Shown: positions 1-64,000 of the stretch, in pieces
How the letters are laid out: each line of letters begins with the position of its first letter
How positions within the stretch are numbered: position 1 is the first letter of the stretch
IMG/VR virus record: IMGVR_UViG_3300027771_001853
Location: 186,001 to 250,000 of that record
Length of the DNA stretch: 64,000 nt
Strand: one strand, 5' to 3'
Notes under the pieces: generated by a model
What the model saw: only the letters and a program-made list of their open reading frames with translations
Told to the model about the DNA's origin: nothing
Databases searched by the model: none
Position numbers and translations under genes: made by a program

Positions 1-1
1 C

Positions 2-1540
2 CTGTGCGTATGGGTTTGTTGATGGAACAGACACACATTGGTTTGCCAAGGTATTCGGTGGAGTACCGGTTTCATGATAAAAGCTGCCCCAGGTTACATT
101 AATGGGGATATTCCCATTTATTTGTTCATCCATTAAATATTCACACGCTCCAATAATGGAGATAGAAGCATGTGGTTTTAGGGTTAAACTATCACAGGAG
201 GAACCATTAGTGATAGTTGCTAATGGTGGTGTTATGCATTCGTACCACACTGTAGTTGTAGTTGTTGTTAGTGGTCCGGTAGTGGTTGTTGTGGTTGGGG
301 TACTAGTAGTGGTTGTGGTTGTTTGACCAGGTAACGTGGTGGACGTGGTTGTTTGCCCTGGACAACAAGGTATACCATTAGCTGATATAAGTGCTATAGA
401 TAACGCATTACAACCTAGCATATTTATTAGTCCGTTTGATGTTAGGTCCGATTGGGTCTCCACCATATTAGCGACAGGTATACCAACAATAGGGTTACAT
501 AATGGTTTCCAACATTCATTTTGTACTATCCCACCTGACACTAATAAGTTTGGTATTTGGAAGGCATAATTATCATCACAATTAAGTGAATTAAGTAATA
601 GTAATAAATTACCTGTGGCCCCATATTGTACTGGTACACCAGTACCCACACAACAACTTTCTATCCCACATGTCACACAAGGGTCACCAGTAGTTGTAGT
701 GGTACAACAATTATAACATGTGGTTGTAGTTGTGGTTATAGGAGCTACTGTTGTGGTAGTAGTTGTTAGGGGTTGTATTCCAGTTGTAGTGATAGTGATA
801 ATAGGGCACTGTTGACAATCGACAACACTACCAAGTAGTCCTCTTGTTGGTGGTGTTCCAAAAGTGTTTCCACACTGTCCTCCAACATACCCAGTATGCC
901 AATCACCACTACCCGGATTATTACTTACATCTATATCATAACTGGTTGGTCTGGGACTGTCACCCTCATAGTACATACATGTACCATCAGATAATTGAAT
1001 AACATCACCCTGACTTATAGGCCCTATAGCAGCAGTTAACTGGTTATGGAATGCCTGATTATTTGTATCAGTATTTGGTAAAAAACATGAACCTAAAGGC
1101 GGGGCCCCTGGTGTAGGAACTACTGGTACTGGATTAAAAGCGAGTGAATTATCACAATAACGCCAAGAATGATTGAGTCCGAAAACGGATGGTTGGGTTT
1201 CACACGCATCACAATCACCATATGGTTCAATAAACCAACCAGAATTTTGTAAAGAATGACCACCAAGATATTCAACATGTATAGCTTCTGGTGTTGCGAA
1301 GTCCCCTATATACTCAAAACAAGTCCAAAATTGTGGATATGGAGTTGAGTATAGTCTAATAAAGTCCCCAGGTACTATTTGATGCCCTGCACTTTGTTGG
1401 TAATAATAATTCTGAAAATGTTCATTGTTAGCTATTGTATTTCCTGGAGGCGAACCGGATTTACCAATATTACAATCGAAAGGGACTGGTACACTAAAAG
1501 GTTCGCTAGTAAAACAAGCTCTATATTTTTTATATCCCAT
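2..1540 (-). CDS. Partial (runs off left edge) Cys-rich, poly-Thr modular putative virion fibre/decoration protein; absent from ORF track
   Basis: ATG at 1540 (MGYKKYRACFTSEPF...); frame read as open to the window edge; contains TTTTTT linkers, GIESCC and C-x-x-Y-x-G modules like the 4512-aa protein; TATTTAT motif 16 nt upstream. Confidence 0.85.
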   Translation of the reverse strand, partial: MGYKKYRACFTSEPFSVPVPFDCNIGKSGSPPGNTIANNEHFQNYYYQQSAGHQIVPGDFIRLYSTPYPQFWTCFEYIGDFATPEAIHVEYLGGHSLQNSGWFIEPYGDCDACETQPSVFGLNHSWRYCDNSLAFNPVPVVPTPGAPPLGSCFLPNTDTNNQAFHNQLTAAIGPISQGDVIQLSDGTCMYYEGDSPRPTSYDIDVSNNPGSGDWHTGYVGGQCGNTFGTPPTRGLLGSVVDCQQCPIITITTTGIQPLTTTTTTVAPITTTTTTCYNCCTTTTTGDPCVTCGIESCCVGTGVPVQYGATGNLLLLLNSLNCDDNYAFQIPNLLVSGGIVQNECWKPLCNPIVGIPVANMVETQSDLTSNGLINMLGCNALSIALISANGIPCCPGQTTTSTTLPGQTTTTTTSTPTTTTTTGPLTTTTTTVWYECITPPLATITNGSSCDSLTLKPHASISIIGACEYLMDEQINGNIPINVTWGSFYHETGTPPNTLANQCVSVPSTNPYAQ

Positions 1541-1575
1541 AGTTTATTATTTAACAATAAATACCCACATCATGA

Positions 1576-4500
1576 TTAAATAGGCGTACATGTAGTTGTC
1601 GTTGTTACTGGACAACATGGTATCCTTAGTGTCGGGTCTTGGTTCTGATAAGGTAACCAAGCTTGGAGACCAGCACACGGTGTTGGTGCTGGTGGTGATA
1701 GTAGTACGGCCCCTGTCACTGTTGGTCCGGTTGGGCTATTTATTATTCTTGCACAAACCGGTACACCACTGATAATAAATAAGTGTGAGGAACCTAAACT
1801 TAAACCATTTATATCAGTAAGTAGTGTTCCAATTGCTACGTATTGTTGGAATACTCCGTTCGTATCAGAACAACACTCTTCCAAACCTCTACCAGTTACA
1901 TTTACAGTTGTTGTTGTTGTGGTTGGGCAACACCCGACTGATTGTCCTTTGTCTTCACATGTGTCACACTGGTCTGTCAACCCGGCTGGCCAAATAGGGA
2001 ATAAGAATGTACCACTAATTGTCCCTACAATAGGTGCACAACCAACACATTTATGGAAACAACAAGCCATACCGTCAAATTGACCACCACTAACCACCAA
2101 TCTAAAGGTATCGTCATTGTTCAATCCAGCAACTCCAGATACAGCACCAGGGTCACCTACTAATTCATAAACATCCCCAGTACAACAATGCTTTACATAT
2201 TGTACTTCTTGGGTTGTAGTGGTTGTGGTGGTTGGTAGTGGGGCACAACACCCTAATGGGAGTGCTTGGTCTAAGGTATAACAATCACTATACACTATTC
2301 CTGGTGTAGTAAAAGTTGATACCGACAAACCAATAGGGTTATTTATAACTTTAAAACATCCCCTTATAATGAGTCCAGTAGTATCTACCAATTGGGTACT
2401 AAACGCTTGACCAACGATTAGACCATTAAGATACACTTCAAATGCTCCTAACGCTACATATTGGTCAAATGCCCCAGTTACTGGGTCCATACAACAAGAC
2501 TCAACACCTATTGTACCACCTATTGTAGTTGTGGTAGTACAGGGAGCTTCCTCATCAAGTACACATATATTACAAGGGTCCTGATAAACAAGAGATGAGT
2601 AGATATTAACTGGTGTTATGGAAACAGCTACACCTGGACCACTCACGTTTGAGACGAACTCCCAACACCCTTCTTGAAGTGAGAATGGTGCTGTAATAAT
2701 ATTACCATATACTACGTCACCTAATATTAAATTACTGTTTAACCAAGTTAATATCACACCTGTAGCTATATACTCATCATAAGGTGGACAACATTGTCTA
2801 ACACCTAAGGTTGGGGATGGTGTTGTAGTAGTTGTGGATACCGGTATTGTAGTTGTCGTTGTTACTGGACAACACAAAGTGTAATTGGTATTTGTATTTA
2901 ATTCTGCACATGATGATGATACAAAAGAAGGTGCAAACATATTAGTTTGTATTATACCAACCGGGTTATTTATTATTTTCCAACAACCAGTATAATCGGA
3001 TGGCATTATAGTACTATAAAACGCGTCACCCAAATTCATCCCCGCTAGAATCGTATAGAGTGTCCCTGCGGCTACAAATTGTAAGGTAGGGTCGCAACAA
3101 TTTTCTAAACCTAATGGGCCAGAAGATGTGGTAGTTGTAGTTACTGGTCCTGTTGTGGTTGTTGTGGTTGGTGGTACCGTGGTTGTTGTTGTTGTTGGAC
3201 AACTACAAGGTTGGTACATTTCTCTACAAATCATACAAGCGTAAGGATAATCCGTTGTCCAAACATCATCTATGTTATTTAAAGTTAACATAGGTGCTCC
3301 CACTACTGGTTCGTAGGTATGGATAGCTTCGTCAACAATAGTAAGACACATATTAGGACATGGTGTGTGTATAGTATCTATTGGTACTATACTTGGGTTA
3401 CCTGTGGTACCACTAACTAAACTAGGTATGTCGTATACGGTATTATAATACACTTGATTTTTATTACAACATAGGTTTTCCCCCCAATATGGGTTAGTTG
3501 GGTCATAACAACATGTTAATAGTCCGTATGTCGTACAACAACCAGTATGACTTGTACCTGAATAATTGTAACATGGGTCTTGTTTATCAACGTTACGAGG
3601 ATTTACCGATATAGGTCCTATTTGGTTGTCTATATATTCCCATACTGTCTGTCCTAAATCCCATGCTGGGTTACTTGCCGGTATAGACGTGTTAACAATA
3701 GTTGAAGCTGTGGCTATTTGGTATGGGTTGTTACCACCAACACAGTTAATATTATCACACCATTGTACTACCCACGATGCTATTTCAAGTGGTGGTATAT
3801 TCACATATTGGAATGGAACTATCTGGTAGTGTCCAATACCAGGTGCGTTATTTTGATTTACGTAGATATAATCAGGTGCACTACCTCCTTGTATTTCATC
3901 TAAACAGTACGTACCATCGGCTGATGTTAAACATACATCATCCTCTACACTTGTAGATGTACCAGTGTAAAATATTTCTAAGTGAGAAACACCAGATAAA
4001 CAGAAACAATCTGCACACCTTTTCGTTGTAGTGGTTGTAGTTGAGGGACAAGGGACAGACCAACTAAAATTAGTCTCCGTACAACCTGAACATATACAAG
4101 GTGGGTCCCCTGCCGCGACACTATTAGTACACCAAAACTGATATGTAAATCCAGCCGGAACTACTGGTGCTGACGGTTCACTTGGAACAACAACATAACA
4201 CCCAGGAACCCCGTTAATTGTACCCAAAAGTCCTTGACCTACTAATATGTCGGTTTGGTCATTTGGATACGATAATATCGTATTACAATCAGCTGTTAAT
4301 GAGAACACATACTCTTCACAACAAGCAGATAACGCGAAAGGTAGACATACGGTAGTAGTGGTTGTAGTACAAGGAATCTCACACGCGGCACAACTATAAA
4401 GTGGTATAGGTGGGTAATTTATACTAATTATTGGGCCCTGTTCTCTACCTATTGTTTCCCAACATTCATTTGTAAGAGTATCGTAGAAAGCATTATAAGA

Positions 4501-7500
4501 AGTTAAACCTGAAGCTGGATTAGTTAAATCACCACACCACCTAGCAAACACAATATTATTTGTTTTACAACAAGCTGATAAACCTTGACATGTTGTGGTT
4601 GTTGTGGTTGGTGGGACTGTTGAGGTTGTTGTAGTAGCTGACCATGCTGTTGTTGTGGTTGTTGTTGGTGGGACTGTGGTTGTCGTACATACAATATGGT
4701 GGGTATCTAAACATCCACCAATAGAAAAACAATCTTGGTAGAATATACTTGGCACTACACTTATATTGTAAAGGTCCGGTCCTGGTATTTCTATTCTCTC
4801 ATAACACATATTAGTCCCCACATCATAAAACACTTGACCGATAGGCATAAAACTTAAATCTGTTTTAGTACAACCAGAACAAGTTTCATTAGTGGTTGTA
4901 AACTTTCTAACAGGTCTAATATATTTTGGGCTACCTTGTATAATATTATTATTTATGTCTGGGTAAGGTATGAGAGATTTACTATGTAATTCTGAACTAA
5001 ATAACTCAGGGAATATGGAGTCTCTACCCGAACATGGTGTACCTGTAGGGTAGTTAGGTCCATTAGACATACCTAAACTTAAATGTATATTATTAAACCC
5101 ATTAAACATTGGGAAGTATTCCGCCCTACTGGCATCACATTCACTAGAAGTCCAGTAATACCCACCTTCAGCAAAATTATATGTAGAGTAAAAAGTTTCG
5201 TTTGGTGGTCCTGCGGCTAGAGGGTTTTCTAAACCAATAGTTTGACCCCCAGTAGAACCAACAAGTCCATTATACATTTCATTCATTTCTTTAATGGTAG
5301 GTAAGTACCAATCTGTGTATCCACTAAATGAGAATGTAGAACATATGTGAGCTGCACTATGAAGAGTTATATTAGAAGCGTCTAAATTACTTCCAGGGTT
5401 TGGCCAAACACTATTACCTATGTATTCTTTTGTACAATCCAAATAACCACCACCAGCATCAGCCTTTTTATCTTTACAATCATATGTAAAAGGTACTGTA
5501 TTACCACTACAAGGGTTTGTTCTAGCCCAATTAACATCAGTAGTACATGAAGGACAACACGGGTAACCGTAAATGTCTGGTGTACAAGCATTATTTATTT
5601 TTGATGTGTTGTCACTACCCGCGAATATTTCTCTTGAAGTTCCACTAACATAAAGGTTCATACATCCCCACATTGTAAATGTATGTGCTGAATCAGTCGC
5701 GTTTGCGGCTATTATATTTTGGGGTAAATCATAGTTAGATAAATTTACATCATATGGTGAAGCTTCCAAATAATTCCCTTGACCATCATGATAGAAGACA
5801 ACACCACCCGCTGGTCCCGTATCACCTATACTATATGTTTGTCCAGTTAAACAACAACAAGGTTTAATACCATAACAAATATGAGGACGAGTAGTAGTTG
5901 TTGTGGTAGGTCTATTAGTTGTTGTGGTGGTTGTTTTTGGTGGGTCCCATATTGTTGTAGTAGTTGTAACACAATCATCTACTATCTTATGAGTTATCTC
6001 ACAACACTCACAATCATCATAAGGTCCATTTAGTGGTACATTGACGTTATAATTTGTTGGTCCTGGGTACGCTATTCTTTCATAACATTGTCCAGATAAT
6101 GGGTCAAACCATGTATTACCTATTGGTACAGTAGATAAATCAGTAGTTGTATATCCAGAACAAGTTGCGTAATTATATGACCTAACAGGTCTTAACCACA
6201 TAAATAGGAAATTCTTCTGCAGTACCTGCATTGTTGTACCCCACGTAGTTGGGAGTCCAATAGCAATTGTATCGTATACTGGGTTGGCTGGATGTTCACT
6301 AGAAGTAATCCATATTGGTGGTTGGTCTGTTGAACCTGAAAAAGGTTTTAAGTCGTCTAAGTCGGCTAAATTATACAATGGAGATAATAGAGCTTGTCCT
6401 GGACCTATATTAAACCATAATTTTAACCATTCGTTATAACTTGGAGCAAACCAATCATCATACCCGTTATAAATTAAAGTGTCGAGATACGTTGCCCATG
6501 GGGTTGGGTCTGGACACCCAGCAGCAATAATCTCATTTGTATTTATTTTTCCCATACCAATTGAAGTACCTAGAGTTGGGCTCGGAAGTACAGGTGTGCC
6601 CCAACAACCCCATCTCATACCAAAACCACCAATTTCTGTTGATTTAGGTGCTACTTCATATATGATGTTATTAATCGTATCAACATGAAATACAAATCCT
6701 CCGGCTTGACCTACATCACCAACATTAGGAACAACACCAATTATAACGTCATCTTCACAACAACAAGGTTTTAACCCCCATATTTCACTTGGTCTTGTTG
6801 TAGTAGTGGTAACAGGTTCACAAATAATTTCATTAATTTGCTCACAAGCATCACAATCTATATAAGGACCTCCAGGATTTGGTACTGGAGCGGTAAAATC
6901 AAAATATGTTAGTCCTGGGTCAGCAATATGAGTAAAGCATTCACCTGACGTAGCGTCATACCAAGTTCCACCTATAGGGATTGCTGATAAATCTGTATAT
7001 GTAAAACCAGAACAACCAGTATCGTTTATACGTTCTGGCATACAATTCGCACCATTAGGGTAATCATCATTACAACAACAAGAATTAAGACCCATATTTG
7101 TAGTAGTATCATCCCAAGTTATACCTTTGTTAGTTAAACTTCCACCCCACCCTGAATTTGGATTTGTGTCACAATCTGAACAAGTGGTTCCGTTAGTTGA
7201 ATTCGTTACAGTACATACTAAATTAGAATAGAAGTCAGGAGTACCTTGACCCATATATCTTAGACAAGTACACGTCATACCTGGTATTCTTGAAGGCCCC
7301 AACCCTGACGGACCATTAGTGTAGGTTATATTGTCATTCCAGTAACACCATCTAACGGTTTCACCCACAGATGGACTTCCAAGATATTGATAGAAATCTA
7401 GATTGTTCGCTAAATAATCGACAGATGGGACAGTACTAGTATTTGTAACACCATCATAACAAGCGTCACCAATGTAGTTTGGTGTACCGAAATATTCGAT

Positions 7501-10500
7501 GCCCCATGTTTTGTTGACTGTCCCCAGAATGGAGGCTATATTAGGTATGTAGTCAGAAATTTCATTCCAACAAACCTCAAATAGGTGAGATACTGGAGCA
7601 GTGGATTTGGTGATGGTGGTGGTAGTGGTAAGGGTAGGAGATTGTGATAGTGACGATTCAAGGTTTTGGAACCTAGAAAATAACGGTACCACACCAACAT
7701 CAGTAGATATATTTAGTTTTTGTCCAAGGCATCTAGCTTCACCTGATTCGTATTTAACTTGGTCTACAATATCTAGAATTTCTATAGATTGGTGTCCATA
7801 GGCGTTATCCTGATACAAATTGATAAAGTCACCAATCTTAAGTGCGTTTACCGATGTTCCATCATTTCTAACAAAATTAGATAGGGGACCACCTCCTGAT
7901 GCTAATTGTTGTGTTGTGGTTGTGGTTGTTTGTCCAAATAAGGTAGTGGTTGTTGTTGTTGGTATAGCGTATGTTGTAGTAGTTGTTGTTGGTATAGCGT
8001 ATGTTGTAGTAGTTGTTGTTGGTATAGCGTATGTTGTAGTAGTTGTTAGTTGCCCAAATACTGTTGTTGTAGTTGTAATTGGGGGTATAGTGTATGTTGT
8101 AGTAGTTGTAGTTGGAGGTATAGCGTATGTTGTTGTAGTTGTAGTTGGCGGTATAGCGTATGTTGTTGTTGGTGTTGTAGTTGGGGGTGTAAATGCCTTT
8201 TTGTCTATATAAGTGCATGAAGTAGTATCACTTTTTGTAACATATTGGTCACCATCTTTTGTCCATACTTTAACTAAATAAGCTAGACCATTAACATTTA
8301 TATCTTCCCAACCTACCTTATTAACCCCCCCATTAGTAGGTTCGTAATATAGAACTGTTGGTGCGGTGGTAATTAGTTTAGTTTTTTCAGGTGAGGTTAT
8401 TTGACCGAAAATATCTCTAGTATCACCAATAAATTGTGGTACCTGTTGTAACATACTTAAACTTTGTAAATCTTCACACACACAACACTCATTATTAGTA
8501 CCTCCGGTTGATAGTCCGTTAACACCAAAATGCCACCAATTACCAACTGGGTAGTATGGGACCGCTGATGAAGATACTGTTCCCATATATTTTAAACATA
8601 GTACATCATTATTAAAACCATTTAAAGTGGAGTGTAGGGTAACTACTTGACCTACACCTGGACTACCAACCCAACTATAAAAGTAATTACCTCTAGTTAC
8701 CATATCATCTAACCCAACTGCTGTCATAAAGTCTATAAGTCCTGATGTTGTTCCCGGGGCGTCAATAGCTGATATGCCCACACCAGGTGGGAATGGTGAT
8801 GAAGTGGGTGATGGTAAAAAAGAAAATAGTTCACATTCCTCAAACACGTGAAAAGTACGTATCTCCGCTAATCCACCATCACAACTATAACAATCATTAT
8901 GTGTTGATAATACGGTAGCGGTACCAACAGGACAAATATCGTAATTAACGCTTAAAGGGCCCCATATTCTATTACCTACATAAGCAATCCAGTAGTCACA
9001 AAATATAGCCATCAATATACCGAAATTACTACAATTACCTAGGGCGAATATTGGGTCGTTAGGGTATGACCAAGTATAAACACCCAAATATTTAATGCAA
9101 TTTGTAAATGTTCCTAGTGCTATACCTGAATCTGGGCAGGCGACTGTCCACTCCATTTCTACAGTTATCACTTCTCCAGGGTTTGGGCTACCTAGATGAT
9201 TATAAAAATTTTGATTATTTAATGAATATTCTTGTACTGCGGCTAAGTCTTGACCAAGGTATGCACTATCAACGTACCCTGTCTGAGAATCAAGCCATAC
9301 TGGAGCAAATTTAGGGTACCCATTCAGTTGTGGTATAGAAGGGTCACCTGGACAATCCTCAAACATATGTAATGTAACATCCACATTTGCGTTTGCGTTT
9401 AATGGTATAGTTGGTAAGGGAGTGCTGTTTGGTAAAGGGTTTAGGTTAACATAGTCTCCCAAGGTCACAGTCGTCTTAGGTTTACTATAGTGGGTACCTT
9501 CCGGCATTATCGGTTGGTATGTCCTTGTATCAGCTGACGGACAACAACATCTTTCTACCCCATAAATTTGTCTAAAAGTGGTACTAGTTGTTGTTGTTGT
9601 TCTAAATATCTTGGTTGTAGTTGTGGTTGTTGGTGCACAATATGGGTCTTCACCATCTCCATTAGCCATACATTCAACACAGTTATCAATACCAAAAAGA
9701 CCTAGTGGGTTTAAGGTTATCCCATTGGGTGGAAGAGGGTTAGGTGTCACTATAACCTTATAACACGCCTTATGGTCTATGTCATTAAATGTCTCACCAA
9801 TAGCCAAACCACTAACTGAACCAGGGTTATCCACAATCCATTGTTCTGCTGTTGAACCAGTGATACAACACTCTTCTACTGTAATACCTGAAGTACATGC
9901 TGTATGAAAACATACTGTCGCTGATAATGTAGCTATACCAATATTATTAGCTTGTGTAGTCCCTAACCAATTAGATAGTAAGTATTCGTGACTATGTACT
10001 GATATAAAACCAAAATGTGTTAACCCACTTACACACCTACCATCAGGTGTTTTACCTGGACCGTAACCAGAATTCCAAAAACAAGCATCCGCACAATAAG
10101 GGTTTGTTTGTTTTATAGCATCAAAATTATATAGACCACCACCATTATTTGCGGCACCAATATCTACAAAGTCCACCGCGGGAACTACTCTACCTTCAAC
10201 AGCTCCATACGCATTTAATTGAGTAATCCTTTCCTGTTGGGTATCATTTACTGGTAATGTGTAAACAAAACTATTAAATGAACCATTATTACCTGGAGTA
10301 CCAGTAGGTTGGTCCCAAACACCATTATAGTATGTACCCATAAAAGAATCAAAATCTCTTAAGTAATTTTCTGTTGGTGTTATTTTCTGTAACCCAGATG
10401 TTACATTAATACTGTTGAGTTGGTTGGTATTCCAATCAGTACAGGGTACTGGTGGTGTTATAACACCAACGCCACTTGGAGCATTACATACCGGTAACCA

Positions 10501-13500
10501 TGGACTATCGTTATACCAAGGTTCAGTTTCATTGACAAAAGAAATAACCACAGCATTAGGGTCATTTAGAGCCGCGGCTATTGGCATATCAAGTCCAGAC
10601 CCACATACACCTTGTGGAACACTTATCCCAACTGGGGTTGGTATAAATGCATTTGTACCTTCCCATGGGTATCGTGAATACCTTAACCAAGATTCAGATT
10701 GTTGTTGTGGTGGTGGTACTGTAGCCTGATATAAACACCCAGTATAACCAGGTAATGTTTGAATAAATTGTTGCCACCAAGGTAGAACCACATTATTAGC
10801 TAATTGAGCTACACTAACAGCAAAACTACCACTCCCATCATAAAACACATAAAAATTAGTACCAGAAAATATACATGGACATTCACTAGGTGGTGTAGGT
10901 GGGCATTCACATTCACACGATACTAGAAGTGTGGTTGTGGTTGTTGTTGGTGGTGCGGGTGTAGTAGTTGTAGTTGTTGGTGGCCCAAGTGTTGTCGTAG
11001 ACGTGGTAGTAGATGGGGCACACGGGTCTGTAGTTGTTGTTGTCGATACAGGTACTGTAGTTGTTGTGGTTGTGGGACAAGGATTGTCCGGTGTCTCACA
11101 AAAACTACCAGCACATTCTAAACCAGCTAACGCTGTTACTCCAGATATACTACCTAATATAGTATTAGTTATAGGTCCTGAAGGTAATGTATATTTTGTT
11201 AAAACTAGGTTATCTGTCGCTCCAGAACAACACGTATTTTCTCCCCAACTAATTTCAATATCGTTACCATGACTGGAGCCTGGGGCGTAATCGGATAGGT
11301 CAATTGGACTACCAGCTGGTATTGGGTTTTTGAAAAAGAAACAGTATGTGTGTTCCATTAGTGGAGTTGGTGTAAGTGCTGGAGCACCAGCAATACAAGG
11401 TGCCGCCCCACCACGACACCTACCACCACCTGCACCAGCACTAATTGGTGGTGTCGCATCACAAATAGCAACAGGGAATCCAGGTCCTGTTGGGTACCTA
11501 ACTAATTCATATTTCCAACTTCCTATAATTGTACCAGAACCGTCAGGATGTCTAACCGTGAAGTTCCAATTATTAGTACTAGCGGTAAAATTATCCCCGT
11601 TAAAAACTTGACCTGATTGGGCTGAGTCATACATCAATACTTTCATATACTCTGCACCCATTACTTGGTCTTTGAATGTCCCCACCCCTGGTAGGTTACC
11701 GTTTGTACCTACATCAAATACCCCTTGTGTTACAATTTCTCCTGGTGTAGTCATACCCCCATCTTTCCATATCTCAGCATATTCTGGTTGACATGGTGTA
11801 CCCATTCCACCAAATTGTAAAGTTATTTCAAATTGAGATGGTTCACCTACCATTACACCTAAACCTATATTAGCTGGATTTTCAAGATATAAAATATTTG
11901 CACAATTCCCAGCAGGAGAATTAGGCCATTGGCCACATTGGGCTACACCTGCCTGATACCAATCTCTATTACCGGTACAATTTTGATGCTGAAGAGTACC
12001 TTCACCACAAGGTGAAGGTGTTGTAGGCATACATGATGGAACACCAGGAAAATTACCATCCATTACAATATTATAGTCCCATTGTCCTATGTTAGTGTTA
12101 GTAAATGGGTCGTATACCGTTAAAGTTAGTGGGTTGGTTGTGTCCCCAGTTAACATATCCATACTTACAAAATTCCCATCTTTGTCAAGTACGTTTAAAC
12201 TTAACTTAAGTGATTCAGCCCCTATTATTGGTCCAAACAATGGAGCAGCTCCTTGAATATTTCCGGGAGCACATGACCAAGGGGTGGGAATAGTAAAGGC
12301 ACATTGACCAGATATAATCAGACTTTCGTCAATCCACGTATGTTGGAACTGTTGTGGTGTACCCCCCGAACAACTAGGTAGTTGTCTTACAATGTAAAGG
12401 TCTTCACAATCATATAGTAAACCAGCGGAAATACTACTATTAAGTAATGGGTTTATAGTCCCAGGTATTGGATTGGCGTTTAATGTTGTACCATCAAAAA
12501 TACACACATAACCAGCTGATGAATTACAATTTCCTGGACCAAAAGAACATTCATCCAAATAAGTATAAAAATTGTTAGTTCCTGGTACGTTAGATAACCC
12601 ACTCATATGAGCATATGGGTTAGGTGGACTTGTAAATACGGTAAAATCACCCAAATAAGTTACACTACCATTAACCCATGGTTGTATCTGATATACCGGA
12701 TGAACAGTATTATTATAAGGAATAAAAATTAATTTATCATTTAAGCTATCATAACCTAAACAACCTTCACCTAACTCCTCAGTTCTTATACCACTTGTGT
12801 TATTACACACATCATAACCAGTATAAGTTTGAGCTAAAGACCCACTACCTGTGTTAGGGTTTACTTGGTATATGTGTAAGTCGTATCTAGATGTACCATT
12901 ACAAGTATCATCTATTTTATGTTCTAAAAATGCCCCATATAAAAAGTTATTTGTTGTTCTTTTAGCGAACCCTTGGAAGAACATATGTGGTATAGCTCCC
13001 CACATTGTTGGGTCTTTTAAAGCAATAGGTAACGTGGTTTGGGTGTGGGGTGAAGTTTTATGTATCGAATAAAAACCATTATTTCCTGTGGTTCCCGTAT
13101 TGATTATCTCCCAAGCTCCTGTAATTAAGCAACACTCATCACAACACGGTATCGTTGTCGTTGTTGTTGACGCGTAAGGGTCTGGTGTTGTCGTACTAGT
13201 AACGCAATCACCAGTAAGTGGTATAGTACCAAAATCACATGGGTCTGGTGTTGTAGTTGTTGTGGTTGGTGGTACCGTGGTTGTTGTTGTTGTTGGACAA
13301 TCACCAGTTAACGGGATTGTACCAAAATCACATGGGTCAAGTGTTGTTGTAGTTGTTGTTTGACCAGGTAACGTGGTTGTAGTTGTTGTTTGACCAGGTA
13401 ACGTGGTTGTAGTTGTTGTTTGGCCAGGTAATGTAGTTGTAGTTGTAAAACCTAAAATTGTTGTGGTGGTAGTAACACACTCACACTGACCATCAGTCAC

Positions 13501-15114
13501 CAAAAAGTCGTTCGCTAAAGGTGGGATGCCGTCATAGATAGTTGTTAATGTACTCCCAGTACCAACTAATAGATAATTGTTTGCTCCAATATCCCTAATA
13601 AGGCTCCACCAGTTATTAGATATCGGTAGTGACCCCCAAGGGTTTTGTTTTATTAATATACCGTGTGTTAATATACTATTAGAAGGGTTACTAATGTGGT
13701 TATATATGTACGGTGAAGTCACATCATTACAATAAGAACCTTCTAACATATCACCAGGATACGTTACACCAGATAATACACCTTGGAAATACTCTACAGG
13801 GTAAATACACACACATTCTGTAGTGGTGGTTGTGGTTGTTGGTTCTGGTGGGATATAAGTCGTTGTTGTTGTGGTAGAAGGGCATTCAGCTGTAATATAC
13901 TCAGTATACGAACAACCGTCTGGTGCTAACACTTCCACACAATACGTTTTACAACATTCTAAAGTCAAATCAAAACAAGTGGTACTTGCTGTACACCAAC
14001 CAAAATGTGGAGCTGTACATCCTGACACGTACATTATTTGGCAATTGGTACAATCTGAATCACATAAAGATATTGTAGAGTTTGTAAAATCTGGAGAAAC
14101 ATCTATACTATACTCTTCTGTACAAAGTGTTGTGGTAGTTGTAACAACAGGTTCTATAATCTCAAACCCAAACATTTTATGATTGTAATTAGGTACGTAT
14201 GTTGTTTGTGTTGACGCTGTTTGGGGTACCACCTCCCAGTTATAGGTTTGTGGGTCTATTTTAGCTAACCCATTGTAGGATAGAAAGTAAAATTTATCAT
14301 CATACTCATCGTAGGTTAAGTCACCAACCCACGCTCTTCCACCAAATGGTATATTACGACCCGCTTGGTTATTAATAACATATGAAACATGTGCTGAACA
14401 ATAACTTAATACTGTGTTAACCCCATTGTTTGTGTTTATGTGTTGGAATGTTAGACCACTTGTCATCCCACTGATATAGCCTACCGCGTATAACTCACTC
14501 TGTCTATACGCTAAACCAAGACCACTATTTAAAAAACAGGTAGTCCCAGAATAAAATGGTTGTTGTGGTGTTGCATTTGGATGACTAACACTCCAAGTGT
14601 GTAAATATAAATCACCAACAGCTGGGTAAACCCATGAACCCATACCACCCATTGTCATATCAACCCCTTGCATGTTTGTACACCTTAATAAGGTAAAACA
14701 ATCGTTTGCTTCATCATAAGCAAATCCACCAACTAAAGGTTGCCACCCATGGTTATCGTAAGGTAATGTTAATGTAAGCCCCGAATATATTGTTTTGGTC
14801 CTACCTCCCCAGTCTTGGTCTGTTTTGAAGATTTGTCCTGGTAATTGCCAAGAACTTATGGAACCATTTTCACCAGCGAACCCATAAAGTTTTTTATTCT
14901 TTTGGGTCATTCCATAGTATGGGTCCATATTAAAAAATGGACCAGAGTACGAAGATTCTGGAGATTCTGTGATACCCGCTTCGTTCCTAGGTATTAATGG
15001 TGGTGGTGAACCTACGGGGGCTAAATTCCACTCATATAAATCATACTTCCATATGTTAGGTCCAGAAATTGAACCTTGTTGTATAGTATAAGCGGAGAAA
15101 TTTGGTGAAGGCAT
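1576..15114 (-). CDS. Giant 4512-aa modular Cys-rich/poly-Thr protein, putative virion fibre or adhesin with two DUF1566-like lectin domains and a vWA-like segment
   Basis: Single long ORF; dozens of T5-T7 linkers; GGxVF...DW[FY]xP...RPVR motifs; YDGSGS motif; located among structural genes. Confidence 0.8.
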   Translation of the reverse strand: MPSPNFSAYTIQQGSISGPNIWKYDLYEWNLAPVGSPPPLIPRNEAGITESPESSYSGPFFNMDPYYGMTQKNKKLYGFAGENGSISSWQLPGQIFKTDQDWGGRTKTIYSGLTLTLPYDNHGWQPLVGGFAYDEANDCFTLLRCTNMQGVDMTMGGMGSWVYPAVGDLYLHTWSVSHPNATPQQPFYSGTTCFLNSGLGLAYRQSELYAVGYISGMTSGLTFQHINTNNGVNTVLSYCSAHVSYVINNQAGRNIPFGGRAWVGDLTYDEYDDKFYFLSYNGLAKIDPQTYNWEVVPQTASTQTTYVPNYNHKMFGFEIIEPVVTTTTTLCTEEYSIDVSPDFTNSTISLCDSDCTNCQIMYVSGCTAPHFGWCTASTTCFDLTLECCKTYCVEVLAPDGCSYTEYITAECPSTTTTTTYIPPEPTTTTTTTECVCIYPVEYFQGVLSGVTYPGDMLEGSYCNDVTSPYIYNHISNPSNSILTHGILIKQNPWGSLPISNNWWSLIRDIGANNYLLVGTGSTLTTIYDGIPPLANDFLVTDGQCECVTTTTTILGFTTTTTLPGQTTTTTTLPGQTTTTTTLPGQTTTTTTLDPCDFGTIPLTGDCPTTTTTTVPPTTTTTTPDPCDFGTIPLTGDCVTSTTTPDPYASTTTTTIPCCDECCLITGAWEIINTGTTGNNGFYSIHKTSPHTQTTLPIALKDPTMWGAIPHMFFQGFAKRTTNNFLYGAFLEHKIDDTCNGTSRYDLHIYQVNPNTGSGSLAQTYTGYDVCNNTSGIRTEELGEGCLGYDSLNDKLIFIPYNNTVHPVYQIQPWVNGSVTYLGDFTVFTSPPNPYAHMSGLSNVPGTNNFYTYLDECSFGPGNCNSSAGYVCIFDGTTLNANPIPGTINPLLNSSISAGLLYDCEDLYIVRQLPSCSGGTPQQFQHTWIDESLIISGQCAFTIPTPWSCAPGNIQGAAPLFGPIIGAESLKLSLNVLDKDGNFVSMDMLTGDTTNPLTLTVYDPFTNTNIGQWDYNIVMDGNFPGVPSCMPTTPSPCGEGTLQHQNCTGNRDWYQAGVAQCGQWPNSPAGNCANILYLENPANIGLGVMVGEPSQFEITLQFGGMGTPCQPEYAEIWKDGGMTTPGEIVTQGVFDVGTNGNLPGVGTFKDQVMGAEYMKVLMYDSAQSGQVFNGDNFTASTNNWNFTVRHPDGSGTIIGSWKYELVRYPTGPGFPVAICDATPPISAGAGGGRCRGGAAPCIAGAPALTPTPLMEHTYCFFFKNPIPAGSPIDLSDYAPGSSHGNDIEISWGENTCCSGATDNLVLTKYTLPSGPITNTILGSISGVTALAGLECAGSFCETPDNPCPTTTTTTVPVSTTTTTDPCAPSTTTSTTTLGPPTTTTTTPAPPTTTTTTLLVSCECECPPTPPSECPCIFSGTNFYVFYDGSGSFAVSVAQLANNVVLPWWQQFIQTLPGYTGCLYQATVPPPQQQSESWLRYSRYPWEGTNAFIPTPVGISVPQGVCGSGLDMPIAAALNDPNAVVISFVNETEPWYNDSPWLPVCNAPSGVGVITPPVPCTDWNTNQLNSINVTSGLQKITPTENYLRDFDSFMGTYYNGVWDQPTGTPGNNGSFNSFVYTLPVNDTQQERITQLNAYGAVEGRVVPAVDFVDIGAANNGGGLYNFDAIKQTNPYCADACFWNSGYGPGKTPDGRCVSGLTHFGFISVHSHEYLLSNWLGTTQANNIGIATLSATVCFHTACTSGITVEECCITGSTAEQWIVDNPGSVSGLAIGETFNDIDHKACYKVIVTPNPLPPNGITLNPLGLFGIDNCVECMANGDGEDPYCAPTTTTTTKIFRTTTTTSTTFRQIYGVERCCCPSADTRTYQPIMPEGTHYSKPKTTVTLGDYVNLNPLPNSTPLPTIPLNANANVDVTLHMFEDCPGDPSIPQLNGYPKFAPVWLDSQTGYVDSAYLGQDLAAVQEYSLNNQNFYNHLGSPNPGEVITVEMEWTVACPDSGIALGTFTNCIKYLGVYTWSYPNDPIFALGNCSNFGILMAIFCDYWIAYVGNRIWGPLSVNYDICPVGTATVLSTHNDCYSCDGGLAEIRTFHVFEECELFSFLPSPTSSPFPPGVGISAIDAPGTTSGLIDFMTAVGLDDMVTRGNYFYSWVGSPGVGQVVTLHSTLNGFNNDVLCLKYMGTVSSSAVPYYPVGNWWHFGVNGLSTGGTNNECCVCEDLQSLSMLQQVPQFIGDTRDIFGQITSPEKTKLITTAPTVLYYEPTNGGVNKVGWEDINVNGLAYLVKVWTKDGDQYVTKSDTTSCTYIDKKAFTPPTTTPTTTYAIPPTTTTTTYAIPPTTTTTTYTIPPITTTTTVFGQLTTTTTYAIPTTTTTTYAIPTTTTTTYAIPTTTTTTLFGQTTTTTTQQLASGGGPLSNFVRNDGTSVNALKIGDFINLYQDNAYGHQSIEILDIVDQVKYESGEARCLGQKLNISTDVGVVPLFSRFQNLESSLSQSPTLTTTTTITKSTAPVSHLFEVCWNEISDYIPNIASILGTVNKTWGIEYFGTPNYIGDACYDGVTNTSTVPSVDYLANNLDFYQYLGSPSVGETVRWCYWNDNITYTNGPSGLGPSRIPGMTCTCLRYMGQGTPDFYSNLVCTVTNSTNGTTCSDCDTNPNSGWGGSLTNKGITWDDTTTNMGLNSCCCNDDYPNGANCMPERINDTGCSGFTYTDLSAIPIGGTWYDATSGECFTHIADPGLTYFDFTAPVPNPGGPYIDCDACEQINEIICEPVTTTTTRPSEIWGLKPCCCEDDVIIGVVPNVGDVGQAGGFVFHVDTINNIIYEVAPKSTEIGGFGMRWGCWGTPVLPSPTLGTSIGMGKINTNEIIAAGCPDPTPWATYLDTLIYNGYDDWFAPSYNEWLKLWFNIGPGQALLSPLYNLADLDDLKPFSGSTDQPPIWITSSEHPANPVYDTIAIGLPTTWGTTMQVLQKNFLFMWLRPVRSYNYATCSGYTTTDLSTVPIGNTWFDPLSGQCYERIAYPGPTNYNVNVPLNGPYDDCECCEITHKIVDDCVTTTTTIWDPPKTTTTTTNRPTTTTTTRPHICYGIKPCCCLTGQTYSIGDTGPAGGVVFYHDGQGNYLEASPYDVNLSNYDLPQNIIAANATDSAHTFTMWGCMNLYVSGTSREIFAGSDNTSKINNACTPDIYGYPCCPSCTTDVNWARTNPCSGNTVPFTYDCKDKKADAGGGYLDCTKEYIGNSVWPNPGSNLDASNITLHSAAHICSTFSFSGYTDWYLPTIKEMNEMYNGLVGSTGGQTIGLENPLAAGPPNETFYSTYNFAEGGYYWTSSECDASRAEYFPMFNGFNNIHLSLGMSNGPNYPTGTPCSGRDSIFPELFSSELHSKSLIPYPDINNNIIQGSPKYIRPVRKFTTTNETCSGCTKTDLSFMPIGQVFYDVGTNMCYERIEIPGPDLYNISVVPSIFYQDCFSIGGCLDTHHIVCTTTTVPPTTTTTTAWSATTTTSTVPPTTTTTTCQGLSACCKTNNIVFARWCGDLTNPASGLTSYNAFYDTLTNECWETIGREQGPIISINYPPIPLYSCAACEIPCTTTTTTVCLPFALSACCEEYVFSLTADCNTILSYPNDQTDILVGQGLLGTINGVPGCYVVVPSEPSAPVVPAGFTYQFWCTNSVAAGDPPCICSGCTETNFSWSVPCPSTTTTTTKRCADCFCLSGVSHLEIFYTGTSTSVEDDVCLTSADGTYCLDEIQGGSAPDYIYVNQNNAPGIGHYQIVPFQYVNIPPLEIASWVVQWCDNINCVGGNNPYQIATASTIVNTSIPASNPAWDLGQTVWEYIDNQIGPISVNPRNVDKQDPCYNYSGTSHTGCCTTYGLLTCCYDPTNPYWGENLCCNKNQVYYNTVYDIPSLVSGTTGNPSIVPIDTIHTPCPNMCLTIVDEAIHTYEPVVGAPMLTLNNIDDVWTTDYPYACMICREMYQPCSCPTTTTTTVPPTTTTTTGPVTTTTTSSGPLGLENCCDPTLQFVAAGTLYTILAGMNLGDAFYSTIMPSDYTGCWKIINNPVGIIQTNMFAPSFVSSSCAELNTNTNYTLCCPVTTTTTIPVSTTTTTPSPTLGVRQCCPPYDEYIATGVILTWLNSNLILGDVVYGNIITAPFSLQEGCWEFVSNVSGPGVAVSITPVNIYSSLVYQDPCNICVLDEEAPCTTTTTIGGTIGVESCCMDPVTGAFDQYVALGAFEVYLNGLIVGQAFSTQLVDTTGLIIRGCFKVINNPIGLSVSTFTTPGIVYSDCYTLDQALPLGCCAPLPTTTTTTTQEVQYVKHCCTGDVYELVGDPGAVSGVAGLNNDDTFRLVVSGGQFDGMACCFHKCVGCAPIVGTISGTFLFPIWPAGLTDQCDTCEDKGQSVGCCPTTTTTTVNVTGRGLEECCSDTNGVFQQYVAIGTLLTDINGLSLGSSHLFIISGVPVCARIINSPTGPTVTGAVLLSPPAPTPCAGLQAWLPYQNQDPTLRIPCCPVTTTTTCTPI
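7952..8170 (-). repeat. Intragenic 30-bp tandem repeat encoding YAIPTTTTTT
   Basis: Three perfect copies of gttgttgttggtatagcgtatgttgtagta at 7952-8041, then degenerate copies. Confidence 0.9.
13205..13446 (-). repeat. Intragenic repeats: 3 x LPGQTTTTTT (30 bp) and 2 x PCDFGTIPLTGDC
   Basis: 13351-13380 identical to 13381-13410; third copy near-identical; duplicated peptide visible in the translation. Confidence 0.9.
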
Positions 15115-15131
15115 ATAATTAAAATATTAAA

Positions 15132-15974
15132 TTATGAACATGCTCCTGAGTAGGTCACACCGTTAGTTATTCCACTATACACAGATATATAAGTTCCTAC
15201 CAGAGTGGCACCGGTAAGTAGTCTAACTGGGGTAAATGTAGTACCAGAAGTACTGGAAGCATAGACTTCCCAACCATAAACACCCGTAGTTAAAAGAGAG
15301 TATTTCAAATGACTATCCCAATAATTTTCTTTTGTTAACCCGGAGGACGAGTAACTAGAAAAAGGGTAACTATACTCAAGAGTGAATCCTGTTGAGATTA
15401 CGTGGTCCCTGAAAGTCCCAGCTGTAGTTGTAACACCACTTAGACAAACGGACTGTAAACAGTACGCTGTATTAGATTCACAAGCTGTGTTATAAGCTAT
15501 CGAATCAGTAAATTTAAAGAAAGGACCTGTATTATCTGTAGTAGCTGAAACCACTTGTACCGTACCAAACATATCCGTTTTATAATATTTTCCATTTGTT
15601 AACCCAGGAGCGTTTACAGCTCTACCAATTAGATTTGTATTTCCTGATGTACTTTGTGGGGATATAACTCCTTGTACCATAACATTGTATGGGTTATAGG
15701 TGCACCCGGTCCCACCAAAAATTGTAGTGGCGGTTAAACAACAAGTACCACTGAAACAATCACAGTTTTCACACTCTGGATGTGGTACGGAAATAGTCTT
15801 TATGCAGTAGTCTTCACCACAAGGAATACACATTGGAAAACATACATTTCCAAATACGTCACCAGGACCTGTCTGTCCCGAATAAACGCAATTAGTACAA
15901 CCAGATTGGCACAAATATACATCATAAGGTGCACTACTTCCGGTTATATAAAAATTGATACAATTTTGAGCCAT
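15132..15974 (-). CDS. Cys-rich putative virion structural protein, very rich in [S/T]GxT
   Basis: 280 aa; N-terminal YDVYLCxxxCxNC module resembles one in the giant ORF; TATTTATA upstream. Confidence 0.7.
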   Translation of the reverse strand: MAQNCINFYITGSSAPYDVYLCQSGCTNCVYSGQTGPGDVFGNVCFPMCIPCGEDYCIKTISVPHPECENCDCFSGTCCLTATTIFGGTGCTYNPYNVMVQGVISPQSTSGNTNLIGRAVNAPGLTNGKYYKTDMFGTVQVVSATTDNTGPFFKFTDSIAYNTACESNTAYCLQSVCLSGVTTTAGTFRDHVISTGFTLEYSYPFSSYSSSGLTKENYWDSHLKYSLLTTGVYGWEVYASSTSGTTFTPVRLLTGATLVGTYISVYSGITNGVTYSGACS

Positions 15975-16035
15975 ATTATTATAATTATTCTATAAATATA
16001 TTACCATCTATTATTACTTGTAATTTCATGATTAA

Positions 16036-17235
16036 TTATTGATTACAAGTTGCACAATTGATAAACTGGTTAGATAATGTATTACCATCAATAATCCTCA
16101 AGGTAGATACATCTGGTACACACGGTTCCACTGTTGTTCTATAACACCCACTATATGTTAGCGAGCCATTAGGGTCATATGTACCATTAGTTAACCCAGA
16201 GAAACTATAATACCCACCATCTACTAATAGTGGTGACGCACATGGTCGTATCAAAGATAGAAACCAAGCGTTCGCATTACAATCAGATATACCATAACAA
16301 ACGGGTGGGTTACAAGTTGTTGTAGTTGTTGTTGGTACTGGTATTGTGGTAGTTGTGGTTGTTGGTGCCGTGTATGTTGTTGTCGTTGTTGTTGGTTCTG
16401 GTATTGTGGTAGTGCTTGTGGTAGTTTCACATGGTTCGTCATCAATTATCGGTGGGCAACATAAACATTCTGGTTCTGAAACAAAAACAGTGTATGATGT
16501 TTTTATAAATCCACCACAGTCTTGGTTTGTTTTTTGTATACTAGTACTAAAAGTGTAGATTCCTGTTCCGTAATTGTAGTCATTTTCTATTTTACTCTTA
16601 ATCCAATCAGGTATGTTAGTATTGGGTGACCAAGTAAACCCACTAGACTCCCAACAAGTACCAGCACTAAAGTGACCAGTATATATGTCAGTAACCTCAC
16701 TAAGACTACATTCACAATTATCAGCATTTAATAATTGTGTATCCGGAGATAATTCCCAATAATAAGGGTAACCACAACCAGACCAACAGATTTCTACCTT
16801 ATCTGCGTTTCTTTTTAAAGAATTGGTCCAACCGTTATCCATCCCCGTTAACCCTATATCACAGATGGATGTGATAAATCCACCCATTTCTGTACACCCA
16901 GAGGTATAACAATCAACCCCACAATCTATACAATCCAAATCTTTTGCTGATGGTGTTGCGTGACACCAACATGTACCACTTATACTCAATATTGTATTGT
17001 TAGGGTAAAATGTACCACATTCCATAGTCAATTGCAATGAAGAGGACGGGTTACCTAAGTCTATCCAGACGGGTAAAACCTCACAATCATCGTAACCAAT
17101 GATATTTTTAGAGTATAAAACTTCCGTGTTAATATCCCTTTCATCAGCTACTAAGAAAAAATCATAGTAGGATGTGTAGTCTAATTTAGCGTCTAATCTA
17201 TTAAAATAATAATTCTTTAAATTCTGTGGTCCCAT
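16036..17235 (-). CDS. Cys-rich putative virion structural protein with poly-Thr linkers
   Basis: 399 aa; T-tracts; many Cys; TATTTAT upstream. Confidence 0.7.
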   Translation of the reverse strand: MGPQNLKNYYFNRLDAKLDYTSYYDFFLVADERDINTEVLYSKNIIGYDDCEVLPVWIDLGNPSSSLQLTMECGTFYPNNTILSISGTCWCHATPSAKDLDCIDCGVDCYTSGCTEMGGFITSICDIGLTGMDNGWTNSLKRNADKVEICWSGCGYPYYWELSPDTQLLNADNCECSLSEVTDIYTGHFSAGTCWESSGFTWSPNTNIPDWIKSKIENDYNYGTGIYTFSTSIQKTNQDCGGFIKTSYTVFVSEPECLCCPPIIDDEPCETTTSTTTIPEPTTTTTTYTAPTTTTTTIPVPTTTTTTCNPPVCYGISDCNANAWFLSLIRPCASPLLVDGGYYSFSGLTNGTYDPNGSLTYSGCYRTTVEPCVPDVSTLRIIDGNTLSNQFINCATCNQ

Positions 17236-17240
17236 TATTC

Positions 17241-17272
17241 ATAAATACTTATAGGTGTAGTTAATATTTATA
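17241..17272. promoter_or_regulatory. Back-to-back divergent putative late promoters (TATTTAT on each coding strand)
   Basis: ataaata at 17241-17247 serves the minus gene; tatttata at 17265-17272 serves the plus gene. Confidence 0.65.
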
Positions 17273-17285
17273 AGAAAAAGCAAAC

Positions 17286-17945
17286 ATGAAGAAATTAAAA
17301 CATAAAGGTGATTGTGAGACCACACATAATGGGAAAACCCACGATGAATGGGAGTTAGATGAGATAAATAAAGAAGAGGAAGAACTGGAAGAATTAGTAG
17401 ATTATGATGGTTCATTGATTGGTAGTAAGATACCTAATAACGTCAATGTCGCTAATATGACCAGTTCGAGTACTCTGGACCAAACAGTTGATAGGTCACG
17501 TCAAAGAGGTATGAGTTACGATTACTACTATAAACGATATTGGGGTGAAGCCTATTTAGGTAAACAGTTAGGTGCTGATAATGACGATGATGGCCTAATA
17601 AGTACCGATGGTTTAGGTTGGGATGATACCGTGGAAAAGTACGAAGATTTGGGTAAGACAACTAGAAAAGCTCAAGATAAGGCTGTGGAAATGGGTCAAA
17701 TACCGGATGAAGAGGACGTACAGATGATTAATGAAAAATCTAGACAGAGGATGAAGGATATGATTGAAATGATTTTATCTAAAAGAAATGGGGAAAACGA
17801 TTTAAGTGACCCTGTAGAACTCCATGACGTAAATCCTTTGGTTAAAAGAAAATTTAAAAGTCTTAAAAAAGCTATAGAAGCTGATGACCAAGACTTTATG
17901 GAAGTGATAAACAACTTAATGAAAGACGATAATGCCGGACATTAA
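17286..17945 (+). CDS. Hypothetical acidic phage protein
   Basis: 219-aa ORF; first gene of the plus-strand cassette; A-rich leader. Confidence 0.7.
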   Translation: MKKLKHKGDCETTHNGKTHDEWELDEINKEEEELEELVDYDGSLIGSKIPNNVNVANMTSSSTLDQTVDRSRQRGMSYDYYYKRYWGEAYLGKQLGADNDDDGLISTDGLGWDDTVEKYEDLGKTTRKAQDKAVEMGQIPDEEDVQMINEKSRQRMKDMIEMILSKRNGENDLSDPVELHDVNPLVKRKFKSLKKAIEADDQDFMEVINNLMKDDNAGH

Positions 17946-18381
17946 TTTAGAAAATAAGACATTTACTTGTCCTGATAAATTAGTTAATAGAATTAAATCT
18001 TCTTTAAATGATTTTAACGGACCAAAAACAACGGAAGGTTACGTTCGTGCACAAAACATAGTTGATAGTCCCGTAATAAGTTTAGCTCTACTAAAAAAAA
18101 TAAATAATTTCTTTAGGAGTAATGACGAAAGTCATCCAGGTTACGAGTTAACTGGTGGTGATTTTGGTAAAAGTACTTTTTCTGAAATGGAGAGACAAAC
18201 TAGGGAGGGGGAATCTAGGGGTCGTAAAACAAAAATGAGGGGTGGTCTTGAGAATACACATAAAAAACCCCATGAAAGAGACGATAATGCAAATGTGACA
18301 GCGGTACACGTCCCAACGGTTGACAAGGCTAATAGACTTAGGGAAAGTATCGATGAAATAAAAAGATTAATAAATATTTAA
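17932..18381 (+). CDS. Hypothetical phage protein
   Basis: 149-aa ORF overlapping the previous gene; C-terminal LRESIDEIKRLI. Confidence 0.7.
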   Translation: MPDINLENKTFTCPDKLVNRIKSSLNDFNGPKTTEGYVRAQNIVDSPVISLALLKKINNFFRSNDESHPGYELTGGDFGKSTFSEMERQTREGESRGRKTKMRGGLENTHKKPHERDDNANVTAVHVPTVDKANRLRESIDEIKRLINI

Positions 18382-18397
18382 ATAAAAACAATTAAAA

Positions 18398-18721
18398 ATG
18401 GCTGATAACAAGTACAATTCAAAACCTGGACAAACATTAACTGACATCGCGGAGATGGAGTATAAAAAAATGATAACTAAAAATATCTACCAACCAAATG
18501 ACCCAGAAAATAATTATTCGGTTAACCATTCGAACGCTACAACTGGTGATGACGAAAAGGGTAAGGGTAACGCAAGTTACTTAGGGGTTTATAGTGATGA
18601 AACTGGTAGTCTAACAGATAAGAACGAAAGAAAATCTTTAGTAGCTAGTAACCTATATAATAAGAAAAAAGAATATTATAATGTTACTGATGAAGCTGGT
18701 GGAAAGTCTGTAGGTATATAA
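18398..18721 (+). CDS. Hypothetical phage protein with internal duplication
   Basis: 107-aa ORF; A-rich leader; two N-x-Y containing pseudo-repeats. Confidence 0.7.
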   Translation: MADNKYNSKPGQTLTDIAEMEYKKMITKNIYQPNDPENNYSVNHSNATTGDDEKGKGNASYLGVYSDETGSLTDKNERKSLVASNLYNKKKEYYNVTDEAGGKSVGI

Positions 18722-18735
18722 ACTAGTTAATTAAA

Positions 18736-19116
18736 ATGAAACTTTACAATACAGTTCGTGAACTTATATTAGAAGTAGCCAATCGTGATGAGGTGATGAA
18801 AGCTATTAGAAATAGAAATTTAGTTTCTATATACTACGCTGGTGACACCACCAATAATCCTGGTTGGAGGACTATAGAGCCCGTATGTTTTGGTCTCTCT
18901 AGAACTAAGAATGGTCCAGGAAACCCGGTCGTAAGGGCATGGCAAAAAGACGGAGCAACTGATAGACCTAATACAATGCCTGGATGGAGATTGTTTAGGA
19001 CTGATAGAATTAGGAACTTTGATAACCTTTACGATTCATTCGATGAGGTTAGACCTAACTATAACCCCAATGGGGATAAAACTATGAAAACTGTTTATAT
19101 AAACGCGAAATTTTAA
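18736..19116 (+). CDS. Stand-alone WYL-domain protein
   Basis: AI..R..V.I.Y...R.IEP....VRAW...WRLFRTDRI pattern typical of WYL domains. Confidence 0.8.
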   Translation: MKLYNTVRELILEVANRDEVMKAIRNRNLVSIYYAGDTTNNPGWRTIEPVCFGLSRTKNGPGNPVVRAWQKDGATDRPNTMPGWRLFRTDRIRNFDNLYDSFDEVRPNYNPNGDKTMKTVYINAKF

Positions 19117-19826
19117 TGGCTGACTTAACTAAATTACAAAACTCCTTACTTAAAGCAAAAAAAGTTATGGGACAGGTGGAGACTGGAGGAACAAAACCAA
19201 CTTCACAAAACCGTACAATGAACCAAACAATGACAGAACAGGTACCACCTGAACAAATGTTATCACAACTACCACCTAACGCTCCTAACTCACCTAACGC
19301 TCATATACCAAAAGAACGACCAATGAATATGAACCCTAAGTCAGGACATAGTAGGGAAAAGATTATGGAATCTAAATTACCAGACGCAATTAAAAATGCA
19401 ATGATTAATAACCCTATACCTACCATGGATTTCAATAACGCTACCAATAAGTTAAGCCCTGAATTCATAGAAGAAGTTTCTAAAAAAATGAAGAGTCAAG
19501 ATTATTCTGTGGATGGTATGAGGAATACCGCTAACTCAGCAGTAAACATCCCACAAAGTTCAACAATAGATATCCCACCACCATCTGCATCATCTAAACC
19601 TACTAATGTTGCACCTCAAAATAGAACAACAATACCTACATCTGATTTTGCTAACGTAATAAAAGAAACGATTAAAGAATCTTTAGACGAAATAGTAGAA
19701 AAGAAAGTAAGGAATATATTAGAAGAAACTAATATAAATGAAAATTTAAGTCTTAGGGTGGGTAATAAAATATTTTTTGGTAAGATTAATAAGGTTAAAT
19801 CCGTAAAAAAAAATAGTTCTAGGTAG
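19116..19826 (+). CDS. Hypothetical phage protein
   Basis: 236-aa ORF coupled to the WYL gene (TAATG overlap). Confidence 0.7.
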   Translation: MADLTKLQNSLLKAKKVMGQVETGGTKPTSQNRTMNQTMTEQVPPEQMLSQLPPNAPNSPNAHIPKERPMNMNPKSGHSREKIMESKLPDAIKNAMINNPIPTMDFNNATNKLSPEFIEEVSKKMKSQDYSVDGMRNTANSAVNIPQSSTIDIPPPSASSKPTNVAPQNRTTIPTSDFANVIKETIKESLDEIVEKKVRNILEETNINENLSLRVGNKIFFGKINKVKSVKKNSSR

Positions 19827-19843
19827 GTAAGTTACCGACTATT

Positions 19844-20632
19844 TTAACCGAACATAGTTATCCAATTAAATGGCACATTGGGTTGTTCTCTACAAACACC
19901 CTTTTCTTCATAGTATTTATTAACTTTTTCTGTATACTCCTTGGAATTACTAAAATTTTCGCTACCTGTAAATAGAGTTCTCTCATCTTTACTCAGTTCA
20001 TGTGCAAATCCAAAGCTTGGTACAGTTGACGGACTACAAGACCAGTTACTATCCTCACAAGCCATCCCAATAAAATTAAGTCCCATACACGCGTAACATT
20101 CACAATTTAAAAAATCTGATGCTTCTTTTAACATTGTTAATTTGTCCGCTCCATTACAGGCTGTAAAATAAACCTTGGTACTGGAATCCACAACTTGTTT
20201 AAGACCTTTTAAGAATCCGGCATGGAAACTATACGTCATTGGTACCTCTTGGTCTGCTCCTTTTTTTCTTGTACGGTTTGGTGTTATTAATAAAGTACCA
20301 GGGGTACCATGAGAACCAATCAACACCTCCTCTAAAATAATACCCTCATCATTTAAATAATTAAAAAACTCATTAGCTTCTTTTAAAGTCTTATAGGTTC
20401 CTGTTACAAGACCCATCGCCTCTAAAGCTTTAACAGCAAACTCTTCCCACCCTTTTTTTGGAAATATTAACCTGGCTTTGGTCGGTGTTGCTCCAGCAAT
20501 TAACTTTATTAACTGACTTAAGGGGTTGTACTCAACCAACCCATACCCAACATTTTTAACTAAACTAAATATTTTGTCTTTTAGTGTAGGTTCTGTTTGT
20601 TCTCGTAATATTCTTTTTATTAAGTCTTTCAT
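19844..20632 (-). CDS. Putative clan CD (caspase-fold, DUF4347/C80-like) cysteine peptidase
   Basis: VLIGSHG...VYFTACN His/Cys dyad pattern; likely start MKDLIKRILREQ at 20632. Confidence 0.55.
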   Translation of the reverse strand: MKDLIKRILREQTEPTLKDKIFSLVKNVGYGLVEYNPLSQLIKLIAGATPTKARLIFPKKGWEEFAVKALEAMGLVTGTYKTLKEANEFFNYLNDEGIILEEVLIGSHGTPGTLLITPNRTRKKGADQEVPMTYSFHAGFLKGLKQVVDSSTKVYFTACNGADKLTMLKEASDFLNCECYACMGLNFIGMACEDSNWSCSPSTVPSFGFAHELSKDERTLFTGSENFSNSKEYTEKVNKYYEEKGVCREQPNVPFNWITMFG

Positions 20633-20633
20633 T

Positions 20634-22148
20634 TTAAGAAGGTGGGTTACCAAAATAATTAGCCTGACTAACAACTTGGAAATTTATTGCCTCCCGGTAA
20701 CTGTTAACCTCTAGATTGGAAGTGGCTTTTAAGTCTATAAAATACTCATTAGGTATCATATCCCCAGTGTCGATAATAAAGTAGTTTTGGTTGTATGCAC
20801 GACTAACTTTACTCCATGGGTGTGTTTCTACTTGTTGTGTACCTTGTTTAACAAATACCCTATACTCTAAATCAGACACATCCACATTAACATTAACCGT
20901 ATATGGTTTTCTTGCTGATACTATAATTTTTCTAACATCACCACCTACTATTTTTTCAGCCTTTTTTAAACCACTAAAAGAATAACCATAAGTTTTAGGT
21001 TCACCCACATTGGTCCCTATATTAAAATACTCACTATTGGATTTTAATGTGAACTTGTTGGTTACTTTATCTTTACACACACCATTTATTTCTACGTTTG
21101 ACCATTGGTCTCTAAATAAACAAGGTGTGGTGTAGGTATCACAATCTATACTAAAACAAGTACAGTAAACACCTTTAGTAACTTTGGATATATTGGTGGA
21201 TGTTAGTGCTGAAACAATATTATTACTATTGTCGTATATGGTAACACTAGGCAAAGAGTCTAAATCTACTGGGTGACCACCGGCATTCACATACAAGTAT
21301 AAACAATTAGTCTTTCCTTCATAAAAATTCGCTCTAGAGTCTTCTATAGTATCATCATAATTACTTTCTAGATAAGGTTCATAAAATGTTTGTGTGTATT
21401 TTGTGTAAAACCCTACCGAATAACTTTCTGTTAACCCTGTCATATTTTCATACCTAGCAAAAAACGAAATACCGTACCCACAATCATCAGGAGTACCACC
21501 ACTTAATATGTTATTAATTTCTGCTGACATATCAAACACAATATTCTCATTACCGTTATCGAAATGTTGTGTATCTATAATAGAAACAGCTGGTGCTCCA
21601 CCGTTATTATAAATTCCTGGATATAACCACGACTGTAAGGTGGTAGCTTTAAAATAGTTACTTGGTCTTTCTGAATAACTTTTGTCCGTTTTCATCGCTT
21701 GGAAATCCCATGAAGATTTGTAGTCGTACCCTACACCCTCGTCCCAACATGCTGTAGTCGCTGAAACATGAACATTATCCACTATTTTAAATAATAAAAG
21801 GTCAAAAGAAGTTGCTCTCATACGTGCAGAGGCATTTTCAGTATTTAAAAGTTCTGTATCAAAAAACGAAGTATTCACCATTCTTAGAGTATGTGTGGTA
21901 GCCGAATTGCCACATCCACCCGCTACAACTATAGTACCATCAGCGTATTTACGTTTTAAATCCTGTAAATCCAAATCAAATATAAATCTTGAAAACTTAG
22001 ATGATGTACTTGTGGTACCCCCAGAAGAGTTTATTGAAGTATACCCACCACCATAATATAATTCAGTGACTGGATTTTTAGCAGTGTTTACCTCACTACC
22101 TTTTACTATTGTATTATTTTTACTAAAATATGATTTATGTAGAGCCAT
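20634..22148 (-). CDS. Putative virion structural protein (DNRLRE-like N-terminal region)
   Basis: KNNTI...NT...EL...SRFIFDLDL...WDEGVGYDY pattern; TATTTATA upstream; next to baseplate gene. Confidence 0.5.
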   Translation of the reverse strand: MALHKSYFSKNNTIVKGSEVNTAKNPVTELYYGGGYTSINSSGGTTSTSSKFSRFIFDLDLQDLKRKYADGTIVVAGGCGNSATTHTLRMVNTSFFDTELLNTENASARMRATSFDLLLFKIVDNVHVSATTACWDEGVGYDYKSSWDFQAMKTDKSYSERPSNYFKATTLQSWLYPGIYNNGGAPAVSIIDTQHFDNGNENIVFDMSAEINNILSGGTPDDCGYGISFFARYENMTGLTESYSVGFYTKYTQTFYEPYLESNYDDTIEDSRANFYEGKTNCLYLYVNAGGHPVDLDSLPSVTIYDNSNNIVSALTSTNISKVTKGVYCTCFSIDCDTYTTPCLFRDQWSNVEINGVCKDKVTNKFTLKSNSEYFNIGTNVGEPKTYGYSFSGLKKAEKIVGGDVRKIIVSARKPYTVNVNVDVSDLEYRVFVKQGTQQVETHPWSKVSRAYNQNYFIIDTGDMIPNEYFIDLKATSNLEVNSYREAINFQVVSQANYFGNPPS

Positions 22149-22172
22149 TAAAATATCTTTAACTATAAATAG

Positions 22173-23846
22173 TTAGTTGATTCTAATATTCTGATTTAAT
22201 ATTTCTGTCCTCGCAGTATTTAAAGCCTCATCAATGTCACTTAGTGTTACATTACCTTCTTTAGGTTTATCAAATGGGGTCCCTTGGGGGAAATGATGAC
22301 AGTGACCTCTCATCCAGTCTCGCATCATTTCTAGAAGTAATACTAGTTGTTCTCCCCTTACTAAAGGTTCCATGTACTTGTCCTGGGTCTGTATTAGTGT
22401 TTTTTGGTCTATACCTGTTTTGTATGGTGATTGGTCGTAATTTGTTTTTGATTCTTTTGTCGGATTGTTATCACCTTTACTAGCAATTTTAGATGGGTAC
22501 GCGAATAATAATATTTTATCACTTAATAATGTCGCAACACCTTGTTCTTTATCGGGGTCGTCTTTTGCTTCTTCTAATTCAGTCTTTTTGATTTTTTCTA
22601 CAGGTGATGGACTTAATTGTGAAAATACCAAGCCAAAACTATCATCTACACCTACCACCCCTTTAATTTGTGACTCTATTTGGACGGCTATTTTATTCCC
22701 AGTGGCTACAGCCTCTTGGAACCCTATTGTTGGTCTATAGTAAAAAGGCCATAAGTTACGTATGTCAGTACTCCCTGCTGGTGATTCAGTACCTGTACTT
22801 ATTGGGCTATAGTTAAGGAAATTTTTTGACCACCCACCACTAACTGATGGTACTGAATCCAAAAATCCGTTTCCGGCTGGACCACTACCATTCGCTTCAT
22901 TTATAAATTTATCTATTAAATACGTTACCCCACTCATTGGTTGTGGTCCGAACGATAATTCTACTAATGGTTTTGTGTCCCAAGAACTTAAAATGTTTGT
23001 AGTTTTACCAATATCTTTACTTGATAAGGCTCTTGGTATCTCTATCTCACCATTAGCTGTTACTTCCCATAATTTAACATTCCCGTAAAAACCACCTACT
23101 TGACTAAGGTCGTCTATATCATACTCTATTAAATAATTAACTTCACCTACCTCCACTTCCGGTTCCTCATGTACCGTTTTCTCCATTTCTTTAGCTGTAA
23201 TAAAACTAGACAGTTGGAGCATGGTAACGTCATCGTTTTTTGTTGGGAACCATGGTGATTGTGTATTTGGTTTGAACTTACCTGCCCTAATAACCACCTC
23301 CCTAGAACCCAATATAATATCTGAATTATCTTTTCCGTCTATGGAAACGGTATTGGGGTTAGCAAAAGTACCATTTGATTTTTCGTTATTAGTTATAGCT
23401 TCACTTCCTTTATCTCTAGTTCCTTTAGAATACCCCTTTCTACCAGAACCATAATGTTCACCTAAAGCATCTGTACCACCTAAATGGTGTGGTTGTGAAA
23501 TAGTTGAACCTACGTATACCCTATTCTGTTCTTTGTTGGAGTCTTGGTAAAACATAATAGGTACGTTGTCACTGACACTCGGTGAAACGTTTATATGTAT
23601 GGGTAGTAGTGGTTGTGTAAGAAAAGGGTCATCTTTAGACCAATACATAGCTTCCACGCTAGAGTAACCCTTATCACTATAAGAAGTTTCGTAAGTAGAG
23701 TCAACGTAATTCTGTGGTGTTTCACTTTTATATTCAAAATCAGCTACTAGTCTAATTCTCCCCGCTCTTATAGGGTCATTATTGTCTATACACACACCGA
23801 AGTATATGTTATTCTGTGGGTTAATTTTTTGCACTCCTTTAGCCAT
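22173..23846 (-). CDS. Baseplate hub/spike protein (gp5/VgrG-like OB fold)
   Basis: N-terminal GVCIDNNDPIRAGRIR; C-terminal PLVRGE...HCH apex motif. Confidence 0.7.
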   Translation of the reverse strand: MAKGVQKINPQNNIYFGVCIDNNDPIRAGRIRLVADFEYKSETPQNYVDSTYETSYSDKGYSSVEAMYWSKDDPFLTQPLLPIHINVSPSVSDNVPIMFYQDSNKEQNRVYVGSTISQPHHLGGTDALGEHYGSGRKGYSKGTRDKGSEAITNNEKSNGTFANPNTVSIDGKDNSDIILGSREVVIRAGKFKPNTQSPWFPTKNDDVTMLQLSSFITAKEMEKTVHEEPEVEVGEVNYLIEYDIDDLSQVGGFYGNVKLWEVTANGEIEIPRALSSKDIGKTTNILSSWDTKPLVELSFGPQPMSGVTYLIDKFINEANGSGPAGNGFLDSVPSVSGGWSKNFLNYSPISTGTESPAGSTDIRNLWPFYYRPTIGFQEAVATGNKIAVQIESQIKGVVGVDDSFGLVFSQLSPSPVEKIKKTELEEAKDDPDKEQGVATLLSDKILLFAYPSKIASKGDNNPTKESKTNYDQSPYKTGIDQKTLIQTQDKYMEPLVRGEQLVLLLEMMRDWMRGHCHHFPQGTPFDKPKEGNVTLSDIDEALNTARTEILNQNIRIN

Positions 23847-24054
23847 TATCTTCTGTTAGTCTTGCTCTACCTTTTAACTCGTTATAGACTTTAAAATAAG
23901 CTTCCTCCACAAAATCCAAATGTTTACTTAGTTTAACTAGTAACTCTTTGGTTTCATCAAATTCATTTTTTAAAGTATCTGCAGCTTCTAATAAATCTTT
24001 ATTAGTCTTATCTTTATGTTCCTCTATTATATTTTGTAATTTGTTTTTTTCCAT
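23839..24054 (-). CDS. Small coiled-coil hypothetical protein
   Basis: 71-aa ORF in operon. Confidence 0.65.
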   Translation of the reverse strand: MEKNKLQNIIEEHKDKTNKDLLEAADTLKNEFDETKELLVKLSKHLDFVEEAYFKVYNELKGRARLTEDNG

Positions 24055-24055
24055 A

Positions 24056-25975
24056 TTAAGCTGTTAATCCTGTACCTTGTCCTTTATCGGTAGTACCAAT
24101 ACCTCCTGGTGTTTTAACTGTCATGGGGTAAATCCCAACTTTTGTGACAGCATTAGTATCAAACTCCTTTGTTCTCCCATCTTCATAAGCCATTAATGCT
24201 GTAACATACTCATTAGGTGACCCATCTGGGTTATCCGACACATCTATTCCAGATTCTTCTAAATTTTCTAAAGTATTAAGAACCGCTCTAGTTTTAGAAT
24301 AGCCTGGACGTGCAGAAGTTGCAAATCTTAAAGTACTAGGCACGTTCAATCCACCCCCAGGGGGTAAAGGAATTTTTAGTAACCTCATAATACTATCCAA
24401 TATACTTTTACAGTTCATTAAATTATCTATCATTTCCAATACTGTGGTTAATAAAGTAATTAATGATTGTATTATCTGCATTTGTTTCATCATTTGTTCC
24501 CCCATTATTTGACTGGTTAAGTAATCTATTAATTGTAATATGAATTTTTTTACTTCATCGTATAAAATCTTTATTAATAAATCTTTTAATCTTTTTATGA
24601 TTCTTTTAACCAACCTAATAAATTCTTTTAGGAACTCTTCTTTGTTTATGGAGCTCATCGTGTTCCCTATAGCCACCCAAGCTGTCACTATGGGTAATAT
24701 TATCTTTGGTGTTAGGATTAAACTGACTAATATTTTAGGTAATTGTTTTATAATATCTAAATTAATATTCAAATCCAAATTAGGTATGTTAATACCAAAA
24801 CCATTTATATTGTTATTTAGTGCTTGTTCAATCTTAATATTTTCTACTGTTGGGTCAGATTCACCCAGTAAGGACTCTAGTGCCGAATTAATCCCGTCCA
24901 CATCGACAGGTTTTTCTATATTATCACAATCTTCAAACCTAATCATCCCTTTCATTCTTAGATTCGCTAAATCATATATGTGTCTAAGGTCTTGTGGTCC
25001 AAACTCAAACAAGTTAGTGTCCACATCATCGTCAGATAAATGGCCGGTACCTGAAACATTAACTTCATTACCTAAACCCACATCATCATCACCACATAAA
25101 CCTAAAATTCTTTTAATTATTTCCCAAAACTTACCATCTAATTCCAACTCTAAAGGTGTTTTACCTAACTGTATAGATACCACACCTTCTAATATTTCAA
25201 AAAGCATAGCCATAAAATTAGTCTTTCCAAACATATCTATAGAATCAAAATAATCTCTTATAAATTCGGTTAACTTATAGTTATTTTCTCCCGGTGCTCC
25301 TTTCCATGGGGTAGCATTCGCTGGCACTGTAGGTCCTGTGGAAAATGACCCATCTCTACCATATGGTCTTATAGTTAAACTTGTGGTACCGTCATAAACA
25401 ATATCAAACAGTTTATTGGTGGAGGCCCCGTAAATGGTAAATGTACCAGAAGGGTTGGATATAACATCATACAATTGTTTATTCATTGCAAAAGGGACAC
25501 TACCCACAGACATAGATTCTTTTTCATAAAGAAACTTACCTGGTGTGTCTGATGGTGAAACCTTAAGTAACTCCATAATATCAACCCCTCTAATGTCTAG
25601 AACGATATCATTAGCGTTTGGATTCCCTAATACTGGTCCATCCGCGGCTGGGATTTCAAAATCTAGATTACAATTCAAAAAGTTTAGAAGTTCTTCAAAT
25701 ATAATTTCTTTAATCTCAGGATTCATTTTACCAATACCCGTAGTTATCTTTTTTCTTACCCTTTTAACAGCATCTTTCCCACCACCTACTTGAATAAGGT
25801 CCATCAAATAAGGTATAAGGTTATTAGATTTATCTTTTATATTATCGTAGGAGTCCATTATACTCCTTATTTGTTGTTGTTTTTTTTCCTTACCTTCTTT
25901 TATTTTTTTAAACGTGGATAGGTTTTGGAATCTGGTAACAATACTTGATTTGGCTTCTTGATTATCTGTAGGCAT
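24056..25975 (-). CDS. Hypothetical protein, probably structural (baseplate region)
   Basis: 639-aa ORF; helical C-terminal half; operon with the gp5-like gene. Confidence 0.6.
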   Translation of the reverse strand: MPTDNQEAKSSIVTRFQNLSTFKKIKEGKEKKQQQIRSIMDSYDNIKDKSNNLIPYLMDLIQVGGGKDAVKRVRKKITTGIGKMNPEIKEIIFEELLNFLNCNLDFEIPAADGPVLGNPNANDIVLDIRGVDIMELLKVSPSDTPGKFLYEKESMSVGSVPFAMNKQLYDVISNPSGTFTIYGASTNKLFDIVYDGTTSLTIRPYGRDGSFSTGPTVPANATPWKGAPGENNYKLTEFIRDYFDSIDMFGKTNFMAMLFEILEGVVSIQLGKTPLELELDGKFWEIIKRILGLCGDDDVGLGNEVNVSGTGHLSDDDVDTNLFEFGPQDLRHIYDLANLRMKGMIRFEDCDNIEKPVDVDGINSALESLLGESDPTVENIKIEQALNNNINGFGINIPNLDLNINLDIIKQLPKILVSLILTPKIILPIVTAWVAIGNTMSSINKEEFLKEFIRLVKRIIKRLKDLLIKILYDEVKKFILQLIDYLTSQIMGEQMMKQMQIIQSLITLLTTVLEMIDNLMNCKSILDSIMRLLKIPLPPGGGLNVPSTLRFATSARPGYSKTRAVLNTLENLEESGIDVSDNPDGSPNEYVTALMAYEDGRTKEFDTNAVTKVGIYPMTVKTPGGIGTTDKGQGTGLTA

Positions 25976-26343
25976 TACATTGTGTATTTAGTGTCTTCTT
26001 TATCTTCCGACTCTTTATTTAACAATGCGTTTAAAGCGTCTTTGTCGTCTAGTGAAAAACTAAATGGTGTCTCACCACCCTCTGAATCTTTTAGTGTTAG
26101 ATTTGATTGGATTTTTGATAGTTGAATCTTTTTCTCTATTGTGGAGTCCACTATTTTTTGTTGTTCTTTTATAACAGGACCTAACAATTGTAAGTCTTCT
26201 GGACCATGCATAAAAGTTAGCATTTTGTTCTGAATTCTAATAGCTGTGTTCCTTTGTTCTACACACTCATTATAAATCTCCTGTAATAAAGCTAAAACAC
26301 TATTCGTGTCTAATGTAATTTGTTTTTTCTTAGGTCTTGGCAT
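25975..26343 (-). CDS. Hypothetical phage protein
   Basis: 122-aa ORF; TATTTAT upstream at 26364-26370. Confidence 0.7.
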   Translation of the reverse strand: MPRPKKKQITLDTNSVLALLQEIYNECVEQRNTAIRIQNKMLTFMHGPEDLQLLGPVIKEQQKIVDSTIEKKIQLSKIQSNLTLKDSEGGETPFSFSLDDKDALNALLNKESEDKEDTKYTM

Positions 26344-26379
26344 TTTGTCATATTTTTATAACAATAAATATTTGCAACC

Positions 26380-27078
26380 CTACTTCCTAAGTGTCTCTAC
26401 TAAAGATTTATATATTACTTTATATTTTTTTAAAGCATTTCTTATTTCTTTGGTAGTTAATCCGGTCATTTCTCTTAGAGATAGGAGTATTAAGTTTTTA
26501 TTAAATTTATTACCTTTTCCGTGTACAAAAATAGCTTCGTAGTTTACAAACACGTCCACTAAAGCTAATCCTATTTTTTCTTCATTCTCGTTAAGGTCAT
26601 TTTCTTCCATGAACTCCTCAATCTGTATTATTAACTTTTTAGTAAGTTCATTAGGTTCTAACCCATCTTTATGCATATAATAAACCATGTCATCCCTTTC
26701 CTGTATACTACTGGAGATGTCCTCATAGGATATGTTTCTAATCATTTCTTTCCTATCTTTTATTATCTGACCCATTAGGTAATTCTTACATATGGTCCCA
26801 AAATAAGAATAAGCTTTTTTATTTTTTTCTGGTTTAAACTTTTCAGCTTTTGTAATTAAGAAAGAAAGTGTGTCAGCGTGAATATCTCTAAATTCTAAAC
26901 CTTTTCTATATAATTTATACCTTCTAATAATAGAGTCAATCATTTTATTTAGTGGAGCATATAGATAATCTTTATATATCCTATCTTTTTCAGTCCAAGT
27001 ACTGGCTGTTAGAAACATTCTAACAGCGTACTCTTGTTCTTGACCGAAATATACTTTTTGGGTTGACTTACGGGGCAT
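26380..27078 (-). CDS. Phage sigma factor, T4 gp55-like (late transcription)
   Basis: KFKPEKNKKAYSYFGTICKNYL matches the gp55-type sigma region 2 pattern. Confidence 0.7.
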   Translation of the reverse strand: MPRKSTQKVYFGQEQEYAVRMFLTASTWTEKDRIYKDYLYAPLNKMIDSIIRRYKLYRKGLEFRDIHADTLSFLITKAEKFKPEKNKKAYSYFGTICKNYLMGQIIKDRKEMIRNISYEDISSSIQERDDMVYYMHKDGLEPNELTKKLIIQIEEFMEENDLNENEEKIGLALVDVFVNYEAIFVHGKGNKFNKNLILLSLREMTGLTTKEIRNALKKYKVIYKSLVETLRK

Positions 27079-27088
27079 TATATAGGTT

Positions 27089-27961
27089 TTACTCAGCTGT
27101 TTCTTCTGTCTTTGGTTGTATTTCTTTTACAGAACCACCAACAGAATCTACGCTAACATTTTTTATTTCACCATTATCAGTGTATTTGACTTTTCTATCA
27201 GCTTTAAAGAAGTACTCTTTTTTAGCTGTGTCCATCCAAAACTTTGCTTCCTCTGGCATTAATTTATCACTACTGTGGTTTTTATATTCCCAGAATAACG
27301 ATTCCACTCTCATGTTTGTATGTTTATAACCTACTTTAGGTATTGACATAATTTGTAAGTCATTATAGGTAGCTCTTAATAAAAATTCGTAAACAAATGT
27401 AAGTTTCATAGAACTTTTAAATCCACCTATAGCTTCGAAGTCTTCTTTTTTCATCGCCATACCACTAGTTTGGAAATTTTGGTAATTTAATAGAGCTGTG
27501 TTATCTAGAAAACCTAATTTATCTGAGAATTTCATAGCCCATAGTGCTTCATTGGTGAAACTTATAAACTGACCAGCTTCATCCACATCCACAACTAAAG
27601 GTAAGAAGATTGATGCTTTCTTATAAGCGTTTTTATATTTTTCTATATTTTTAAACCATATTGTAGAGTACTCATCGTCGAATTCTAAAATAGAGAACCA
27701 TGTAGTTTTTAATTGGCTTACACCATAATTTATTTGTGAACAAAAGTCTAGGTCACCTTCATTTATCATGTATTCCACATTTAGTTCACCAAAATCATAT
27801 GCTTCCATAAATGATTTTACTTCTTCACAATCACAGTGAATTATAGCTACCTTTTCAGGTTTAATTGTATTTTCTTGAATACTTTTAATTGACTTGCTAA
27901 ACCAGTCATTAAAGTTTCCTTCTATTGTATGTACGGGTATTAAAACAGTTATATCTTTCAT
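27089..27961 (-). CDS. Glycosyltransferase family 2-like (GT-A)
   Basis: ITVLIPVH start; N-x-G; ILEFDD; IGGF. Confidence 0.75.
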   Translation of the reverse strand: MKDITVLIPVHTIEGNFNDWFSKSIKSIQENTIKPEKVAIIHCDCEEVKSFMEAYDFGELNVEYMINEGDLDFCSQINYGVSQLKTTWFSILEFDDEYSTIWFKNIEKYKNAYKKASIFLPLVVDVDEAGQFISFTNEALWAMKFSDKLGFLDNTALLNYQNFQTSGMAMKKEDFEAIGGFKSSMKLTFVYEFLLRATYNDLQIMSIPKVGYKHTNMRVESLFWEYKNHSSDKLMPEEAKFWMDTAKKEYFFKADRKVKYTDNGEIKNVSVDSVGGSVKEIQPKTEETAE

Positions 27962-27964
27962 TTT

Positions 27965-29029
27965 TTATGCGTTTTGTGGTTGAGTAAATTTATCTAAATT
28001 TTGAACTAGACCTTCTTTTCTAAGGTTAGCGTAATCTTCTATGAAGTTTTTTATATCTTCAGTTTCGTTTTCTTCTGAGTATTGTGCGTGTGTTTCTTCC
28101 ATCGCGTCGTATAGTTCTTGTGGTATAGAGTCTTCTAACCAATTTTTAAAATAAGACGAAGTGATATCTACCATTTGATTTAATTCGTATGTCCAGAATC
28201 CATTTTTTTCTTCCATCCATCCTGGTTTCATGTTAGGTATTTTACCTATAACTGGTGTCCCACATTTCATAGATTCTAACGGGAATGTACCTAATCCTGA
28301 AATATCATCTACCCAAACCGACAAACATGATTCACCTAATGCTTCAGCAAAATCTTCTCTTGATAAACCTCTCATATCTCTAAAAGTTACCCATCTATAT
28401 TGTGGATATTTAACGTAGAAAGTTTTAACTATCTTAGCTGTATCTCTAGGGTCTCTTGTATGGATAGCTATAATAGGTTTTTTTGGTTTATCGTCAGGTT
28501 TAAAATAATCCGGGATAGACAATCTAAATGTAGATACGTCTAATCCAGGGAATACACTTTTTATGTGGTTCATAGATTCGTCACTAGTGGTTAAACATTT
28601 GTTAACGTTAAATATTGGCCAACTTTGTCCTGGTTGTAGTGTTTCGAATATGTAATCATAAGATTGGCATAGTACCGCTCTTGCACAAGGCATTTCTTTT
28701 GTTTGTTCTAGTACATGACCAAAAACTTCTGGTACGATAACTAAATCTTGTGCTCCTACTTGTAGATTACCTTCTTCAATACAAGCGTGTGGTAATTGTG
28801 AATATTCTTCACTTAACCACTCGGATACTCCTTGGTAGTCTTTTTTCTCGTGTAAGATACAAGCATCGTACCCTAAATCAGTTAATACTTTTACCATTCT
28901 GTAATTGGTAATCACTGAAGCTCTTTGGACTCCTTTGGTGTCTTGTGTTAAAATAAATATTTTAAACGTTTGAGCTTCTAGTGAAGCGATTGCTTGTTGC
29001 ATCTTTTGTAATTGTTCTGTTTGCTCCAT
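27965..29029 (-). CDS. Glycosyltransferase, GT-B (GT4-like)
   Basis: VIVPE; GLGTFPLESMKCGTPVIG donor-binding motif. Confidence 0.75.
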   Translation of the reverse strand: MEQTEQLQKMQQAIASLEAQTFKIFILTQDTKGVQRASVITNYRMVKVLTDLGYDACILHEKKDYQGVSEWLSEEYSQLPHACIEEGNLQVGAQDLVIVPEVFGHVLEQTKEMPCARAVLCQSYDYIFETLQPGQSWPIFNVNKCLTTSDESMNHIKSVFPGLDVSTFRLSIPDYFKPDDKPKKPIIAIHTRDPRDTAKIVKTFYVKYPQYRWVTFRDMRGLSREDFAEALGESCLSVWVDDISGLGTFPLESMKCGTPVIGKIPNMKPGWMEEKNGFWTYELNQMVDITSSYFKNWLEDSIPQELYDAMEETHAQYSEENETEDIKNFIEDYANLRKEGLVQNLDKFTQPQNA

Positions 29030-29032
29030 TTT

Positions 29033-29362
29033 TTAATTTTTTTCTTTTATTATTTTATAATGTGATAATGTGTTGAATGCAAGTTTAAAGGGAATTGTTA
29101 GATTTTTCAAGCTATAAGACCCCATATCTTCATCTAATTCTTCAATAGACGTTAAAAGAGTATCAATCATCATCCTTAGTATCTCATAACGAGGGGCATT
29201 AATCTCGTAACCACTTATAGGGACACCATCTTCGTCTTTAGTCTTGTTCTGTTCTACTATCCTTATTAGATTTTCAAGTTCCTCAAAATCTATATAAAAA
29301 TGTGCCCCAGCAATACCTAAACTAAATGTATCTTCTAAATTATACTTGTTTAAATCTGTCAT
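29033..29362 (-). CDS. Hypothetical phage protein
   Basis: 109-aa ORF in operon. Confidence 0.65.
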   Translation of the reverse strand: MTDLNKYNLEDTFSLGIAGAHFYIDFEELENLIRIVEQNKTKDEDGVPISGYEINAPRYEILRMMIDTLLTSIEELDEDMGSYSLKNLTIPFKLAFNTLSHYKIIKEKN

Positions 29363-29909
29363 CTTCTAACTTTAATATATCTTTAAAGTAATCCAAAGTA
29401 ATATCGGATTCACTATCTTTATTGTAAGGTTTATCTATTTTTATAGATAACTTACCCTCAGGTTTTTTATTCAAGATTAATTTATTATCTGTAATAAATA
29501 TATCTGTTCTATCCCACAAATCGTCTATTGTTTGTATCGTATAAAACTCAATTCTTTCTACCAAAGCACCGTATTTAGCTAGGAAAAATAATGTAGCTGG
29601 TTTAGATTTTTCAATTTCATCTGAAACTAGATAAATGTCATAATCTTCTCTTTTTTCCTTATAGAACTCATTTAAACTATTAAATACATGTTTTTCTGCT
29701 TCTGTACCTGCACCAAATATTTCCATTGGGCATTCAACATATATAAATTCAAATAATTCTTCCTCAGTAGCAAAGTCAAACACGTCTAATAGGTTATCCG
29801 TTGAGGTTATATCTTTTTTACATTCTTTTTGTGTGTATTTTTCATACGTTTCGGCCATCTTTTTTAATACGTCCCTCAATACACCATTTATACTTATTGA
29901 TATTCTCAT
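29340..29909 (-). CDS. NT5C-like HAD-fold protein with degenerate active site
   Basis: MRISISINGVLRD (canonical DxDGVL lost); C-terminal DIFITD...PYN. Confidence 0.6.
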   Translation of the reverse strand: MRISISINGVLRDVLKKMAETYEKYTQKECKKDITSTDNLLDVFDFATEEELFEFIYVECPMEIFGAGTEAEKHVFNSLNEFYKEKREDYDIYLVSDEIEKSKPATLFFLAKYGALVERIEFYTIQTIDDLWDRTDIFITDNKLILNKKPEGKLSIKIDKPYNKDSESDITLDYFKDILKLEDDRFKQV

Positions 29910-29918
29910 ACTTCTAAA

Positions 29919-30668
29919 TTAAGATTTTTTATTATTTTGTAAAGAATCAAAAACTCTTTCTATTTTAGCTATTAGTGGATTCCTAACAACGTCTGACTTG
30001 TCGAATTGGATACACCCTATTTCCTCTAATTCAGCAAAGTGTTCCATTAAGAAGGTTAACCCGTTACCACCTTTAGAGTCTTGTTGTCTTTCATCACCTA
30101 AAAATATCATTTTAGAGTCCTTACCTAACCTAGTCATTATAGTTCTCATATTTTCTTGTGATATATTCTGTGCTTCATCTACAATTATTATTGACCTGTC
30201 TAGGTTGATACCCCTCATGTAAGCTATAGGCATCTCCTCAATAGTCTTTAATTCTCTTAATCTAGAGGTTATCGCCTGTCCAACTATCTTTTCAAAGTTA
30301 TGCACAAAAGAGAACATAAATGGTTCCATCTTCTCCCTTAAACCACCTTTTAAAAACCCAATCTCTTCATTTTTTAAAGTAGTTACTGATTTTACAATTA
30401 CAATCTTTTTGTATTTAGCGTATCTTTTTATTAATTTCAATGCTTCAGCACACGCTAAAAATGTCTTACCACTTCCCGCTGGACCAGAACATATGGTTAC
30501 TTCATTCACCTTTATAGAGTTAACTAAAGCTTTTTGGTTTTCAGTTTTACACTTAACATTTACTGTCATAGTGTCTGTCATTCTAGTCTCCTGAGTGTTG
30601 TTTTGATAAATCCAAGCTTCTACTTCTTGTTGTTCTTCACTACTTAATTTTTTACTCCTTTTTCCCAT
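29919..30668 (-). CDS. phoH: PhoH-family ATPase
   Basis: GPAGSGKT, IGFLKG, YMRG, IVDEAQN, TRLG, GD..Q.D, VVRN. Confidence 0.95.
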   Translation of the reverse strand: MGKRSKKLSSEEQQEVEAWIYQNNTQETRMTDTMTVNVKCKTENQKALVNSIKVNEVTICSGPAGSGKTFLACAEALKLIKRYAKYKKIVIVKSVTTLKNEEIGFLKGGLREKMEPFMFSFVHNFEKIVGQAITSRLRELKTIEEMPIAYMRGINLDRSIIIVDEAQNISQENMRTIMTRLGKDSKMIFLGDERQQDSKGGNGLTFLMEHFAELEEIGCIQFDKSDVVRNPLIAKIERVFDSLQNNKKS

Positions 30669-30692
30669 TAAAATTTATTTATAATTTAATTA

Positions 30693-31682
30693 TTATTTTT
30701 CGTAATACTCTAACCAATATTCAATCATTTCATCTAACATTGTTTCAAATGTGTATTTGTGTTCCCAACCTAACATTTCTTTCGCTCTAGAACAATCACC
30801 TTTTAAGTGTTCTAGTTCTTCTGGTCTTAAAAACCTTTTATCTGTTTTAATATATTTTTCCCAATCTAGTTCTAGTGAGTTAAAAACATACTCAACCAAG
30901 TCTTGGACTGTGTGAGATACCCCTGTGGAACATACAAAGTCATCTGGTGTATCTTGTTGTAACATCAACCACATCGCTTCAACATAGTCTTTCGCGTGTC
31001 CCCAATCTCTACTAGCTTTCATATTACCCAATTTTAACTCATTGGTCAAACCTAATTTAATCTCTACAGCTATTTTAACCACTTTATTTGTTACAAAATT
31101 AGTTCCTCTTCTTGGTGATTCGTGATTGAACAGAATACCATTAGACACAAACATACCGTAAGAGTTTCTATAATTTTTACATATGTTATGTGCGTATACT
31201 TTAGCACAACCATATGGTGAAACTGGGTTTAACGGTGTTGTTTCTCTTTGGTACCCATCACTATCAATACTGTTACCAAACATTTCTGATGATGATGCTT
31301 GATATACCCTAGCCTTAGGACAAACTAATTTAATGGATTCTAGTAAATTTAATGTACCAGCACCTATACTTTCTAAAGTGTATTTTGGTTGGTCAAAACT
31401 TATCCTCACATGTGATTGAGCTGCTAGATTATACACCTCATCTGGTTTTGATTTACCCAATACTTTACATATTGAAGCCATGTCAGTCATGTCAGCATAT
31501 TCTAAATTTAATTTTTTATATATACTATCTGGTATCCTTGCAGTCTGATTCTCAGCTACAGAATTTCTTTTTAACATACCCCAAACTTCGTACCCTTTTT
31601 CTAATAACAACTCTGCTAGATATGAACCATCTTGTCCGTTAATCCCTGTTATTAAAGCTTTTTTCTTATTTGTATCCATCAT
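30693..31682 (-). CDS. gmd: GDP-mannose 4,6-dehydratase (copy A)
   Basis: ITGINGQDGSYL, AAQSHV, QASSSE, SPYGCAK, FNHESPRRG, RDWGHA. Confidence 0.95.
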   Translation of the reverse strand: MMDTNKKKALITGINGQDGSYLAELLLEKGYEVWGMLKRNSVAENQTARIPDSIYKKLNLEYADMTDMASICKVLGKSKPDEVYNLAAQSHVRISFDQPKYTLESIGAGTLNLLESIKLVCPKARVYQASSSEMFGNSIDSDGYQRETTPLNPVSPYGCAKVYAHNICKNYRNSYGMFVSNGILFNHESPRRGTNFVTNKVVKIAVEIKLGLTNELKLGNMKASRDWGHAKDYVEAMWLMLQQDTPDDFVCSTGVSHTVQDLVEYVFNSLELDWEKYIKTDKRFLRPEELEHLKGDCSRAKEMLGWEHKYTFETMLDEMIEYWLEYYEK

Positions 31683-32451
31683 ACTCAAATCTTTTTAAAT
31701 ATTTATCATATATATCCGGTCTTTTATTTATTATATAATCGTCAATCTGTTGACATGTATCGGGTAAAACATTCCCGTCTTTTCCTTGGTGTTCTTTTCT
31801 ATGCCCTGGCCCGGATTGGTACCTAAGTTTATCAGGGTCACCCCCTGTTGCTACACCTAGATGGATACCTACGTACCTATCTAACGATTTCTTTTTGTGG
31901 TCTTTAATATCCTCTACGAAATTATCTATATCTTCTTTATTAAACTTACCACCAAATTGTTTATACCATTCTACTATTTTCAATAATTCTTCTTTTGGGT
32001 TCATTATAAAATCTTCATAATAAACTAATATTTTTGGTCCAAGGTATAAATCATATAACTCTAACATTGCTAAGTAATCCGTATTTTCTTGGTCAGATAA
32101 AGGTAGTCCTTGTAAATCGTTTAATACCAAATTAATCGGTATTGGTTGGTCATCAATTCTACGATGTCTTACAATACATTCTTTATGGTTCCTAACAATT
32201 AAGAAATACCCTTCATTTTCACCAGGGAATGTACCCCAAAAATCAGTACCGTTACCATGTGTTTTATGTATAACAGCCTTTGGGTTGGATTGGGTTATGT
32301 TCGCTCCTCTTTCTTCAGAGTCGTCTGACCCTATAATCACTAAATCTGTTAATCTTTCTATACAATAACATAACCAGTTACTCCCAGAACGTGGATACGA
32401 TGCTATCGTAACTTTTCTATTATTTACTGAATCCTCATAAAATGTCCCCAT
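31666..32451 (-). CDS. Sulfotransferase (Sulfotransfer_1-like)
   Basis: ASYPRSGSNW 5'-PSB loop, KTH, IVRN, YEDF. Confidence 0.75.
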   Translation of the reverse strand: MGTFYEDSVNNRKVTIASYPRSGSNWLCYCIERLTDLVIIGSDDSEERGANITQSNPKAVIHKTHGNGTDFWGTFPGENEGYFLIVRNHKECIVRHRRIDDQPIPINLVLNDLQGLPLSDQENTDYLAMLELYDLYLGPKILVYYEDFIMNPKEELLKIVEWYKQFGGKFNKEDIDNFVEDIKDHKKKSLDRYVGIHLGVATGGDPDKLRYQSGPGHRKEHQGKDGNVLPDTCQQIDDYIINKRPDIYDKYLKRFEYDGYK

Positions 32452-33601
32452 AGTCGTTTATTATTTTACATATTTTATTTATTTCCTCCGTTTTTAAATC
32501 TTGGTGATTTGGTATATAGAACCCAAATTCGTGTAATAAGTCACAGTTTGGTAGTTTTGGCATCTCATAATGTTTTAACCAAAAAGGTTGCCTACCCATA
32601 GAACCAGCTATAAGTGGTCTAACTTCTATCCCTTCTTTGGTCATTACTTCCATAATCTTAGACCTATTCCTATTAACTATAGGATATGCAAAGCTGGATA
32701 TAAAATCAGATTTATCAACCCTTAAGTTAAGCATATTATTATTAATTTTTTTCTTATACAAATCAAAGTTACTTTTTCTAACCACACTAAAGTTATCTAA
32801 TTTATCTAATTGTCTTAACCCTAAAAAAGCCTGTAAGTCTGTAGCTCTAAGGTTAAACCCAGGGTAATAAAAAGTATAAGCTTTATTTTCAGGTGATACG
32901 TCCCATTCATCACTTAATTCTTTAGCGTCTTCTGTGGATAAATCTCTATCCCACCCATGACTTCTTAAAGCTAAAAGAATGTTATATATCTCTTTGTCAT
33001 CTGTGTTTATTAATCCACCCTCAATGGTAGATAAATGGTGTCCGTAATATAAAGAAAAACAAGACATAAGTCCTGCGGTACCTAAATAATCACCTTTAAA
33101 TTTAGACCCCATACTTTCACATGTGTCCTCCAAAAGTGTTACATCATACTTATCACACAGTTCTACTATTTTAGTCATATCAGGTACTAGACCTAACACT
33201 GTAACTAATAATAAACATGTCGGGGTTTCTTTTATGAATAACTCCTCTAAATGCCCTAAATCCACAGATAGGTCTTCCATATTAGAATCACATAGTATTG
33301 GTTGTAAACCTAACTGCATGACAGAAGAAACGTCTGTTACCCAAGATAGTGAAGGTACTATGATTTTATCGTTTTTTAACCTACCACTAGTTTTTAAAGC
33401 GTACAACATTAATAATATAGCTGAGGAACCAGAATTAACAAATACACTGTATTTGGTTCCTAACTTTTTTGCCCATTTTTTTTCAAACTTTACAGTTAAA
33501 GGCCCTTTAGTTAACCTAGGTACCTCATCACCACCTGTTAACCACTCAGCTAAAACAGCCATGTCTTTTTTACTTATAGTATCACCAACTAATTTAGTCA
33601 T
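32435..33601 (-). CDS. colD: DegT-family PLP enzyme, ColD-type GDP-4-keto-6-deoxymannose 3-dehydratase
   Basis: VNSGSSA, EDTCESMG, SLYYGHHLSTIEGG (His in place of Schiff-base Lys), RSHGW, GFNLR; likely start MTKLVGD. Confidence 0.7.
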   Translation of the reverse strand: MTKLVGDTISKKDMAVLAEWLTGGDEVPRLTKGPLTVKFEKKWAKKLGTKYSVFVNSGSSAILLMLYALKTSGRLKNDKIIVPSLSWVTDVSSVMQLGLQPILCDSNMEDLSVDLGHLEELFIKETPTCLLLVTVLGLVPDMTKIVELCDKYDVTLLEDTCESMGSKFKGDYLGTAGLMSCFSLYYGHHLSTIEGGLINTDDKEIYNILLALRSHGWDRDLSTEDAKELSDEWDVSPENKAYTFYYPGFNLRATDLQAFLGLRQLDKLDNFSVVRKSNFDLYKKKINNNMLNLRVDKSDFISSFAYPIVNRNRSKIMEVMTKEGIEVRPLIAGSMGRQPFWLKHYEMPKLPNCDLLHEFGFYIPNHQDLKTEEINKICKIINDYGDIL

Positions 33602-33603
33602 CT

Positions 33604-34728
33604 TTAATTGTTTTTTGTGGTTATAATACAAGGTGAGGTTTTTATCTTATCTAAAAACTTCATGTATATTATTTCAAATCTTTCATCTCTACAAATTAAA
33701 CTAAAAGGAACTAATGGTTCTCCGTGACCATAACTTACCATATCCCATAATTCATATTCTAATTCTACAGTTTTGGTTGTGGTTTTTTCACTACCATTTT
33801 TTAATTCTTTTACGAAGTTTTTAACCCATTTTTTCACATCTCCGTTTGGTTTCCAACCCAACTTATTTTTAATTTTACTTATGTCCGCTAAAGTTGCTTT
33901 TGGTTCTAACCTATCACCTATATATTCTACATGACTATTAGTGTGATGTTCAAATAAAACTGCTAACTCATTTATGGTGACGTTATCAGAGTTCCCAACA
34001 TTATAAACCCCACCATTAAGTTTGTCTGTATGTGTTGCCGATAATAGGTTAGCGTTTACAACATCACCTACATATGTAAAATCCCTTCTCTGTTCCCCAT
34101 CATTTGTTATTGTAATATTTTTACCTTCTTCTACTTGACCTGCCCATATACCCAAAACTGTACAGTATGCCCCTTCTCTTGTCATTCTATCACCATACAC
34201 ATTAAAGTACCTTAAACATACCGTATCTAACCCGTACACATCACTAAACAATTTACAATAGTCTTCACAAATCATCTTTTGTGCTGCATATGGTGACATT
34301 GGGTTTCTAGGTAATTCTTCTGATGTTGGCATTACTTCCGCGTCTCCGTATATTGATGACGAAGACGATAGTACAAATCTTTTTACTTTTGAGTCTGCAC
34401 AAGCTTTCAATAACTTTAGAGTAGCAGTAACATTGTTTTCGTTAAACATTACTGGGTCTTCAATCGAGGGTTGTACTCTTGCCATGGCGGCAAAATGGAA
34501 TACCGCGTCAACATCTTCTAGATATTCACTTATAGTTTCTACTTCGGCTGTAACTAAATCTTGTTCCCAAAAATACGCAGCTGAATTAATATTTTCTCTT
34601 TTACCTGTGGATAGATTATCTATTACGGTAACTTGTACCCCCATATCCACTAACCTATCTACCATATTTGAACCGATAAATCCAGCTCCTCCGGTAACTA
34701 CTGCTTTTTTAATTTTATTTTCTTGCAT
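33604..34728 (-). CDS. NAD-dependent NDP-sugar epimerase/dehydratase
   Basis: TGGAGFIGS, SSSSIYG, YAAQK, LRYFNVYG, RDFTYV. Confidence 0.9.
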   Translation of the reverse strand: MQENKIKKAVVTGGAGFIGSNMVDRLVDMGVQVTVIDNLSTGKRENINSAAYFWEQDLVTAEVETISEYLEDVDAVFHFAAMARVQPSIEDPVMFNENNVTATLKLLKACADSKVKRFVLSSSSSIYGDAEVMPTSEELPRNPMSPYAAQKMICEDYCKLFSDVYGLDTVCLRYFNVYGDRMTREGAYCTVLGIWAGQVEEGKNITITNDGEQRRDFTYVGDVVNANLLSATHTDKLNGGVYNVGNSDNVTINELAVLFEHHTNSHVEYIGDRLEPKATLADISKIKNKLGWKPNGDVKKWVKNFVKELKNGSEKTTTKTVELEYELWDMVSYGHGEPLVPFSLICRDERFEIIYMKFLDKIKTSPCIITTKNN

Positions 34729-35617
34729 AATTATAATTTTTTATAAACCATTCTACGGTTTTTTCTACACCTTCTCTTAATGGTGTGTATTTAAAATCTG
34801 GATTCAACTCGGTAAACTTGGTATTATCACTAGGTTTTCTGAATTGTCCATCTGTCTTATCTGTTTCCCATAAAATATCACCTTTAAAATCCATAACGTC
34901 AACTATTGTCTCAACAAGTTCTTTTATTGAGTATTCGGTAGATGTTGAGGTTATTAGTGGTTCTGGGGAATCGTAGTTATTTAAAGCCCACATAGATATG
35001 TCACCAGCATCTTGTGAGTATAGTAACTCTCTTTGGGGTTTTCCTGTCCCCCAAACTTTCAATGGTGTGTTATTTTTTTTCGCTAGGTAACATTTGTGTA
35101 CTAAAGATGGGACTACGTGACCCTCATCAATCTTAAAATTATCCCTAGGCCCATATATGTTACACGGTACTATAGAAACATAATTCACACCATACTGTTC
35201 TCTATATGTTCTAATCTGTACTTCAGCTAATCTTTTAGAATATGAATACCCTAAACTTGTTGGGTGTGGTTCTCCTGAATGTATCTGGTCGGAAGTTAAT
35301 GGATAGTTTGCGTTCACTGGGAAAATACATGTAGATAATAAACATACTAATTTTTTAACCCCAACTAACCTAGAAACCTCTAGTACATTAGTATTAATCA
35401 TAGTATTCTTATAAAGGAATTCACCTTTTAATTTAGAGTTGATTCCGACACCACCTATTTTTCCAGCACAATGAATCACAGCCTCCGGTGAGTGTTTCTT
35501 AAAAAACGCTAAAGTTTCATCAAAATTAGTTAAATCGCACTCTTTAGAAGCAAATGTGACATCCGCATCTATAGTAGAACCAACCATACCATTACCACCA
35601 GTTACTAATAGTTTCAT
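34715..35617 (-). CDS. fcl: GDP-L-fucose synthase / ColC-like epimerase-reductase
   Basis: TGGNGMVG, GGVG.N, STCIFP, YSYSK, NIYGP.DNF, HVVPSL, WGTGKP.RE. Confidence 0.9.
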   Translation of the reverse strand: MKLLVTGGNGMVGSTIDADVTFASKECDLTNFDETLAFFKKHSPEAVIHCAGKIGGVGINSKLKGEFLYKNTMINTNVLEVSRLVGVKKLVCLLSTCIFPVNANYPLTSDQIHSGEPHPTSLGYSYSKRLAEVQIRTYREQYGVNYVSIVPCNIYGPRDNFKIDEGHVVPSLVHKCYLAKKNNTPLKVWGTGKPQRELLYSQDAGDISMWALNNYDSPEPLITSTSTEYSIKELVETIVDVMDFKGDILWETDKTDGQFRKPSDNTKFTELNPDFKYTPLREGVEKTVEWFIKNYNYARK

Positions 35618-35619
35618 AA

Positions 35620-36597
35620 TTAATTGTTTTTAGAATAATACACCAACCAATAATCAACCATCTCTTCCATTAACATTTTAAATGTGTATTTAGGTTCCCA
35701 ACCCAACTCAGTTCTAATTTTAGTTGAGTCACCCTTTAAGTACGGTAGTTCCTCTGGTCTCATAAATTTAGGATTCTGTTCGATGTAGTCTTCATAATCT
35801 AAATCTAAATATTTAAACACTAGTTCACACATTTCTCTAACAGAGTGTGTCTCCATAGTTGATACTACCCAGTCTCCTGGTTCATCGTGTTGCATCATTA
35901 AATGCATCGCTCTTACATAATCCCAAGAATGTCCCCAGTCTCTAAAAGAGTCCATATTACCCAATTCTAAATTATCTTGTAAACCTAATTTTATTCTTGC
36001 GGCCGCTTTTACGACTTTATTAGTTACAAAATTACTACCCCTCCTAGGTGATTCATGATTAAATAGAATACCGTTAGTTGCGTGTAATTTATAAGCTCTC
36101 CTATAATTCCTAATCATATTATACCCAAAAACTTTTGAGCACCCATATGGGGAAACTGGGTTCATGACCGTTGTCTCTCTTTGGGATTTGTCTTCATCCA
36201 CAGTTAGTCCAAACATTTCTGAACTACTTGCTTGGTAGAATTTTGAATCTGGACAACTTCTTCTATATGCCTCCAACATATTAAGTACACCCATTGCATT
36301 TGTTTGTACTGTAAATTGTGGTATGTCAAAGCTAATTCTTACATGACTTTGAGCAGCTAAATTATATATCTCATCTGGTTGTATTTCATCCAGTAATCTT
36401 TCTATACCACCTTGGTCCAATAAGTCCCCATAGTACGTATGTATTTTATCTTCTAGGTGTACAATCCTTGTATCTTGGTTCTCGGCTGTAGAATTTCTTC
36501 TAACTATCCCATGTACTTCGTAACCTAATTCTAGTAGATACTCCGCTAAGTAACTACCGTCCTGTCCTGCTATTCCTGTTATAAATGCTTTTTTCAT
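35620..36597 (-). CDS. gmd: GDP-mannose 4,6-dehydratase (copy B)
   Basis: ITGIAGQDGSYL, AAQSHV, QASSSE, FNHESPRRG; likely start MKKAFIT at 36597. Confidence 0.95.
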   Translation of the reverse strand: MKKAFITGIAGQDGSYLAEYLLELGYEVHGIVRRNSTAENQDTRIVHLEDKIHTYYGDLLDQGGIERLLDEIQPDEIYNLAAQSHVRISFDIPQFTVQTNAMGVLNMLEAYRRSCPDSKFYQASSSEMFGLTVDEDKSQRETTVMNPVSPYGCSKVFGYNMIRNYRRAYKLHATNGILFNHESPRRGSNFVTNKVVKAAARIKLGLQDNLELGNMDSFRDWGHSWDYVRAMHLMMQHDEPGDWVVSTMETHSVREMCELVFKYLDLDYEDYIEQNPKFMRPEELPYLKGDSTKIRTELGWEPKYTFKMLMEEMVDYWLVYYSKNN

Positions 36598-37181
36598 TTG
36601 AATATCTCCATTTTTGTTAAATCTGGCCAGTCTTCGACTACCCATTGTTTTGGTTTAATTTTAATAGCCTCAGGTAACTTTTTCAAACCTAAGGCTGCTG
36701 TTTCTGGTGTCATGTAGTAATGGTACCCAATAGTGTCTATATTTTGTTTCGTCCATGGTACATCAGGAACCCTACCATCATAAGACATTTTTTTTAGTTT
36801 TAATGCCGCGTCTTTACTATCAGTTAATATCACACCACCCCTACCTAAACTTAAGTGTTTTTTAAATTGGAAGCTGACACACATAAACGTACCGGGAATA
36901 TAACTATCTTTTTCCCATAGTACCGCAGCGTCTATTATATTATGGTTTAAATAATAATAATTTACCCAATCGTCATTTCTCCATTTTAAATTTATCCCTA
37001 ATTTATTGGATAGGAATGGGATTGATAGATACGTTCTATGTGGTACATTAATGGTTTTTACTTTATCACGTCTTAGACAAAGTTCCACCCCATGAGTACA
37101 ACAGTCTACCGCTACCGCATACGGTGAACCAAAAAATTCCGCAATCTTATCTTCAAATGTTTTTATAACCTCAAAACTCAT
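36594..37181 (-). CDS. Short DegT/DnrJ-family PLP-dependent aminotransferase-like protein
   Basis: FE..IA.F.G..YAVAVD.CT, IDAA, SFQFKKHL..G.GG, GYHYYM; only ~195 aa. Confidence 0.7.
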   Translation of the reverse strand: MSFEVIKTFEDKIAEFFGSPYAVAVDCCTHGVELCLRRDKVKTINVPHRTYLSIPFLSNKLGINLKWRNDDWVNYYYLNHNIIDAAVLWEKDSYIPGTFMCVSFQFKKHLSLGRGGVILTDSKDAALKLKKMSYDGRVPDVPWTKQNIDTIGYHYYMTPETAALGLKKLPEAIKIKPKQWVVEDWPDLTKMEIFK

Positions 37182-37183
37182 AT

Positions 37184-37753
37184 CTATCTTTTTTTCATTA
37201 TGTGCCTCTTTTGACACTGAACATTTAAACTTATTGATGTTCCGTGTTCTTTATCCATATGTGGTAGGTAAGCTTGGGAGTGGTCATCAAAGTCAGAATG
37301 TTCGGTTTTTCTCCAATCATATCTAGCTATCCCATCAAAATCCAGTTTATCTAACACCCCTTTAAGACTTTTAAAATCGTACACCGTTTTATGGTATATT
37401 GTTTCTTCGTCCATTGTCATCTTACCGTATAAAGGACCTAGTATGTCTTTTAATTCTAAATTACCATTAGAATATAGTGCTGACATGTTAGTAAAGTCTG
37501 GTACAGCCAAACGTAAGTGACCTCCTTGTATTAAAACTCTTTTCCATTCAGTTAATAGTGCATTTATTTCATCCCTGTCAAAATACTCTATAACGTGAGA
37601 AGAATATATTAAGGAAACACTTTCATCCTCATAAGGTAAACTGAAAATATCTCTTGATTTTAAATGTGGGTAATCACCACCATCTATGTGGTCCCAACTT
37701 GGGCCAAAATTTCTCCAACCACAACCTAAATTTAATTTTATATCTGATTTCAT
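37184..37753 (-). CDS. Class I SAM-dependent methyltransferase
   Basis: KLNLGCG, LPYED.SV..IYSSHVIE, W.RVL..GG.LRLAVPD. Confidence 0.85.
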   Translation of the reverse strand: MKSDIKLNLGCGWRNFGPSWDHIDGGDYPHLKSRDIFSLPYEDESVSLIYSSHVIEYFDRDEINALLTEWKRVLIQGGHLRLAVPDFTNMSALYSNGNLELKDILGPLYGKMTMDEETIYHKTVYDFKSLKGVLDKLDFDGIARYDWRKTEHSDFDDHSQAYLPHMDKEHGTSISLNVQCQKRHIMKKR

Positions 37754-37759
37754 ATTTTA

Positions 37760-38176
37760 TTATTTTATAAATGTTTTATCTAATTCTTGCCCTTCATATG
37801 GGCCTGTTTTATACTCATAAACTACCGTATCATCCTCTAGAATTTCATAGGTGTGTCCCCCTTCTAATGTAATGGAACAATCACCAGCTTCTAAGATGGG
37901 TGTACATAATATTTCATGGTCTATATCGTAAAATATACATTTTACTTTACCTTTAATTACCACCCAAGATTCTTGAGCGATAACTTTGTCTGTTGGTGTA
38001 TCTTTAAAGAAGTGGTAGTGTGCTTTAAAAGTTTGTCCACCTTGTAACTTCATAGTTGCTAACTGAAGAAAGTGATTTTCTGGTATCACATTATTTCTAG
38101 GTGTGGTAATATCACTTAGCCTATTTATTATATGTAATAATTTTGTTGGTTCTTGTTTAGAGTAGTATGTTTCCAT
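37760..38176 (-). CDS. WbuC-like cupin metalloprotein
   Basis: HYH...QESWVV..G...GGHTY..E.K.GPY. Confidence 0.7.
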   Translation of the reverse strand: METYYSKQEPTKLLHIINRLSDITTPRNNVIPENHFLQLATMKLQGGQTFKAHYHFFKDTPTDKVIAQESWVVIKGKVKCIFYDIDHEILCTPILEAGDCSITLEGGHTYEILEDDTVVYEYKTGPYEGQELDKTFIK

Positions 38177-38192
38177 TTTTATATTTTCAATT

Positions 38193-39056
38193 TTATCTTT
38201 GTGATAGTATAATAGCTAATTCAGCGAATGTACTTCTGTTATCGTATATCCCTATTGTTGTTTCCGCTAATAAGAACATGTCTTCCACAGCTTCTTGTGC
38301 GTGGTCTTTAGTTATGTAGAAATTGTTATGGTTTAACCATGAAACAGTTTCATCTTCTTTAATTATATAATTTTCTTTTTTCCTAAATAAAACGTTGTTA
38401 GGGTAAGAATTAACAATTGTTTTTTCCATTTCTGGGTCTTCAGTGGATATGAAAAACTTCTGGTTAGGGTTTTTTTCTAAATACGGTAACATATTTTTCA
38501 TATAAGCATCAACACTTGAGTCTAGAAAATCAGTACCTCTTGCGTGTATACCAATAACATCTTTAGATAGTCCTAAATCATTTTTAATCTTATCTATATT
38601 ATCTTGTATCGATTTTATGGGTTTTAGTGACCTAATAAAATCATGACTCTTTTCTAAATTTACACCTTCTAAAAAACTTATATTAAAGACTAGAATATTT
38701 TCTTGTTGGTCATCGTGAGTGTATGAATGTTTTCCATCAGCACCATACAAATCAGTAAGATTACGTAATGTATCGTTTTTAAACTCCCAATCTTCCCTAT
38801 CAGCATCATATTTGTTGATGCACATTTTATAATTTTTTAATTCTTTTAACTCTTCTAAACTTATTGTTTGTAATTCATTCTCAAAAAGTTCATCTAGTTT
38901 AGCTAGACAACCATTAGGGATTAGATTGTCCCAGTATATTTTTAATTCCCTATCAGTTTCTTGTGAAATAACATAACAAGATGCTACACATCTTAATCTG
39001 TTCCCTAAACCGCTAGTAACGTATGGTATTATTGTTTTCATATTATCTTGGGTCAT
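38193..39056 (-). CDS. NodZ/O-FucT-like fucosyltransferase (GT-B)
   Basis: SGLGNRL, IGIHARGTDF, FFISTED, A..DM..L, STF. Confidence 0.7.
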   Translation of the reverse strand: MTQDNMKTIIPYVTSGLGNRLRCVASCYVISQETDRELKIYWDNLIPNGCLAKLDELFENELQTISLEELKELKNYKMCINKYDADREDWEFKNDTLRNLTDLYGADGKHSYTHDDQQENILVFNISFLEGVNLEKSHDFIRSLKPIKSIQDNIDKIKNDLGLSKDVIGIHARGTDFLDSSVDAYMKNMLPYLEKNPNQKFFISTEDPEMEKTIVNSYPNNVLFRKKENYIIKEDETVSWLNHNNFYITKDHAQEAVEDMFLLAETTIGIYDNRSTFAELAIILSQR

Positions 39057-39687
39057 ATCCCCATTTTTTAATAAAGTATCTTGTATTATGACCTATTATA
39101 GCATCAGACCTATCACCGTCAGCGTAAATTTCTATTCCGTGGTCAGCTCTAGTAAGTTCCACATCCATTGTAACACTATAGTTATTCTCTTTAATCCTAT
39201 TACCTAAATCTTGGTCTTCATGACCATAATGACCATCAAACTCAGGGTCAAATAACCCTATTTTATCTATTACTGATTTTCTTATACCTAAATTAGCAGT
39301 ACTAAACCAAGAATTAGCACGGGCACCATCAGGGAATTGTACTATTCCCCTACATGCGTCAAAATCTTTTAATGTGTCTAAATGTGACTGTACAAAATCT
39401 CTATAATGTGGTATACAATCATCATCCAATAATATTATGTATGGTGACACACACATCGCTACGGATTCATTAAATCTACCAACCCTATGGTAACCAATAT
39501 CTTCGTTCCAAATATATTTTGTTATAACTTGGAAGTCTGATGGGTTTATTCTGTCCTTACCCCCATCATCATTTATTATCAAATTAAAGTCCATGTTGGT
39601 TTGTTGTGATAAATTGTTAACTATCTGTGTTAACCTATCTGGTCTATTATATGTGGTGATAATTATGTCTATGCTTTTTTCTTTCAT
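39043..39687 (-). CDS. Glycosyltransferase family 2
   Basis: IIITTYNR, NDDG, LLDDD, IGLFD..F.G.YG.ED. Confidence 0.85.
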   Translation of the reverse strand: MKEKSIDIIITTYNRPDRLTQIVNNLSQQTNMDFNLIINDDGGKDRINPSDFQVITKYIWNEDIGYHRVGRFNESVAMCVSPYIILLDDDCIPHYRDFVQSHLDTLKDFDACRGIVQFPDGARANSWFSTANLGIRKSVIDKIGLFDPEFDGHYGHEDQDLGNRIKENNYSVTMDVELTRADHGIEIYADGDRSDAIIGHNTRYFIKKWGYDPR

Positions 39688-39691
39688 ATTT

Positions 39692-39722
39692 AAAATGTAT
39701 TAAAATATTTTAATAAAGTCAC
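39692..39722 (-). promoter_or_regulatory. Putative Bacteroidota-type -33/-7 promoter (weak)
   Basis: GTG-N20-TACATTTT upstream of the 39687 start. Confidence 0.35.
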
Positions 39723-41059
39723 TAAAACCCTATTTTTTCTCCTTCCTTAAATGGGTAGTTGTTATGACTTAGGTAGTCGTGTAAAACAGATTTATAATAT
39801 CTGTTTTTTAATTCTGGTTTTAACCATAAAAATTCTTGTACCACATCCACATCTAAAAATGGGTATCTTGTTTCTATTCCATAGGCTCCAGCCACATATT
39901 CTTCTTTTGCCAAATATGACTCCATACTACTATTAAAAAAACTAGGCCATGGAAAAATACTTGTCAGGTCTTGTGGGTAAAGACCACCAAAGTTACTGTG
40001 ATTGTATTTTTTAACCCCATTAAAACCATAATCTGAAAATAATTCATCTGCTCCCATCCCTGACAACAGAATTTTTTTACCATCACCAATAGCGTAATTA
40101 CATAATAACGATAATGAGTTTGCTCCATTATCATCTATTAATGATAGGTAATATTCGTTATAGTCACTGGAGTTTGAGTATGTAACATACTTAAATTCTT
40201 CTGTGTTTTTTTGGATGTAGTTGTGAGCGTCATTCAATTCTTTAGGGTGTCTGAATAATTCTTGAAATTCTGTATTTTCTTTTAGTTTTAATTTTCTTTG
40301 TTCTATAATGCCCCTATCTTCAGTACCCATTACCGTATAAGATTTAAATGGTACATCTTGTTTTATTAATTCACAAGCGATAGCACCACTATCGTAACCA
40401 CTACTAAGACCAATAAAAATCCTTTCTCTAAGATTGTATGTTCTTTTCTCTATAGATTTTTTAAATGCTTTTCTCCAGTCTTTAAAATCATCTTTATGTT
40501 GATTTAAATCAAATTCTTTAACCTTAAAAGTTTTTATCTCCATCATTAAATCTAAATCAAAAACTTTTGCTGTGTTTGGTTCCATCTTTTGCACATTCTG
40601 GTGACCTAGTCCAGCCAAACCACTACTGTACGACGCACAACCCAAATTACCTAAACCACTAGAATAAAAAATTGGTTTGGTTTTAAATGTGTCTGTGGAG
40701 AATAGGACTTTTCTTTGTTTTAGGTCAACTAATACTATAGCGAACTCACCATCTAATTTTTTAACAAAATCGAACGAGTGTTCTCTATATAATGAAATTA
40801 GGCATTCACCATCAGATTTATAATCACCAAAATCTTTATAGTTGTATATCTCCCCATTATATAGACAAATAACATCATCATCTACGAATGGTTGGGTGGT
40901 AAACTCTCCGGTTATACTTAATAGATTATGTAAAAACATAAGACCCGATAACTTTACAGCATTAGTCTTATCTGGTCCTCTAAATTGTGGGTAAAAATTA
41001 GCTCTACCCAACTGTTCTGGACTTAATTCTTTTTTTGCACTAAATATAAAACTACACAT
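39722..41059 (-). CDS. Asparagine synthetase-like glutamine amidotransferase (glycan amidation type)
   Basis: N-terminal Cys, RGPD, NGEIYN, SSGYDS, SGMGADELF, ETRYPFLD. Confidence 0.85.
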   Translation of the reverse strand: MCSFIFSAKKELSPEQLGRANFYPQFRGPDKTNAVKLSGLMFLHNLLSITGEFTTQPFVDDDVICLYNGEIYNYKDFGDYKSDGECLISLYREHSFDFVKKLDGEFAIVLVDLKQRKVLFSTDTFKTKPIFYSSGLGNLGCASYSSGLAGLGHQNVQKMEPNTAKVFDLDLMMEIKTFKVKEFDLNQHKDDFKDWRKAFKKSIEKRTYNLRERIFIGLSSGYDSGAIACELIKQDVPFKSYTVMGTEDRGIIEQRKLKLKENTEFQELFRHPKELNDAHNYIQKNTEEFKYVTYSNSSDYNEYYLSLIDDNGANSLSLLCNYAIGDGKKILLSGMGADELFSDYGFNGVKKYNHSNFGGLYPQDLTSIFPWPSFFNSSMESYLAKEEYVAGAYGIETRYPFLDVDVVQEFLWLKPELKNRYYKSVLHDYLSHNNYPFKEGEKIGF

Positions 41060-41062
41060 ATC

Positions 41063-41734
41063 TTAAAATTTATAATTTAATAATTCTATCTCCTTCTTAT
41101 AGACATTATATGTTATTTCTCTTGTACGTGGTGTATGTACATCCCTATAATCCACTTTCTTACTTTGGTTTAATGTTGGTAATTCAACATTAGGTAATCC
41201 TACTTTATCTGAAAACTTTTTAAAGTCTTCATTTAGATTTTCATACCTTAATACGTGGTCTACCATTATTTTACCGTCTTCATCTATCAAATAATCGTAT
41301 TGGTTATCGTACCCCCTATTCTGTGTAGCCCAAAATTCTGGACCAGTTTTACCCATATAACCCCTAGTGTAAAATATCTCCATCCACGCCTCAAAACTTC
41401 CAGCACTTTTTACGTGATTATACAGTGGGTGTTGAGGTTTTCCGTCCACTTCAGTACCGTCAGCTAATTCCCATTTTTCAGTACTGTTATTAACATCAAA
41501 CCAGAAACTTTTTTCTGCTATACAATAGTAGTAATTGGATACCATTCTATCCCATGGATTTCTGACCACACAAAAAGAACTACCATCACCCCAAAGTTCA
41601 GGGTTTTCATTTCTCATTTGTTGTGATGTTTGGTGTCCACCCGCTTGTTCCATTTTAAAAGTTTCTTGGATGCTTGTACCAGCATTCTTAGGAATGTGTA
41701 CAAATATTAAATTATTTTCTCTAGATATTGGCAT
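41063..41734 (-). CDS. Sulfotransferase family 2
   Basis: FVHIPKNAGTSI, VRNPWDRMVS.Y, RYENL..DF. Confidence 0.9.
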   Translation of the reverse strand: MPISRENNLIFVHIPKNAGTSIQETFKMEQAGGHQTSQQMRNENPELWGDGSSFCVVRNPWDRMVSNYYYCIAEKSFWFDVNNSTEKWELADGTEVDGKPQHPLYNHVKSAGSFEAWMEIFYTRGYMGKTGPEFWATQNRGYDNQYDYLIDEDGKIMVDHVLRYENLNEDFKKFSDKVGLPNVELPTLNQSKKVDYRDVHTPRTREITYNVYKKEIELLNYKF

Positions 41735-41735
41735 A

Positions 41736-42425
41736 TTAAAATCCTTTATAGTATAGTTGTGGAATTATAGGGTTCTGCCTTAAACCATTGTTAGCAAATC
41801 CTGGTAGTACTTTTACGTCGATATTTAAAGAATTTAAAACAAAGGGTAAACTTATCTGGTCTCTAGAAGAGAACCTACATATAATTTCCCACCATTTTAA
41901 ATTCATGACCTGTATTTGTGGTGTGTTTTTTCTTATACTAGCTGACAACTCAAATAACCCAAAATCTTTAGGAAACCCTTCCTCATTATAGAAGTCCAAC
42001 TGCCTATGAATATTATCTAAACTATCATAGTCACCACCAGGTCCCTCAGTAAGTTCTATTAATGTTTTTGCCTCATCGTAAAGACAGTCTCTTTCTGGGT
42101 GTTTAAATAGTGCTATATCATTATCTTTTAAATAAGTCTCACAAAATTCTTTAGGGTCTGATATAATATCATGTGTGGGGTCCATCCATATATGATAATC
42201 ATAATCTGGTAAAAAAACATGAGGCATTATCTTATATATTTTTGCGTTTCTTCTACCAGTAAATTGTTTATCTATAGTAAAATCAGGTGAAATTATTTGA
42301 TTCCACACTTCACATGGGTGCTCTTTATCTACATAGGCATAATAATCTACACCATGCCATTTTGTTTGTGGTGTTCGTAATTGTTGTACGTTACCAAATA
42401 CGGACGTTATAACTGCTATCTTCAT
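41736..42425 (-). CDS. DUF616 (TOD1/MUCI70) glycosyltransferase-like protein
   Basis: K..PH.FLPDYD..IWMD, HP.R.CLY.EA, WW, RDQISLP. Confidence 0.8.
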   Translation of the reverse strand: MKIAVITSVFGNVQQLRTPQTKWHGVDYYAYVDKEHPCEVWNQIISPDFTIDKQFTGRRNAKIYKIMPHVFLPDYDYHIWMDPTHDIISDPKEFCETYLKDNDIALFKHPERDCLYDEAKTLIELTEGPGGDYDSLDNIHRQLDFYNEEGFPKDFGLFELSASIRKNTPQIQVMNLKWWEIICRFSSRDQISLPFVLNSLNIDVKVLPGFANNGLRQNPIIPQLYYKGF

Positions 42426-43119
42426 TAGGGTGTTTTTTTAATACGTAATTTAATTCATTTATTTTTATTTCCTGTGTAACAATACTGTTTGATACTTGGT
42501 TCCCCCAACCTCTATTTACAACAGTATATTCATTGACTATACCTGGTTCACCAAATACGTCATGTAATTGTTTATAATACTCCACGTCCATTAACCATAT
42601 TAGATTTTCATCAAAATAAGGTTTTTCTTTAAGATTTCTAATAGATATAACACTAGGTGAACTCATAGTATTTTCACCGTATTGAATATTCTTATGGAAC
42701 CTTGGATGGAATGGGCTATGTAGGTTATGGACATCGTCACTTGAATGCTTACAAGCTGACGCTAACCATTTTACCGTTTCGTCTTCAAAACCCTTAACGG
42801 TTTTTTCTATACTAGTTTCATCAATAATAAAATCGTCTTGGAATAGGATTTTTATTATATCTCCAGAAGCGTTCTTCATAGCTACATTACTATTAGCAGA
42901 AGAATTACCTCTATTTTCTAAGTTTTTAACATACTTTATGTCTAATCTTCCGGCCCAATTAACACACAAATCTTTTATGTCGTCATTTTGACTATGGTCA
43001 GATATGACAACCTCTATATCCTTATGTGTTTGCTTTTCAAATAGATTAAAGTTGTATTCTAAAAACTCAACACCTCGTCCATTAGCTTCATATGATGGTA
43101 TACAAATTGATACTTTCAT
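42391..43119 (-). CDS. Glycosyltransferase family 2
   Basis: VSICIPSY, VISD, LFQDD. Confidence 0.85.
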   Translation of the reverse strand: MKVSICIPSYEANGRGVEFLEYNFNLFEKQTHKDIEVVISDHSQNDDIKDLCVNWAGRLDIKYVKNLENRGNSSANSNVAMKNASGDIIKILFQDDFIIDETSIEKTVKGFEDETVKWLASACKHSSDDVHNLHSPFHPRFHKNIQYGENTMSSPSVISIRNLKEKPYFDENLIWLMDVEYYKQLHDVFGEPGIVNEYTVVNRGWGNQVSNSIVTQEIKINELNYVLKKHPNEDSSYNVRIW

Positions 43120-43973
43120 TATAATATTTCTTCCACTTCACCCCTAACTCTTTCCCAAAAATCAGAGTACTTAAAATGTCTTTCATAGTTATCTTCTATT
43201 GCTTCCTTCATAGAATCGTAAGTTTCTGGAGTTAGTTTATTAATTATTTCATATAATTCTGGCCAACTACTAAAAGGTATTATCCCATCAATATTAAAGT
43301 ACTCACCAATATTAGGTGCTCCACAATATAAAGGTATTGTCTTTGACGCGATACAATCCACCAACTTTTCTGTGAACCAATTATCTGTATCACAATTTTC
43401 TACTATAATAGAGAACTGGTACCCATCAAAAATAGGGTCTTTTTTAGGTAGGTAACTCGTAGGTGGGAATAAACGATACTTTAACCCATTAGGTGTTAAT
43501 GTGTCTGGTAGTGATTGTTGGTTCGCTAAATTATTTAACTGTGGTAAAACCTCATATCTAAGTTTATGTCCTGGGAATATCTCCATTCTTTTAGCTCCGG
43601 GTAAAAAAGATAAAGCAAACTCCTTTTTAAATTCATACCCAGAATCCACCCAACACGTACCGAATGGAAATGGTTTAGTGTGTGGTATTTGTTCTAGTAA
43701 AATCGGGTCCCAAGTTAGTATAATATCAAATAGGTCTTGATTTTGTAATAACAAATCATTGGTTGCACTAGTAGGACTCAACCTCCTATATGCTTCTGGT
43801 TCTGTTTGTATATGTATCCTTATATCAGCATCTTTAAAATCCTGATTATTCAAATCCATATGGTCCCAATATATACAAACTTTTTTATTGTATTTAGGGA
43901 AATTTTGGGATGGTTCGTCGCTGCCTCCAATCCCAAATACTCTTGCTTGATGTAAATTTATATTTTCTTCCAT
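43119..43973 (-). CDS. GT10 alpha-1,3/4-fucosyltransferase-like
   Basis: YQFSIIVEN...WFTEKL.DC...TIPLY.G motif. Confidence 0.8.
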   Translation of the reverse strand: MEENINLHQARVFGIGGSDEPSQNFPKYNKKVCIYWDHMDLNNQDFKDADIRIHIQTEPEAYRRLSPTSATNDLLLQNQDLFDIILTWDPILLEQIPHTKPFPFGTCWVDSGYEFKKEFALSFLPGAKRMEIFPGHKLRYEVLPQLNNLANQQSLPDTLTPNGLKYRLFPPTSYLPKKDPIFDGYQFSIIVENCDTDNWFTEKLVDCIASKTIPLYCGAPNIGEYFNIDGIIPFSSWPELYEIINKLTPETYDSMKEAIEDNYERHFKYSDFWERVRGEVEEIL

Positions 43974-44740
43974 GTTTCCGGTACTAAATCTTTAGGGTCT
44001 GGTCCTTGTGGGCCAAACCAGTTATTTGGTGAAACAATAATTTTATCTTTATTGGTATTCAACCACGCTGCCCACCAACTAAAACTACTATTTGCTGTAA
44101 TTTGATGGTTACATATGGACATTAAATGTAAGTCTTCATAATTTTCATTATCACTAACAAAATTAACTTTTTTAATCCCATTTATCTTAGCTAAACTAAA
44201 TAAGTTATTCACACACCACAGAATATCATCAGAAAATACAAATATTTCAATATCTGTTTTTTTTGTTTCATTAACGATATATTCTATCGCTTCTTTATAG
44301 TAGTCCTGATTTGGGGTTGGGTGTATGTTTGGATAATTTAGGTAGTCACCTCTTCTTACATGTAAAGATATTGTATATTCTGAACGAATTATATTAATTT
44401 GGTCTTGTATACCCCTCTTAACATCCTCTGTCACAGTTATAATTTCTTGTACTTTATCTTTAGCGTGTTTAAAGTATTTTTCACTCTGGAAATACCCATT
44501 TATATTCATATCCTTAGTGTATGGTATAGGTGTGTAATGGAAAGGACCTTCACCCTCCTCAACCACAAAACTAATATCTTTTTTTAACCATTCTTTAGGT
44601 ATGTTAAAAAATGGAGCAAACCTATAATCTTCTGGTAATACAACCACATCATTATTTGCCTCAGCAATCCCAATAGCTGTAGCAAGATTAAATAATGAGT
44701 TACCTAACTTAAAATTCTTTATTCCTGTACTTGTTACCAT
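43958..44740 (-). CDS. GT11 alpha-1,2-fucosyl/colitosyltransferase
   Basis: LGN..F, GYFQSEKYF, HVRRGDY, FSDD, ANSSFSWWAAWL. Confidence 0.9.
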   Translation of the reverse strand: MVTSTGIKNFKLGNSLFNLATAIGIAEANNDVVVLPEDYRFAPFFNIPKEWLKKDISFVVEEGEGPFHYTPIPYTKDMNINGYFQSEKYFKHAKDKVQEIITVTEDVKRGIQDQINIIRSEYTISLHVRRGDYLNYPNIHPTPNQDYYKEAIEYIVNETKKTDIEIFVFSDDILWCVNNLFSLAKINGIKKVNFVSDNENYEDLHLMSICNHQITANSSFSWWAAWLNTNKDKIIVSPNNWFGPQGPDPKDLVPETWKKI

Positions 44741-44741
44741 A

Positions 44742-45560
44742 TTACACTTCCCATTGTTTTATGAATTCCTCCATTTGTTCTTTAGTCATAGTTTCAGTCA
44801 TAACTGATAACTGTGCATTACTTTGGTAGAACTCGTGTGTAGCTTTTGGTGACTGTCCTGGACCGTCATGTGGAAGATGAAATAGTATAGCGTCTTCATC
44901 CATCACTCTACTAATATCATAACCCAAAGCTCTTGTTCTTATGGTTATTTCGTTATCTTCGTAACCCCAACCTTTAAACATTGGGTTGTATCCACCAAAT
45001 TTGTTATATCTATCGTGATTAAAGAACACACACCCACCAACACTATCGTAATGACCAACAAAAACCTTACCATTACTATAATTAACTTGTTTAGATTCTG
45101 GTTTATATTTTGTTAAATCATCGTAGTCTAGAGTTTCCATAAACTCTTCTTTGGTATGTTCGTATAGGTTTAAAAATAAACCGTTGTACGGATAACAAAT
45201 CGCTAGATTATCTTCTTTTATTAACCTATCAGCGGTCATCTTCATATATTTAGGATGAATGATTATATCCGTATCTAATGAGACTATTACAGGTCTGTCA
45301 GTCTCCTTAGAAGCTATATTATAACATTTAGGTCTAACATATATCCCATCGTTTTCATGGAATATATATTTATCATTTTCTGTTAAGGTAATTGACTCTG
45401 TTATTTTTTGTTCAGCGTCGTCCTCTATAAAAATAAACTGTGTGTTATCAGCATATTTCCTATAAAATTCTTGTATAATCTCTAAATTTTGTTGTCTGGC
45501 AACAGTATCTATTCTTACGTGTACCAAAAAACAAACATCGGATAAATCTACTTTTTTCAT
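44742..45560 (-). CDS. GT-A glycosyltransferase with GT7 C-terminal (galactosyltransferase-like) motif
   Basis: LDTD, GGYN..F.GWGYED, FHL.H. Confidence 0.8.
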   Translation of the reverse strand: MKKVDLSDVCFLVHVRIDTVARQQNLEIIQEFYRKYADNTQFIFIEDDAEQKITESITLTENDKYIFHENDGIYVRPKCYNIASKETDRPVIVSLDTDIIIHPKYMKMTADRLIKEDNLAICYPYNGLFLNLYEHTKEEFMETLDYDDLTKYKPESKQVNYSNGKVFVGHYDSVGGCVFFNHDRYNKFGGYNPMFKGWGYEDNEITIRTRALGYDISRVMDEDAILFHLPHDGPGQSPKATHEFYQSNAQLSVMTETMTKEQMEEFIKQWEV

Positions 45561-46399
45561 TTTGCGTGTTCTTTTTTAATTTTTTTTAATGTCCTAACCA
45601 CCGTATCAATATCTACCTGTGGTGCCCCTGTTGGGTAATGACCGTGTTTCTTTTTATAGTGTTCTGCACCTACATTATAATTTAAGTGCCATTCTGGTGT
45701 GTGTGAGATTGTACTCTCTGTTATACAGTTCTCTATATCTTCTAGATATAACCAACTTTCCCAGATATCCGGAAACCACCAGAATTCTGGACAAAAACCA
45801 TTTTTATAGCATTGGTAGCTATGTTCCACATGCTCCCAAGCATTTTTAAATATTGGGTCAAACACCCCAACTTTATCGATAACATCTTTGTGGTAATAAC
45901 AAAAAGCTCCTACCGAATTAGGGTATAAAGCTATTTTTGTATCATCGTAATATAGGACTGTCTTTGGGTTTGGTTCGTTTAAATTATCTGTTTCTGCTCT
46001 TTCTTCTAGTGTAGAAAAACCCTTACTATCTTTTCTATTAGCAGGACCTTGTAGAGCGTAACTTAAATGTTTAATACCACTAGCTTCTGAAGCTTCTATA
46101 TATTTTTCAAACACAGAATCATCTTTTATCAATACGTCATCTTCCATTATAAAAATGTGTTCACACCCTTTTGATATTAAGTAATTTATAGCGTCACTTT
46201 TACTCTTGCCAACACACTCATTTACTTCGTGTTGTATTATATGGGCTTTTTTTGGGTACGATTCTGGGTTATATGGGGTACCATCATTAACTATGACAAA
46301 ATTTTCTATCCAGTCAGGTACTGTAATAGCACTCTGTAATATTCTATGTTCAGCTTTATATGTTACAAGTCCTAAACCTATTTTACTTTTGTTGTTCAT
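45557..46399 (-). CDS. Glycosyltransferase family 2
   Basis: IVNDG, IMEDD, VGVFD; likely start MNNKSK at 46399. Confidence 0.8.
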   Translation of the reverse strand: MNNKSKIGLGLVTYKAEHRILQSAITVPDWIENFVIVNDGTPYNPESYPKKAHIIQHEVNECVGKSKSDAINYLISKGCEHIFIMEDDVLIKDDSVFEKYIEASEASGIKHLSYALQGPANRKDSKGFSTLEERAETDNLNEPNPKTVLYYDDTKIALYPNSVGAFCYYHKDVIDKVGVFDPIFKNAWEHVEHSYQCYKNGFCPEFWWFPDIWESWLYLEDIENCITESTISHTPEWHLNYNVGAEHYKKKHGHYPTGAPQVDIDTVVRTLKKIKKEHAK

Positions 46400-47729
46400 T
46401 CTGCGTTTTTTTAATAAATCGTTTATAATCATAAGTCCCTAGTAACTGATTTACGTGACCTAAATCTGGATTGTCTCTTAACTCCTCATATTCATCTAAT
46501 AATCTACCACAAGATTCTTCAGAGTGTACATTAACATAACCATTTTTAATCAAACTTAACCCTATTAGGAACCCAGAAGCTGGATTTGTAACATCCGTAC
46601 CTATGTCCTGTATAGTTTTTAAAGCTCGTTTACTTAAAGCCATAATGTACCCTTGTGAACCAACAGTATTTGTTTTATAACCACCACCAAAATTATAAAA
46701 ACTACCTAATGAGTTTTTATTTATAACTAATTTTCCGTCTTTAGCTATTAAGTCGATACCGTTCGCGATTATACTATTATCTTTTACGTGAGTTCTTGAC
46801 GTGATGACCCCACAATTTGTTGTTTTAGTGTAAATTTTAACAAACTCGGTTATTACATCATTTAATGGTGCTGTTTCATTAAAAAACACATATAAATCAC
46901 ATTCCTCATCTTCAGGTCTATCCAACCAGACTACATTATTGTAAGTGCAATTGTCTACTACGCATTTTTTTAACTCTTCTTCCTCAAAGGCACTATTAAC
47001 AACAACACCAACTTTTACTTTATTATTTTTTATAGGTTTTATAGTGTTAAACTTTAAACCCCCTTCTTGTATTATCGGGAGTTTGGTAAAGTGTTTCCCA
47101 ACAAATTTAAATCTATTTCTGTGCCATTCATCATTTACCATACCCACTGACTTATGGGTAACCTTAACCTCAAAGTTTACACCCACTTTTACACCCGCTA
47201 ACCAATTAGACACACAAAAATCTATCTCATAAAAATGAAACCCCTTAAAATAGTCATCAAATTTCTTTTTTATTAAATCTCTATCAACTAAAAAGAATAA
47301 ACCATCTACCAATAAAGCGTCTAATACTTCATTTTTAAAAATTCCTGAATATTTTGACTGCCATGTCCGTCCTTCATGTGTATGCCAAACACTACCCATC
47401 ATTTTAGCCCAGTTGGTCCACCACATACCATTTTCTGGTAATTCCGTTGTTCCAGCTATACCTAATATCCCATAATCTGGATTATTATGTTTTAACTTTA
47501 ATAATTTCTTTGCCCACCCTTTAGTTTCTATTATTAAATCATCGTGACAAAAAACAATATTATTATTTTTTGCCTCTTTTAACCCTTTATTATATAATTC
47601 TGTTAAAGAATATTTCCCAGGGTTTTCATAAATGATAATTTCTATGTCCTTTAAACCTGATGTGGACTTTAGATGTTTGACGTATTCCTCGTCTCTTTGT
47701 TTTGTACTTACTACTACTGATAATCCCAT
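46383..47729 (-). CDS. Glycosyltransferase-like (Glyco_tranf_2_5) with degenerate second domain
   Basis: YNKG, VFCHDD, GIAG, VDGLF, FHFYE.DFC. Confidence 0.75.
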   Translation of the reverse strand: MGLSVVVSTKQRDEEYVKHLKSTSGLKDIEIIIYENPGKYSLTELYNKGLKEAKNNNIVFCHDDLIIETKGWAKKLLKLKHNNPDYGILGIAGTTELPENGMWWTNWAKMMGSVWHTHEGRTWQSKYSGIFKNEVLDALLVDGLFFLVDRDLIKKKFDDYFKGFHFYEIDFCVSNWLAGVKVGVNFEVKVTHKSVGMVNDEWHRNRFKFVGKHFTKLPIIQEGGLKFNTIKPIKNNKVKVGVVVNSAFEEEELKKCVVDNCTYNNVVWLDRPEDEECDLYVFFNETAPLNDVITEFVKIYTKTTNCGVITSRTHVKDNSIIANGIDLIAKDGKLVINKNSLGSFYNFGGGYKTNTVGSQGYIMALSKRALKTIQDIGTDVTNPASGFLIGLSLIKNGYVNVHSEESCGRLLDEYEELRDNPDLGHVNQLLGTYDYKRFIKKTQNEQQK

Positions 47730-47733
47730 AATT

Positions 47734-48348
47734 TTATTTTATTCCTGTACTACCAAAACCACCTTCGTCTCTGTTAGTACTTTCTAGTTTAGATACTTTT
47801 ATATATTTTGCCCAATTGGTGTTAAGAATGTTATTTAAAACTGCTTGAGCTACCCTATCTCCATCATTAATAGTAAAAGGGTCTTCACCTAAATTTATTA
47901 GGATAATTTTTATTTCACCTCTATAACTTCTATCAACAGTACCAGGTGTATTAAGAACTGTTATACCGTGTTTTAAAGCTAAACCACTTCTGGGTCTTAC
48001 TTGTAATTCATAATTCTCTGGTAATTCAAAGTAAAGGCCGGTAGGAATTAATTTCCTTTTACCTGGATGAATAACCATAGTATCGTTTGGTATTGATGCT
48101 CTTAAATCAAAACCACTATCGTCTTTATGTGCGTATTCTGGGTCTGGATTATTAGATGTGTTGACATACTTTACCTCCATCCTTGGAATGTCTTCATCAG
48201 TTATAAAAGAAGTGTTTTCTAGTTCTTCTAGGTCTATTCCTAGAATTTTTGGTAATTCCAATGGGGTTTCGTCTATTGAGTTACTGTTTGCGTACCTTTC
48301 TATTTGTGATAAAGTACTTTTCATTTTTTTATTAGTGTTATTATTCAT
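47734..48348 (-). CDS. dut: Trimeric dUTPase
   Basis: SGFDL, RPRSGLA, GTVD..YRGEI, GDRVAQ, R..GGFGSTG. Confidence 0.95.
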   Translation of the reverse strand: MNNNTNKKMKSTLSQIERYANSNSIDETPLELPKILGIDLEELENTSFITDEDIPRMEVKYVNTSNNPDPEYAHKDDSGFDLRASIPNDTMVIHPGKRKLIPTGLYFELPENYELQVRPRSGLALKHGITVLNTPGTVDRSYRGEIKIILINLGEDPFTINDGDRVAQAVLNNILNTNWAKYIKVSKLESTNRDEGGFGSTGIK

Positions 48349-48354
48349 AGTACC

Positions 48355-49086
48355 TTATTTCAATAAATTTATTTTTAACATTAACCTCATGACCTCTAAA
48401 AGATTTTTTTCACACCTTTCTTTAATTTCTTTTTTTCTAAATAAATCCCCTTTTCCCCAATATAGTTTGTGTGCATCACTTCGTTCCCACTGAGAATCGT
48501 GATGGTCATCTGTTTTTATTCCCATAGCTGAACTTATAACACCTAAAGAGTACAACCCCCTACCGGAAGCAAAACCCCAAACATCTTTTGTGTCTATAGC
48601 TCTAATCTCCCAAGGTTTAGTTTCGTGATTAGGGAATATTTTTGGTGGTTTTAGACCATTGATAAGCATTCTTTTTGCTATACATGGAATAGTGAATGAT
48701 TTTATCTCATGTCCACATAATTTAAAACCTAAATTATCAACTTTTTCAACTATTCCTCTGAATTTAGTAATAATTTCTTTTTCGTCTAACGGATTTTCAC
48801 CTAAATCACACCAGGTCTCAACTTTTGGTGTGTTGTCAGTTTGTAGGAATGCTGCACTTACACATATAATTTTAGCAAATTCAGGTATTCCTGCAGCTCT
48901 TTTTACGAAAACTTCTTCTGACGATAATTTGTCATCCTCCGTAAACCATTTTCTAATGTAATGTATCACATTATTTTCCCAACTATCGTGTAATAGTGGG
49001 TATTTGTTTTCAAGTTCACTTAAACTAGAAGTTATTCCAGCTGTTTCAATGTGAAAAAATAGTAGTTTGTTTAAATTCTCTGACAT
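48355..49086 (-). CDS. PolB-type 3'-5' exonuclease homologue, apparently inactive
   Basis: FFHIET, PEFAKIICVS, CGHEIKSFTIP, KPWE...DT, CEKNL; Exo I/II/III Asp positions substituted. Confidence 0.7.
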   Translation of the reverse strand: MSENLNKLLFFHIETAGITSSLSELENKYPLLHDSWENNVIHYIRKWFTEDDKLSSEEVFVKRAAGIPEFAKIICVSAAFLQTDNTPKVETWCDLGENPLDEKEIITKFRGIVEKVDNLGFKLCGHEIKSFTIPCIAKRMLINGLKPPKIFPNHETKPWEIRAIDTKDVWGFASGRGLYSLGVISSAMGIKTDDHHDSQWERSDAHKLYWGKGDLFRKKEIKERCEKNLLEVMRLMLKINLLK

Positions 49087-49112
49087 AGTGTTTTAGGTTT
49101 ATTGGTTCTTTA

Positions 49113-49144
49113 TAAAACTAACAAATCTTAACAGTAAAATCAAA
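49113..49144 (-). promoter_or_regulatory. Putative Bacteroidota-type -33/-7 promoter
   Basis: TTTG-N20-TAGTTTTA. Confidence 0.5.
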
Positions 49145-49149
49145 CAATA

Positions 49150-49392
49150 TTACCCTAATTTTTGATTGTAGTAGTTAGGTGTTAGTTGTGGGTGAAGAAT
49201 ATCTTCATATGGTGCTTTGATGACAGATATAACTTCTGAGTCTCTAGTGTCTTCTGAAAGATAATGAGATAACCTTTTATTAGCCTCAAAAACCGATTCT
49301 GATTCCACGATATATTTAAATTTTTTAACTTTGGGTTTTCCTTCACTGTCGATTACCCCTGTCTCGAATGCTACGATTGCTTGATAGTACAT
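49150..49392 (-). CDS. DUF4494-like small protein
   Basis: Y...V.FE....G..K..K.KYIV...SV.EA pattern resembles Bacteroidota DUF4494. Confidence 0.55.
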   Translation of the reverse strand: MYYQAIVAFETGVIDSEGKPKVKKFKYIVESESVFEANKRLSHYLSEDTRDSEVISVIKAPYEDILHPQLTPNYYNQKLG

Positions 49393-49410
49393 ATTTTTAG
49401 TTTTTAGTTT

Positions 49411-50643
49411 TTATTGTTTATTTTTTTTATCTACGAGCATTTTATAATACTCCGCTCTATTTTTAGTAACCACATCTATATGGTACTTTTGTACCGATTC
49501 GTATAGTCTTTCCCCCAAATCCTCCCTTAAAGAAGGGTTAAGTAGTAAAGTTTTTATGTGTTTATCCCACATTTTGTGGTTTTTATGTGTGTCAACTAAT
49601 AAAGCGTTACCTTCATTATTAAATCCTCCACCGTGGTTAGCGGCACTTATTAAATCTATCTGGTATGGACCATAATTCTGAGCAATTAATGCTTTCTTAT
49701 GGAACCCAGCTTCAATAACTTTTAATTGGGATTTAACCCTATTAAATGTATGCTCTTTAATCGGAGCAAGACTTATATCGAATTTATTATAGTTAGAAGC
49801 GTATGTGGTAATAGGTTTAGTCCACACCCTTCTATAAGGCATATCAACCTCATTAGCGTATTCTTCCTCAACAAATTTTAATAAGTGTTTATGGTATTCT
49901 GGTGAAACAGTACTGAACTTGTTAGTGAAAATTTCTTCATATTTGTACCATATAGATTCATGTGGTTCAATTGGTCTTTGTTTTTGTTCACCAGTTGCCT
50001 GGTCTATAAAAGTTATACTCCCTCTAGTGTCAAAACCACACAATACAAATTGTAATTTATCCATATGTGGTTGTAATTTTCCCACAACACCGGATAGTAT
50101 TCTTAAATCTTCCATATGCGATGAACCACCTAACCAACCCACCCTTAACCTATCAGAATCTGGTGTGTCAATTTTGAATTGGTTTTCTTTGGGGTCAACA
50201 GCATTAGGGAAAACCTCCACTGATGGGTTTAGTTTCCTTATTTCGTCAGCGAAGATTGGTGTTGTTGTATTAACATGTTCAGCTAATTTTAAATTTTCTA
50301 CAATTAATTTATCTAAATTATTTTGTTTTACCATCATATGAGCTGGATGGTCTATTGTAGGTAACCAATAATCGTCCAAATCCATAATACTGACTATCCC
50401 TAACTTTTTTAACCTAGGAGCGACTTTTTTAGATAAGTCGTAATTAGGTGATAATGTTCTGTGATAATGAATGATATCGTATTTTTTTAAGTATTCATCA
50501 TTTTCTAATTGTGGTTCGTAGTCAATGTCAACCCAAAAATCTTCTGGATATAAATTTTGTAAGGCTAGATGTGGGTCAACACTTCTAAATTTGGAGACTC
50601 CCGTTCTATCACTTGGTATTACTAGTACTTTAATTTGGCTCAT
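49411..50643 (-). CDS. Glycosyltransferase, GT-B (GT4-like)
   Basis: R...P, MDLDDYW, TTT, PNAVD, VGWLGG.SH..DL, FN..KS.LK.IEAG; likely start MSQIKV at 50643. Confidence 0.8.
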   Translation of the reverse strand: MSQIKVLVIPSDRTGVSKFRSVDPHLALQNLYPEDFWVDIDYEPQLENDEYLKKYDIIHYHRTLSPNYDLSKKVAPRLKKLGIVSIMDLDDYWLPTIDHPAHMMVKQNNLDKLIVENLKLAEHVNTTTPIFADEIRKLNPSVEVFPNAVDPKENQFKIDTPDSDRLRVGWLGGSSHMEDLRILSGVVGKLQPHMDKLQFVLCGFDTRGSITFIDQATGEQKQRPIEPHESIWYKYEEIFTNKFSTVSPEYHKHLLKFVEEEYANEVDMPYRRVWTKPITTYASNYNKFDISLAPIKEHTFNRVKSQLKVIEAGFHKKALIAQNYGPYQIDLISAANHGGGFNNEGNALLVDTHKNHKMWDKHIKTLLLNPSLREDLGERLYESVQKYHIDVVTKNRAEYYKMLVDKKNKQ

Positions 50644-50660
50644 ATTTCTTTTATTTGAAC

Positions 50661-50691
50661 AAAAAGTAATGAAAATAATTGGTATGTCAAA
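50661..50691 (-). promoter_or_regulatory. Putative Bacteroidota-type -33/-7 promoter at the start of the glycan island
   Basis: TTTG-N19-TACTTTTT upstream of 50643. Confidence 0.5.
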
Positions 50692-50702
50692 CTTGTGGGC
50701 AT

Positions 50703-50731
50703 AAAAAAAAGCCCCAGAAGGGGCTTTTTTT
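50703..50731. terminator. Rho-independent terminator (bidirectional form) after the major capsid gene
   Basis: A8-GCCCC-AGAA-GGGGC-T7. Confidence 0.85.
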
Positions 50732-50752
50732 ATTAATATATAAAACTTAAGA

Positions 50753-52591
50753 CTATCTAAGTTCTCTAATGTCAAACGTTCTAACACCGTCAATTGTAAT
50801 AGCTCCATAGAATCTATTGTTAACCACCTTTTTAGCGTATCTAGTCATGATACCCTTGATTGGTGCAAAGTTAAATGGATTATACATTGTTGGTGTAAGT
50901 TGTAATGGTACATAAGGAGCGTAAATATATCCTGTGTCTAATAAAGATGTTCCTTTATGTCCAATTAACACTTTGTTAGCTGGGAAGTAAGGGTCTCTAT
51001 ATACAGTATATCTACCTGATAATGTTCCAATCTTCTCAATACCCATATTGTACTGGTCTTGGTCTGGAGCTGCGTTTGAAGCGTGGAAGTATTCTAAGTC
51101 ATCAAATATTGCAGAACATTCAGATGAACAAACAATCCAGTTAGCACCACCTCTCAACGTAGATTTGTGAATCTGTGCTGAAATTTGGTTAATAGCAGTA
51201 ATCAGAGTTTGATTCCAGTCTTTTTGAGTATAAGGAGCTTGTCCCGCTTGGAAACGTTTCCATCCGTTGTAATCCCATCTTAATGTCCAAGATGCTGCCG
51301 CTCTTAAATCTTTAAGAATCTCACGGTCTATCTCAGCCGCAACTTCTTCAGATAATAGAGCTGTTAATTCAGCTTCTGCATCAATGTTATGGAACGCACT
51401 AACGTCTTGTGCAAGTTCTGGAGACCAAGTAGCTCTTAATTTTCTTTCTGTTACCGAAACAGTTACAGAGTCTAAATCAAATGAAACTTCACCTAATTCA
51501 TCTTCAAATTCAAGGTCTTGGTAAATTCTGTACTCAGCAGTAAAGTTAGTAGTTGCTAGTGTTGCGTTAACATTAGCTCCAACGTAACCATCTACAGACT
51601 CACATGTAATACATGCTGGACATGATAAGTCTAATTCAACGTAAAGGTAACCTTCACCATCACAAACGTTGTCATAAGTAGAATCTTTTCCTGGCCAGTA
51701 AGAAGTACCTTGTCCTGGAATATTATCTACAATACCTTTTCCGTATTTCTGAGTTACTAATCTAAAAGGTACATACCCTTGAGCTGCAACTACCTGAGTA
51801 GTACTACCAGTTGGACAACAAGTTACAGGATTTGTCGCTTTGAATTTCAAAGAAGACAAGAACTCTTCAGTATCCATCTCGTTACCATTAGGTCCAACTA
51901 ATTTACCTTGTCCTAAGTTATTAAATCCACCTACTCTAACAAGTAAGCTTCTAAGTCCACCATTAAGACAGTCGTAACTATTATATGTCCCACTAGTAGT
52001 TGAACCAGTAAGAGTTTCGTAGATAGTGGATGGAGTCATTGTTCCACCAGTAGTGTTCCACGTTACAAATTGAGCTGTACGTGACACACCTGAATATCTA
52101 CCTTTCGAAATATCGAATAAACCTCTACCATCTTCATAGTATTGGTCATATAAGTTTACAGTGTCGTAAGTTTGTTGATTTGCGTTAGTTGCACCTGGCA
52201 TTCCTTTTGGTTCGAAATGATTCCAAGTGTTATCTGCAGCACCTCCCCAACGTCTGTCGGAGATTTTTGGTACGAAGTAGAACAATTTACCAATTGGTAA
52301 GTTCAAAGCTTGTACCGATACAATGTCGTTAGCTAGTAATTTAGAAAATACTCTTCTAATTATTGGGAAAACAACTGTTTCAAATGAACCTGAGGCATCA
52401 GCTTGTGTTGCCTCGTTGATTAAATGCGTCGCTTGGTTTTCATATAACTGAGCGATGTTTTCTCTTGTATGACCTTTAAGTCCATCCAAGAAACCAAGTT
52501 TGTTCCATTTTTCAATAGTGTCTTCTCTAATAACTTTAAGATGTTTCAATCCGATATTACCTACTAATCCTGATTCTAATAAAGCACCCAT
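50753..52591 (-). CDS. Major capsid protein (T4 gp23-like)
   Basis: FPIIRRVF, VSVQ....P.G.LFY, RKLRA.WS.E.AQD, EIDREI, YAPYVPL, GIMTRY. Confidence 0.95.
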   Translation of the reverse strand: MGALLESGLVGNIGLKHLKVIREDTIEKWNKLGFLDGLKGHTRENIAQLYENQATHLINEATQADASGSFETVVFPIIRRVFSKLLANDIVSVQALNLPIGKLFYFVPKISDRRWGGAADNTWNHFEPKGMPGATNANQQTYDTVNLYDQYYEDGRGLFDISKGRYSGVSRTAQFVTWNTTGGTMTPSTIYETLTGSTTSGTYNSYDCLNGGLRSLLVRVGGFNNLGQGKLVGPNGNEMDTEEFLSSLKFKATNPVTCCPTGSTTQVVAAQGYVPFRLVTQKYGKGIVDNIPGQGTSYWPGKDSTYDNVCDGEGYLYVELDLSCPACITCESVDGYVGANVNATLATTNFTAEYRIYQDLEFEDELGEVSFDLDSVTVSVTERKLRATWSPELAQDVSAFHNIDAEAELTALLSEEVAAEIDREILKDLRAAASWTLRWDYNGWKRFQAGQAPYTQKDWNQTLITAINQISAQIHKSTLRGGANWIVCSSECSAIFDDLEYFHASNAAPDQDQYNMGIEKIGTLSGRYTVYRDPYFPANKVLIGHKGTSLLDTGYIYAPYVPLQLTPTMYNPFNFAPIKGIMTRYAKKVVNNRFYGAITIDGVRTFDIRELR

Positions 52592-52619
52592 AATTTTTAA
52601 TTTTTTTTATTTTTGGTTA

Positions 52620-54101
52620 TTATTTTATTTTACTCATGATATCTAAACTTCTTGCGATTTGTGGGTCAACATACGTTCTTGATTCTCTCAATTTCGATGC
52701 TCCCGTCGCAGGAGATTTATTTATCTTTTTTTGTACACTTTCACTAAGTTGTACAGTCTTTTTGCTATTTTTACTCTCGTAAGATTCTGTTACAACACTT
52801 TTAGTACTAGAAGAAAGTTGTTTCTTCACGTTCTTATATAGTGCTTTAGATTCTTTAAGAGATTCAACTGAGTCAAACCTTCTAAGAATGTTAATTTTCT
52901 CAGACTTGTTAGTTGTGTGTTCTGTAAACAATTTCGTAGCGTAAGCTAAGTTAGAATTGAATACAGCGACTTCATTTAACTTGTCTCTAAACATTTTAAG
53001 AGCTTTTTTATATTCTCCATTTTTGTTTTTAAGAATACCAACTTCCCCTTTTAGATTATCGATAGTTTCAGTAAGAATTTTAGTGTCGTCCATTCTTTTT
53101 CTTTCGTTTATAAAACGAGTTCTTATAGAACGTTTAGACTCATTCATATTGATTCCGGCTTTTTCTCTTGCAGCTTTATTGAACTTGTTAGTTCTATTAC
53201 CTGCATGAACTTTTTGACTTAGGTTGTTTCCACGATACATTTCTTGAAAATCTGCTTCCCCTTCTTCTTTGGCTGTTTCTCTAGTCTTTCCCCCTCGGCC
53301 ATAACGACCTTTCTTTTTACGGTCTCCCGTTGGGATATCACCTTTCTTACCACCATAGTTTTCTTCCATATCAGTTTCCATGTCCACTTCATCCATGTCC
53401 ATGTCCATATCAACTTCATACGTTGGTTCTTGCGTTTCTTCCATATCGTCATGACGTTCAGAATCATAATGTGCATCCTTTTCTAACTTCTCAATTTGTG
53501 AGTAGTCATCTTCAGCTGCATCACCAAAATAATTTCCATCATCTTCTTCCAAGTCTTCCGCTTCAACATCAACGTCGTCCTCGTCTTCATCTTCTTCGTT
53601 CATATCGACATCATCTTTTTTAGATTCGTCTAACTCTATTCGGTACTCCTCTCCAGTACCCTCATCTTCTATGCTGATTACATCATCGTCCTGTTTTACG
53701 ATTACGCCATCTTCAGCACCCATAGCTTTAAAGACTTTTAGTACATCTTCATCCGATGCTTGTGTTAAGTCTAGTGGTTCAAACTCGTCATCGCCTTCAG
53801 GTGATGGGATATCGTCAACATCAATTTCGTCCGCCATAGCTAAAACGTCCTCCATTTCTGTGTCTCCTCCCTCATCGTCCATGTCCATGACATCTTCGTC
53901 ATCATCGACCATAGCTTCGAGTTCTTGTTCTTTTATTACTTTTTTTGTTTTTAAACCATTGTTGGATAATGATTCTTTTACCAGTTCTTCAATTTCTTCC
54001 TTCATGGTAGAAGCAAGTATTTCTTTTGCATTGGATTTAACAGTTTCTTCAATCTGTTGGGCTTCAATCAGAGCCGATTCAAGTAAGGATTTATTACTCA
54101 T
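52620..54101 (-). CDS. Prohead core scaffold protein (gp22-like)
   Basis: Acidic coiled-coil protein between protease and MCP; LNEVAVFNSNLAYATKLF. Confidence 0.8.
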   Translation of the reverse strand: MSNKSLLESALIEAQQIEETVKSNAKEILASTMKEEIEELVKESLSNNGLKTKKVIKEQELEAMVDDDEDVMDMDDEGGDTEMEDVLAMADEIDVDDIPSPEGDDEFEPLDLTQASDEDVLKVFKAMGAEDGVIVKQDDDVISIEDEGTGEEYRIELDESKKDDVDMNEEDEDEDDVDVEAEDLEEDDGNYFGDAAEDDYSQIEKLEKDAHYDSERHDDMEETQEPTYEVDMDMDMDEVDMETDMEENYGGKKGDIPTGDRKKKGRYGRGGKTRETAKEEGEADFQEMYRGNNLSQKVHAGNRTNKFNKAAREKAGINMNESKRSIRTRFINERKRMDDTKILTETIDNLKGEVGILKNKNGEYKKALKMFRDKLNEVAVFNSNLAYATKLFTEHTTNKSEKINILRRFDSVESLKESKALYKNVKKQLSSSTKSVVTESYESKNSKKTVQLSESVQKKINKSPATGASKLRESRTYVDPQIARSLDIMSKIK

Positions 54102-54203
54102 AAATTATCTTATATATTTTTATTATAGTTTTATTCATACATAAATAGTGAGGGGTACGTAAAAAGTTTGTGTTTTACACCTCAAAACCCGTAAAATTTA
54201 ACT

Positions 54204-54929
54204 TTATCTATCTAAAAAGTTGTTTAACTTCTTCATCATAGTTAAAGCATGTGTATTTGGACCATTAAAATCTGCTGGTATTGGTGGTGGTGTTGCCTCT
54301 TCTAAAGTCTCTTCATATTTGTCTTTGTCTTTTATGTCTTTGAATAGGTAAGCTCCTGGAGTTGATGGTGACGACACTAAATCAAAACATATCAATTCAA
54401 AATCATCTTGTACTATATTTTTTCCTCCTTCACTCTTTAGTGACCCTACACCCCTAGAAGAAATACCTAGAGTAACACCATGTCTTAATAGATTAGCTGC
54501 TATATCACCAACACATGAGATAATACCCTTAGTGTGGTAAGCTGGTGAGGTTAGTATTTGTAGTTTCCCCATTAATGTGTCCCCGTCCCAAAAAGTCTCC
54601 ACAACTCTATGGGAACTTCTTTCTAAGTCCACTAATGACGATTCTGGGTGATTTAATTCGGATAAGGCTCTACCTTGTCCTATTAGTTGTTGGTATTTGT
54701 CTACCTCTCTCTTTAATATGTCTGCTGGGTATATCCTACCATTTCTGTTTTGAACCCCACACTTCTGTAGGACAGCATAAATAAAAACACCTTCAGAATC
54801 TTTAAATCCTTTGGTTTCTGTTATTATTTTTTTATTTAAATCGTAGTGTGGTGATATGTGTCCCGCATCAATTTCTAGTAGGACTCCTTTACCGATTTCG
54901 TTAGCTTCAAGTAATTTATATGTACGCAT
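54204..54929 (-). CDS. Prohead protease (gp21-like)
   Basis: NRNGRIYP, ELNHP, SH, GISSRGVGS, FDLVSSPSTPGA. Confidence 0.95.
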   Translation of the reverse strand: MRTYKLLEANEIGKGVLLEIDAGHISPHYDLNKKIITETKGFKDSEGVFIYAVLQKCGVQNRNGRIYPADILKREVDKYQQLIGQGRALSELNHPESSLVDLERSSHRVVETFWDGDTLMGKLQILTSPAYHTKGIISCVGDIAANLLRHGVTLGISSRGVGSLKSEGGKNIVQDDFELICFDLVSSPSTPGAYLFKDIKDKDKYEETLEEATPPPIPADFNGPNTHALTMMKKLNNFLDR

Positions 54930-54972
54930 AGATTAATATCTTTACATATAAATACAATAGAGATAATTAAAA

Positions 54973-55404
54973 TTATTTTTTATTTGAGTAGAAGTTAAAG
55001 TATTTGTTATTTTTAAAATTCTGGTTTTGAATATGACCTATTGTTTTGTGTACAGAATCTTTTATTGTTTGTGAACGGATGTTCTCTTTAACTTTAAGAA
55101 ATAGGGTTATTTCACAAGAAATATAACTTCTTTTTAATAGTTCGATACCACTTGTTCGTAAATCCAAATCTACAATATTTTTTTCTGTTTTAAATAAGTT
55201 ATCGTCCAATACCTCATTTAAACTAATTTTAATATCTCTTTTTAATAACCCAACAACCCTAACCCAATTAGGTGCTTCGTTAATTGGTTGGGCCCAAGAT
55301 GAAAGATTCATATATAGCGATTTAAAATTCTTGGAGTCTACTGTCCCGTAGTTAGTTTTAAAACTAGGGTGTAGGTTAAATTTGATTTGTTTTCCTGACT
55401 TCAT
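54973..55404 (-). CDS. Hypothetical phage protein
   Basis: 143-aa ORF with its own promoter-like element. Confidence 0.7.
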   Translation of the reverse strand: MKSGKQIKFNLHPSFKTNYGTVDSKNFKSLYMNLSSWAQPINEAPNWVRVVGLLKRDIKISLNEVLDDNLFKTEKNIVDLDLRTSGIELLKRSYISCEITLFLKVKENIRSQTIKDSVHKTIGHIQNQNFKNNKYFNFYSNKK

Positions 55405-55422
55405 GATATATTCTATTTTAGT

Positions 55423-55454
55423 AAAATATACTAACGAATTACTTATAAGTCAAA
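55423..55454 (-). promoter_or_regulatory. Putative Bacteroidota-type -33/-7 promoter
   Basis: TTTG-N20-TATATTTT. Confidence 0.5.
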
Positions 55455-55459
55455 ATAAT

Positions 55460-56191
55460 CTAAGATAGGTCCTCTTCTAATTGTTGTAACCTTAATAAGT
55501 CTTTTTTTCTATACCCACAATCAACCACCTCATTTTCTACAACTAAAAGTTTATCTTTTAACTCTGTATTTTCAGTTTCTTTGATTAGGTTCGTTAGTAA
55601 CTTATTTAGATTGTCTTTACTTGTATCCACTTTTTCTTTGAGTTCTCCCACTTCTATGGATAGGTATTCTTTTAGTTTACCTTTGTCGGATTCACTTAAA
55701 GAAGAATATTTTTCATTATATAACCTAGTTAAACTAGAAACTAATAATGAATGTCTTACTGTTGTTGTTTCATTAATTTGTTCTGGTTGATTTAACCACG
55801 TTACTAATTCTTTTTTTATTTCATTATGTTTTCTTGGGTTATATGAAAAGTTTTCAAAAATAAGTTTATCTAGTTTTTGATAAATTTTTTCACTATCACC
55901 CTTATAATAAGGACTTTTTTCTATTAGTTTATTAATATTTGTGGATTCCGCTATTAGAACTTTAGATTTTGATTTTAGTTCAGTTAGGACGTTTTCTAAG
56001 AAAATCCTTGCCTCATTTTTATCAGTGAACCTTTGTTTATCTATTTCACCATACAGTGTAAAAAATTCTCTTAGTGTTTTGGTCTTTTTTAAAGACCCCA
56101 TTAATACATTAAAATTTCTTTTAAATGTGCTTTTGTTAGAATATGATTCTGTTAGAATGTCGTTGATTCCCTTTTTTATTTTACCAAACAT
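55460..56191 (-). CDS. Hypothetical helical head-module protein
   Basis: 243-aa ORF between portal and protease; TATTTATA upstream. Confidence 0.7.
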   Translation of the reverse strand: MFGKIKKGINDILTESYSNKSTFKRNFNVLMGSLKKTKTLREFFTLYGEIDKQRFTDKNEARIFLENVLTELKSKSKVLIAESTNINKLIEKSPYYKGDSEKIYQKLDKLIFENFSYNPRKHNEIKKELVTWLNQPEQINETTTVRHSLLVSSLTRLYNEKYSSLSESDKGKLKEYLSIEVGELKEKVDTSKDNLNKLLTNLIKETENTELKDKLLVVENEVVDCGYRKKDLLRLQQLEEDLS

Positions 56192-56215
56192 AGATTTATA
56201 TTTTACTATAAATAT

Positions 56216-58066
56216 CTAATCTTTTAGTAAATCTTCTAGGTTCTTACTAACATCCTCTAATTCCTTAACACCCTTATTAAGTTTTATTACTCCGTTGTTT
56301 GTTCTATCCTCAAGAATTAGTGGTAAGTCCGAATCTCTGGCAAACATTTCTATCTCTAAGTCTGCACCCATATCAGCTCCTCCAGCTCCACCTTCTTCAG
56401 CTGGTGGTTCTTCTGGGGCATCACCTCCTAGGTCACCCCCTGAAGGTGGTGGTACGTCACCAAATCCTCCAGTGTCTTCACCTTCTTCTGTACCTGATTC
56501 TGCACCTCCTGCGTCTTCTTTTGGTGTTCCGTATAAAGCATCAATTTTATCAAAAATACCAGTACTTGTTATAACTTCACCAGTTTTACCCAATTCTTCA
56601 CCAACAGCTTTCTCTATTCTTTGTTGTTGTAAATCTAACTTAACTTCTTCATCACTCATACCCAACACATTCTTTTTAGCCCATGTTGATGACGTTGCTT
56701 GAATCCCATTTCCTGGGTCGGTAACACAGTCTCTATATAACGTAACTTTTTCTTTCCAAAGTTCAATTTTTAGTAAGTCCGATTGTGTGGATGGGTTAGT
56801 TAACCCTAATGTAAAATTATCTAACTCGTCTTCAAAACCTAATATATACAAATGTATTATTGCTATTTTATTTAGTTCTTGTATAATAGCTTTTTGGACG
56901 TGGTTTATCGTTCTTGCAAATCTAATGTCTTGTAATGATAAATTTTTACCCTCACCTACTACGTCTTCAAAACCTAAAAAAGCTTTAGGTACACGTAATG
57001 CAGCTAATAATTTTTTCTGTATGTACTCAATATCCGCAATCTCACTTAAATTCTGTGCACCGGGTAAAGTTTCTATTGGCATAGGTGCTGCCGGGTCACG
57101 AACTGGGATAAAGTAATCTTGGTCCACAGCTAATTGATTGTACCTTAAATCCACATTACCATTTTGTGGGTCAACAACTTGGTCTCTTTTAAATTTATTA
57201 GCGATTCTTTGTACATAAGCCTCAACATCTTTATCATCCATATTCCCAACATAGACCTTAAATACCCTTCTTTCTGGTGCTCTAGAAGTCCTATAAATCA
57301 ACATGGCATCTTCAGCTAACAATAATTGTTTCCATATTCTTCTAGACTTATCTAGTACCGAGGTGCCATATGGTAATCTTCTATCGTCACCCAATAACCT
57401 AAAATGAGCTACTTCCCAATTTTTAAAAACCATATCCTTATCTTTCCAACCAAACTCTATCTTCCTATCTTCAGTGTCACCGTCAAATGCTCCAGCACCA
57501 TAAGCGTCTGGTTTATTTTCAATTCTTTCAATTTCTATGTTTGGTAGTTGGTTTACACCTAAAACCCCCTTTTTAGGGTCCACTTTAAGATACACAAAAT
57601 TATCACCGTATTTACAAGTATTTCTAATCCACATAGGTAAATTAGTTTCCACATCTATCACATTATTGAATAGGTCTGCTAAGATACTTTTTATTCTTTT
57701 TGATTCGGAGTATATGTTCAACATAAACCCTTGTTCTGACATTGTTGTTGCTTCGTCAGCCATAATATCTAAAGCTGCTGAAATTTCCGGAGTAAACTCC
57801 ATGGATTCATAGTCATAATAAGAAGCTAACCTTGTAGGTTCATAGTAGACCGCTTGTTGGTATAGTTGGTTTTCTACCTTACTCCATTGATTATTTATAT
57901 AAGATGATTGTTGTTGTTGTAGTTTTTCTTTTTCGTACTCAGCTTTGTCGGTTGTTCTTAAAAGCACTTCCTTATCAAAATCGTATGATGGTTTTGGGGC
58001 TCTTGGGCCATTTGGTCCAAACAGGGAAGCTAGTCTCTGATATAATGTTAAGTTTTTTTCTGCCAT
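56216..58066 (-). CDS. Portal protein (T4 gp20-like)
   Basis: EDAMLIYR.SRAPERRVF, DYFIP.R, IETLPGAQNL, AL.VP. Confidence 0.95.
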   Translation of the reverse strand: MAEKNLTLYQRLASLFGPNGPRAPKPSYDFDKEVLLRTTDKAEYEKEKLQQQQSSYINNQWSKVENQLYQQAVYYEPTRLASYYDYESMEFTPEISAALDIMADEATTMSEQGFMLNIYSESKRIKSILADLFNNVIDVETNLPMWIRNTCKYGDNFVYLKVDPKKGVLGVNQLPNIEIERIENKPDAYGAGAFDGDTEDRKIEFGWKDKDMVFKNWEVAHFRLLGDDRRLPYGTSVLDKSRRIWKQLLLAEDAMLIYRTSRAPERRVFKVYVGNMDDKDVEAYVQRIANKFKRDQVVDPQNGNVDLRYNQLAVDQDYFIPVRDPAAPMPIETLPGAQNLSEIADIEYIQKKLLAALRVPKAFLGFEDVVGEGKNLSLQDIRFARTINHVQKAIIQELNKIAIIHLYILGFEDELDNFTLGLTNPSTQSDLLKIELWKEKVTLYRDCVTDPGNGIQATSSTWAKKNVLGMSDEEVKLDLQQQRIEKAVGEELGKTGEVITSTGIFDKIDALYGTPKEDAGGAESGTEEGEDTGGFGDVPPPSGGDLGGDAPEEPPAEEGGAGGADMGADLEIEMFARDSDLPLILEDRTNNGVIKLNKGVKELEDVSKNLEDLLKD

Positions 58067-58071
58067 AATTT

Positions 58072-58102
58072 TAAATTTACGATAATAATATCGGTTGTCA
58101 AT
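58072..58102 (-). promoter_or_regulatory. Putative Bacteroidota-type -33/-7 promoter upstream of portal
   Basis: TTG-N19-TAAATTTA. Confidence 0.45.
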
Positions 58103-58105
58103 TAT

Positions 58106-58351
58106 CTAGACCACATAATCACAAATAACATAGTCTTCTAATACATATGTTACTTCACACTCGACCTCAACGAAGGGTACTTGTGGTATAGATGATTGTA
58201 CGTTTCTTTTGTTTAAATCGGGTGGGAAATATATCCATTCATAAACAGCCTGGTCTAGTGCTTGTCTTAAATTCTTTTTAATGCAACGACCAAAACTATT
58301 TCTAGTTAAACCTCTACCACATTTATTACCACCTACTTTTCTTACACCCAT
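58106..58351 (-). CDS. Small hypothetical protein
   Basis: 81-aa ORF filling the terminase-portal gap. Confidence 0.6.
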   Translation of the reverse strand: MGVRKVGGNKCGRGLTRNSFGRCIKKNLRQALDQAVYEWIYFPPDLNKRNVQSSIPQVPFVEVECEVTYVLEDYVICDYVV

Positions 58352-58358
58352 ATTATTA

Positions 58359-60092
58359 TTATTTTAGTCCTCCGAATAACCATAAATATTCTTTAGGGTT
58401 GTTTGGGTCCATATTGACAGGTCTCCCTGAAACTGTATGTGGACTCCATACCGGTTTATTACCTCTGGTTGGTTCTTCTCTTGCTACATCGGTGGTAACC
58501 CAACTATCTAACATTGCTTTAGCCTGGTTTGTGTTCCTTTCTAGTTCAGCGAAAGAATTTTGGGCTACGTATAATGCCATAGCAATTGCCATAATTAAGT
58601 CATCGTGGTGTCCTTTCATATGGTCTGGACGACCATTTAAATAAACAAATGTTTTAAACTCATTAATTAACCTATGTGACCTAACAATAAAACCTGTCCT
58701 TAATTGTTCTTCTAGAGCTTGTATTATTTGTGCTCTTTTACTGTTAAAGTTAATCCCGGGACATTTATCCTCTTGGTTTGGGTTGAACTTCCAAATGTCG
58801 TTAGATTTTACATTATCATAATATAAATTTTTGTATCCTAGTTCTATTAATTTTCTAGACGTTGACACTCCCATACCACCGGTAATGTCTACCACAATAA
58901 AACACTTATATTTTATAGCCCATTTATTTGCTAATTCAGCCGCTATATCTGGTGGGATTTTCCCTAAGTATTCTAATACTTGTTCCCTATCATCAAAATC
59001 TATAATAGTAAAAGATGTAAAATCGTCACTATCCCCTCTGGAAACATCAATCCCCATAATGTAACGATGACCTTCTTTTGGTGGTTTCCAAACCCATAGA
59101 GTATTACCTACCCATATCTCTAGTGGGTCACACACGTCTTTCATTAAGTCAGCTATAGTGTCTGAAGGTATAACATTATCACCCGAACCTAAAAATGCAC
59201 ATTCTAGTTCTTGTGATATTTTTCTTCTGTCAAACTTTAATTTTTTACACATTTTTTCAAACCAATCAGTAAATGGTTTGTAACCTAACTGTAATAATTC
59301 ATCAGCCCTATCTAACGAGTTTTCTAATATTTCTTCATCTTTATACTCATCTCTATTTAATAGGAAATGTGTAATATCTTTAGTTTTTACCCACCTTAAT
59401 CCTTTATTAAATCTAGGGTCACGAAACCACGTTAAACTACTAATTTTAAATTGGTTTAGTCCTCTAATGGATTGGTCATATATCTCATAATAAATCCTGT
59501 CGAATCCGTTCGGTGTGGATATCACCACAACCTTACCCCCTGTAGCTAAAGATGCCATACACGCTGCCCATAAATCATCACCGGACTCTATGTAAGCCGC
59601 CTCATCAAATATTAACATAGTGGGCGTGTAACCCCTCAACGCATCCACAGATGTTGCTACAGCTTTTACTTCTGAATCATTATTTAATTTATAATGTTTT
59701 TGAGTGTCTTTGTCTTTAGAAAACCCAACATTTATCCAATCGGGCCACTGACGTAAAAATCCTTTTATTTTACTAGCCATCTCTACTGCCGTATCTAATT
59801 TATTAGCTAATATAAGTATTTTTTCTGGTTTTTCTTTTGATGCGAATTGTAGTGTTTTAGATATCCAAGCTGATGTAGCGGTAGACACTCCTGCCTGACG
59901 ATACTTTAAAACTATATTATCATTATAGTTTTCATAGTCATGAATCATCTCTACTTGTTCGGGAAATAATTTAAATGGGACGTACTTACTCTGAGTATTA
60001 TCATAAGTTTCCAAATATGTTCTTAGAGCATAATCGGTGTCTTTATAACACTTAGCGTATTCTTTTATATATTCTTGTCTATTCATAGCCAT
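58359..60092 (-). CDS. Terminase large subunit (T4 gp17-like)
   Basis: LKYRQAGVST, LIFDEAA, ISTPNG, QELEC.F, GIDVSRG, HDDLIMA. Confidence 0.95.
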   Translation of the reverse strand: MAMNRQEYIKEYAKCYKDTDYALRTYLETYDNTQSKYVPFKLFPEQVEMIHDYENYNDNIVLKYRQAGVSTATSAWISKTLQFASKEKPEKILILANKLDTAVEMASKIKGFLRQWPDWINVGFSKDKDTQKHYKLNNDSEVKAVATSVDALRGYTPTMLIFDEAAYIESGDDLWAACMASLATGGKVVVISTPNGFDRIYYEIYDQSIRGLNQFKISSLTWFRDPRFNKGLRWVKTKDITHFLLNRDEYKDEEILENSLDRADELLQLGYKPFTDWFEKMCKKLKFDRRKISQELECAFLGSGDNVIPSDTIADLMKDVCDPLEIWVGNTLWVWKPPKEGHRYIMGIDVSRGDSDDFTSFTIIDFDDREQVLEYLGKIPPDIAAELANKWAIKYKCFIVVDITGGMGVSTSRKLIELGYKNLYYDNVKSNDIWKFNPNQEDKCPGINFNSKRAQIIQALEEQLRTGFIVRSHRLINEFKTFVYLNGRPDHMKGHHDDLIMAIAMALYVAQNSFAELERNTNQAKAMLDSWVTTDVAREEPTRGNKPVWSPHTVSGRPVNMDPNNPKEYLWLFGGLK

Positions 60093-60132
60093 ATATAATA
60101 AATATCGACAAAATTATTCTAAGAGTACAATT

Positions 60133-62439
60133 CTATTGGCTCTGTAAGAAATTTAATTCATCTGGTGATAATGAGCCCATACCTTGATTAAATATTTTAT
60201 CAAGAATGACATTCATGTCTAGGTCAGATGGTATATCCCCACTTGGTTTAGTTTGTTTTGGTTTTGCTTGTGGTCTTGGTGTTGGTGGTGTTGGTTCTTC
60301 TTGACTTACACTTTCATCATAGTCATCTTCTTGTAAATCTTTAATTATAGATTTTACAATCTTTTGAAGTTCCATTTTACCTTCATCACTCCCCGATAAA
60401 ATTTGTTTTGCTAAATCAAAAAACTCTTCTGGTTCCATCCTTGTGAATTCACTAAAAAGATAATTTTGTATCTCTGTCTTATCTTCATCCATAAGTTCTT
60501 CTGGGTAAGCTGCTCTAAATTTTGACCAAATTACTGGACCTAATCTTAAGTCCCATATTTCTGCTGGTAGGGTATCAGTTGCCTTCATAACCATTTCGGC
60601 CTTTTTAGGGTCACTAGGAAGTCCTTGTGAAGCTAATAATTCCATCACACCTTTTATTAATTCATGTACTAATACTGGGAATGTTATCCCTACTGCTCTT
60701 ATTGTCGGTGGGTCTGTTTCTATATCTATCTCTTCTTTTCCAGCTGCAGATTCTTCACCTTGTCCCATCATTTGTGCTGTCTCGTCCGACATAATCCAAT
60801 ATACCAAATCATTAACTGACATCATAACACCATATAGGTCTAATAACTCTGGGTTTATAGCGTTTATCTTTTCTGGTATCATGTGGTATAGGTAGTGACC
60901 TTTCTTAGCTGAACCTTGTATTAAAGAATTTATAAATCTTCTCTTTTCTTTTTCAGCGTCAAACATCTCAAATGTACCAAATAATTCTTCTTCACTACTC
61001 ATCTCTTCTTCTGATGGTTCCTCCTCTTCTCCTTTTTGCATTCCTGACATATCCACTTCACCCATACCAACAATCTTAGCGTCAAATTGTACAGCGTCAT
61101 CAGGTAGTGACATATATTCTTTTACCAATTCTACAGCTAAAGTCTCCAATTGTTCTTTATTTTGTGATTCTATCTGTAATATTTTCATAGTGGAACTTCG
61201 TAACATCATCTGTAGTTGCATAAACTCGTTTTGAGTTACTTGACCCAAACCAGTATATTTTTTAACATTATCCACAACCTCTTTAAATCTTTCAGAAGCT
61301 ACTAACTCTTCAAAATTATCTGGAATACCATCAGCGTCTACATCTGGAAAAGCTGGATTATCCCCTAAAGGGAAATCTTGTGAACCTATTTTTTGTTCAA
61401 TATCCGATGCCATCCTTTCTGGGTTATCACCATAATCAATTGGTGGTGCTTCCAATAACTGGGATTTAGTGTATTCTGGTAAAGCTTTAGGTTTTGGTTT
61501 AACCCCTGGATGTGGTTTATATGGTGTACCCCTTCTTTTAGGTGGGGATTTTGTCCCAGGTTTAGTTGGTGCTATAGTTGGTGATTCTGTCTCACTGGGA
61601 GCTTCCTGACCACCCGAGAATATAGATTCAAAATCTAACCAATCAGGTAAACCAGTTTCTTTTTCTGTTTGTACGTCCTCTACACCAACAACTTCTGTCT
61701 CATTAATTGTTCTTATTAATTCAGATTTTGTCATAGCAGGTCTAGAATTTTTTTGTACAATTTCTTTTATCCAAGTCTCTACTAACTTAGGGTTAGTATT
61801 TTTTATATTTTCATCTTGTTCTACTTTTTCAGGTAGAGTCCCAAAATCTTCCGTATCATCAGAAAATTCTTTAGCGTATTTTTTCCATTTTTTACCTTCT
61901 TTACCTTTTTCATTCGCTTTAGCGTAAAAATATCTTGCTTGTGCTTTTGATGCGAATTTTTCTATTAGGTGTTGTTTTGTCACCCCTTCAAACATACCCA
62001 TACCGTCATCGTCATCTTTTGGGTTCCCAAACCCATCGTCAGTGTCTGGACCTACCTGGTGTGGGTCTTGTGTTACCTCACCTTTTCCTGGGTGTATAGT
62101 GTCTTCATCGTACCCCTCATCTAAGTCGTTCTCATCTATAACATCTTTTTCACCGTTAACGTCTTTCTTTAATTTTTTACCGTCTACTGAAGCATCTGGA
62201 AAATCTTCATTTACCTCTAACTCTTGTTCTTTTTTTGATATGTCACCGTATGCTTTTGATAGGTCTGCGTAATCTTTCGCTATATCAGCTGAGGTCTTAT
62301 CCTCTTCTTTAACCACCATACTATGTAACATATTCATGCCACTTTCATTAAGTTTACTTAAAAAAGGTATAGACATACCCTTACTAAGTAATTTTTTAAT
62401 TTTTATTCTATTTTGTTTTGTGTTCGAGATTTTTGGCAT
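60133..62439 (-). CDS. Large hypothetical protein (possible internal head protein)
   Basis: 768 aa; acidic N-terminal half with FASKAQARYFY motif; FPVLVHELIKG. Confidence 0.7.
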   Translation of the reverse strand: MPKISNTKQNRIKIKKLLSKGMSIPFLSKLNESGMNMLHSMVVKEEDKTSADIAKDYADLSKAYGDISKKEQELEVNEDFPDASVDGKKLKKDVNGEKDVIDENDLDEGYDEDTIHPGKGEVTQDPHQVGPDTDDGFGNPKDDDDGMGMFEGVTKQHLIEKFASKAQARYFYAKANEKGKEGKKWKKYAKEFSDDTEDFGTLPEKVEQDENIKNTNPKLVETWIKEIVQKNSRPAMTKSELIRTINETEVVGVEDVQTEKETGLPDWLDFESIFSGGQEAPSETESPTIAPTKPGTKSPPKRRGTPYKPHPGVKPKPKALPEYTKSQLLEAPPIDYGDNPERMASDIEQKIGSQDFPLGDNPAFPDVDADGIPDNFEELVASERFKEVVDNVKKYTGLGQVTQNEFMQLQMMLRSSTMKILQIESQNKEQLETLAVELVKEYMSLPDDAVQFDAKIVGMGEVDMSGMQKGEEEEPSEEEMSSEEELFGTFEMFDAEKEKRRFINSLIQGSAKKGHYLYHMIPEKINAINPELLDLYGVMMSVNDLVYWIMSDETAQMMGQGEESAAGKEEIDIETDPPTIRAVGITFPVLVHELIKGVMELLASQGLPSDPKKAEMVMKATDTLPAEIWDLRLGPVIWSKFRAAYPEELMDEDKTEIQNYLFSEFTRMEPEEFFDLAKQILSGSDEGKMELQKIVKSIIKDLQEDDYDESVSQEEPTPPTPRPQAKPKQTKPSGDIPSDLDMNVILDKIFNQGMGSLSPDELNFLQSQ

Positions 62440-62812
62440 AATTTAAAATTAAATCTTTTGTATATAGTTTATCTTCAACCGACTTCAAGTCTTCCCCGAA
62501 GGAAAATACAGCTCTTGAGTCTGTAATATTTTCATCATCGTATATCTCCCAACATAGAGAGATAACGTTATCTACAGCGTCACACATACCAAAATAATCC
62601 GAGTTTTGGATTAATTCAAATTGTATATCACTATCATACAGTGTACCTACTTTTGTAATAACTTCTAATTGTGGGGGTGTCGGACTACCTTGTGCTGGTG
62701 TTTTGTCCCAATCTTCTCCCCAAATATCAGCTACATCATCTGAGAAGATAAATTCGTACACATTTTGCCCTTTGTAGTTGGGTCCTAGTTCATTTACATA
62801 GACAAGGAACAT
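62408..62812 (-). CDS. Hypothetical phage protein
   Basis: 134-aa ORF in operon. Confidence 0.7.
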   Translation of the reverse strand: MFLVYVNELGPNYKGQNVYEFIFSDDVADIWGEDWDKTPAQGSPTPPQLEVITKVGTLYDSDIQFELIQNSDYFGMCDAVDNVISLCWEIYDDENITDSRAVFSFGEDLKSVEDKLYTKDLILNYAKNLEHKTK

Positions 62813-62826
62813 GATTGATTAATTTA

Positions 62827-63999
62827 TTAAGATTTTAAACCTTTTCTACTAATCTCTGTAACCTTACCATTACTGTTAAACACTAAAGAACCTTTAGTAT
62901 TTTTACCAACTACTTCAATGTTGTCATTTTCAGTTAAGAATTTTCTACTAGCTGATTCTTGTTCAATAGTTTCGGTATGTTCCAAGATAGAAGTTATCTT
63001 TCTTGCTTTGGTTAACTTAGAGTCTAAAAAGTTGTTTCTTTTTTGTTTATTATTTGCTTTTTCTTCTTTACTAACTTTAAAGTAATTGTTAATCACACTA
63101 CTTACTTTATCGTAACCTTCAGCAAGTTCTTCCCCGTCTGTTGGTTGGAATATGTTAGCTAATTCATCATCACTGAAATCCATTTTAGTTCCTGATTTTT
63201 TAAAACTTCTTAGTGTTTTTTCTAAAGCTTTTTCTCCGGCCCAACCACCTATTGCTGCTCCTGCTGCACCCATCATAGCTGGGATGTTTTCGTCTAAATC
63301 CAAATCACCACCATCGTCTCCCATATCAAAATCCATTTCCATTTCTTCGTCGTCTCCCATATCAAATTCTTCTTCACCACTAGACTCCATATCACCCATG
63401 TCATCTAAATCATCATATTCAGAATCAGTCTCTTCAAATTTTTCTACAATCTCTTCTCTATCTTCAGAATCTAGATTATCTAAATTAACAGCGGAAATAA
63501 CCGAATTTAACACATATTTTATCGTTTCAGAATCTAATGCACCTTGACCATCAGCTTTACGTAATTTTTGACCCAATTTACCAGTTAGTTTTTGGATACT
63601 TTTAACAGCGTCTTCTTCTTCAGCACCATCACCACCTTCAACATCAATGTCCATATCCATTTCCATTTCTTCATCATCACCTTCATCACCACCTTCAACA
63701 TCCATATCCATATCCATCTCTTCACCTTCAATACCCATATCGTCACTACCCATATCCATATCGAAATCCATATCTTCTTCTACTTCAGGTTCTGGTGTTG
63801 GTAAGTCTATTTTTAGTACTTTTTTTTGTTCCTCTATAACCCCGTAATTGTTAGCCTCATTAATCGACTTCATTTTGAAGTTTAGTCTTTTTAATGCTGT
63901 AGAATAAGAAGTAAAAGTTTCGTTTCTATTTGCTGACCCTAATTGCCCATCAATATGTGAAAGGTTATTTTCGTCTTTACCAGATTTTATGAAATACTG
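62827..63999 (-). CDS. Partial acidic hypothetical protein (starts beyond right edge)
   Basis: Frame is open upstream of 63873 to the window end (QYFIKSGK...YSTALKRLNFKMKSINE). Confidence 0.75.
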   Translation of the reverse strand, partial: QYFIKSGKDENNLSHIDGQLGSANRNETFTSYSTALKRLNFKMKSINEANNYGVIEEQKKVLKIDLPTPEPEVEEDMDFDMDMGSDDMGIEGEEMDMDMDVEGGDEGDDEEMEMDMDIDVEGGDGAEEEDAVKSIQKLTGKLGQKLRKADGQGALDSETIKYVLNSVISAVNLDNLDSEDREEIVEKFEETDSEYDDLDDMGDMESSGEEEFDMGDDEEMEMDFDMGDDGGDLDLDENIPAMMGAAGAAIGGWAGEKALEKTLRSFKKSGTKMDFSDDELANIFQPTDGEELAEGYDKVSSVINNYFKVSKEEKANNKQKRNNFLDSKLTKARKITSILEHTETIEQESASRKFLTENDNIEVVGKNTKGSLVFNSNGKVTEISRKGLKS

Positions 64000-64000
64000 T

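What the first reader, a model, noticed from the sequence alone, without database searches (positions are those of the whole stretch)
2..52591. Candidate phage-encoded virion glycocalyx: glycan island between the capsid gene and mucin-like fibre genes
Seen: a ~23.5 kb block (27089-50643) of about 12 glycosyltransferases, sugar-nucleotide enzymes and tailoring enzymes starts immediately after the major capsid gene. In the same window, ~17 kb encodes four Cys/Thr-rich proteins, three with P/T-rich TTTTTT linkers. No flippase, polymerase, lipid-carrier transferase or membrane GT is recognisable, so this is unlike Gtr or O-antigen conversion loci. Established: some mycobacteriophages O-glycosylate capsid or tail-tube subunits with their own GTs, and Mimiviridae glycosylate fibrils using similar clusters. 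Inference: soluble GTs decorate the virion in the cytoplasm, producing a mucin-like, fucosylated/sulfated coat.
Basis: partly seen in the sequence, partly recalled or inferred. Interest (0 to 1): 0.85.

Follow-up and report, generated by a model that had tools for sequence, protein, structure and literature searches.

The report
Phage sugar island beside poly-threonine fibre genes
A 298-kb uncultured marine T4-like phage carries a 17-kb sugar-making gene island and a long array of giant cysteine- and threonine-rich late proteins, and comparative evidence suggests, without proving, that phage enzymes coat the threonine runs of these virion-type proteins with sugars.

Summary
The glycan genes proper are 30693-47729 (17 kb) plus one conserved glycosyltransferase (GT) at 49411-50643. 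There are about 10 GT candidates, all soluble. No flippase, polymerase or lipid-carrier enzyme lies in the window.

The window is positions ~186001-250000 of a 297,623-bp IMG/VR contig of the "Far-T4" clade; the host is probably Bacteroidota. Capsid-GT adjacency is a lineage-specific ~30-kb inversion. In 76 relatives the GT and island lie about 3 kb from Thr-rich fibre-like genes.

The island site (dUTPase to PhoH) is filled in nearly all relatives with hypervariable sugar genes. The Cys/Thr proteins are six consecutive genes (~8,440 aa). They carry the same TATTTAT promoter-like motif as head genes; island genes do not. Their poly-Thr runs are under strong purifying selection.

A GT-A-fold enzyme (phrog_4417) follows the array just outside the window. 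This family is tightly linked to poly-Thr proteins: 89% of 79 uncultured loci, and C-terminal poly-Thr tails on capsid or tail proteins in 8 of 9 Firmicutes phages.

Virion O-glycosylation of the Thr runs is therefore plausible. The island's own target remains unproven: virion, host surface or DNA.

The parts
2..1543 (-). N-terminal 514 aa of a 1977-aa Cys/Thr-rich protein (5.5% Cys, 13% Thr, 15 runs of T5+). The rest lies left of the window.
   Evidence: TATTTAT motif at 1557-1563
1576..15114 (-). Giant 4512-aa protein with about 18 Cys-rich domains separated by 21 poly-Thr linker regions. It has no signal peptide. It shows weak Lcl_C/DUF1566 lectin-like matches and a propeller-like N-terminal lead.
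15132..15974 (-). 280-aa Cys-rich protein without Thr runs. It heads the operon that contains the giant gene.
   Evidence: motif at 15992-15998
16036..17235 (-). 399-aa Cys/Thr-rich protein. It is the short local version of a fibre-like gene found at this position in 30 of 62 relatives (up to about 2,400 aa, ConA/LamG-like N-terminal lead).
   Evidence: motif at 17241-17247
17286..19826 (+). Block of five small conserved genes of unknown function ('A block'), divergent from the fibre genes. In relatives it lies between the fibre genes and the core GT.
19844..29909 (-). Conserved core genes that are not glycan genes: g20634, g22173, g24056, g25975, a sigma-like gene (26380-27078), g27089, g27965, g29033 and g29340. 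19844-20674 has no match in distant relatives or sister L083.
29919..30668 (-). PhoH-like ATPase, the conserved right-hand flank of the island site.
30693..47729 (-). Variable glycan island of 17 kb and about 21 genes. It holds GDP-fucose and GDP-amino-deoxyhexose-type pathways, methyl-, sulfo- and amido-transferases and 9 GT candidates, all soluble.
47734..49086 (-). dUTPase and a 3'-5' exonuclease-like gene, the conserved left-hand flank of the island site.
49411..50643 (-). Core glycosyltransferase (true start at Met56 of the long ORF). It has a GT-B fold of the GT4-like retaining type and is about 60% identical across thousands of marine phage contigs.
50703..50730 (-). G+C-rich hairpin followed by a T run (terminator-like), between the capsid gene and the core GT.
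50753..60092 (-). T4-type head module: terminase, portal, two small genes, prohead protease, scaffold-like gene and major capsid protein gp23.

Best explanation
The phage makes a set of very large, Cys-rich, fibre- or adhesin-like late proteins whose domains are joined by short runs of pure threonine. These runs are most likely acceptor sites for O-glycosylation in the host cytoplasm by phage-encoded soluble GTs.

The best candidate for the enzyme that acts on the Thr runs is the GT-A-fold protein of family phrog_4417. It is encoded directly after the fibre-gene array, about 8.4 kb left of the window.

The conserved GT-B enzyme (49411-50643) and the hypervariable 17-kb island would then supply unusual nucleotide sugars (GDP-fucose, an amino-deoxyhexose). 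They would also extend and tailor the glycan by fucosylation, methylation and sulfation, giving each phage lineage its own coat.

**Shown:** gene content, solubility, late-type promoter motif on the fibre genes, selection on Thr, clade-wide synteny, and the statistical link between phrog_4417 and poly-Thr.

**Inferred:** that the fibre proteins are in the virion, that Thr is glycosylated, which enzyme starts the chain, and that the island feeds this pathway.
For: 1. **Soluble island, no export machinery.** There are about 10 GT candidates plus a likely GDP-fucose route (GMD and an Fcl-like reductase scoring below NCBIfam's cut-off). None has a membrane segment and no lipid-carrier or export gene is present.
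2. **A cytoplasmic fibre-gene array.** Six consecutive Cys/Thr-rich genes without signal peptides total about 8,440 aa.
3. **Selection on Thr.** Between orthologues about 69% identical, Thr inside runs is 95.6% conserved although only 43.7% of those codons are unchanged. Thr elsewhere is 66.9% conserved and other four-fold amino acids 70.2%. No run is replaced by Ser, and 204 of 215 Cys are conserved.
4. **Late-type promoter motif.** TATTTAT lies within 50 nt upstream of 10 of 53 window genes, against 1.6 +/- 1.2 in shuffles. In relatives it precedes scaffold (94%), protease (93%), g20634 (100%) and the fibre-locus gene (93%). It precedes only 2% of island ORFs and 6% of the core GT.
5. **Clade-wide synteny.** In 62 relatives, Thr-rich stretches total 9,900 residues in the 10 kb upstream of the core GT and 0 residues downstream. 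Some are hundreds of residues of TPTNT-type mucin-like repeats.
6. **phrog_4417 is a GT-A enzyme.** The AlphaFold model has pLDDT 96.6. Its best PDB matches are GT24, GT8 and GT6 enzymes, and D-x-D and His are invariant.
7. **phrog_4417 tracks poly-Thr in uncultured phages.** Of 79 IMG/VR loci centred on phrog_4417, 89% have T5+ runs. That is 74.8 runs per 100,000 aa against 2.5 in capsid-centred loci.
8. **phrog_4417 tracks poly-Thr in cultured phages.** In 8 of 9 sampled Firmicutes phages the gene sits near capsid or tail genes (next to virion-type Thr-tailed proteins in Bromius). Those proteins end in T5-T12 tails.
9. **A hypervariable island site.** The site is filled in nearly all relatives with different sugar genes. 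This pattern suits an exposed glycan.
Against: - No proteomic or structural evidence places the Cys/Thr proteins in the virion. They match no known fibre.
- The island lacks the late motif and sits with dUTPase, an exonuclease, PhoH and a sigma-like gene. That placement suits an earlier gene class.
- Two relatives with no island at this site still have poly-Thr proteins.
- Comparable fucose/GT clusters in T4-like cyanophages are usually read as host-envelope genes (PMC9602691).
- One island cassette is syntenic with a Flavobacteriaceae genome bin, as expected for polysaccharide-locus genes.
- The phrog_4417 loci from IMG/VR are related to one another, so their counts are not independent. The Firmicutes sample is small (9).
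Confidence: 0.45

Rival explanations
1. The island is an auxiliary gene set that remodels the host's own surface polysaccharide (LPS, capsule or protein O-glycan) during infection. It would use the host's lipid carrier, flippase and ligase. The benefit could be blocking superinfection or stopping progeny from sticking to debris. The Thr-rich proteins would be unrelated to it.
For: - The GT families (GT2, GT11, GT10-like, NodZ-like), GMD/Fcl, DegT, WbuC and the sulfotransferase are typical of O-antigen and capsule loci.
- GT11 relatives occur in 103 phage records, mostly T4-like cyanophages, where such clusters are interpreted this way (PMC9602691).
- A four-gene cassette (35620-38176) is syntenic at 52-62% identity with an Altibacter (Flavobacteriaceae) genome bin.
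- Island genes lack the late motif.
- Peripheral GTs of polysaccharide loci are normally soluble, so the absence of membrane segments does not argue against this reading.
Against: - No initiating transferase, flippase, polymerase or ligase is present, so the model depends wholly on host parts.
- Every member of the clade keeps an island at one site, next to the Thr-rich genes and a 60%-conserved core GT. A host-strain-specific accessory function does not obviously predict this.
- A lytic jumbo phage gains only briefly from altering a doomed cell's surface (inference).
Confidence: 0.3
2. Some or all of the GTs, above all the conserved GT-B enzyme next to dUTPase and the exonuclease, glycosylate modified bases in the phage DNA. 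This would protect it from host nucleases, as in T-even phages and the recently described DNA-glycan clusters.
For: - The phage is T4-like.
- The core GT is flanked by nucleotide-metabolism genes and belongs to the non-late gene class.
- Phage GTs related to LPS enzymes can build mono- to tri-saccharides on 5hmC, and such clusters can lie near structural genes (10.1101/2023.12.21.572611).
- Arabinosylated 5-hydroxycytosine occurs in RB69 and DLP3 (PMC13326640).
- Hypervariability would suit an arms race with restriction systems.
Against: - No hydroxymethylase, thymidylate-synthase homologue, TET-like dioxygenase or cytosine methyltransferase was hit in the window.
- Fold matches of the core GT are generic GT4 enzymes (MshA, BshA, PglA), not T4 alpha- or beta-glucosyltransferase.
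- Ten GTs with fucosyl-, sulfo- and methyl-transferases imply a glycan far larger than any known DNA modification (inference).
Confidence: 0.1
3. The poly-Thr runs are not glycosylated. They are short, stiff, protease-resistant spacers between Cys-rich domains. The link with phrog_4417 would reflect some other shared function of that enzyme.
For: - Thr-rich or Pro/Thr-rich linkers are common in secreted bacterial proteins (general knowledge).
- The runs have a nearly fixed length of 5-7 residues and are often flanked by Cys or Pro, which could be structural.
Against: - Ordinary linkers tolerate Ser/Pro/Thr exchange, yet these runs are 95.6% Thr-conserved with no Ser runs.
- The same kind of run occurs as a free C-terminal tail on capsid and tail-tube proteins of Firmicutes phages, where it cannot be an inter-domain spacer. 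It co-occurs there with a GT-A-fold enzyme.
Confidence: 0.15

Closest known systems
Mycobacteriophage virion glycosylation (Freeman et al. 2023, as summarised in PMC12619734)
   Same: Phage-encoded soluble GTs act in the cytoplasm on virion subunits. In mycobacteriophages the glycans sit on the C-termini of capsid and tail-tube proteins. This resembles the Thr tails found here next to phrog_4417 in Firmicutes phages.
   Different: - The host phylum and GT families differ.
- Here the putative acceptors are internal T5-T7 linkers in giant fibre-like proteins, not capsid or tube tails.
- A 17-kb hypervariable sugar island is present.
- Nothing has been shown biochemically.
- The original paper could not be read.
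Mimivirus-type fibril glycocalyx with clade-specific glycogene clusters (PMC9614988)
   Same: A virus-encoded, host-independent cytoplasmic pathway uses bacterial-type sugars. Clusters of 9-33 genes differ between clades and include methyl- and sulfate-related enzymes. The glycans coat long surface fibrils.
   Different: - Those are eukaryotic giant viruses. Here the virus is a tailed phage with T4-type head genes.
- The carrier proteins are unrelated.
- The glycans are proven there and hypothetical here.
'LPS/cell-wall' gene clusters of large T4-like cyanophages (P-SSM2, S-SSM7, S-SCSM1; PMC9602691)
   Same: A T4-like marine myovirus carries GMD, GDP-fucose synthase, alpha-1,2-, NodZ- and O-fucosyltransferase-like genes and several GTs in one cluster. 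GT11 homologues are shared at 32-33% identity.
   Different: - The clade (Far-T4) and the likely host (Bacteroidota) differ.
- The island is at a fixed, clade-wide hypervariable site next to Thr-rich fibre genes.
- The cyanophage clusters are attributed to host-surface change, also without proof.
Cytoplasmic O-glycosylation of serine-rich repeat adhesins in Gram-positive bacteria (GtfA/GtfB and follow-on GTs; own knowledge)
   Same: Soluble GTs glycosylate long hydroxy-amino-acid repeats of a giant adhesin before it leaves the cytoplasm. A GT4-type GT-B enzyme starts the chain and several GT-A enzymes extend it.
   Different: - Those repeats are Ser-rich and are exported by a dedicated Sec system.
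- No sequence relationship was detected. The PDB sequence search of the core GT found nothing, and SdgB appears only at rank 40 by fold.

Membership tests
Far-T4 group of T4-like phages | gp23-type major capsid protein, gp20 portal, T4-type prohead protease and terminase, most similar to RM378-like and uncultured aquatic sequences | tested here: met
   Pfam Gp23 7e-72, Portal_T4 7e-78, Peptidase_S77 1e-25. The best cultured relatives are Flavobacterium phage immuto, Microcystis Mel-JY01 and Rhodothermus RM378. More than 598 IMG/VR relatives match at 62-74% identity.
Far-T4 group of T4-like phages | phoH gene close to the structural genes (Roux et al. 2015) | tested here: met
   PhoH lies at 29919-30668 and in relatives within about 10 kb of the capsid gene (PMC4360716).
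Gtr-type serotype conversion (GtrA/GtrB/GtrC) | Membrane flippase GtrA, bactoprenol glucosyltransferase GtrB and a membrane serotype-specific GT | tested here: not met
   No such Pfam families were hit, and no hydrophobic segments occur in island proteins.
Wzx/Wzy- or ABC-dependent O-antigen/capsule locus | Initiating phosphoglycosyl transferase, flippase or ABC exporter, polymerase and chain-length regulator | tested here: not met
   None was detected in the 64-kb window. The rest of the 298-kb genome was not examined.
Phage virion glycosylation system (mycobacteriophage type) | GT gene(s) embedded in or next to the late structural operon | tested here: inconclusive
   Met for phrog_4417, which lies directly after the fibre array. 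Not met for the island, which lacks the late motif and sits in another gene block.
Phage virion glycosylation system (mycobacteriophage type) | Glycan covalently attached to virion proteins | not testable with these tools
   Needs glycoproteomics of purified particles.
T-even-type DNA glycosylation | Enzyme that makes a hydroxylated pyrimidine (dCMP hydroxymethylase, ThyA homologue or TET-like) together with a DNA GT | tested here: inconclusive
   None is in the window. About 234 kb of the genome was not seen. The core GT's fold matches are generic GT4 enzymes.
GT-A fold, metal-dependent glycosyltransferases (for phrog_4417) | Rossmann-like GT-A fold with a D-x-D motif and a downstream His or Asp metal ligand | tested here: met
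   The model has pLDDT 96.6. Foldseek probability is 1.0 to UGGT catalytic domain, LgtC, glycogenin and GTA/GTB (TM 0.40-0.46). D100, D102 and H263 are invariant in 54 sequences. Activity was not tested.
GT-B fold GT4-like retaining glycosyltransferases (for 49411-50643) | Two Rossmann domains, similar to MshA, BshA and PglA | tested here: met
   The model has pLDDT 90. Top PDB matches are MshA, GlgM, PglA and BshA at E 1e-14 to 1e-10. Donor and acceptor are unknown.

The most novel reading that the evidence does not exclude
phrog_4417 is an unrecognised family of poly-threonine-directed protein O-glycosyltransferases. Together with genetically encoded poly-Thr tags, it would form a widespread virion glycosylation system. 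That system would be shared by Firmicutes siphophages and herelleviruses (tags on capsid and tail-tube C-termini) and by aquatic Far-T4 jumbo phages of Bacteroidota (tags as linkers in giant fibres). In the latter, a hypervariable sugar island at a fixed genomic site would diversify the glycan, giving each phage lineage its own mucin-like coat.
Probability: 0.35. Interest if true: 0.85.

Novelty: new variant of a known kind. Interest (0 to 1): 0.72.

Why it matters
Virion glycosylation is established for only a few phages, yet it affects immune recognition, stability and adhesion.

If the Thr runs are glycan acceptors, a simple sequence signature would predict glycosylated virions across very different phages. 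The signature is poly-Thr plus a phrog_4417-type enzyme. Some of these phages are cultured dairy, enterococcal and staphylococcal phages, where the idea can be tested within weeks.

For marine ecology, Far-T4 phages are abundant. A lineage-specific sugar coat on very long fibres would bear on particle stickiness, host recognition and grazing. It would also reassign a large class of "auxiliary metabolic" sugar genes from host metabolism to virion construction.

If instead the island acts on the host envelope or on DNA, its fixed position and hypervariable content still mark it as a major arena of phage-host conflict in this clade.

Tried and rejected
- **Cultured-phage matches.** Megablast of 20 kb against GenBank phages found no match. 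tblastn of the giant protein in two pieces against GenBank phages found no match.
- **Family scans of the Cys/Thr proteins.** Pfam, PHROG and PDB-sequence scans gave only a sub-threshold Lcl_C match and a protease PHROG in the 640-aa protein.
- **ESM Atlas.** It gave leads only: propeller-like, Lcl_C and ConA/LamG.
- **One read-through gene.** The idea that 2-1543 and 1576-15114 form one gene read through a stop was rejected. They have separate starts and a separate promoter-like motif, and they are called as separate genes in a sister phage.
- **Capsid adjacency.** Capsid-GT adjacency as evidence of function was rejected.
- **T4 late promoter.** TATAAATA is not enriched: 9 sites seen, about 12.6 expected.
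- **Inversion junctions.** A search for inverted repeats at the junctions found nothing convincing.
- **Fold of the core GT.** It is a generic GT4 fold and does not discriminate between targets. Weak PDB-sequence hits of two island GTs (beta4GalT7; an uncharacterised ORF) were uninformative.
- **Whole-genome co-occurrence.** Testing island size against Thr-rich genes was not feasible, because loci are limited to +/-10 kb.
- **Freeman et al. 2023.** The paper is not held in the library.
- **tRNAs.** None in the window.


Full report
**What the window is.** Almost all genes lie on the minus strand, and G+C is about 33%. A T4-type head module occupies 50753-60092. It holds a gp23 capsid protein, gp20 portal, prohead protease, scaffold-like gene and terminase. 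The capsid protein is only 36-42% identical to any GenBank phage; the nearest are Flavobacterium phage immuto, Microcystis Mel-JY01, huge-phage genomes and Rhodothermus RM378. It has more than 598 relatives at 62-74% identity in IMG/VR. Two IMG/VR contigs are 100% identical across the part of the window their loci cover, protein by protein. One is 297,623 bp, and the window is its positions ~186001-250000. This is the uncultured "Far-T4" group, in which phoH near the capsid gene was noted before (PMC4360716). Its marine members were predicted to infect Bacteroidetes (PMC7198788). Three observations agree with that host:
- Relatives encode proteins with Bacteroidota-style signal peptides.
- The closest cellular GMD genes lie in Saprospiraceae and Cryomorphaceae genome bins.
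- An island cassette is syntenic with an Altibacter bin.

**The observation.** The glycan genes are real:
- two GMDs, an Fcl-like reductase and a further epimerase/dehydratase;
- a DegT aminotransferase plus a fragment;
- methyl-, amido- and sulfo-transferases and a WbuC cupin;
- about 10 GT candidates, seven or eight of them solid.

None has a membrane segment, and no flippase, polymerase or lipid-carrier enzyme was found. 27089-29909, PhoH, dUTPase and the exonuclease are conserved core genes, not glycan genes. The four Cys/Thr-rich proteins are confirmed. The giant ORF encodes 4512 aa with 4.8% Cys and 14% Thr. It has 45 runs of T4 or more grouped into 21 linker regions.

Fetching the contig to the left shows that the partial gene is 1977 aa. 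It is followed by a 636-aa protein (9.4% Cys) and then a 640-aa protein with Thr linkers and a protease-like C-terminus. So there are six consecutive genes of about 8,440 aa. None has a signal peptide.

**Comparative anatomy.** In relatives beyond the closest sisters the order is: Thr-rich genes (one strand), then a block of five small genes, the core GT, exonuclease, dUTPase, a variable sugar island, PhoH, nine core genes, and then the capsid gene converging from the other side. In the window's phage and three close sisters the ~30-kb segment from g20634 to the core GT is inverted. Only there does the GT follow the capsid gene. A terminator-like hairpin separates the two genes. Adjacency to the capsid gene is therefore not evidence of function.

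The island site is informative in another way. It is filled in nearly all of about 90 relatives, with 3.8 to more than 8.7 kb, against 17 kb here. It is empty in only two. Its contents vary widely. Among 112 ORFs from relatives, Pfam finds 17 epimerase/dehydratases, 14 GMDs, 8 GT2, 6 DegT, 6 FkbM methyltransferases, 5 GT2_5, 4 rhamnosyl O-methyltransferases, 4 acetyltransferases and others. The core GT, in contrast, is about 60% identical across about 8,000 scored database homologues (the search's candidate cap). Its model is a GT4-like GT-B fold.

**Are the Cys/Thr proteins structural?** There is no homology to known fibres, but regulation points that way. The heptamer TATTTAT lies within 50 nt upstream of 10 of 53 window genes, whereas shuffles give 1.6 +/- 1.2 with a maximum of 6 in 2000. 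Those genes are:
- terminase, g55460, prohead protease and the scaffold gene (the capsid gene follows it by 28 nt);
- g20634 and g25975;
- the first gene of the small-gene block;
- three Cys/Thr genes (the giant gene follows one of them by 17 nt).

The 636-aa and 640-aa genes and all but one counterpart in a Tara Oceans sister phage carry it too. Frequencies of the motif in relatives:

| Gene class | With motif |
|---|---|
| scaffold | 94% |
| prohead protease | 93% |
| g55460 | 100% |
| g20634 | 100% |
| g25975 | 96% |
| fibre-locus gene | 93% |
| other Thr-rich ORFs | 45% |
| core GT | 6% |
| exonuclease, dUTPase | 0% |
| island ORFs | 2% (9 of 452) |
| sigma-like gene, g27089, g27965 | 0% |

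The fibre genes thus belong to the head-gene regulon. The island belongs to another class, together with nucleotide-metabolism genes and the sigma-like gene.

**Selection on threonine.** Two orthologues of the giant protein exist (4488 and 4457 aa). At about 69% identity, every Thr run of the window protein has a counterpart at the same place in at least one orthologue (20 of 21 regions in both), mostly at nearly the same length. No run is replaced by Ser, and 204 of 215 Cys are conserved. Thr inside runs is 95.6% conserved although only 43.7% of those codons are identical. By comparison, Thr elsewhere is 66.9% conserved and other four-fold amino acids 70.2%. The constraint therefore acts on the amino acid, not on the DNA repeat, and is far stricter than for ordinary linkers.

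**Thr-rich genes across the clade.** The survey covered 62 relatives with at least 6 kb upstream of the core GT.
- 49 have an ORF of at least 250 aa with at least 12% Thr, and 14 reach 20-32%.
- Thr-rich windows sum to 9,900 residues upstream and none downstream.
- Some proteins contain hundreds of residues of TPTNT-type repeats. One is collagen-like.
- The N-terminal part of the fibre-locus protein resembles viral ConA/LamG clusters, which is a lead only.

**A GT family tied to poly-Thr.** The gene right after the array encodes a 323-aa soluble protein of phrog_4417, annotated "unknown function". Its model (pLDDT 96.6) is a GT-A fold. The nearest matches are the UGGT catalytic domain, LgtC, glycogenin and the blood-group transferases. 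D-x-D and His are invariant.

In GenBank the family occurs in 75 phages, almost all of Firmicutes hosts. In the six sampled siphophages the gene lies inside the morphogenesis operon, directly after the major capsid or major tail gene; in the two herelleviruses it follows a sigma-factor gene. In 8 of 9 sampled phages the neighbouring proteins (capsid, tail-tube, decoration, head-maturation or unannotated small proteins) end in or contain T5-T12 runs, and a control locus has none.

In IMG/VR, 70 of 79 loci centred on the family (89%) contain T5+ runs. That is 74.8 runs per 100,000 aa, against 2.5 in capsid-centred loci of the same clade. The carriers are again Cys-rich. No paper linking this family or poly-Thr tails to phage glycosylation turned up in the library, which does not prove that none exists.

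**Weighing the explanations.** The most likely reading (about 0.45) is that the Thr runs of late, fibre-like proteins are O-glycosylated in the cytoplasm. phrog_4417 would be the Thr-directed enzyme, and the island would be the source of lineage-specific sugars and extensions. The weakest link is the island's part. Its regulation and neighbours fit an earlier gene class, and look-alike clusters in cyanophages are attributed to host-envelope change (PMC9602691). That rival gets about 0.3. DNA glycosylation gets about 0.1. It is well documented in T4-like phages and can involve LPS-type GTs (10.1101/2023.12.21.572611; PMC13326640). It is possible mainly for the core GT. Unglycosylated spacers get about 0.15.

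**Comparison and novelty.** The closest proven systems are mycobacteriophage virion glycosylation and the Mimivirus fibril glycocalyx with clade-specific glycogene clusters (PMC9614988). The closest sequence-level analogues are the cyanophage sugar clusters. Four features appear new:
- a fixed, hypervariable island site in Far-T4 phages;
- its ancestral proximity to mucin-like or poly-Thr fibre genes;
- the strict selection on Thr;
- the phrog_4417 to poly-Thr association, which spans distant phage groups.

I rate it a new variant of a known kind. It is of high interest because it is directly testable in cultured phages.

Noticed in passing
window 19844-50643 compared with L001-L104 and L111-L186: A ~30-kb segment (g20634 to the core GT) is inverted relative to 76 relatives. 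Only this phage and three close sisters have the capsid gene next to the GT. No inverted repeats were found at the junctions. 19844-20674 sits at one junction and has no match in relatives other than identical contigs.
   Followed up: yes
window 1557, 15992, 17241, 17265, 22165, 26364, 54141, 54948, 56208, 60098: A conserved promoter-like heptamer, TATTTAT, lies 8 to about 40 nt upstream of head genes, fibre genes, g20634, g25975 and the small-gene block. It is probably the late promoter of this clade and differs from T4's TATAAATA, which is not enriched.
   Followed up: yes
L189, L190, L191, L274-L278 (GenBank Firmicutes phages): Major capsid, major tail, decoration and protease or portal proteins end in poly-Thr tails (T5-T12). 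Several lactococcal ones finish with the same ...TTTTTTTT(H/R)HD ending. They lie next to an unannotated GT-A-fold gene (phrog_4417).
   Followed up: partly
L106:17917-19839 (about 6.3-8.2 kb left of the window's start): A 640-aa protein has a Cys-rich N-terminus, three Thr linkers and a C-terminal protease-like domain (phrog_20754, GDSGA motif). It could be a self-processing or host-envelope-degrading fibre tip.
   Followed up: no
L106:15974-17884: A 636-aa protein with 9.4% Cys contains repeated ~35-residue units of the form GC(T/M)D...ACNYDP...DDGSC. No family match was found.
   Followed up: no
window 35620-38176 and L200: A four-gene cassette (WbuC cupin, methyltransferase, a 207-aa DegT fragment, GMD) is syntenic at 52-62% identity with a contig of an Altibacter (Flavobacteriaceae) genome bin. 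The short DegT-like ORF is conserved in several relatives, so it may be a functional small protein rather than a broken gene.
   Followed up: partly
L025, L034 and L014, just after the capsid gene: Relatives carry 0.6 to more than 10 kb of variable genes right after the capsid gene. These include several proteins with Bacteroidota-type signal peptides (MKK...L..SQ/AQ) and small Cys-rich proteins.
   Followed up: no
L175:1-2679 (minus strand): At the fibre locus of one relative, a protein of more than 890 aa consists almost wholly of collagen-like GT(N/D/S)GT triplets.
   Followed up: no
L187 (Escherichia phage Mt1B1_P17, 45046-48190): The core GT has 27%-identical homologues in phapecoctaviruses, where they form two of four consecutive GT genes near the DNA polymerase gene. 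Their function appears unannotated.
   Followed up: no
L014:15264-16823 and L011: The g20634 homologue, a late gene conserved next to the capsid gene, has acquired a short Cys-flanked poly-Thr insert in some relatives.
   Followed up: no

What the first reader, a model, noticed from the sequence alone, without database searches (positions are those of the whole stretch)
1557..60104. Late promoter motif TATTTAT(A) is the reverse complement of the T4 late consensus
Seen: ten sites on the coding strand 5-40 nt upstream of structural or assembly genes, including a divergent pair where the motif flips with gene orientation. It was not seen directly upstream of glycan-island starts. Established: T4 gp55 recognises TATAAATA on the non-template strand. 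A gp55-like sigma is encoded at 26380-27078. Inference: this sigma has altered specificity (central AAA to TTT), which resembles the host TAnnTTT -7 element.
Basis: partly seen in the sequence, partly recalled or inferred. Interest (0 to 1): 0.65.

Follow-up and report, generated by a model that had tools for sequence, protein, structure and literature searches.

The report
Phage promoter TATTTAT, variant T4 late
A 7-base signal, TATTTAT, sits just upstream of most virus-particle genes in this 298-kb marine phage and its many relatives, and is most likely a variant of the phage T4 late promoter read by a distant relative of T4's late sigma factor.

Summary
The motif is not enriched across the whole window (36 found, 44 expected). 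It is strongly enriched in upstream intergenic DNA: 72 sense copies genome-wide against 13 ± 3 in shuffles.

In 79 related contigs it lies upstream of 254 of 649 genes in sense and 30 in antisense. It is invariant in front of protease (53/53) and neighbouring head genes while the flanks diverge. No -35 element accompanies it. The same pipeline run on T4 returns TATAAATA.

The ORF at 26380-27078 is a remote gp55 relative (profile-profile E 2.7e-5) with an extra C-terminal domain.

- The motif differs from TATAAATA at 2 of 8 positions (AA to TT), not AAA to TTT.
- The eighth base is A in only about half the sites.
- A second, RpoD-like phage sigma exists outside the window.
- Genuine host-type TTTG-N19-20-TAnnTTTG promoters form a separate class.
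- The motif also precedes a helicase gene.

The cultured Flavobacterium phage immuto has both the sigma homologue and the motif. No transcription starts could be mapped. This is a new variant of a known kind.

The parts
1557..1563 (-). TATTTAT site, 16 nt upstream of the ATG of a 1977-aa ORF (its 5' part is window 2-1540)
15992..15998 (-). TATTTAT(A) site, 17 nt upstream of the 280-aa ORF 15132-15974
17241..17247 (-). TATTTAT site, 5 nt upstream of the 399-aa ORF 16036-17235; one half of the divergent pair
17265..17272 (+). TATTTATA site, 14 nt upstream of the 219-aa ORF 17286-17945; other half of the divergent pair
22165..22171 (-). TATTTAT(A) site, 16 nt upstream of the 504-aa ORF 20634-22148
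26364..26370 (-). TATTTAT site, 20 nt upstream of the 122-aa ORF 25975-26343 that follows the sigma gene; immuto has the same arrangement of sigma, motif and small ORF
26380..27078 (-). 232-aa sigma-like protein with an N-terminal sigma-2 domain remotely related to T4 gp55 and a 95-aa C-terminal helical domain of unclear fold; no TATTTAT directly upstream
   Evidence: Pfam Sigma70_r2 E 6e-4; phrog_234 'late sigma transcription factor' E 5e-4; BLASTP against T4 gp55 E 3e-5; profile-profile 74.6% probability, E 2.7e-5; structure match to 7d7d_F Z 7.5; C-terminal domain has no clear match
49113..49144 (-). Near-consensus host-type bipartite promoter candidate (TTTG, 20 nt, TAGTTTTA; final base A, not G), 26 nt upstream of the first gene of the glycan block, whose long same-strand run ends with the sigma gene
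50753..52591 (-). Major capsid protein (T4 gp23-like); no motif of its own; probably co-transcribed from the site at 54141
   Evidence: tblastn against the T4 gene 23 region E 3e-16, and against immuto E 3e-51
54141..54147 (-). TATTTAT site, 39 nt upstream of the 493-aa ORF 52620-54101 (position of T4 gp22); conserved in 37 of 38 orthologous loci
54948..54954 (-). TATTTAT(A) site, 18 nt upstream of the prohead protease gene 54204-54929; conserved in 53 of 53 orthologous loci
55423..55453 (-). Bipartite TTGAC-N-TATATTTT promoter candidate upstream of the 143-aa ORF 54973-55404; a different class, conserved as TTGACA-N17-TATAAT/TATATTT in relatives
56208..56214 (-). TATTTAT(A) site, 16 nt upstream of the 243-aa ORF 55460-56191; conserved in 43 of 43 orthologous loci
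58382..58388 (-).
60098..60104 (-). TATTTAT site only 5 nt upstream of the large terminase ATG (58359-60092); the same 4-5 nt spacing in relatives implies a leaderless or near-leaderless mRNA

Best explanation
TATTTAT(A/T) is the single-element, -10-type promoter of a phage-specific transcription class. This class drives mainly virion, assembly and lysis genes of a distant T4-superfamily phage that probably infects marine Flavobacteriia. The host RNA polymerase core most likely reads it when carrying the phage's own gp55-related sigma (window 26380-27078), which is itself expressed from a host-type promoter at the head of the glycan block. Transcription probably starts in the A-rich stretch 4-7 nt downstream of the motif, giving very short leaders (about 7-12 nt) or leaderless mRNAs such as the terminase.

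Shown: motif position, strand specificity, conservation, absence of a -35 element, the gene-class bias, and remote homology of the sigma to gp55.

Inferred: that it is a promoter, that it acts late, and which sigma reads it.
For: 1. TATTTAT is the top upstream 7-mer genome-wide (69/301 genes, 5 expected). It stands about 17 sd above intergenic-only shuffles.
2. In 79 related contigs it is in sense upstream of 254/649 genes against 30 in antisense. It is invariant upstream of protease (53/53), p243 (43/43), p493 (37/38) and portal (68/78) orthologues while the flanks diverge, and it often follows a terminator-like hairpin.
3. The logos show no -35 element, as for T4 late promoters.
4. The same pipeline on T4 returns TATAAATA: 21 sense, 7 antisense, 1.3 expected.
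5. Gene classes: the motif sits directly upstream of 6 of 14 annotated virion or lysis genes against 1 of 17 DNA/RNA-metabolism genes (p = 0.03). Counting the gene immediately upstream on the same strand, this is 13/14 against 2/17 (p = 7e-6).
6. The sigma is related to gp55. Four gp55 DNA-pocket residues are kept: L54/I, R57, F86 and Y97 (PMC7892883).
7. The cultured Flavobacterium phage immuto has both a sigma homologue (E 3e-23) and TATTTAT enrichment (29 genes, 3.9 expected, including terminase and portal).
8. A separate host-type class exists, and one copy ends 6 nt before the 5' end of a tmRNA gene.
Against: - No transcription start or timing data. The only RNA runs held a 32-nt fragment.
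- Homology of the sigma to gp55 is remote (PHROG E 5e-4; hhalign probability 75%). The protein has an extra C-terminal domain and lacks the gp55 clamp-binding tail.
- No gp33 or gp45 homologue was detected.
- The motif also precedes a replicative helicase and, in relatives, the second-sigma operon, so 'late only' is doubtful.
- The pocket residues that differ from T4 are not shared with immuto.
Confidence: 0.6

Rival explanations
1. The motif is read by the phage's other sigma, the 264-aa RpoD-like protein at genome 85993-86787, and the gp55-like protein does something else.
For: The second sigma has strong regions 2 and 4 (Pfam E 5e-15 and 1e-13) and matches SigA/RpoD at E 1e-41. It is conserved across the clade. 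In several relatives its operon is preceded by TATTTAT, which would fit positive autoregulation.
Against: A sigma with a canonical region 4.2 (KERVRQ) is expected to use a -35 element, and TATTTAT sites have none. Conserved bipartite TTGACA-N17-TATAAT-like promoters exist and fit such a sigma better. Whether immuto has a homologue of it was not tested.
Confidence: 0.13
2. The motif is a variant -7 element read by the host primary sigma of a Bacteroidota host, possibly with a phage-encoded modifier, so no phage sigma is needed.
For: TATTTAT matches TAnnTnT of the host-type TAnnTTTG consensus. Bona fide host-type promoters are present in the genome. Immuto infects a Flavobacterium.
Against: There is no -33 TTTG at the expected distance. 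Position 6 is A at every site, where the host consensus has T. Position 8 is A or T, not G. The heptamer is invariant across lineages whose host-type sites vary.
Confidence: 0.12
3. The motif acts at the RNA level, as a processing site or an AU-rich translation enhancer in an organism without Shine-Dalgarno pairing, rather than as a promoter.
For: The spacing to the ATG is fairly tight: main peak 13-17 nt. The element would be transcribed wherever genes are co-oriented.
Against: Spacings of 4-5, 23-29 and about 39 nt are also conserved. The motif is absent in front of the capsid gene and about 77% of genes. It commonly lies just after terminator-like hairpins. It flips with gene orientation in divergent spacers only about 50 nt long.
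Confidence: 0.07

Closest known systems
Phage T4 late promoters (TATAAATA) read by gp55 with gp33 and the gp45 sliding clamp
   Same: A single short element of about 8 bp at -10 with no -35 element. Located in front of virion genes. 6 of 8 bases are identical. A phage sigma with a gp55-like sigma-2 domain is present. The head-gene order matches T4 (PMC7892883).
   Different: Positions 4-5 are TT instead of AA, and the eighth base is degenerate. The sigma is 232 aa with an added C-terminal domain and no clamp-binding tail. No gp33 or gp45 homologue was found. Leaders are much shorter (13-17 nt or leaderless, against 13-34 nt in T4).
Sinorhizobium phage PhiM9 / P10VF (T4 superfamily)
   Same: These phages have gp55 but no gp33, plus an additional canonical sigma factor encoded by the phage (PMC4621102).
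   Different: Their extra sigma is RpoE-like; here it is RpoD-like. No promoter motif of this kind is reported there.
Bacteroidota primary-sigma promoters (-33 TTTG / -7 TAnnTTTG; from my own knowledge of the Bacteroides and Flavobacterium literature)
   Same: A T-rich 3' half and similar length. Such promoters are present in this genome as a separate class.
   Different: TATTTAT has no -33 partner, an invariant A where the host element has T, and no terminal G.
Flavobacterium phage vB_FspM_immuto (NC_055915), a cultured relative
   Same: It encodes a full-length homologue of the sigma (gp118, annotated 'hypothetical protein'). It has TATTTAT(A) enriched upstream of terminase, portal and other genes. 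It shows the same arrangement of sigma, motif and small ORF.
   Different: The genome is 160 kb with family A polymerases. The sigma is only 26% identical. The motif is also found in the early or metabolic half of the genome.

Membership tests
T4-type (gp55-dependent) late promoter | Consensus TATAAATA on the non-template strand | tested here: not met
   The sense-strand consensus is [not T]TATTTAT[A/T]. TATAAATA occurs in sense upstream of only 16 genes, against 35 in antisense. The T4 control gives TATAAATA.
T4-type (gp55-dependent) late promoter | Single -10-type element with no -35 element | tested here: met
   Apart from a not-T preference at the base just 5' of the heptamer (up to 0.56 bit), no position from 40 nt upstream to the motif exceeds about 0.26 bit in 75 own sites or 241 sites from relatives.
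T4-type (gp55-dependent) late promoter | Placed in front of late (virion, lysis) genes | tested here: met
   13 of 14 annotated virion or lysis genes against 2 of 17 DNA/RNA-metabolism genes at operon level, p = 7e-6. Exceptions are the helicase and ribonucleotide reductase pair.
T4-type (gp55-dependent) late promoter | Transcription start about 6-7 nt downstream, active only late, dependent on gp55, gp33 and gp45 | not testable with these tools
   The RNA runs gave one 32-nt fragment. No gp33 or gp45 homologue was found.
gp55 late sigma family (phrog_234) | Sequence homology of the sigma-2-like domain to gp55 | tested here: met
   Weak but consistent: phrog_234 E 5e-4; BLASTP E 3e-5; profile-profile 74.6% probability, E 2.7e-5 over 113 columns; 7d7d_F Z 7.5 with 122 residues aligned.
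gp55 late sigma family (phrog_234) | Conserved DNA-pocket and RNA-polymerase-contact residues (N13, L54, R57, F86, H95, Y97, T99; E70, D74, E77) | tested here: inconclusive
   I50, R53, F81 and Y92 are kept. H95 becomes Y90 and T99 becomes G94. D65 and D69 are kept and E77 becomes S72. N13 cannot be aligned. Position 95 also varies within gp55 proper.
gp55 late sigma family (phrog_234) | C-terminal hydrophobic clamp-binding tail (LDFLY-type) | tested here: not met
   The C-terminus is a 95-aa helical domain ending in basic residues with no such tail. Cyanophage and Moby gp55 also lack the tail.
Bacteroidota primary-sigma promoter | -33 TTTG plus -7 TAnnTTTG, 19-21 nt apart | tested here: not met
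   TATTTAT sites lack the -33 element, have A at position 6 and A/T at position 8. True examples of the class exist elsewhere in the genome.

The most novel reading that the evidence does not exclude
A very large, globally distributed clade of uncultivated marine phages, together with the cultured Flavobacterium phage immuto, uses a late-promoter code not previously described (TATTTAT). It would be read by an unannotated two-domain offshoot of the gp55 family without gp33 or clamp coupling. This would be the last tier of a three-tier cascade: host-type TTTG/TAnnTTTG promoters, then a phage RpoD-like sigma with TTGACA/TATAAT promoters, then the gp55-like sigma with TATTTAT. It would be the first defined late-transcription system for phages of Bacteroidota.
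Probability: 0.4. Interest if true: 0.6.

Novelty: new variant of a known kind. Interest (0 to 1): 0.5.

Why it matters
Transcription programmes of phages that infect Bacteroidota, major degraders of marine organic matter, are almost unknown. Their hosts also use unusual promoters.

A conserved 7-bp element has three practical uses:
- It marks virion-gene transcription units in hundreds of metagenomic contigs, which are otherwise about 80% unannotated, and so improves their annotation.
- It shows how gp55-type promoter recognition can drift (AA to TT at -10/-9) while keeping the single-element architecture.
- Through phage immuto and its Flavobacterium host, it can be tested at the bench.

Tried and rejected
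- Window-wide counting of the motif shows no enrichment. Only the positional and strand tests are informative.
- Megablast of the window against GenBank phages found nothing.
- PHROG and Pfam scans left most proteins unannotated.
- RNA evidence: only two runs on record as RNA (one a guess, both from one sample) held any words of the region. Laid on 5,991 bases, they gave one 74-nt contig with a 32-nt match at 90-95% likeness, so there is no start or strand information.
- gp33: neither the 122-aa ORF beside the sigma nor the sigma's C-terminal part matches T4 gp33.
- gp45 clamp: Pfam PF09116 and PF02916 find nothing in the genome.
- The C-terminal domain folded alone (pLDDT 86.5) has no convincing structural match (best Z 6.7; sigma region 4 chains at Z 4.5-4.7), so 'sigma-4-like' stays open.
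- The idea that H95-to-Y and T99-to-G explain the changed bases was dropped, because immuto has F and Q at those positions with the same motif.
- I first treated TTGACA-N17-TATAAT sites and TTTG-N20-TAnnTTTG sites as two classes. They overlap (TTTGAC..., TATATTT) and I could not separate them statistically.
- The large protein-database searches and complex prediction were not used. No binding claim is made.
Full report
**Context.** The window is bases 186001-250000 of a single 297,623-bp virus record, estimated 93% complete by CheckV. The genome is 35% G+C, and most genes lie on the - strand. The large terminase, portal, prohead protease, capsid, sheath, gp25-like, gp41-like and gp61-like proteins all match T4. 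The head genes follow the T4 order of portal, protease, gp22 position, capsid. The DNA occurs in marine, sediment and sponge metagenomes from 15 studies. More than 600 related portal genes are present in IMG/VR. It is therefore a distant, uncultivated member of the T4 superfamily.

**Observation.** There is an eleventh copy at 58382. All are in sense orientation, with their 3' end 5-39 nt from the next start codon.

Across the whole window the motif is not enriched: 36 copies against 44 ± 6 expected. The test that matters is positional.
- In the upstream intergenic DNA of the window there are 9 sense copies against 1.3 ± 1.1 in dinucleotide-preserving shuffles of those same segments.
- Genome-wide there are 72 against 13.1 ± 3.4, with a maximum of 23 in 500 shuffles.
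- Of 189 copies in the genome, 85 lie in the 3.6% that is intergenic, and 71 are sense and within 60 nt of a start.
- An unbiased scan ranks TATTTAT first among all 7-mers in 60-nt upstream regions: 69 of 301 genes against 5 expected.

As a positive control, the identical pipeline on T4 ranks TATAAATA first: 21 sense, 7 antisense, 1.3 expected. This also confirms that the orientation difference is real.

**Conservation.** In 79 related contigs (portal 64-75% identical) the motif is in sense upstream of 254 of 649 genes and in antisense upstream of 30, with 14.6 expected. It is again the top 7-mer. It is present upstream of the orthologues of:
- the protease in 53 of 53 loci;
- the 243-aa gene in 43 of 43;
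- the 493-aa gene in 37 of 38;
- the portal in 68 of 78, although this genome itself has a different, bipartite element in front of its portal gene.

The flanking bases diverge freely. Many sites follow a GC-rich hairpin plus a T run. In front of the terminase the motif ends 4-5 nt from the ATG in this genome and in relatives, which implies a leaderless or near-leaderless message.

Logos from 75 sites in this genome and 241 unique sites in relatives show several features:
- no -35-like information;
- a preference against T just 5' of the motif;
- A or T at the eighth position (A about 50%);
- in this genome's sites, an A-rich patch 4-7 nt downstream;
- a main spacing to the ATG of 13-17 nt.

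**Gene classes.** The motif directly precedes the terminase, protease, sheath, gp25-like and adaptor-like genes and an endolysin-like gene. It also precedes the first gene of the runs that contain the capsid, baseplate wedge, tail-fibre and peptidase genes. It does not directly precede the DNA polymerase, primase, SbcCD-like, UvsX-like, SSB-like, exonuclease, ligase, Lon-like or RtcB-like genes, nor either sigma gene.
- Direct association: 6 of 14 virion or lysis genes against 1 of 17 DNA/RNA-metabolism genes (p = 0.03).
- Counting the gene immediately upstream on the same strand: 13 of 14 against 2 of 17 (p = 7e-6).

The exception is the gp41/DnaB-like helicase followed by ribonucleotide reductase. 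The 22-kb glycan block is confirmed as sugar-nucleotide and glycosyltransferase genes and has no such site.

**Other promoter classes.** Intergenic DNA also holds bipartite sites of the form TTTG, 19-20 nt, TAnnTTTG. This is the promoter form known from Bacteroidota, which I state from my own knowledge.
- One copy ends 6 nt before the 5' end of a phage tmRNA gene found by Rfam (89.6 bits). That geometry is what a real promoter would have.
- A near-consensus copy (last base A) lies in front of the glycan block (window 49113-49144), whose same-strand run ends with the sigma gene.
- TTGACA-N16-17-TAnnnT sites precede the DNA polymerase, primase, RtcB-like and portal genes.
- Upstream of the 143-aa head-module gene such a site is conserved in nearly all relatives.

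These two bipartite forms overlap, and I could not separate them.

**The sigma.** The 232-aa product of 26380-27078 gives weak hits to Sigma70_r2 (E 6e-4) and to the PHROG 'late sigma transcription factor' (E 5e-4). BLASTP against T4 gp55 gives E 3e-5. A profile of ten homologues against a profile of seven gp55 proteins gives 74.6% probability and E 2.7e-5 over residues 38-156 against T4 residues 42-155.

The AlphaFold model (pLDDT 73) has an N-terminal domain that matches sigma-2 domains at Z 7-8. T4 gp55 in the clamp-activated complex (7d7d_F) matches at Z 7.5, with the longest aligned stretch of that group (122 residues).

According to the gp55 structure paper, A-12 stacks on Y97, A-9 sits against N13 and H95, and A-8 bonds T99 (PMC7892883). 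In the alignment, L54, R57, F86 and Y97 correspond to I50, R53, F81 and Y92, which are invariant or nearly so in the clade. H95 and T99 correspond to Y90 and G94.

If the two motifs are in register, the bases that changed are -10 and -9. That change is suggestive. However, the immuto homologue has F and Q at those two positions with the same motif, and position 95 varies within gp55 proper. No residue-level code can be claimed.

The last 95 residues form a confident helical domain (pLDDT 86.5) with no convincing structural match. There is no LDFLY-type clamp-binding tail. No gp33 or gp45 homologue was detected. PhiM9-type phages set a precedent for gp55 without gp33 plus an extra sigma (PMC4621102).

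**A second sigma.** Outside the window, at genome 85993-86787, a 264-aa protein has strong regions 2 and 4 and matches SigA/RpoD at E 1e-41. It is conserved in the clade. In this genome its operon follows a host-type site. In several relatives TATTTAT lies in front of that operon. This protein is the main rival reader of the motif. However, its canonical region 4.2 and the existence of conserved TTGACA/TATAAT-like sites make those sites the better match for it.

**A cultured relative.** Flavobacterium phage immuto encodes a full-length homologue of the gp55-like sigma. Profile E is 3e-23 and identity is 26%, and it is annotated only as a hypothetical protein. TATTTAT is upstream of 29 of its genes against 3.9 expected, and TATTTATA upstream of 21 against 1.6. 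These include the terminase, portal and many genes of the structural half. The arrangement of sigma, motif and a 116-122-aa ORF is shared. This links the sigma-motif pair to a Flavobacterium host and offers a test system.

**Relation to T4 and to the host element.** TATTTATA is indeed the reverse complement of TATAAATA. Because the T4 box is nearly self-complementary, however, the two differ at only positions 4 and 5. Against TAnnTTTG, the motif matches TA and two of the three T's, but it always has A at position 6 and no terminal G.

Full-text searches found no report of this motif as a phage promoter. The only phage hit is the template-strand oligonucleotide of the T4 paper. The Far-T4 paper does not discuss promoters.

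**Verdict.** I rate it a new variant of a known kind, of moderate interest.

Noticed in passing
genome 266526-266935 (+), outside the window (L017:9951-10360): A phage-encoded tmRNA gene (Rfam RF00023, 89.6 bits) that ARAGORN did not call. It begins 6 nt after a TTTG-N19-TATATTTG promoter-like site.
   Followed up: partly
genome 85993-86787 (-), outside the window (L007:9284-10078): A second phage sigma factor, RpoD/SigA-like with regions 2 and 4 (E 1e-41 to solved SigA chains). It is conserved in at least 235 related contigs. Its operon is preceded by a host-type site here and by TATTTAT in several relatives.
   Followed up: partly
window 54973-55453 and orthologous loci L041-L120: A bipartite TTGACA-N17-TATAAT/TATATTT element is conserved upstream of the 143-aa gene, between two TATTTAT-driven head genes. 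This puts a different promoter class inside the head module.
   Followed up: partly
window 1576-15114 (-): A single 4512-aa ORF with no TATTTAT directly upstream. The genome holds further giant ORFs of 3602, 2739, 2205, 1977 and 1808 aa, all without family matches where tested.
   Followed up: no
window 25975-26343 (-) and immuto 78906-79256: A 116-122-aa ORF directly downstream of the sigma gene, each with its own TATTTAT site. The two are only faintly similar (E 0.14). It is a candidate cofactor, but neither binding nor its conservation in the metagenomic relatives was tested.
   Followed up: partly
genome 270988-271079 and 280810-280890 (outside the window): A repeated divergent-promoter cassette of about 90 nt. 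It has two TATTTAT copies facing the - strand genes and a TATCTT(T/C)G element 4 nt from the ATG of the + strand gene.
   Followed up: no
window 27089-49086 (-): A glycan block of about 22 kb with three GDP-mannose-dehydratase-like genes, a DegT-type aminotransferase, several glycosyltransferases, a fucosyltransferase-like gene and an asparagine-synthase-like gene. The genes are packed with almost no spacers, and the block ends at the sigma gene.
   Followed up: partly
whole window: Strong strand asymmetry: 36% T and 29% A on the + strand. The coding (-) strand is therefore A-rich, with almost no Shine-Dalgarno-like G runs before start codons.
   Followed up: no

What the first reader, a model, noticed from the sequence alone, without database searches (positions are those of the whole stretch)
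1576..15114. 4512-aa beads-on-a-string protein with eukaryote-like Cys/mucin architecture
Seen: many small Cys-rich modules (e.g. G-x-x-x-CC...GC[WF]xxxxxP...C...CC, repeated at least six times in the C-terminal part) separated by poly-Thr spacers, two propeller-like regions (GLAY/DLTYD/LGYD blades) and no evident signal peptide. Inference: a very long flexible fibre or head appendage. So many cysteines in a protein made in the cytoplasm imply post-lysis oxidation, metal binding or a phage oxidase encoded elsewhere.
Basis: partly seen in the sequence, partly recalled or inferred. Interest (0 to 1): 0.6.

Follow-up and report, generated by a model that had tools for sequence, protein, structure and literature searches.

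The report
Giant cysteine-rich, threonine-linked phage fibre protein
A marine jumbo phage that probably infects Bacteroidota encodes a real 4,512-residue chain of some twenty small disulfide-type domains joined by short threonine runs, most likely a long sticky appendage of the virus particle, and nearly all of its parts are unknown to current databases.

Summary
Window 1576-15114 on the minus strand is one intact 4,512-aa ORF with 215 Cys, 636 Thr and 45 Thr runs, and no signal peptide or membrane segment. It is not an assembly artefact: two colinear orthologues exist, and near-identical DNA occurs in marine metagenomes from at least 14 studies.

Cys is the best-conserved residue (204/215 invariant), and three Cys pairs are each lost together in one orthologue. 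That argues for disulfides.

The genome is a 297.6-kb T4-like phage. It encodes a type IX secretion (T9SS) cargo protein, which points to a Bacteroidota host.

The giant is the largest of eight co-oriented Cys/Thr-rich genes. Its 1,977-aa neighbour shares its signature module.

That module is about 95 aa with six Cys. The giant has four canonical and four divergent copies. The module folds confidently (pLDDT 92), matches nothing in the PDB, and resembles only uncharacterised phage proteins.

Two DUF1566/Lcl_C lectin-like domains are the only recognisable parts.

My best reading is a flexible virion fibre or adhesin that oxidises after lysis. Its linkers may be O-glycosylated by the adjacent island of fucosyl-, sulfo- and other glycosyl-transferase genes. 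Virion location and glycosylation are inferences.

"Eukaryote-like" and "propeller" are not supported by homology. No Erv or DsbA oxidase is encoded.

The parts
1576..15114 (-). Whole giant ORF, 4,512 aa (P0001). Acidic (D+E 378, K+R 139), with no signal peptide and no membrane segment.
   Evidence: orthologues P0002 and P0003
14143..15114 (-). N-terminal domain, aa 1-324, with 4 Cys. Carries blade-like motifs of the G-[LF]-A-Y-D type. Fold unknown; possibly the part that anchors to the particle.
   Evidence: No Pfam hit; weak propeller-family neighbours; AlphaFold run uninformative
13474..14127 (-). Two small Cys modules, aa 330-413 (12 Cys) and 433-547. 73-74% of positions are invariant across the three orthologues.
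13153..13473 (-). Long linker, aa 548-654: T5-6 runs spaced by LPGQ-type tetrapeptides, plus two 14-residue two-Cys loops.
11074..13152 (-). aa 655-1347 (29 Cys): the second region with blade-like motifs (655-1000), then a variable, beta-rich pair of domains (1001-1347; 42% invariant).
9631..10929 (-). aa 1396-1828 (20 Cys). Unknown domain that ends in a divergent module-A copy (aa 1735-1830).
   Evidence: no matches; hhalign 91%, E 1.1e-6
8146..9585 (-). aa 1844-2323, the most variable domain (30% invariant). Carries a repeated motif of the G-S-P-x-x-G-E-x-V type that also occurs near aa 2566.
7912..8145 (-). Longest linker, aa 2324-2401: T5-6 runs spaced by YAIP/FGQ. No position is invariant across the orthologues, and metagenome contigs break here.
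6811..7911 (-). aa 2402-2768: a 94-aa low-Cys domain, a variable domain (2501-2696), and the first copy of module B (2697-2768).
6199..6795 (-). DUF1566/Lcl_C-like lectin-type domain, copy 1 (aa 2774-2972).
   Evidence: It aligns with copy 2. Profile A8, built on it, hits Lcl-CTD (PDB 8Q4E) at E 1.9e-6.
5968..6198 (-). Module B, copy 2 (aa 2973-3049), about 75 aa and Cys-bearing. It follows each DUF1566 domain.
   Evidence: E 1e-15 and 4e-14 between copies; not related to module A
4924..5889 (-). DUF1566/Lcl_C-like domain, copy 2 (aa 3076-3397), with a Cys-rich insertion. This is the best-conserved large domain (76% invariant).
   Evidence: PF07603 at E 6.8e-7 / 2.4e-8 and 30-32 bits, below the 34.9 cut-off. 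Most of the 569 hits of the exhaustive profile search fall here.
4687..4923 (-). Module B, copy 3 (aa 3398-3476).
4030..4602 (-). Two divergent module-A copies (aa 3505-3590 and 3586-3695).
   Evidence: hhalign 85% and 83%
3196..4023 (-). aa 3698-3973, an unknown 20-Cys domain.
1606..3126 (-). C-terminal array of module A (aa 3997-4503): four canonical copies and one divergent copy, each about 95 aa with the Cys pattern CC..C..C..CC, separated by T5-7 runs.
   Evidence: HMM E 1e-19 to 1e-25. AlphaFold pLDDT 91.9, pTM 0.83 on a 36-copy alignment. No PDB match.
15132..15974 (-). Upstream neighbour, 280 aa with 18 Cys, 17 nt from the giant's start. It carries the TATTTAT motif at -24 and is probably co-transcribed with the giant.
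16036..17235 (-). First gene of the block, 399 aa with 27 Cys and 3 Thr runs.
2..1540 (-). N-terminal part of the downstream paralogous beads-on-a-string protein (P0154, 1,977 aa, 108 Cys, 15 Thr runs, 7 copies of module A). It continues beyond the window's first base.
30693..50808 (-). Glycosylation island between the block and the head genes; it also holds unrelated genes (PhoH lies just outside at 29919-30668, dUTPase, an exonuclease-like gene). Sugar genes: two GDP-mannose 4,6-dehydratases, epimerases/reductases, two DegT aminotransferases, GT2 family enzymes, a GT11 fucosyltransferase, GT7C-like, TOD1/MUCI70-like and NodZ/FUT8-like enzymes, two sulfotransferases, a methyltransferase and an AsnB-like amidotransferase. 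It is a candidate modifier of the Thr linkers; this link is an inference only.

Best explanation
The ORF encodes a giant modular structural adhesin of a marine T4-like jumbo phage whose host is probably a T9SS-bearing member of the Bacteroidota.

Shown:
- It is a real, conserved chain of about 20 globular, Cys-rich modules joined by stereotyped T5-6 linkers.
- It contains two DUF1566/Lcl_C lectin-type domains and eight copies of a phage-restricted six-Cys domain.
- It lacks any export signal.
- It sits in a block of eight similar genes.

Inferred:
1. It is made in the cytoplasm late in infection and mounted on the particle as a long flexible fibre, with its sister proteins. One of those sisters carries a trypsin-like protease.
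2. Its roughly 100 Cys pairs close into disulfides once lysis exposes the particle to oxic seawater. This locks the beads against proteases and shear.
3. The lectin-type domains give reversible, multivalent binding to glycans of the host surface or of marine particles and mucus.
4. The T5-6 runs act as extended spacers and are candidate acceptors for O-glycosylation by the phage's own fucose/sulfate-oriented glycosylation island.
For: Reality and conservation.

Disulfide-type cysteines:
- 204/215 are invariant, against 40-67% for most other residues (Trp 79%).
- Three pairs are co-lost: 1218+1240, 2028+2039 and 2590+2615.
- There are 31 CC doublets, and all small modules have even Cys counts.

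Folded modules: module A gives pLDDT 91.9.

Adhesin character:
- DUF1566 match at E 2.4e-8.
- A profile built on the domain hits the solved Lcl-CTD at E 1.9e-6. Lcl-CTD is a glycan-binding adhesin head (PMC11162425).
- DUF1566 is a recurrent target domain of diversity-generating retroelements in phage receptor-binding proteins.

Structural context:
- The block of 8 Cys/Thr-rich genes lies between tail tube and sheath (154-161 kb) and the head genes (237-250 kb), all on one strand.
- The 1,977-aa neighbour shares module A.
- A protease fusion lies in the block.
- The C-terminal 70 residues of a small protein in the block match cyanophage proteins, most of them annotated as hypothetical.
- A TATTTAT motif sits about 21-27 nt upstream of block genes and of scaffold, protease, TerL, sheath and tube genes.

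No export: no signal peptide, membrane segment or T9SS C-terminal domain in the giant.

Precedents: disulfide-linked fibres in the aquatic myophage Pam3 (PMC9942802); phage-encoded virion O-glycosylation in mycobacteriophages (cited in PMC12619734).

Glycosylation genes next door.

Thr runs occur almost only in the signal-less block proteins and not in the phage's secreted Cys-rich protein.
Against: - There is no direct evidence that the protein is in virions.
- No PHROG, Pfam or tblastn link to any known fibre, decoration or baseplate protein was found.
- The N-terminal, presumably anchoring, part could not be folded.
- The TATTTAT motif precedes 60 of 231 ORFs, so it does not by itself mark late genes.
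- A DNA polymerase gene lies between the tail genes and the block.
- Forming about 100 correct disulfides without a catalyst is demanding, and no Erv or DsbA enzyme is encoded.
- Glycosylation islands in marine phages are usually read as modifiers of host surface polysaccharide. Nothing here ties the enzymes to the Thr runs.
- The DUF1566 score is below Pfam's curated cut-off.
Confidence: 0.5

Rival explanations
1. The protein is not part of the particle. It, and the rest of the block, would be soluble or matrix-forming products released at lysis. They might glue cells or particles together, coat debris, or act as a decoy that keeps progeny near new hosts.
For: No homology to any known virion protein. 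The protein is extreme in size and acidity. The phage also makes a clearly non-virion secreted Cys-rich protein with a signal peptide and a T9SS C-terminal domain, and that protein shares repeats with two block members.
Against: The giant has no export signal, so release would need lysis. The block takes about 33 kb, or 11% of the genome, and is conserved in synteny in two other phages. That cost is more typical of structural genes. The block shares an upstream motif with head and tail genes.
Confidence: 0.2
2. The cysteines are metal ligands (zinc or iron-sulfur) that stabilise the small modules in the reducing cytoplasm. On this view they are not disulfide partners.
For: The protein is synthesised in a reducing compartment and no oxidase is encoded. 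Seventeen CxxC spacings exist.
Against: Vicinal CC is the dominant spacing (31 cases). His is scarce (56 in 4,512 residues). The signature pattern CC..C..C..CC is unlike zinc-ribbon or zinc-knuckle patterns. Cys residues are lost in twos. Module A is a beta-rich domain of about 95 aa with a hydrophobic core, not a minimal metal knuckle.
Confidence: 0.07
3. The fibre reading is right but the glycosylation link is wrong. The island would remodel host lipopolysaccharide or capsule, or phage DNA, and the T5-6 runs would be bare, stiff spacers.
For: Sugar-nucleotide and glycosyltransferase islands are common in marine T4-like phages and are usually assigned to the host surface (own knowledge). Close homologues of the sulfotransferase were not seen on the long contig that carries the orthologous giant (a weak test). 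Only 14 sites match the Bacteroidota D-[ST]-[AILVMT] glycosylation motif.
Against: The run length is tightly fixed at 5-6 with mixed codons, which suggests a recognised unit rather than a mere spacer. Thr runs are confined to the signal-less block proteins. The island lies between the head genes and the block, on the same strand.
Confidence: 0.45
4. The long frame is an assembly or annotation artefact: a chimera created across repeats.
For: Short-read contigs break at the Thr-linker repeats.
Against: Three independent assemblies give colinear 4,457-4,512-aa frames. Cys residues are conserved throughout. Independent runs cover every inter-linker piece at 95% or more, mostly 99% or more, and show only an in-frame indel.
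Confidence: 0.01

Closest known systems
Legionella collagen-like adhesin Lcl and other DUF1566/Lcl_C (PF07603) proteins, including DUF1566 receptor-binding proteins of Bacteroides phages
   Same: The giant has two domains with the DUF1566 signature (GG-x-V-F/Y, W-G-C, D-W-x-L/A-P-x-x-x-E, W-x-S-S). A profile built on them detects the solved Lcl-CTD. In both cases a glycan-binding head is held on a long repetitive stalk.
   Different: Lcl-CTD has no disulfides and sits on a collagen triple helix. Here the domains are internal, carry Cys-rich insertions and sit on Thr-run linkers. The Pfam score is below the curated cut-off. No diversity-generating retroelement repeat was found for them.
Eukaryotic gel-forming mucins and mucin-like adhesins
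   Same: Thr-rich spacers alternate with Cys-rich globular domains. The protein is very large and acidic, and fucosyl- and sulfo-transferase genes lie nearby.
   Different: No homologous domain (vWD, C8, TIL, CysD, CK, EGF, SEA) was found. The Thr runs are 5-6 residues and the linkers at most 78 aa, not kilobase-scale PTS arrays. There is no signal peptide. Synthesis is in a bacterial cytoplasm. The resemblance is one of design, not descent.
Phage fibres and decorations: T4 long tail fibres and Hoc, disulfide-anchored fibres of cyanophage Pam3, curly or head fibres of jumbo phages
   Same: A large modular protein of a T4-like myophage that lies between tail and head genes, with an adhesive domain repertoire. 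Pam3 shows that virion fibres of aquatic myophages can depend on disulfides.
   Different: No sequence or profile similarity to any of them. The Cys density (about 100 potential disulfides in one chain), the Thr-run linkers and the length have no counterpart that I could find in the 50,697-record phage collection or in five literature searches.
Glycosylated fibrils of giant viruses (Mimivirus) and glycosylated mycobacteriophage capsid and tail proteins
   Same: The virus carries its own sugar-nucleotide synthesis genes and transferases next to structural genes. The likely acceptors are Ser/Thr-rich segments of surface proteins.
   Different: Glycosylation here is only inferred. The enzymes are of different families, and the candidate substrates are Cys-rich multi-domain chains.
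T9SS cargo adhesins of Bacteroidota (SprB-like)
   Same: Giant repetitive surface adhesins occur in the probable host phylum. One weak structural neighbour of module A in BFVD is annotated 'SprB repeat'. The phage itself encodes a T9SS cargo protein.
   Different: The giant has neither a signal peptide nor a T9SS C-terminal domain.

Membership tests
DUF1566 / Lcl_C (PF07603) | Match to the Pfam model above the gathering score (34.9 bits) | tested here: not met
   30.0 bits at E 6.8e-7 and 32.3 bits at E 2.4e-8, for copy 2 only. Significant, but below the curated cut-off.
DUF1566 / Lcl_C (PF07603) | Homology to a solved family member | tested here: met
   A 30-sequence profile seeded on copy 1 hits Lcl-CTD (8Q4E/8QK8) at E 1.9e-6. 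The identity of that entry was confirmed in PMC11162425.
DUF1566 / Lcl_C (PF07603) | Glycan binding and trimer formation | not testable with these tools
   Needs glycan arrays and solution studies.
Gel-forming mucins | vWD/C8/TIL, CysD or cystine-knot domains | tested here: not met
   No Pfam, NCBIfam or PDB match, either in the whole protein or in ten separate segments.
Gel-forming mucins | Secretory signal and long, densely O-glycosylated PTS arrays | tested here: not met
   No signal peptide. Thr runs are 4-7 residues and linkers at most 78 aa. Glycosylation was not tested.
Known phage tail-fibre, Hoc or decoration families | Profile or sequence similarity to a characterised virion protein | tested here: not met
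   PHROGs 0 hits; tblastn against 50,697 phage records found no match.
Known phage tail-fibre, Hoc or decoration families | Presence in the particle | not testable with these tools
   Needs virion proteomics or EM.
T9SS cargo proteins | N-terminal Sec signal plus C-terminal sorting domain (PF18962) | tested here: not met
   PF18962 matches only another ORF (genome 39355-43320) at E 4.5e-12. The giant's N-terminus is not hydrophobic.
   The AlphaFold model is unusable. Only one blade-like motif is shared between the two regions. Language-model neighbours are weak.
Module A (new, phage-restricted six-Cys domain) | About 95 aa with the pattern G-[LIV]-E-x-CC, then C-[WFY]-K-[IV]-I-x-N-P, then C, then CC-P | tested here: met
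   36 copies in 8 proteins. An exhaustive search of 1.84 billion representatives finds it in only 5 further proteins, all rich in Cys and Thr runs.

The most novel reading that the evidence does not exclude
The phage builds its own mucin-like glycocalyx. On this reading the eight signal-less proteins, rich in Cys and Thr, are virion fibres. Their T5-6 runs would be O-glycosylated in the cytoplasm by the phage-encoded fucosyl/galactosyl/sulfo-transferase island, and their disulfide beads would close after lysis. The result would be a 'hairy', sulfated-fucan-coated particle, a bacterial-virus counterpart of Mimivirus fibrils. Its DUF1566 lectin heads would bind algal or host sulfated glycans.
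Probability: 0.2. Interest if true: 0.85.

Novelty: new variant of a known kind. Interest (0 to 1): 0.62.

Why it matters
If the reading is right, about 11% of a cosmopolitan marine phage genome is spent on extracellular-style proteins that are disulfide-rich, Thr-linked and made without any export pathway. That raises three testable questions.
- How does a cytoplasmically made virus protein acquire about 100 correct disulfides?
- Do phages of Bacteroidota glycosylate their own particles with fucose- and sulfate-bearing glycans?
- What do such fibres bind in the sea: host capsule, algal polysaccharide or marine snow?

The work also yields a confidently predicted small domain, with no match among solved structures, that occurs only in phages. 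It adds a clear example that current family libraries miss nearly all of a 4.5-kaa protein.

Tried and rejected
- Pfam, NCBIfam and PHROGs on the whole protein and on ten segments: only the weak Lcl_C hit.
- phmmer and profile searches of PDB sequences: nothing for the whole protein or for aa 1396-1828. My by-eye guess that aa 1396-1828 has a vWA-like D-x-S-x-S motif therefore has no support. The atlas search of that region was also blank.
- tblastn of both halves against 50,697 phage records: nothing.
- IMG/VR pattern scan with the N-terminal alignment: only an identical fragment of the same phage.
- AlphaFold of aa 1-1200 with three sequences: pLDDT 26. This is uninformative and is not evidence of disorder.
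- Erv/ALR and DsbA: absent.
- Diversity-generating retroelement: the only DNA repeats of the gene elsewhere in the genome are Thr-linker repeats.
- Module B as a relative of module A: rejected (hhalign probability 10%).
- The 323-aa gene inside the block looked to me like a GT-A enzyme because of a D-S-D motif. It belongs instead to a very large family (at least 1,478 clusters) of phage proteins with no Pfam domain and no PDB match. I make no claim for it.
- T4-type late promoter TATAAATA: found upstream of only 14 ORFs, so it was not used.
- Co-occurrence of the sulfotransferase with the orthologous giant on the TARA contig: not seen. This is a weak negative.
- Cluster names for the DUF1566-type hits: none on record.
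- No alternative genetic code was needed.
Full report
1. WHAT IS THERE

Window 1576-15114 is a single open frame of 4,512 codons on the minus strand. Composition is as follows.
- 215 Cys (4.8%), 636 Thr (14.1%), Gly 9%, Pro 8%.
- Strongly acidic: D+E 378 against K+R 139.
- 45 runs of four or more Thr. 41 of them are exactly five or six residues, most often preceded by Pro, and written in mixed ACN codons.

The fixed length and mixed codons point to selection on the peptide, not to replication slippage. Merging nearby runs gives 19 linkers, from 5 to 78 residues, that cut the chain into about 20 globular pieces. There is no N-terminal hydrophobic segment and no convincing membrane helix.

2. 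IS IT REAL?

A word-based search of 5.8 billion proteins found two colinear orthologues of 4,457 and 4,488 aa, 53-69% identical over the whole length. One lies on a 262-kb TARA Oceans scaffold and the other on an unrelated assembly, and both have the same neighbouring genes.

Near-identical DNA is present in marine water, sediment and sponge metagenomes of at least 14 studies. I laid contigs of four independent runs on 6 kb of the gene.
- They match at 95% or more, mostly 99% or more.
- They break only at the linker-coding repeats.
- The single indel is a net 12-nt, in-frame deletion beside a Thr run.

An assembly artefact is excluded.

3. THE CYSTEINES

Across the three orthologues Cys is the most conserved residue: 204 of 215 are invariant (95%), against 79% for Trp and 40-67% for the rest.

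The few variable Cys include three couples that disappear together in one orthologue: 1218+1240, 2028+2039 and 2590+2615. That is what disulfide partners do.

Vicinal CC is the commonest spacing (31 cases), His is scarce, and every small module has an even Cys count. I therefore read the cysteines as disulfide partners and give metal binding a low probability.

4. THE MODULES

- It is about 95 residues with the Cys pattern CC..C..C..CC.
- An iterated HMM finds four strong copies at the C-terminus.
- hhalign adds four divergent copies at aa 1735-1830, 3505-3590, 3586-3695 and 4298-4400.
- With a 36-copy alignment AlphaFold gives pLDDT 91.9 and pTM 0.83: a compact domain of seven strands and two helices.
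- Foldseek finds nothing in the PDB (best E 2.2).
- An exhaustive VIA scan of 48,161 chains gives a best Z of only 2.7.
- The nearest ESM-Atlas shapes are three clusters of uncharacterised proteins that are 100% viral (TM 0.57-0.63).
- BFVD gives only weak hits to uncultured-phage proteins.

(b) Two DUF1566/Lcl_C domains lie at aa 2774-2972 and 3076-3397, and each is followed by a module B of about 75 aa.
- Pfam scores are significant but below the curated cut-off.
- An exhaustive profile search of 1.84 billion representatives with aa 3076-4197 gave 569 hits, nearly all on this domain.
- A profile built from them detects the solved Lcl C-terminal domain 8Q4E at E 1.9e-6.
- That domain is the trimeric head of a Legionella adhesin and binds sulfated glycans, fucoidan included (PMC11162425).
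- DUF1566 is also a known variable receptor-binding domain in Bacteroides phages.

(c) Everything else has no detectable relative. That covers aa 1-324, 330-547, 655-1347, 1396-1734, 1844-2323, 2402-2696 and 3698-3973.

The most variable pieces are 1844-2323, 2501-2696 and 1001-1347. The best conserved are the second DUF1566 domain and the B modules.

The 'propeller' label could not be tested. The only available fold run of aa 1-1200 had a three-sequence alignment and failed.

5. CONTEXT

The window is part of a 297,623-bp virus record, 93% complete by CheckV. Recognisable virion genes are these.
- In the window: a Gp23-type capsid protein, a T4-type portal and a large terminase.
- At 154-161 kb: tail tube and sheath.

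The capsid protein is nearest to those of Flavobacterium phage immuto, Microcystis phage Mel-JY01 and Rhodothermus phage RM378, at 36-42% identity.

One phage ORF (genome 39355-43320) has a signal peptide and a T9SS C-terminal sorting domain. T9SS is, to my knowledge, confined to Bacteroidota and close relatives, so this points to such a host.

The giant is the largest member of a block of co-oriented genes at genome 170-203 kb. Eight of them are Cys-rich (3.1-9.4%, against a genome mean of 1.46%) and Thr-rich, and six carry Thr runs. Their sizes are 510, 1,051, 640, 636, 1,977, 4,512, 280 and 399 aa.
- The 1,977-aa neighbour has seven copies of module A.
- The 640-aa member ends in a trypsin-like protease (PHROG hit; catalytic motifs read by eye).
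- The 636- and 510-aa members share Cys repeats with the secreted T9SS cargo protein.
- The C-terminal 70 residues of a Cys-free 249-aa protein inside the block match cyanophage proteins, most of them annotated as hypothetical.

The giant starts 17 nt after the 280-aa gene. That gene, like five other block genes and the scaffold, protease, terminase, sheath and tube genes, has a TATTTAT motif about 21-27 nt upstream. The motif is strongly concentrated upstream of starts. 60 of 231 ORFs have it in their 60-nt upstream region, although the whole genome holds only 189 copies on both strands. It does not by itself define a late class.

Between the block and the head genes lies a glycosylation island of about 20 kb. 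It encodes GDP-fucose-type sugar synthesis, aminotransferases, at least seven glycosyltransferase-like proteins (GT11 and NodZ/FUT8-like fucosyltransferases among them), two sulfotransferases and a methyltransferase.

6. MECHANISM, WITH ITS STATUS

Shown:
- a conserved, signal-less chain of folded beads with disulfide-type cysteines on Thr-run strings;
- two lectin-type domains;
- membership of a block of like proteins.

Inferred:
- It is a fibre mounted on the particle.
- The disulfides close after lysis in oxic seawater, because no Erv or DsbA enzyme is encoded.
- The thioredoxin-fold proteins present are an ordinary 105-aa thioredoxin and a signal-peptide-bearing 432-aa protein with a WCGPC motif.

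Pam3 shows that aquatic myophages can depend on virion disulfides.

Speculative:
- The T5-6 runs are O-glycosylated by the neighbouring island. Mycobacteriophage virion glycosylation is the precedent (cited).

Rivals are a non-virion product released at lysis, metal-binding cysteines, and an island that serves the host surface instead.

7. COMPARISON AND NOVELTY

The design resembles mucins and long bacterial adhesins, but there is no homology to eukaryotic modules, so 'eukaryote-like' is convergence at most. The only family membership supported is DUF1566, and that one is borderline by Pfam's own threshold.

Module A and most other beads are unknown to Pfam, PHROGs and the PDB, and module A is restricted to a handful of marine phage proteins. 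I rate the finding as a new variant of a known kind, namely a phage fibre or adhesin. It has an unusual chemistry and a testable link to virion glycosylation.

8. LIMITS

- Virion location, oxidation state, glycosylation and ligand are all untested.
- About two thirds of the chain has no structural model.
- The host assignment rests on one T9SS cargo gene and on capsid-protein neighbours.

Noticed in passing
G000:C1:39355-43320 (-), outside the window: The phage encodes a 1,321-aa, 75-Cys protein with a Sec signal peptide and a T9SS C-terminal sorting domain (PF18962, E 4.5e-12). A virus-encoded T9SS cargo is a strong clue to a Bacteroidota host. It shares Cys repeats with the 636- and 510-aa block proteins and with a 1,139-aa ORF at 118671-122090.
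   Followed up: partly
G000:C1:35225-36523 (-), outside the window: A 432-aa protein with a signal peptide and a thioredoxin-type WCGPC motif, that is, a phage-encoded exported thiol-disulfide oxidoreductase candidate. Its C-terminus looked like a T9SS tail to me, but PF18962 did not report it.
   Followed up: partly
window 30693-50808 (-): An island of about 20 kb of sugar-nucleotide synthesis genes, at least seven glycosyltransferase-like genes (GT2, GT11, GT7C-like, TOD1/MUCI70-like, NodZ/FUT8-like), two sulfotransferases and a methyltransferase, directly downstream of the capsid gene. The fucose-plus-sulfate flavour is unusual for a phage.
   Followed up: partly
whole genome; for example window 15975-16035 and 17236-17285: The motif TATTTAT sits about 21-27 nt upstream of 60 of 231 ORFs, on the sense strand. 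The genome has only 189 copies on both strands. It is a likely phage promoter element and differs from the T4 late TATAAATA.
   Followed up: partly
window 50753-52591 (-): The major capsid protein is 612 aa, and the Gp23 match covers only residues 344-597. It therefore carries an N-terminal extension of about 340 residues with unknown function.
   Followed up: no
G000:C1:177705-179627 (-) = L012:7705-9627: A 640-aa block member combines an N-terminal Cys module, three Thr runs and a C-terminal trypsin-like serine protease (PHROG 20754; His and G-D-S-G motifs seen by eye). It may be a protease carried on a stalk.
   Followed up: partly
G000:C1:176682-177653 (-) = L012:6682-7653: A 323-aa protein inside the block belongs to a very large, well-conserved phage family (PHROG 4417; at least 1,478 clusters at about 50% identity) with no Pfam domain. 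In phages of Firmicutes its homologues lie next to the major tail protein gene.
   Followed up: partly
window 17286-19826 (+): Five small genes on the opposite strand interrupt the otherwise minus-strand run between the Cys-rich block and three unknown 504-639-aa genes. The orthologous locus has the same cassette, and one of its genes has a faint WYL hit.
   Followed up: no
window 7594-7614: One marine-sediment metagenome carries a net 12-nt, in-frame deletion beside the Thr run at aa 2496-2500, so linker length varies in nature. Linker aa 2324-2401 has no invariant position among the orthologues.
   Followed up: partly
G000:C1:4258-15066, 109552-117771, 138805-145422, 145732-150699, 256726-262152: The genome holds five more very large ORFs (3,602, 2,739, 2,205, 1,655 and 1,808 aa) that are not Cys-rich. 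None was examined.
   Followed up: no
window 26380-27078 (-) and 29919-30668 (-): A weak sigma-70 region-2 match (E 6e-4, below the cut-off) and a clear PhoH gene lie between the unknown structural-looking genes and the glycosylation island.
   Followed up: no
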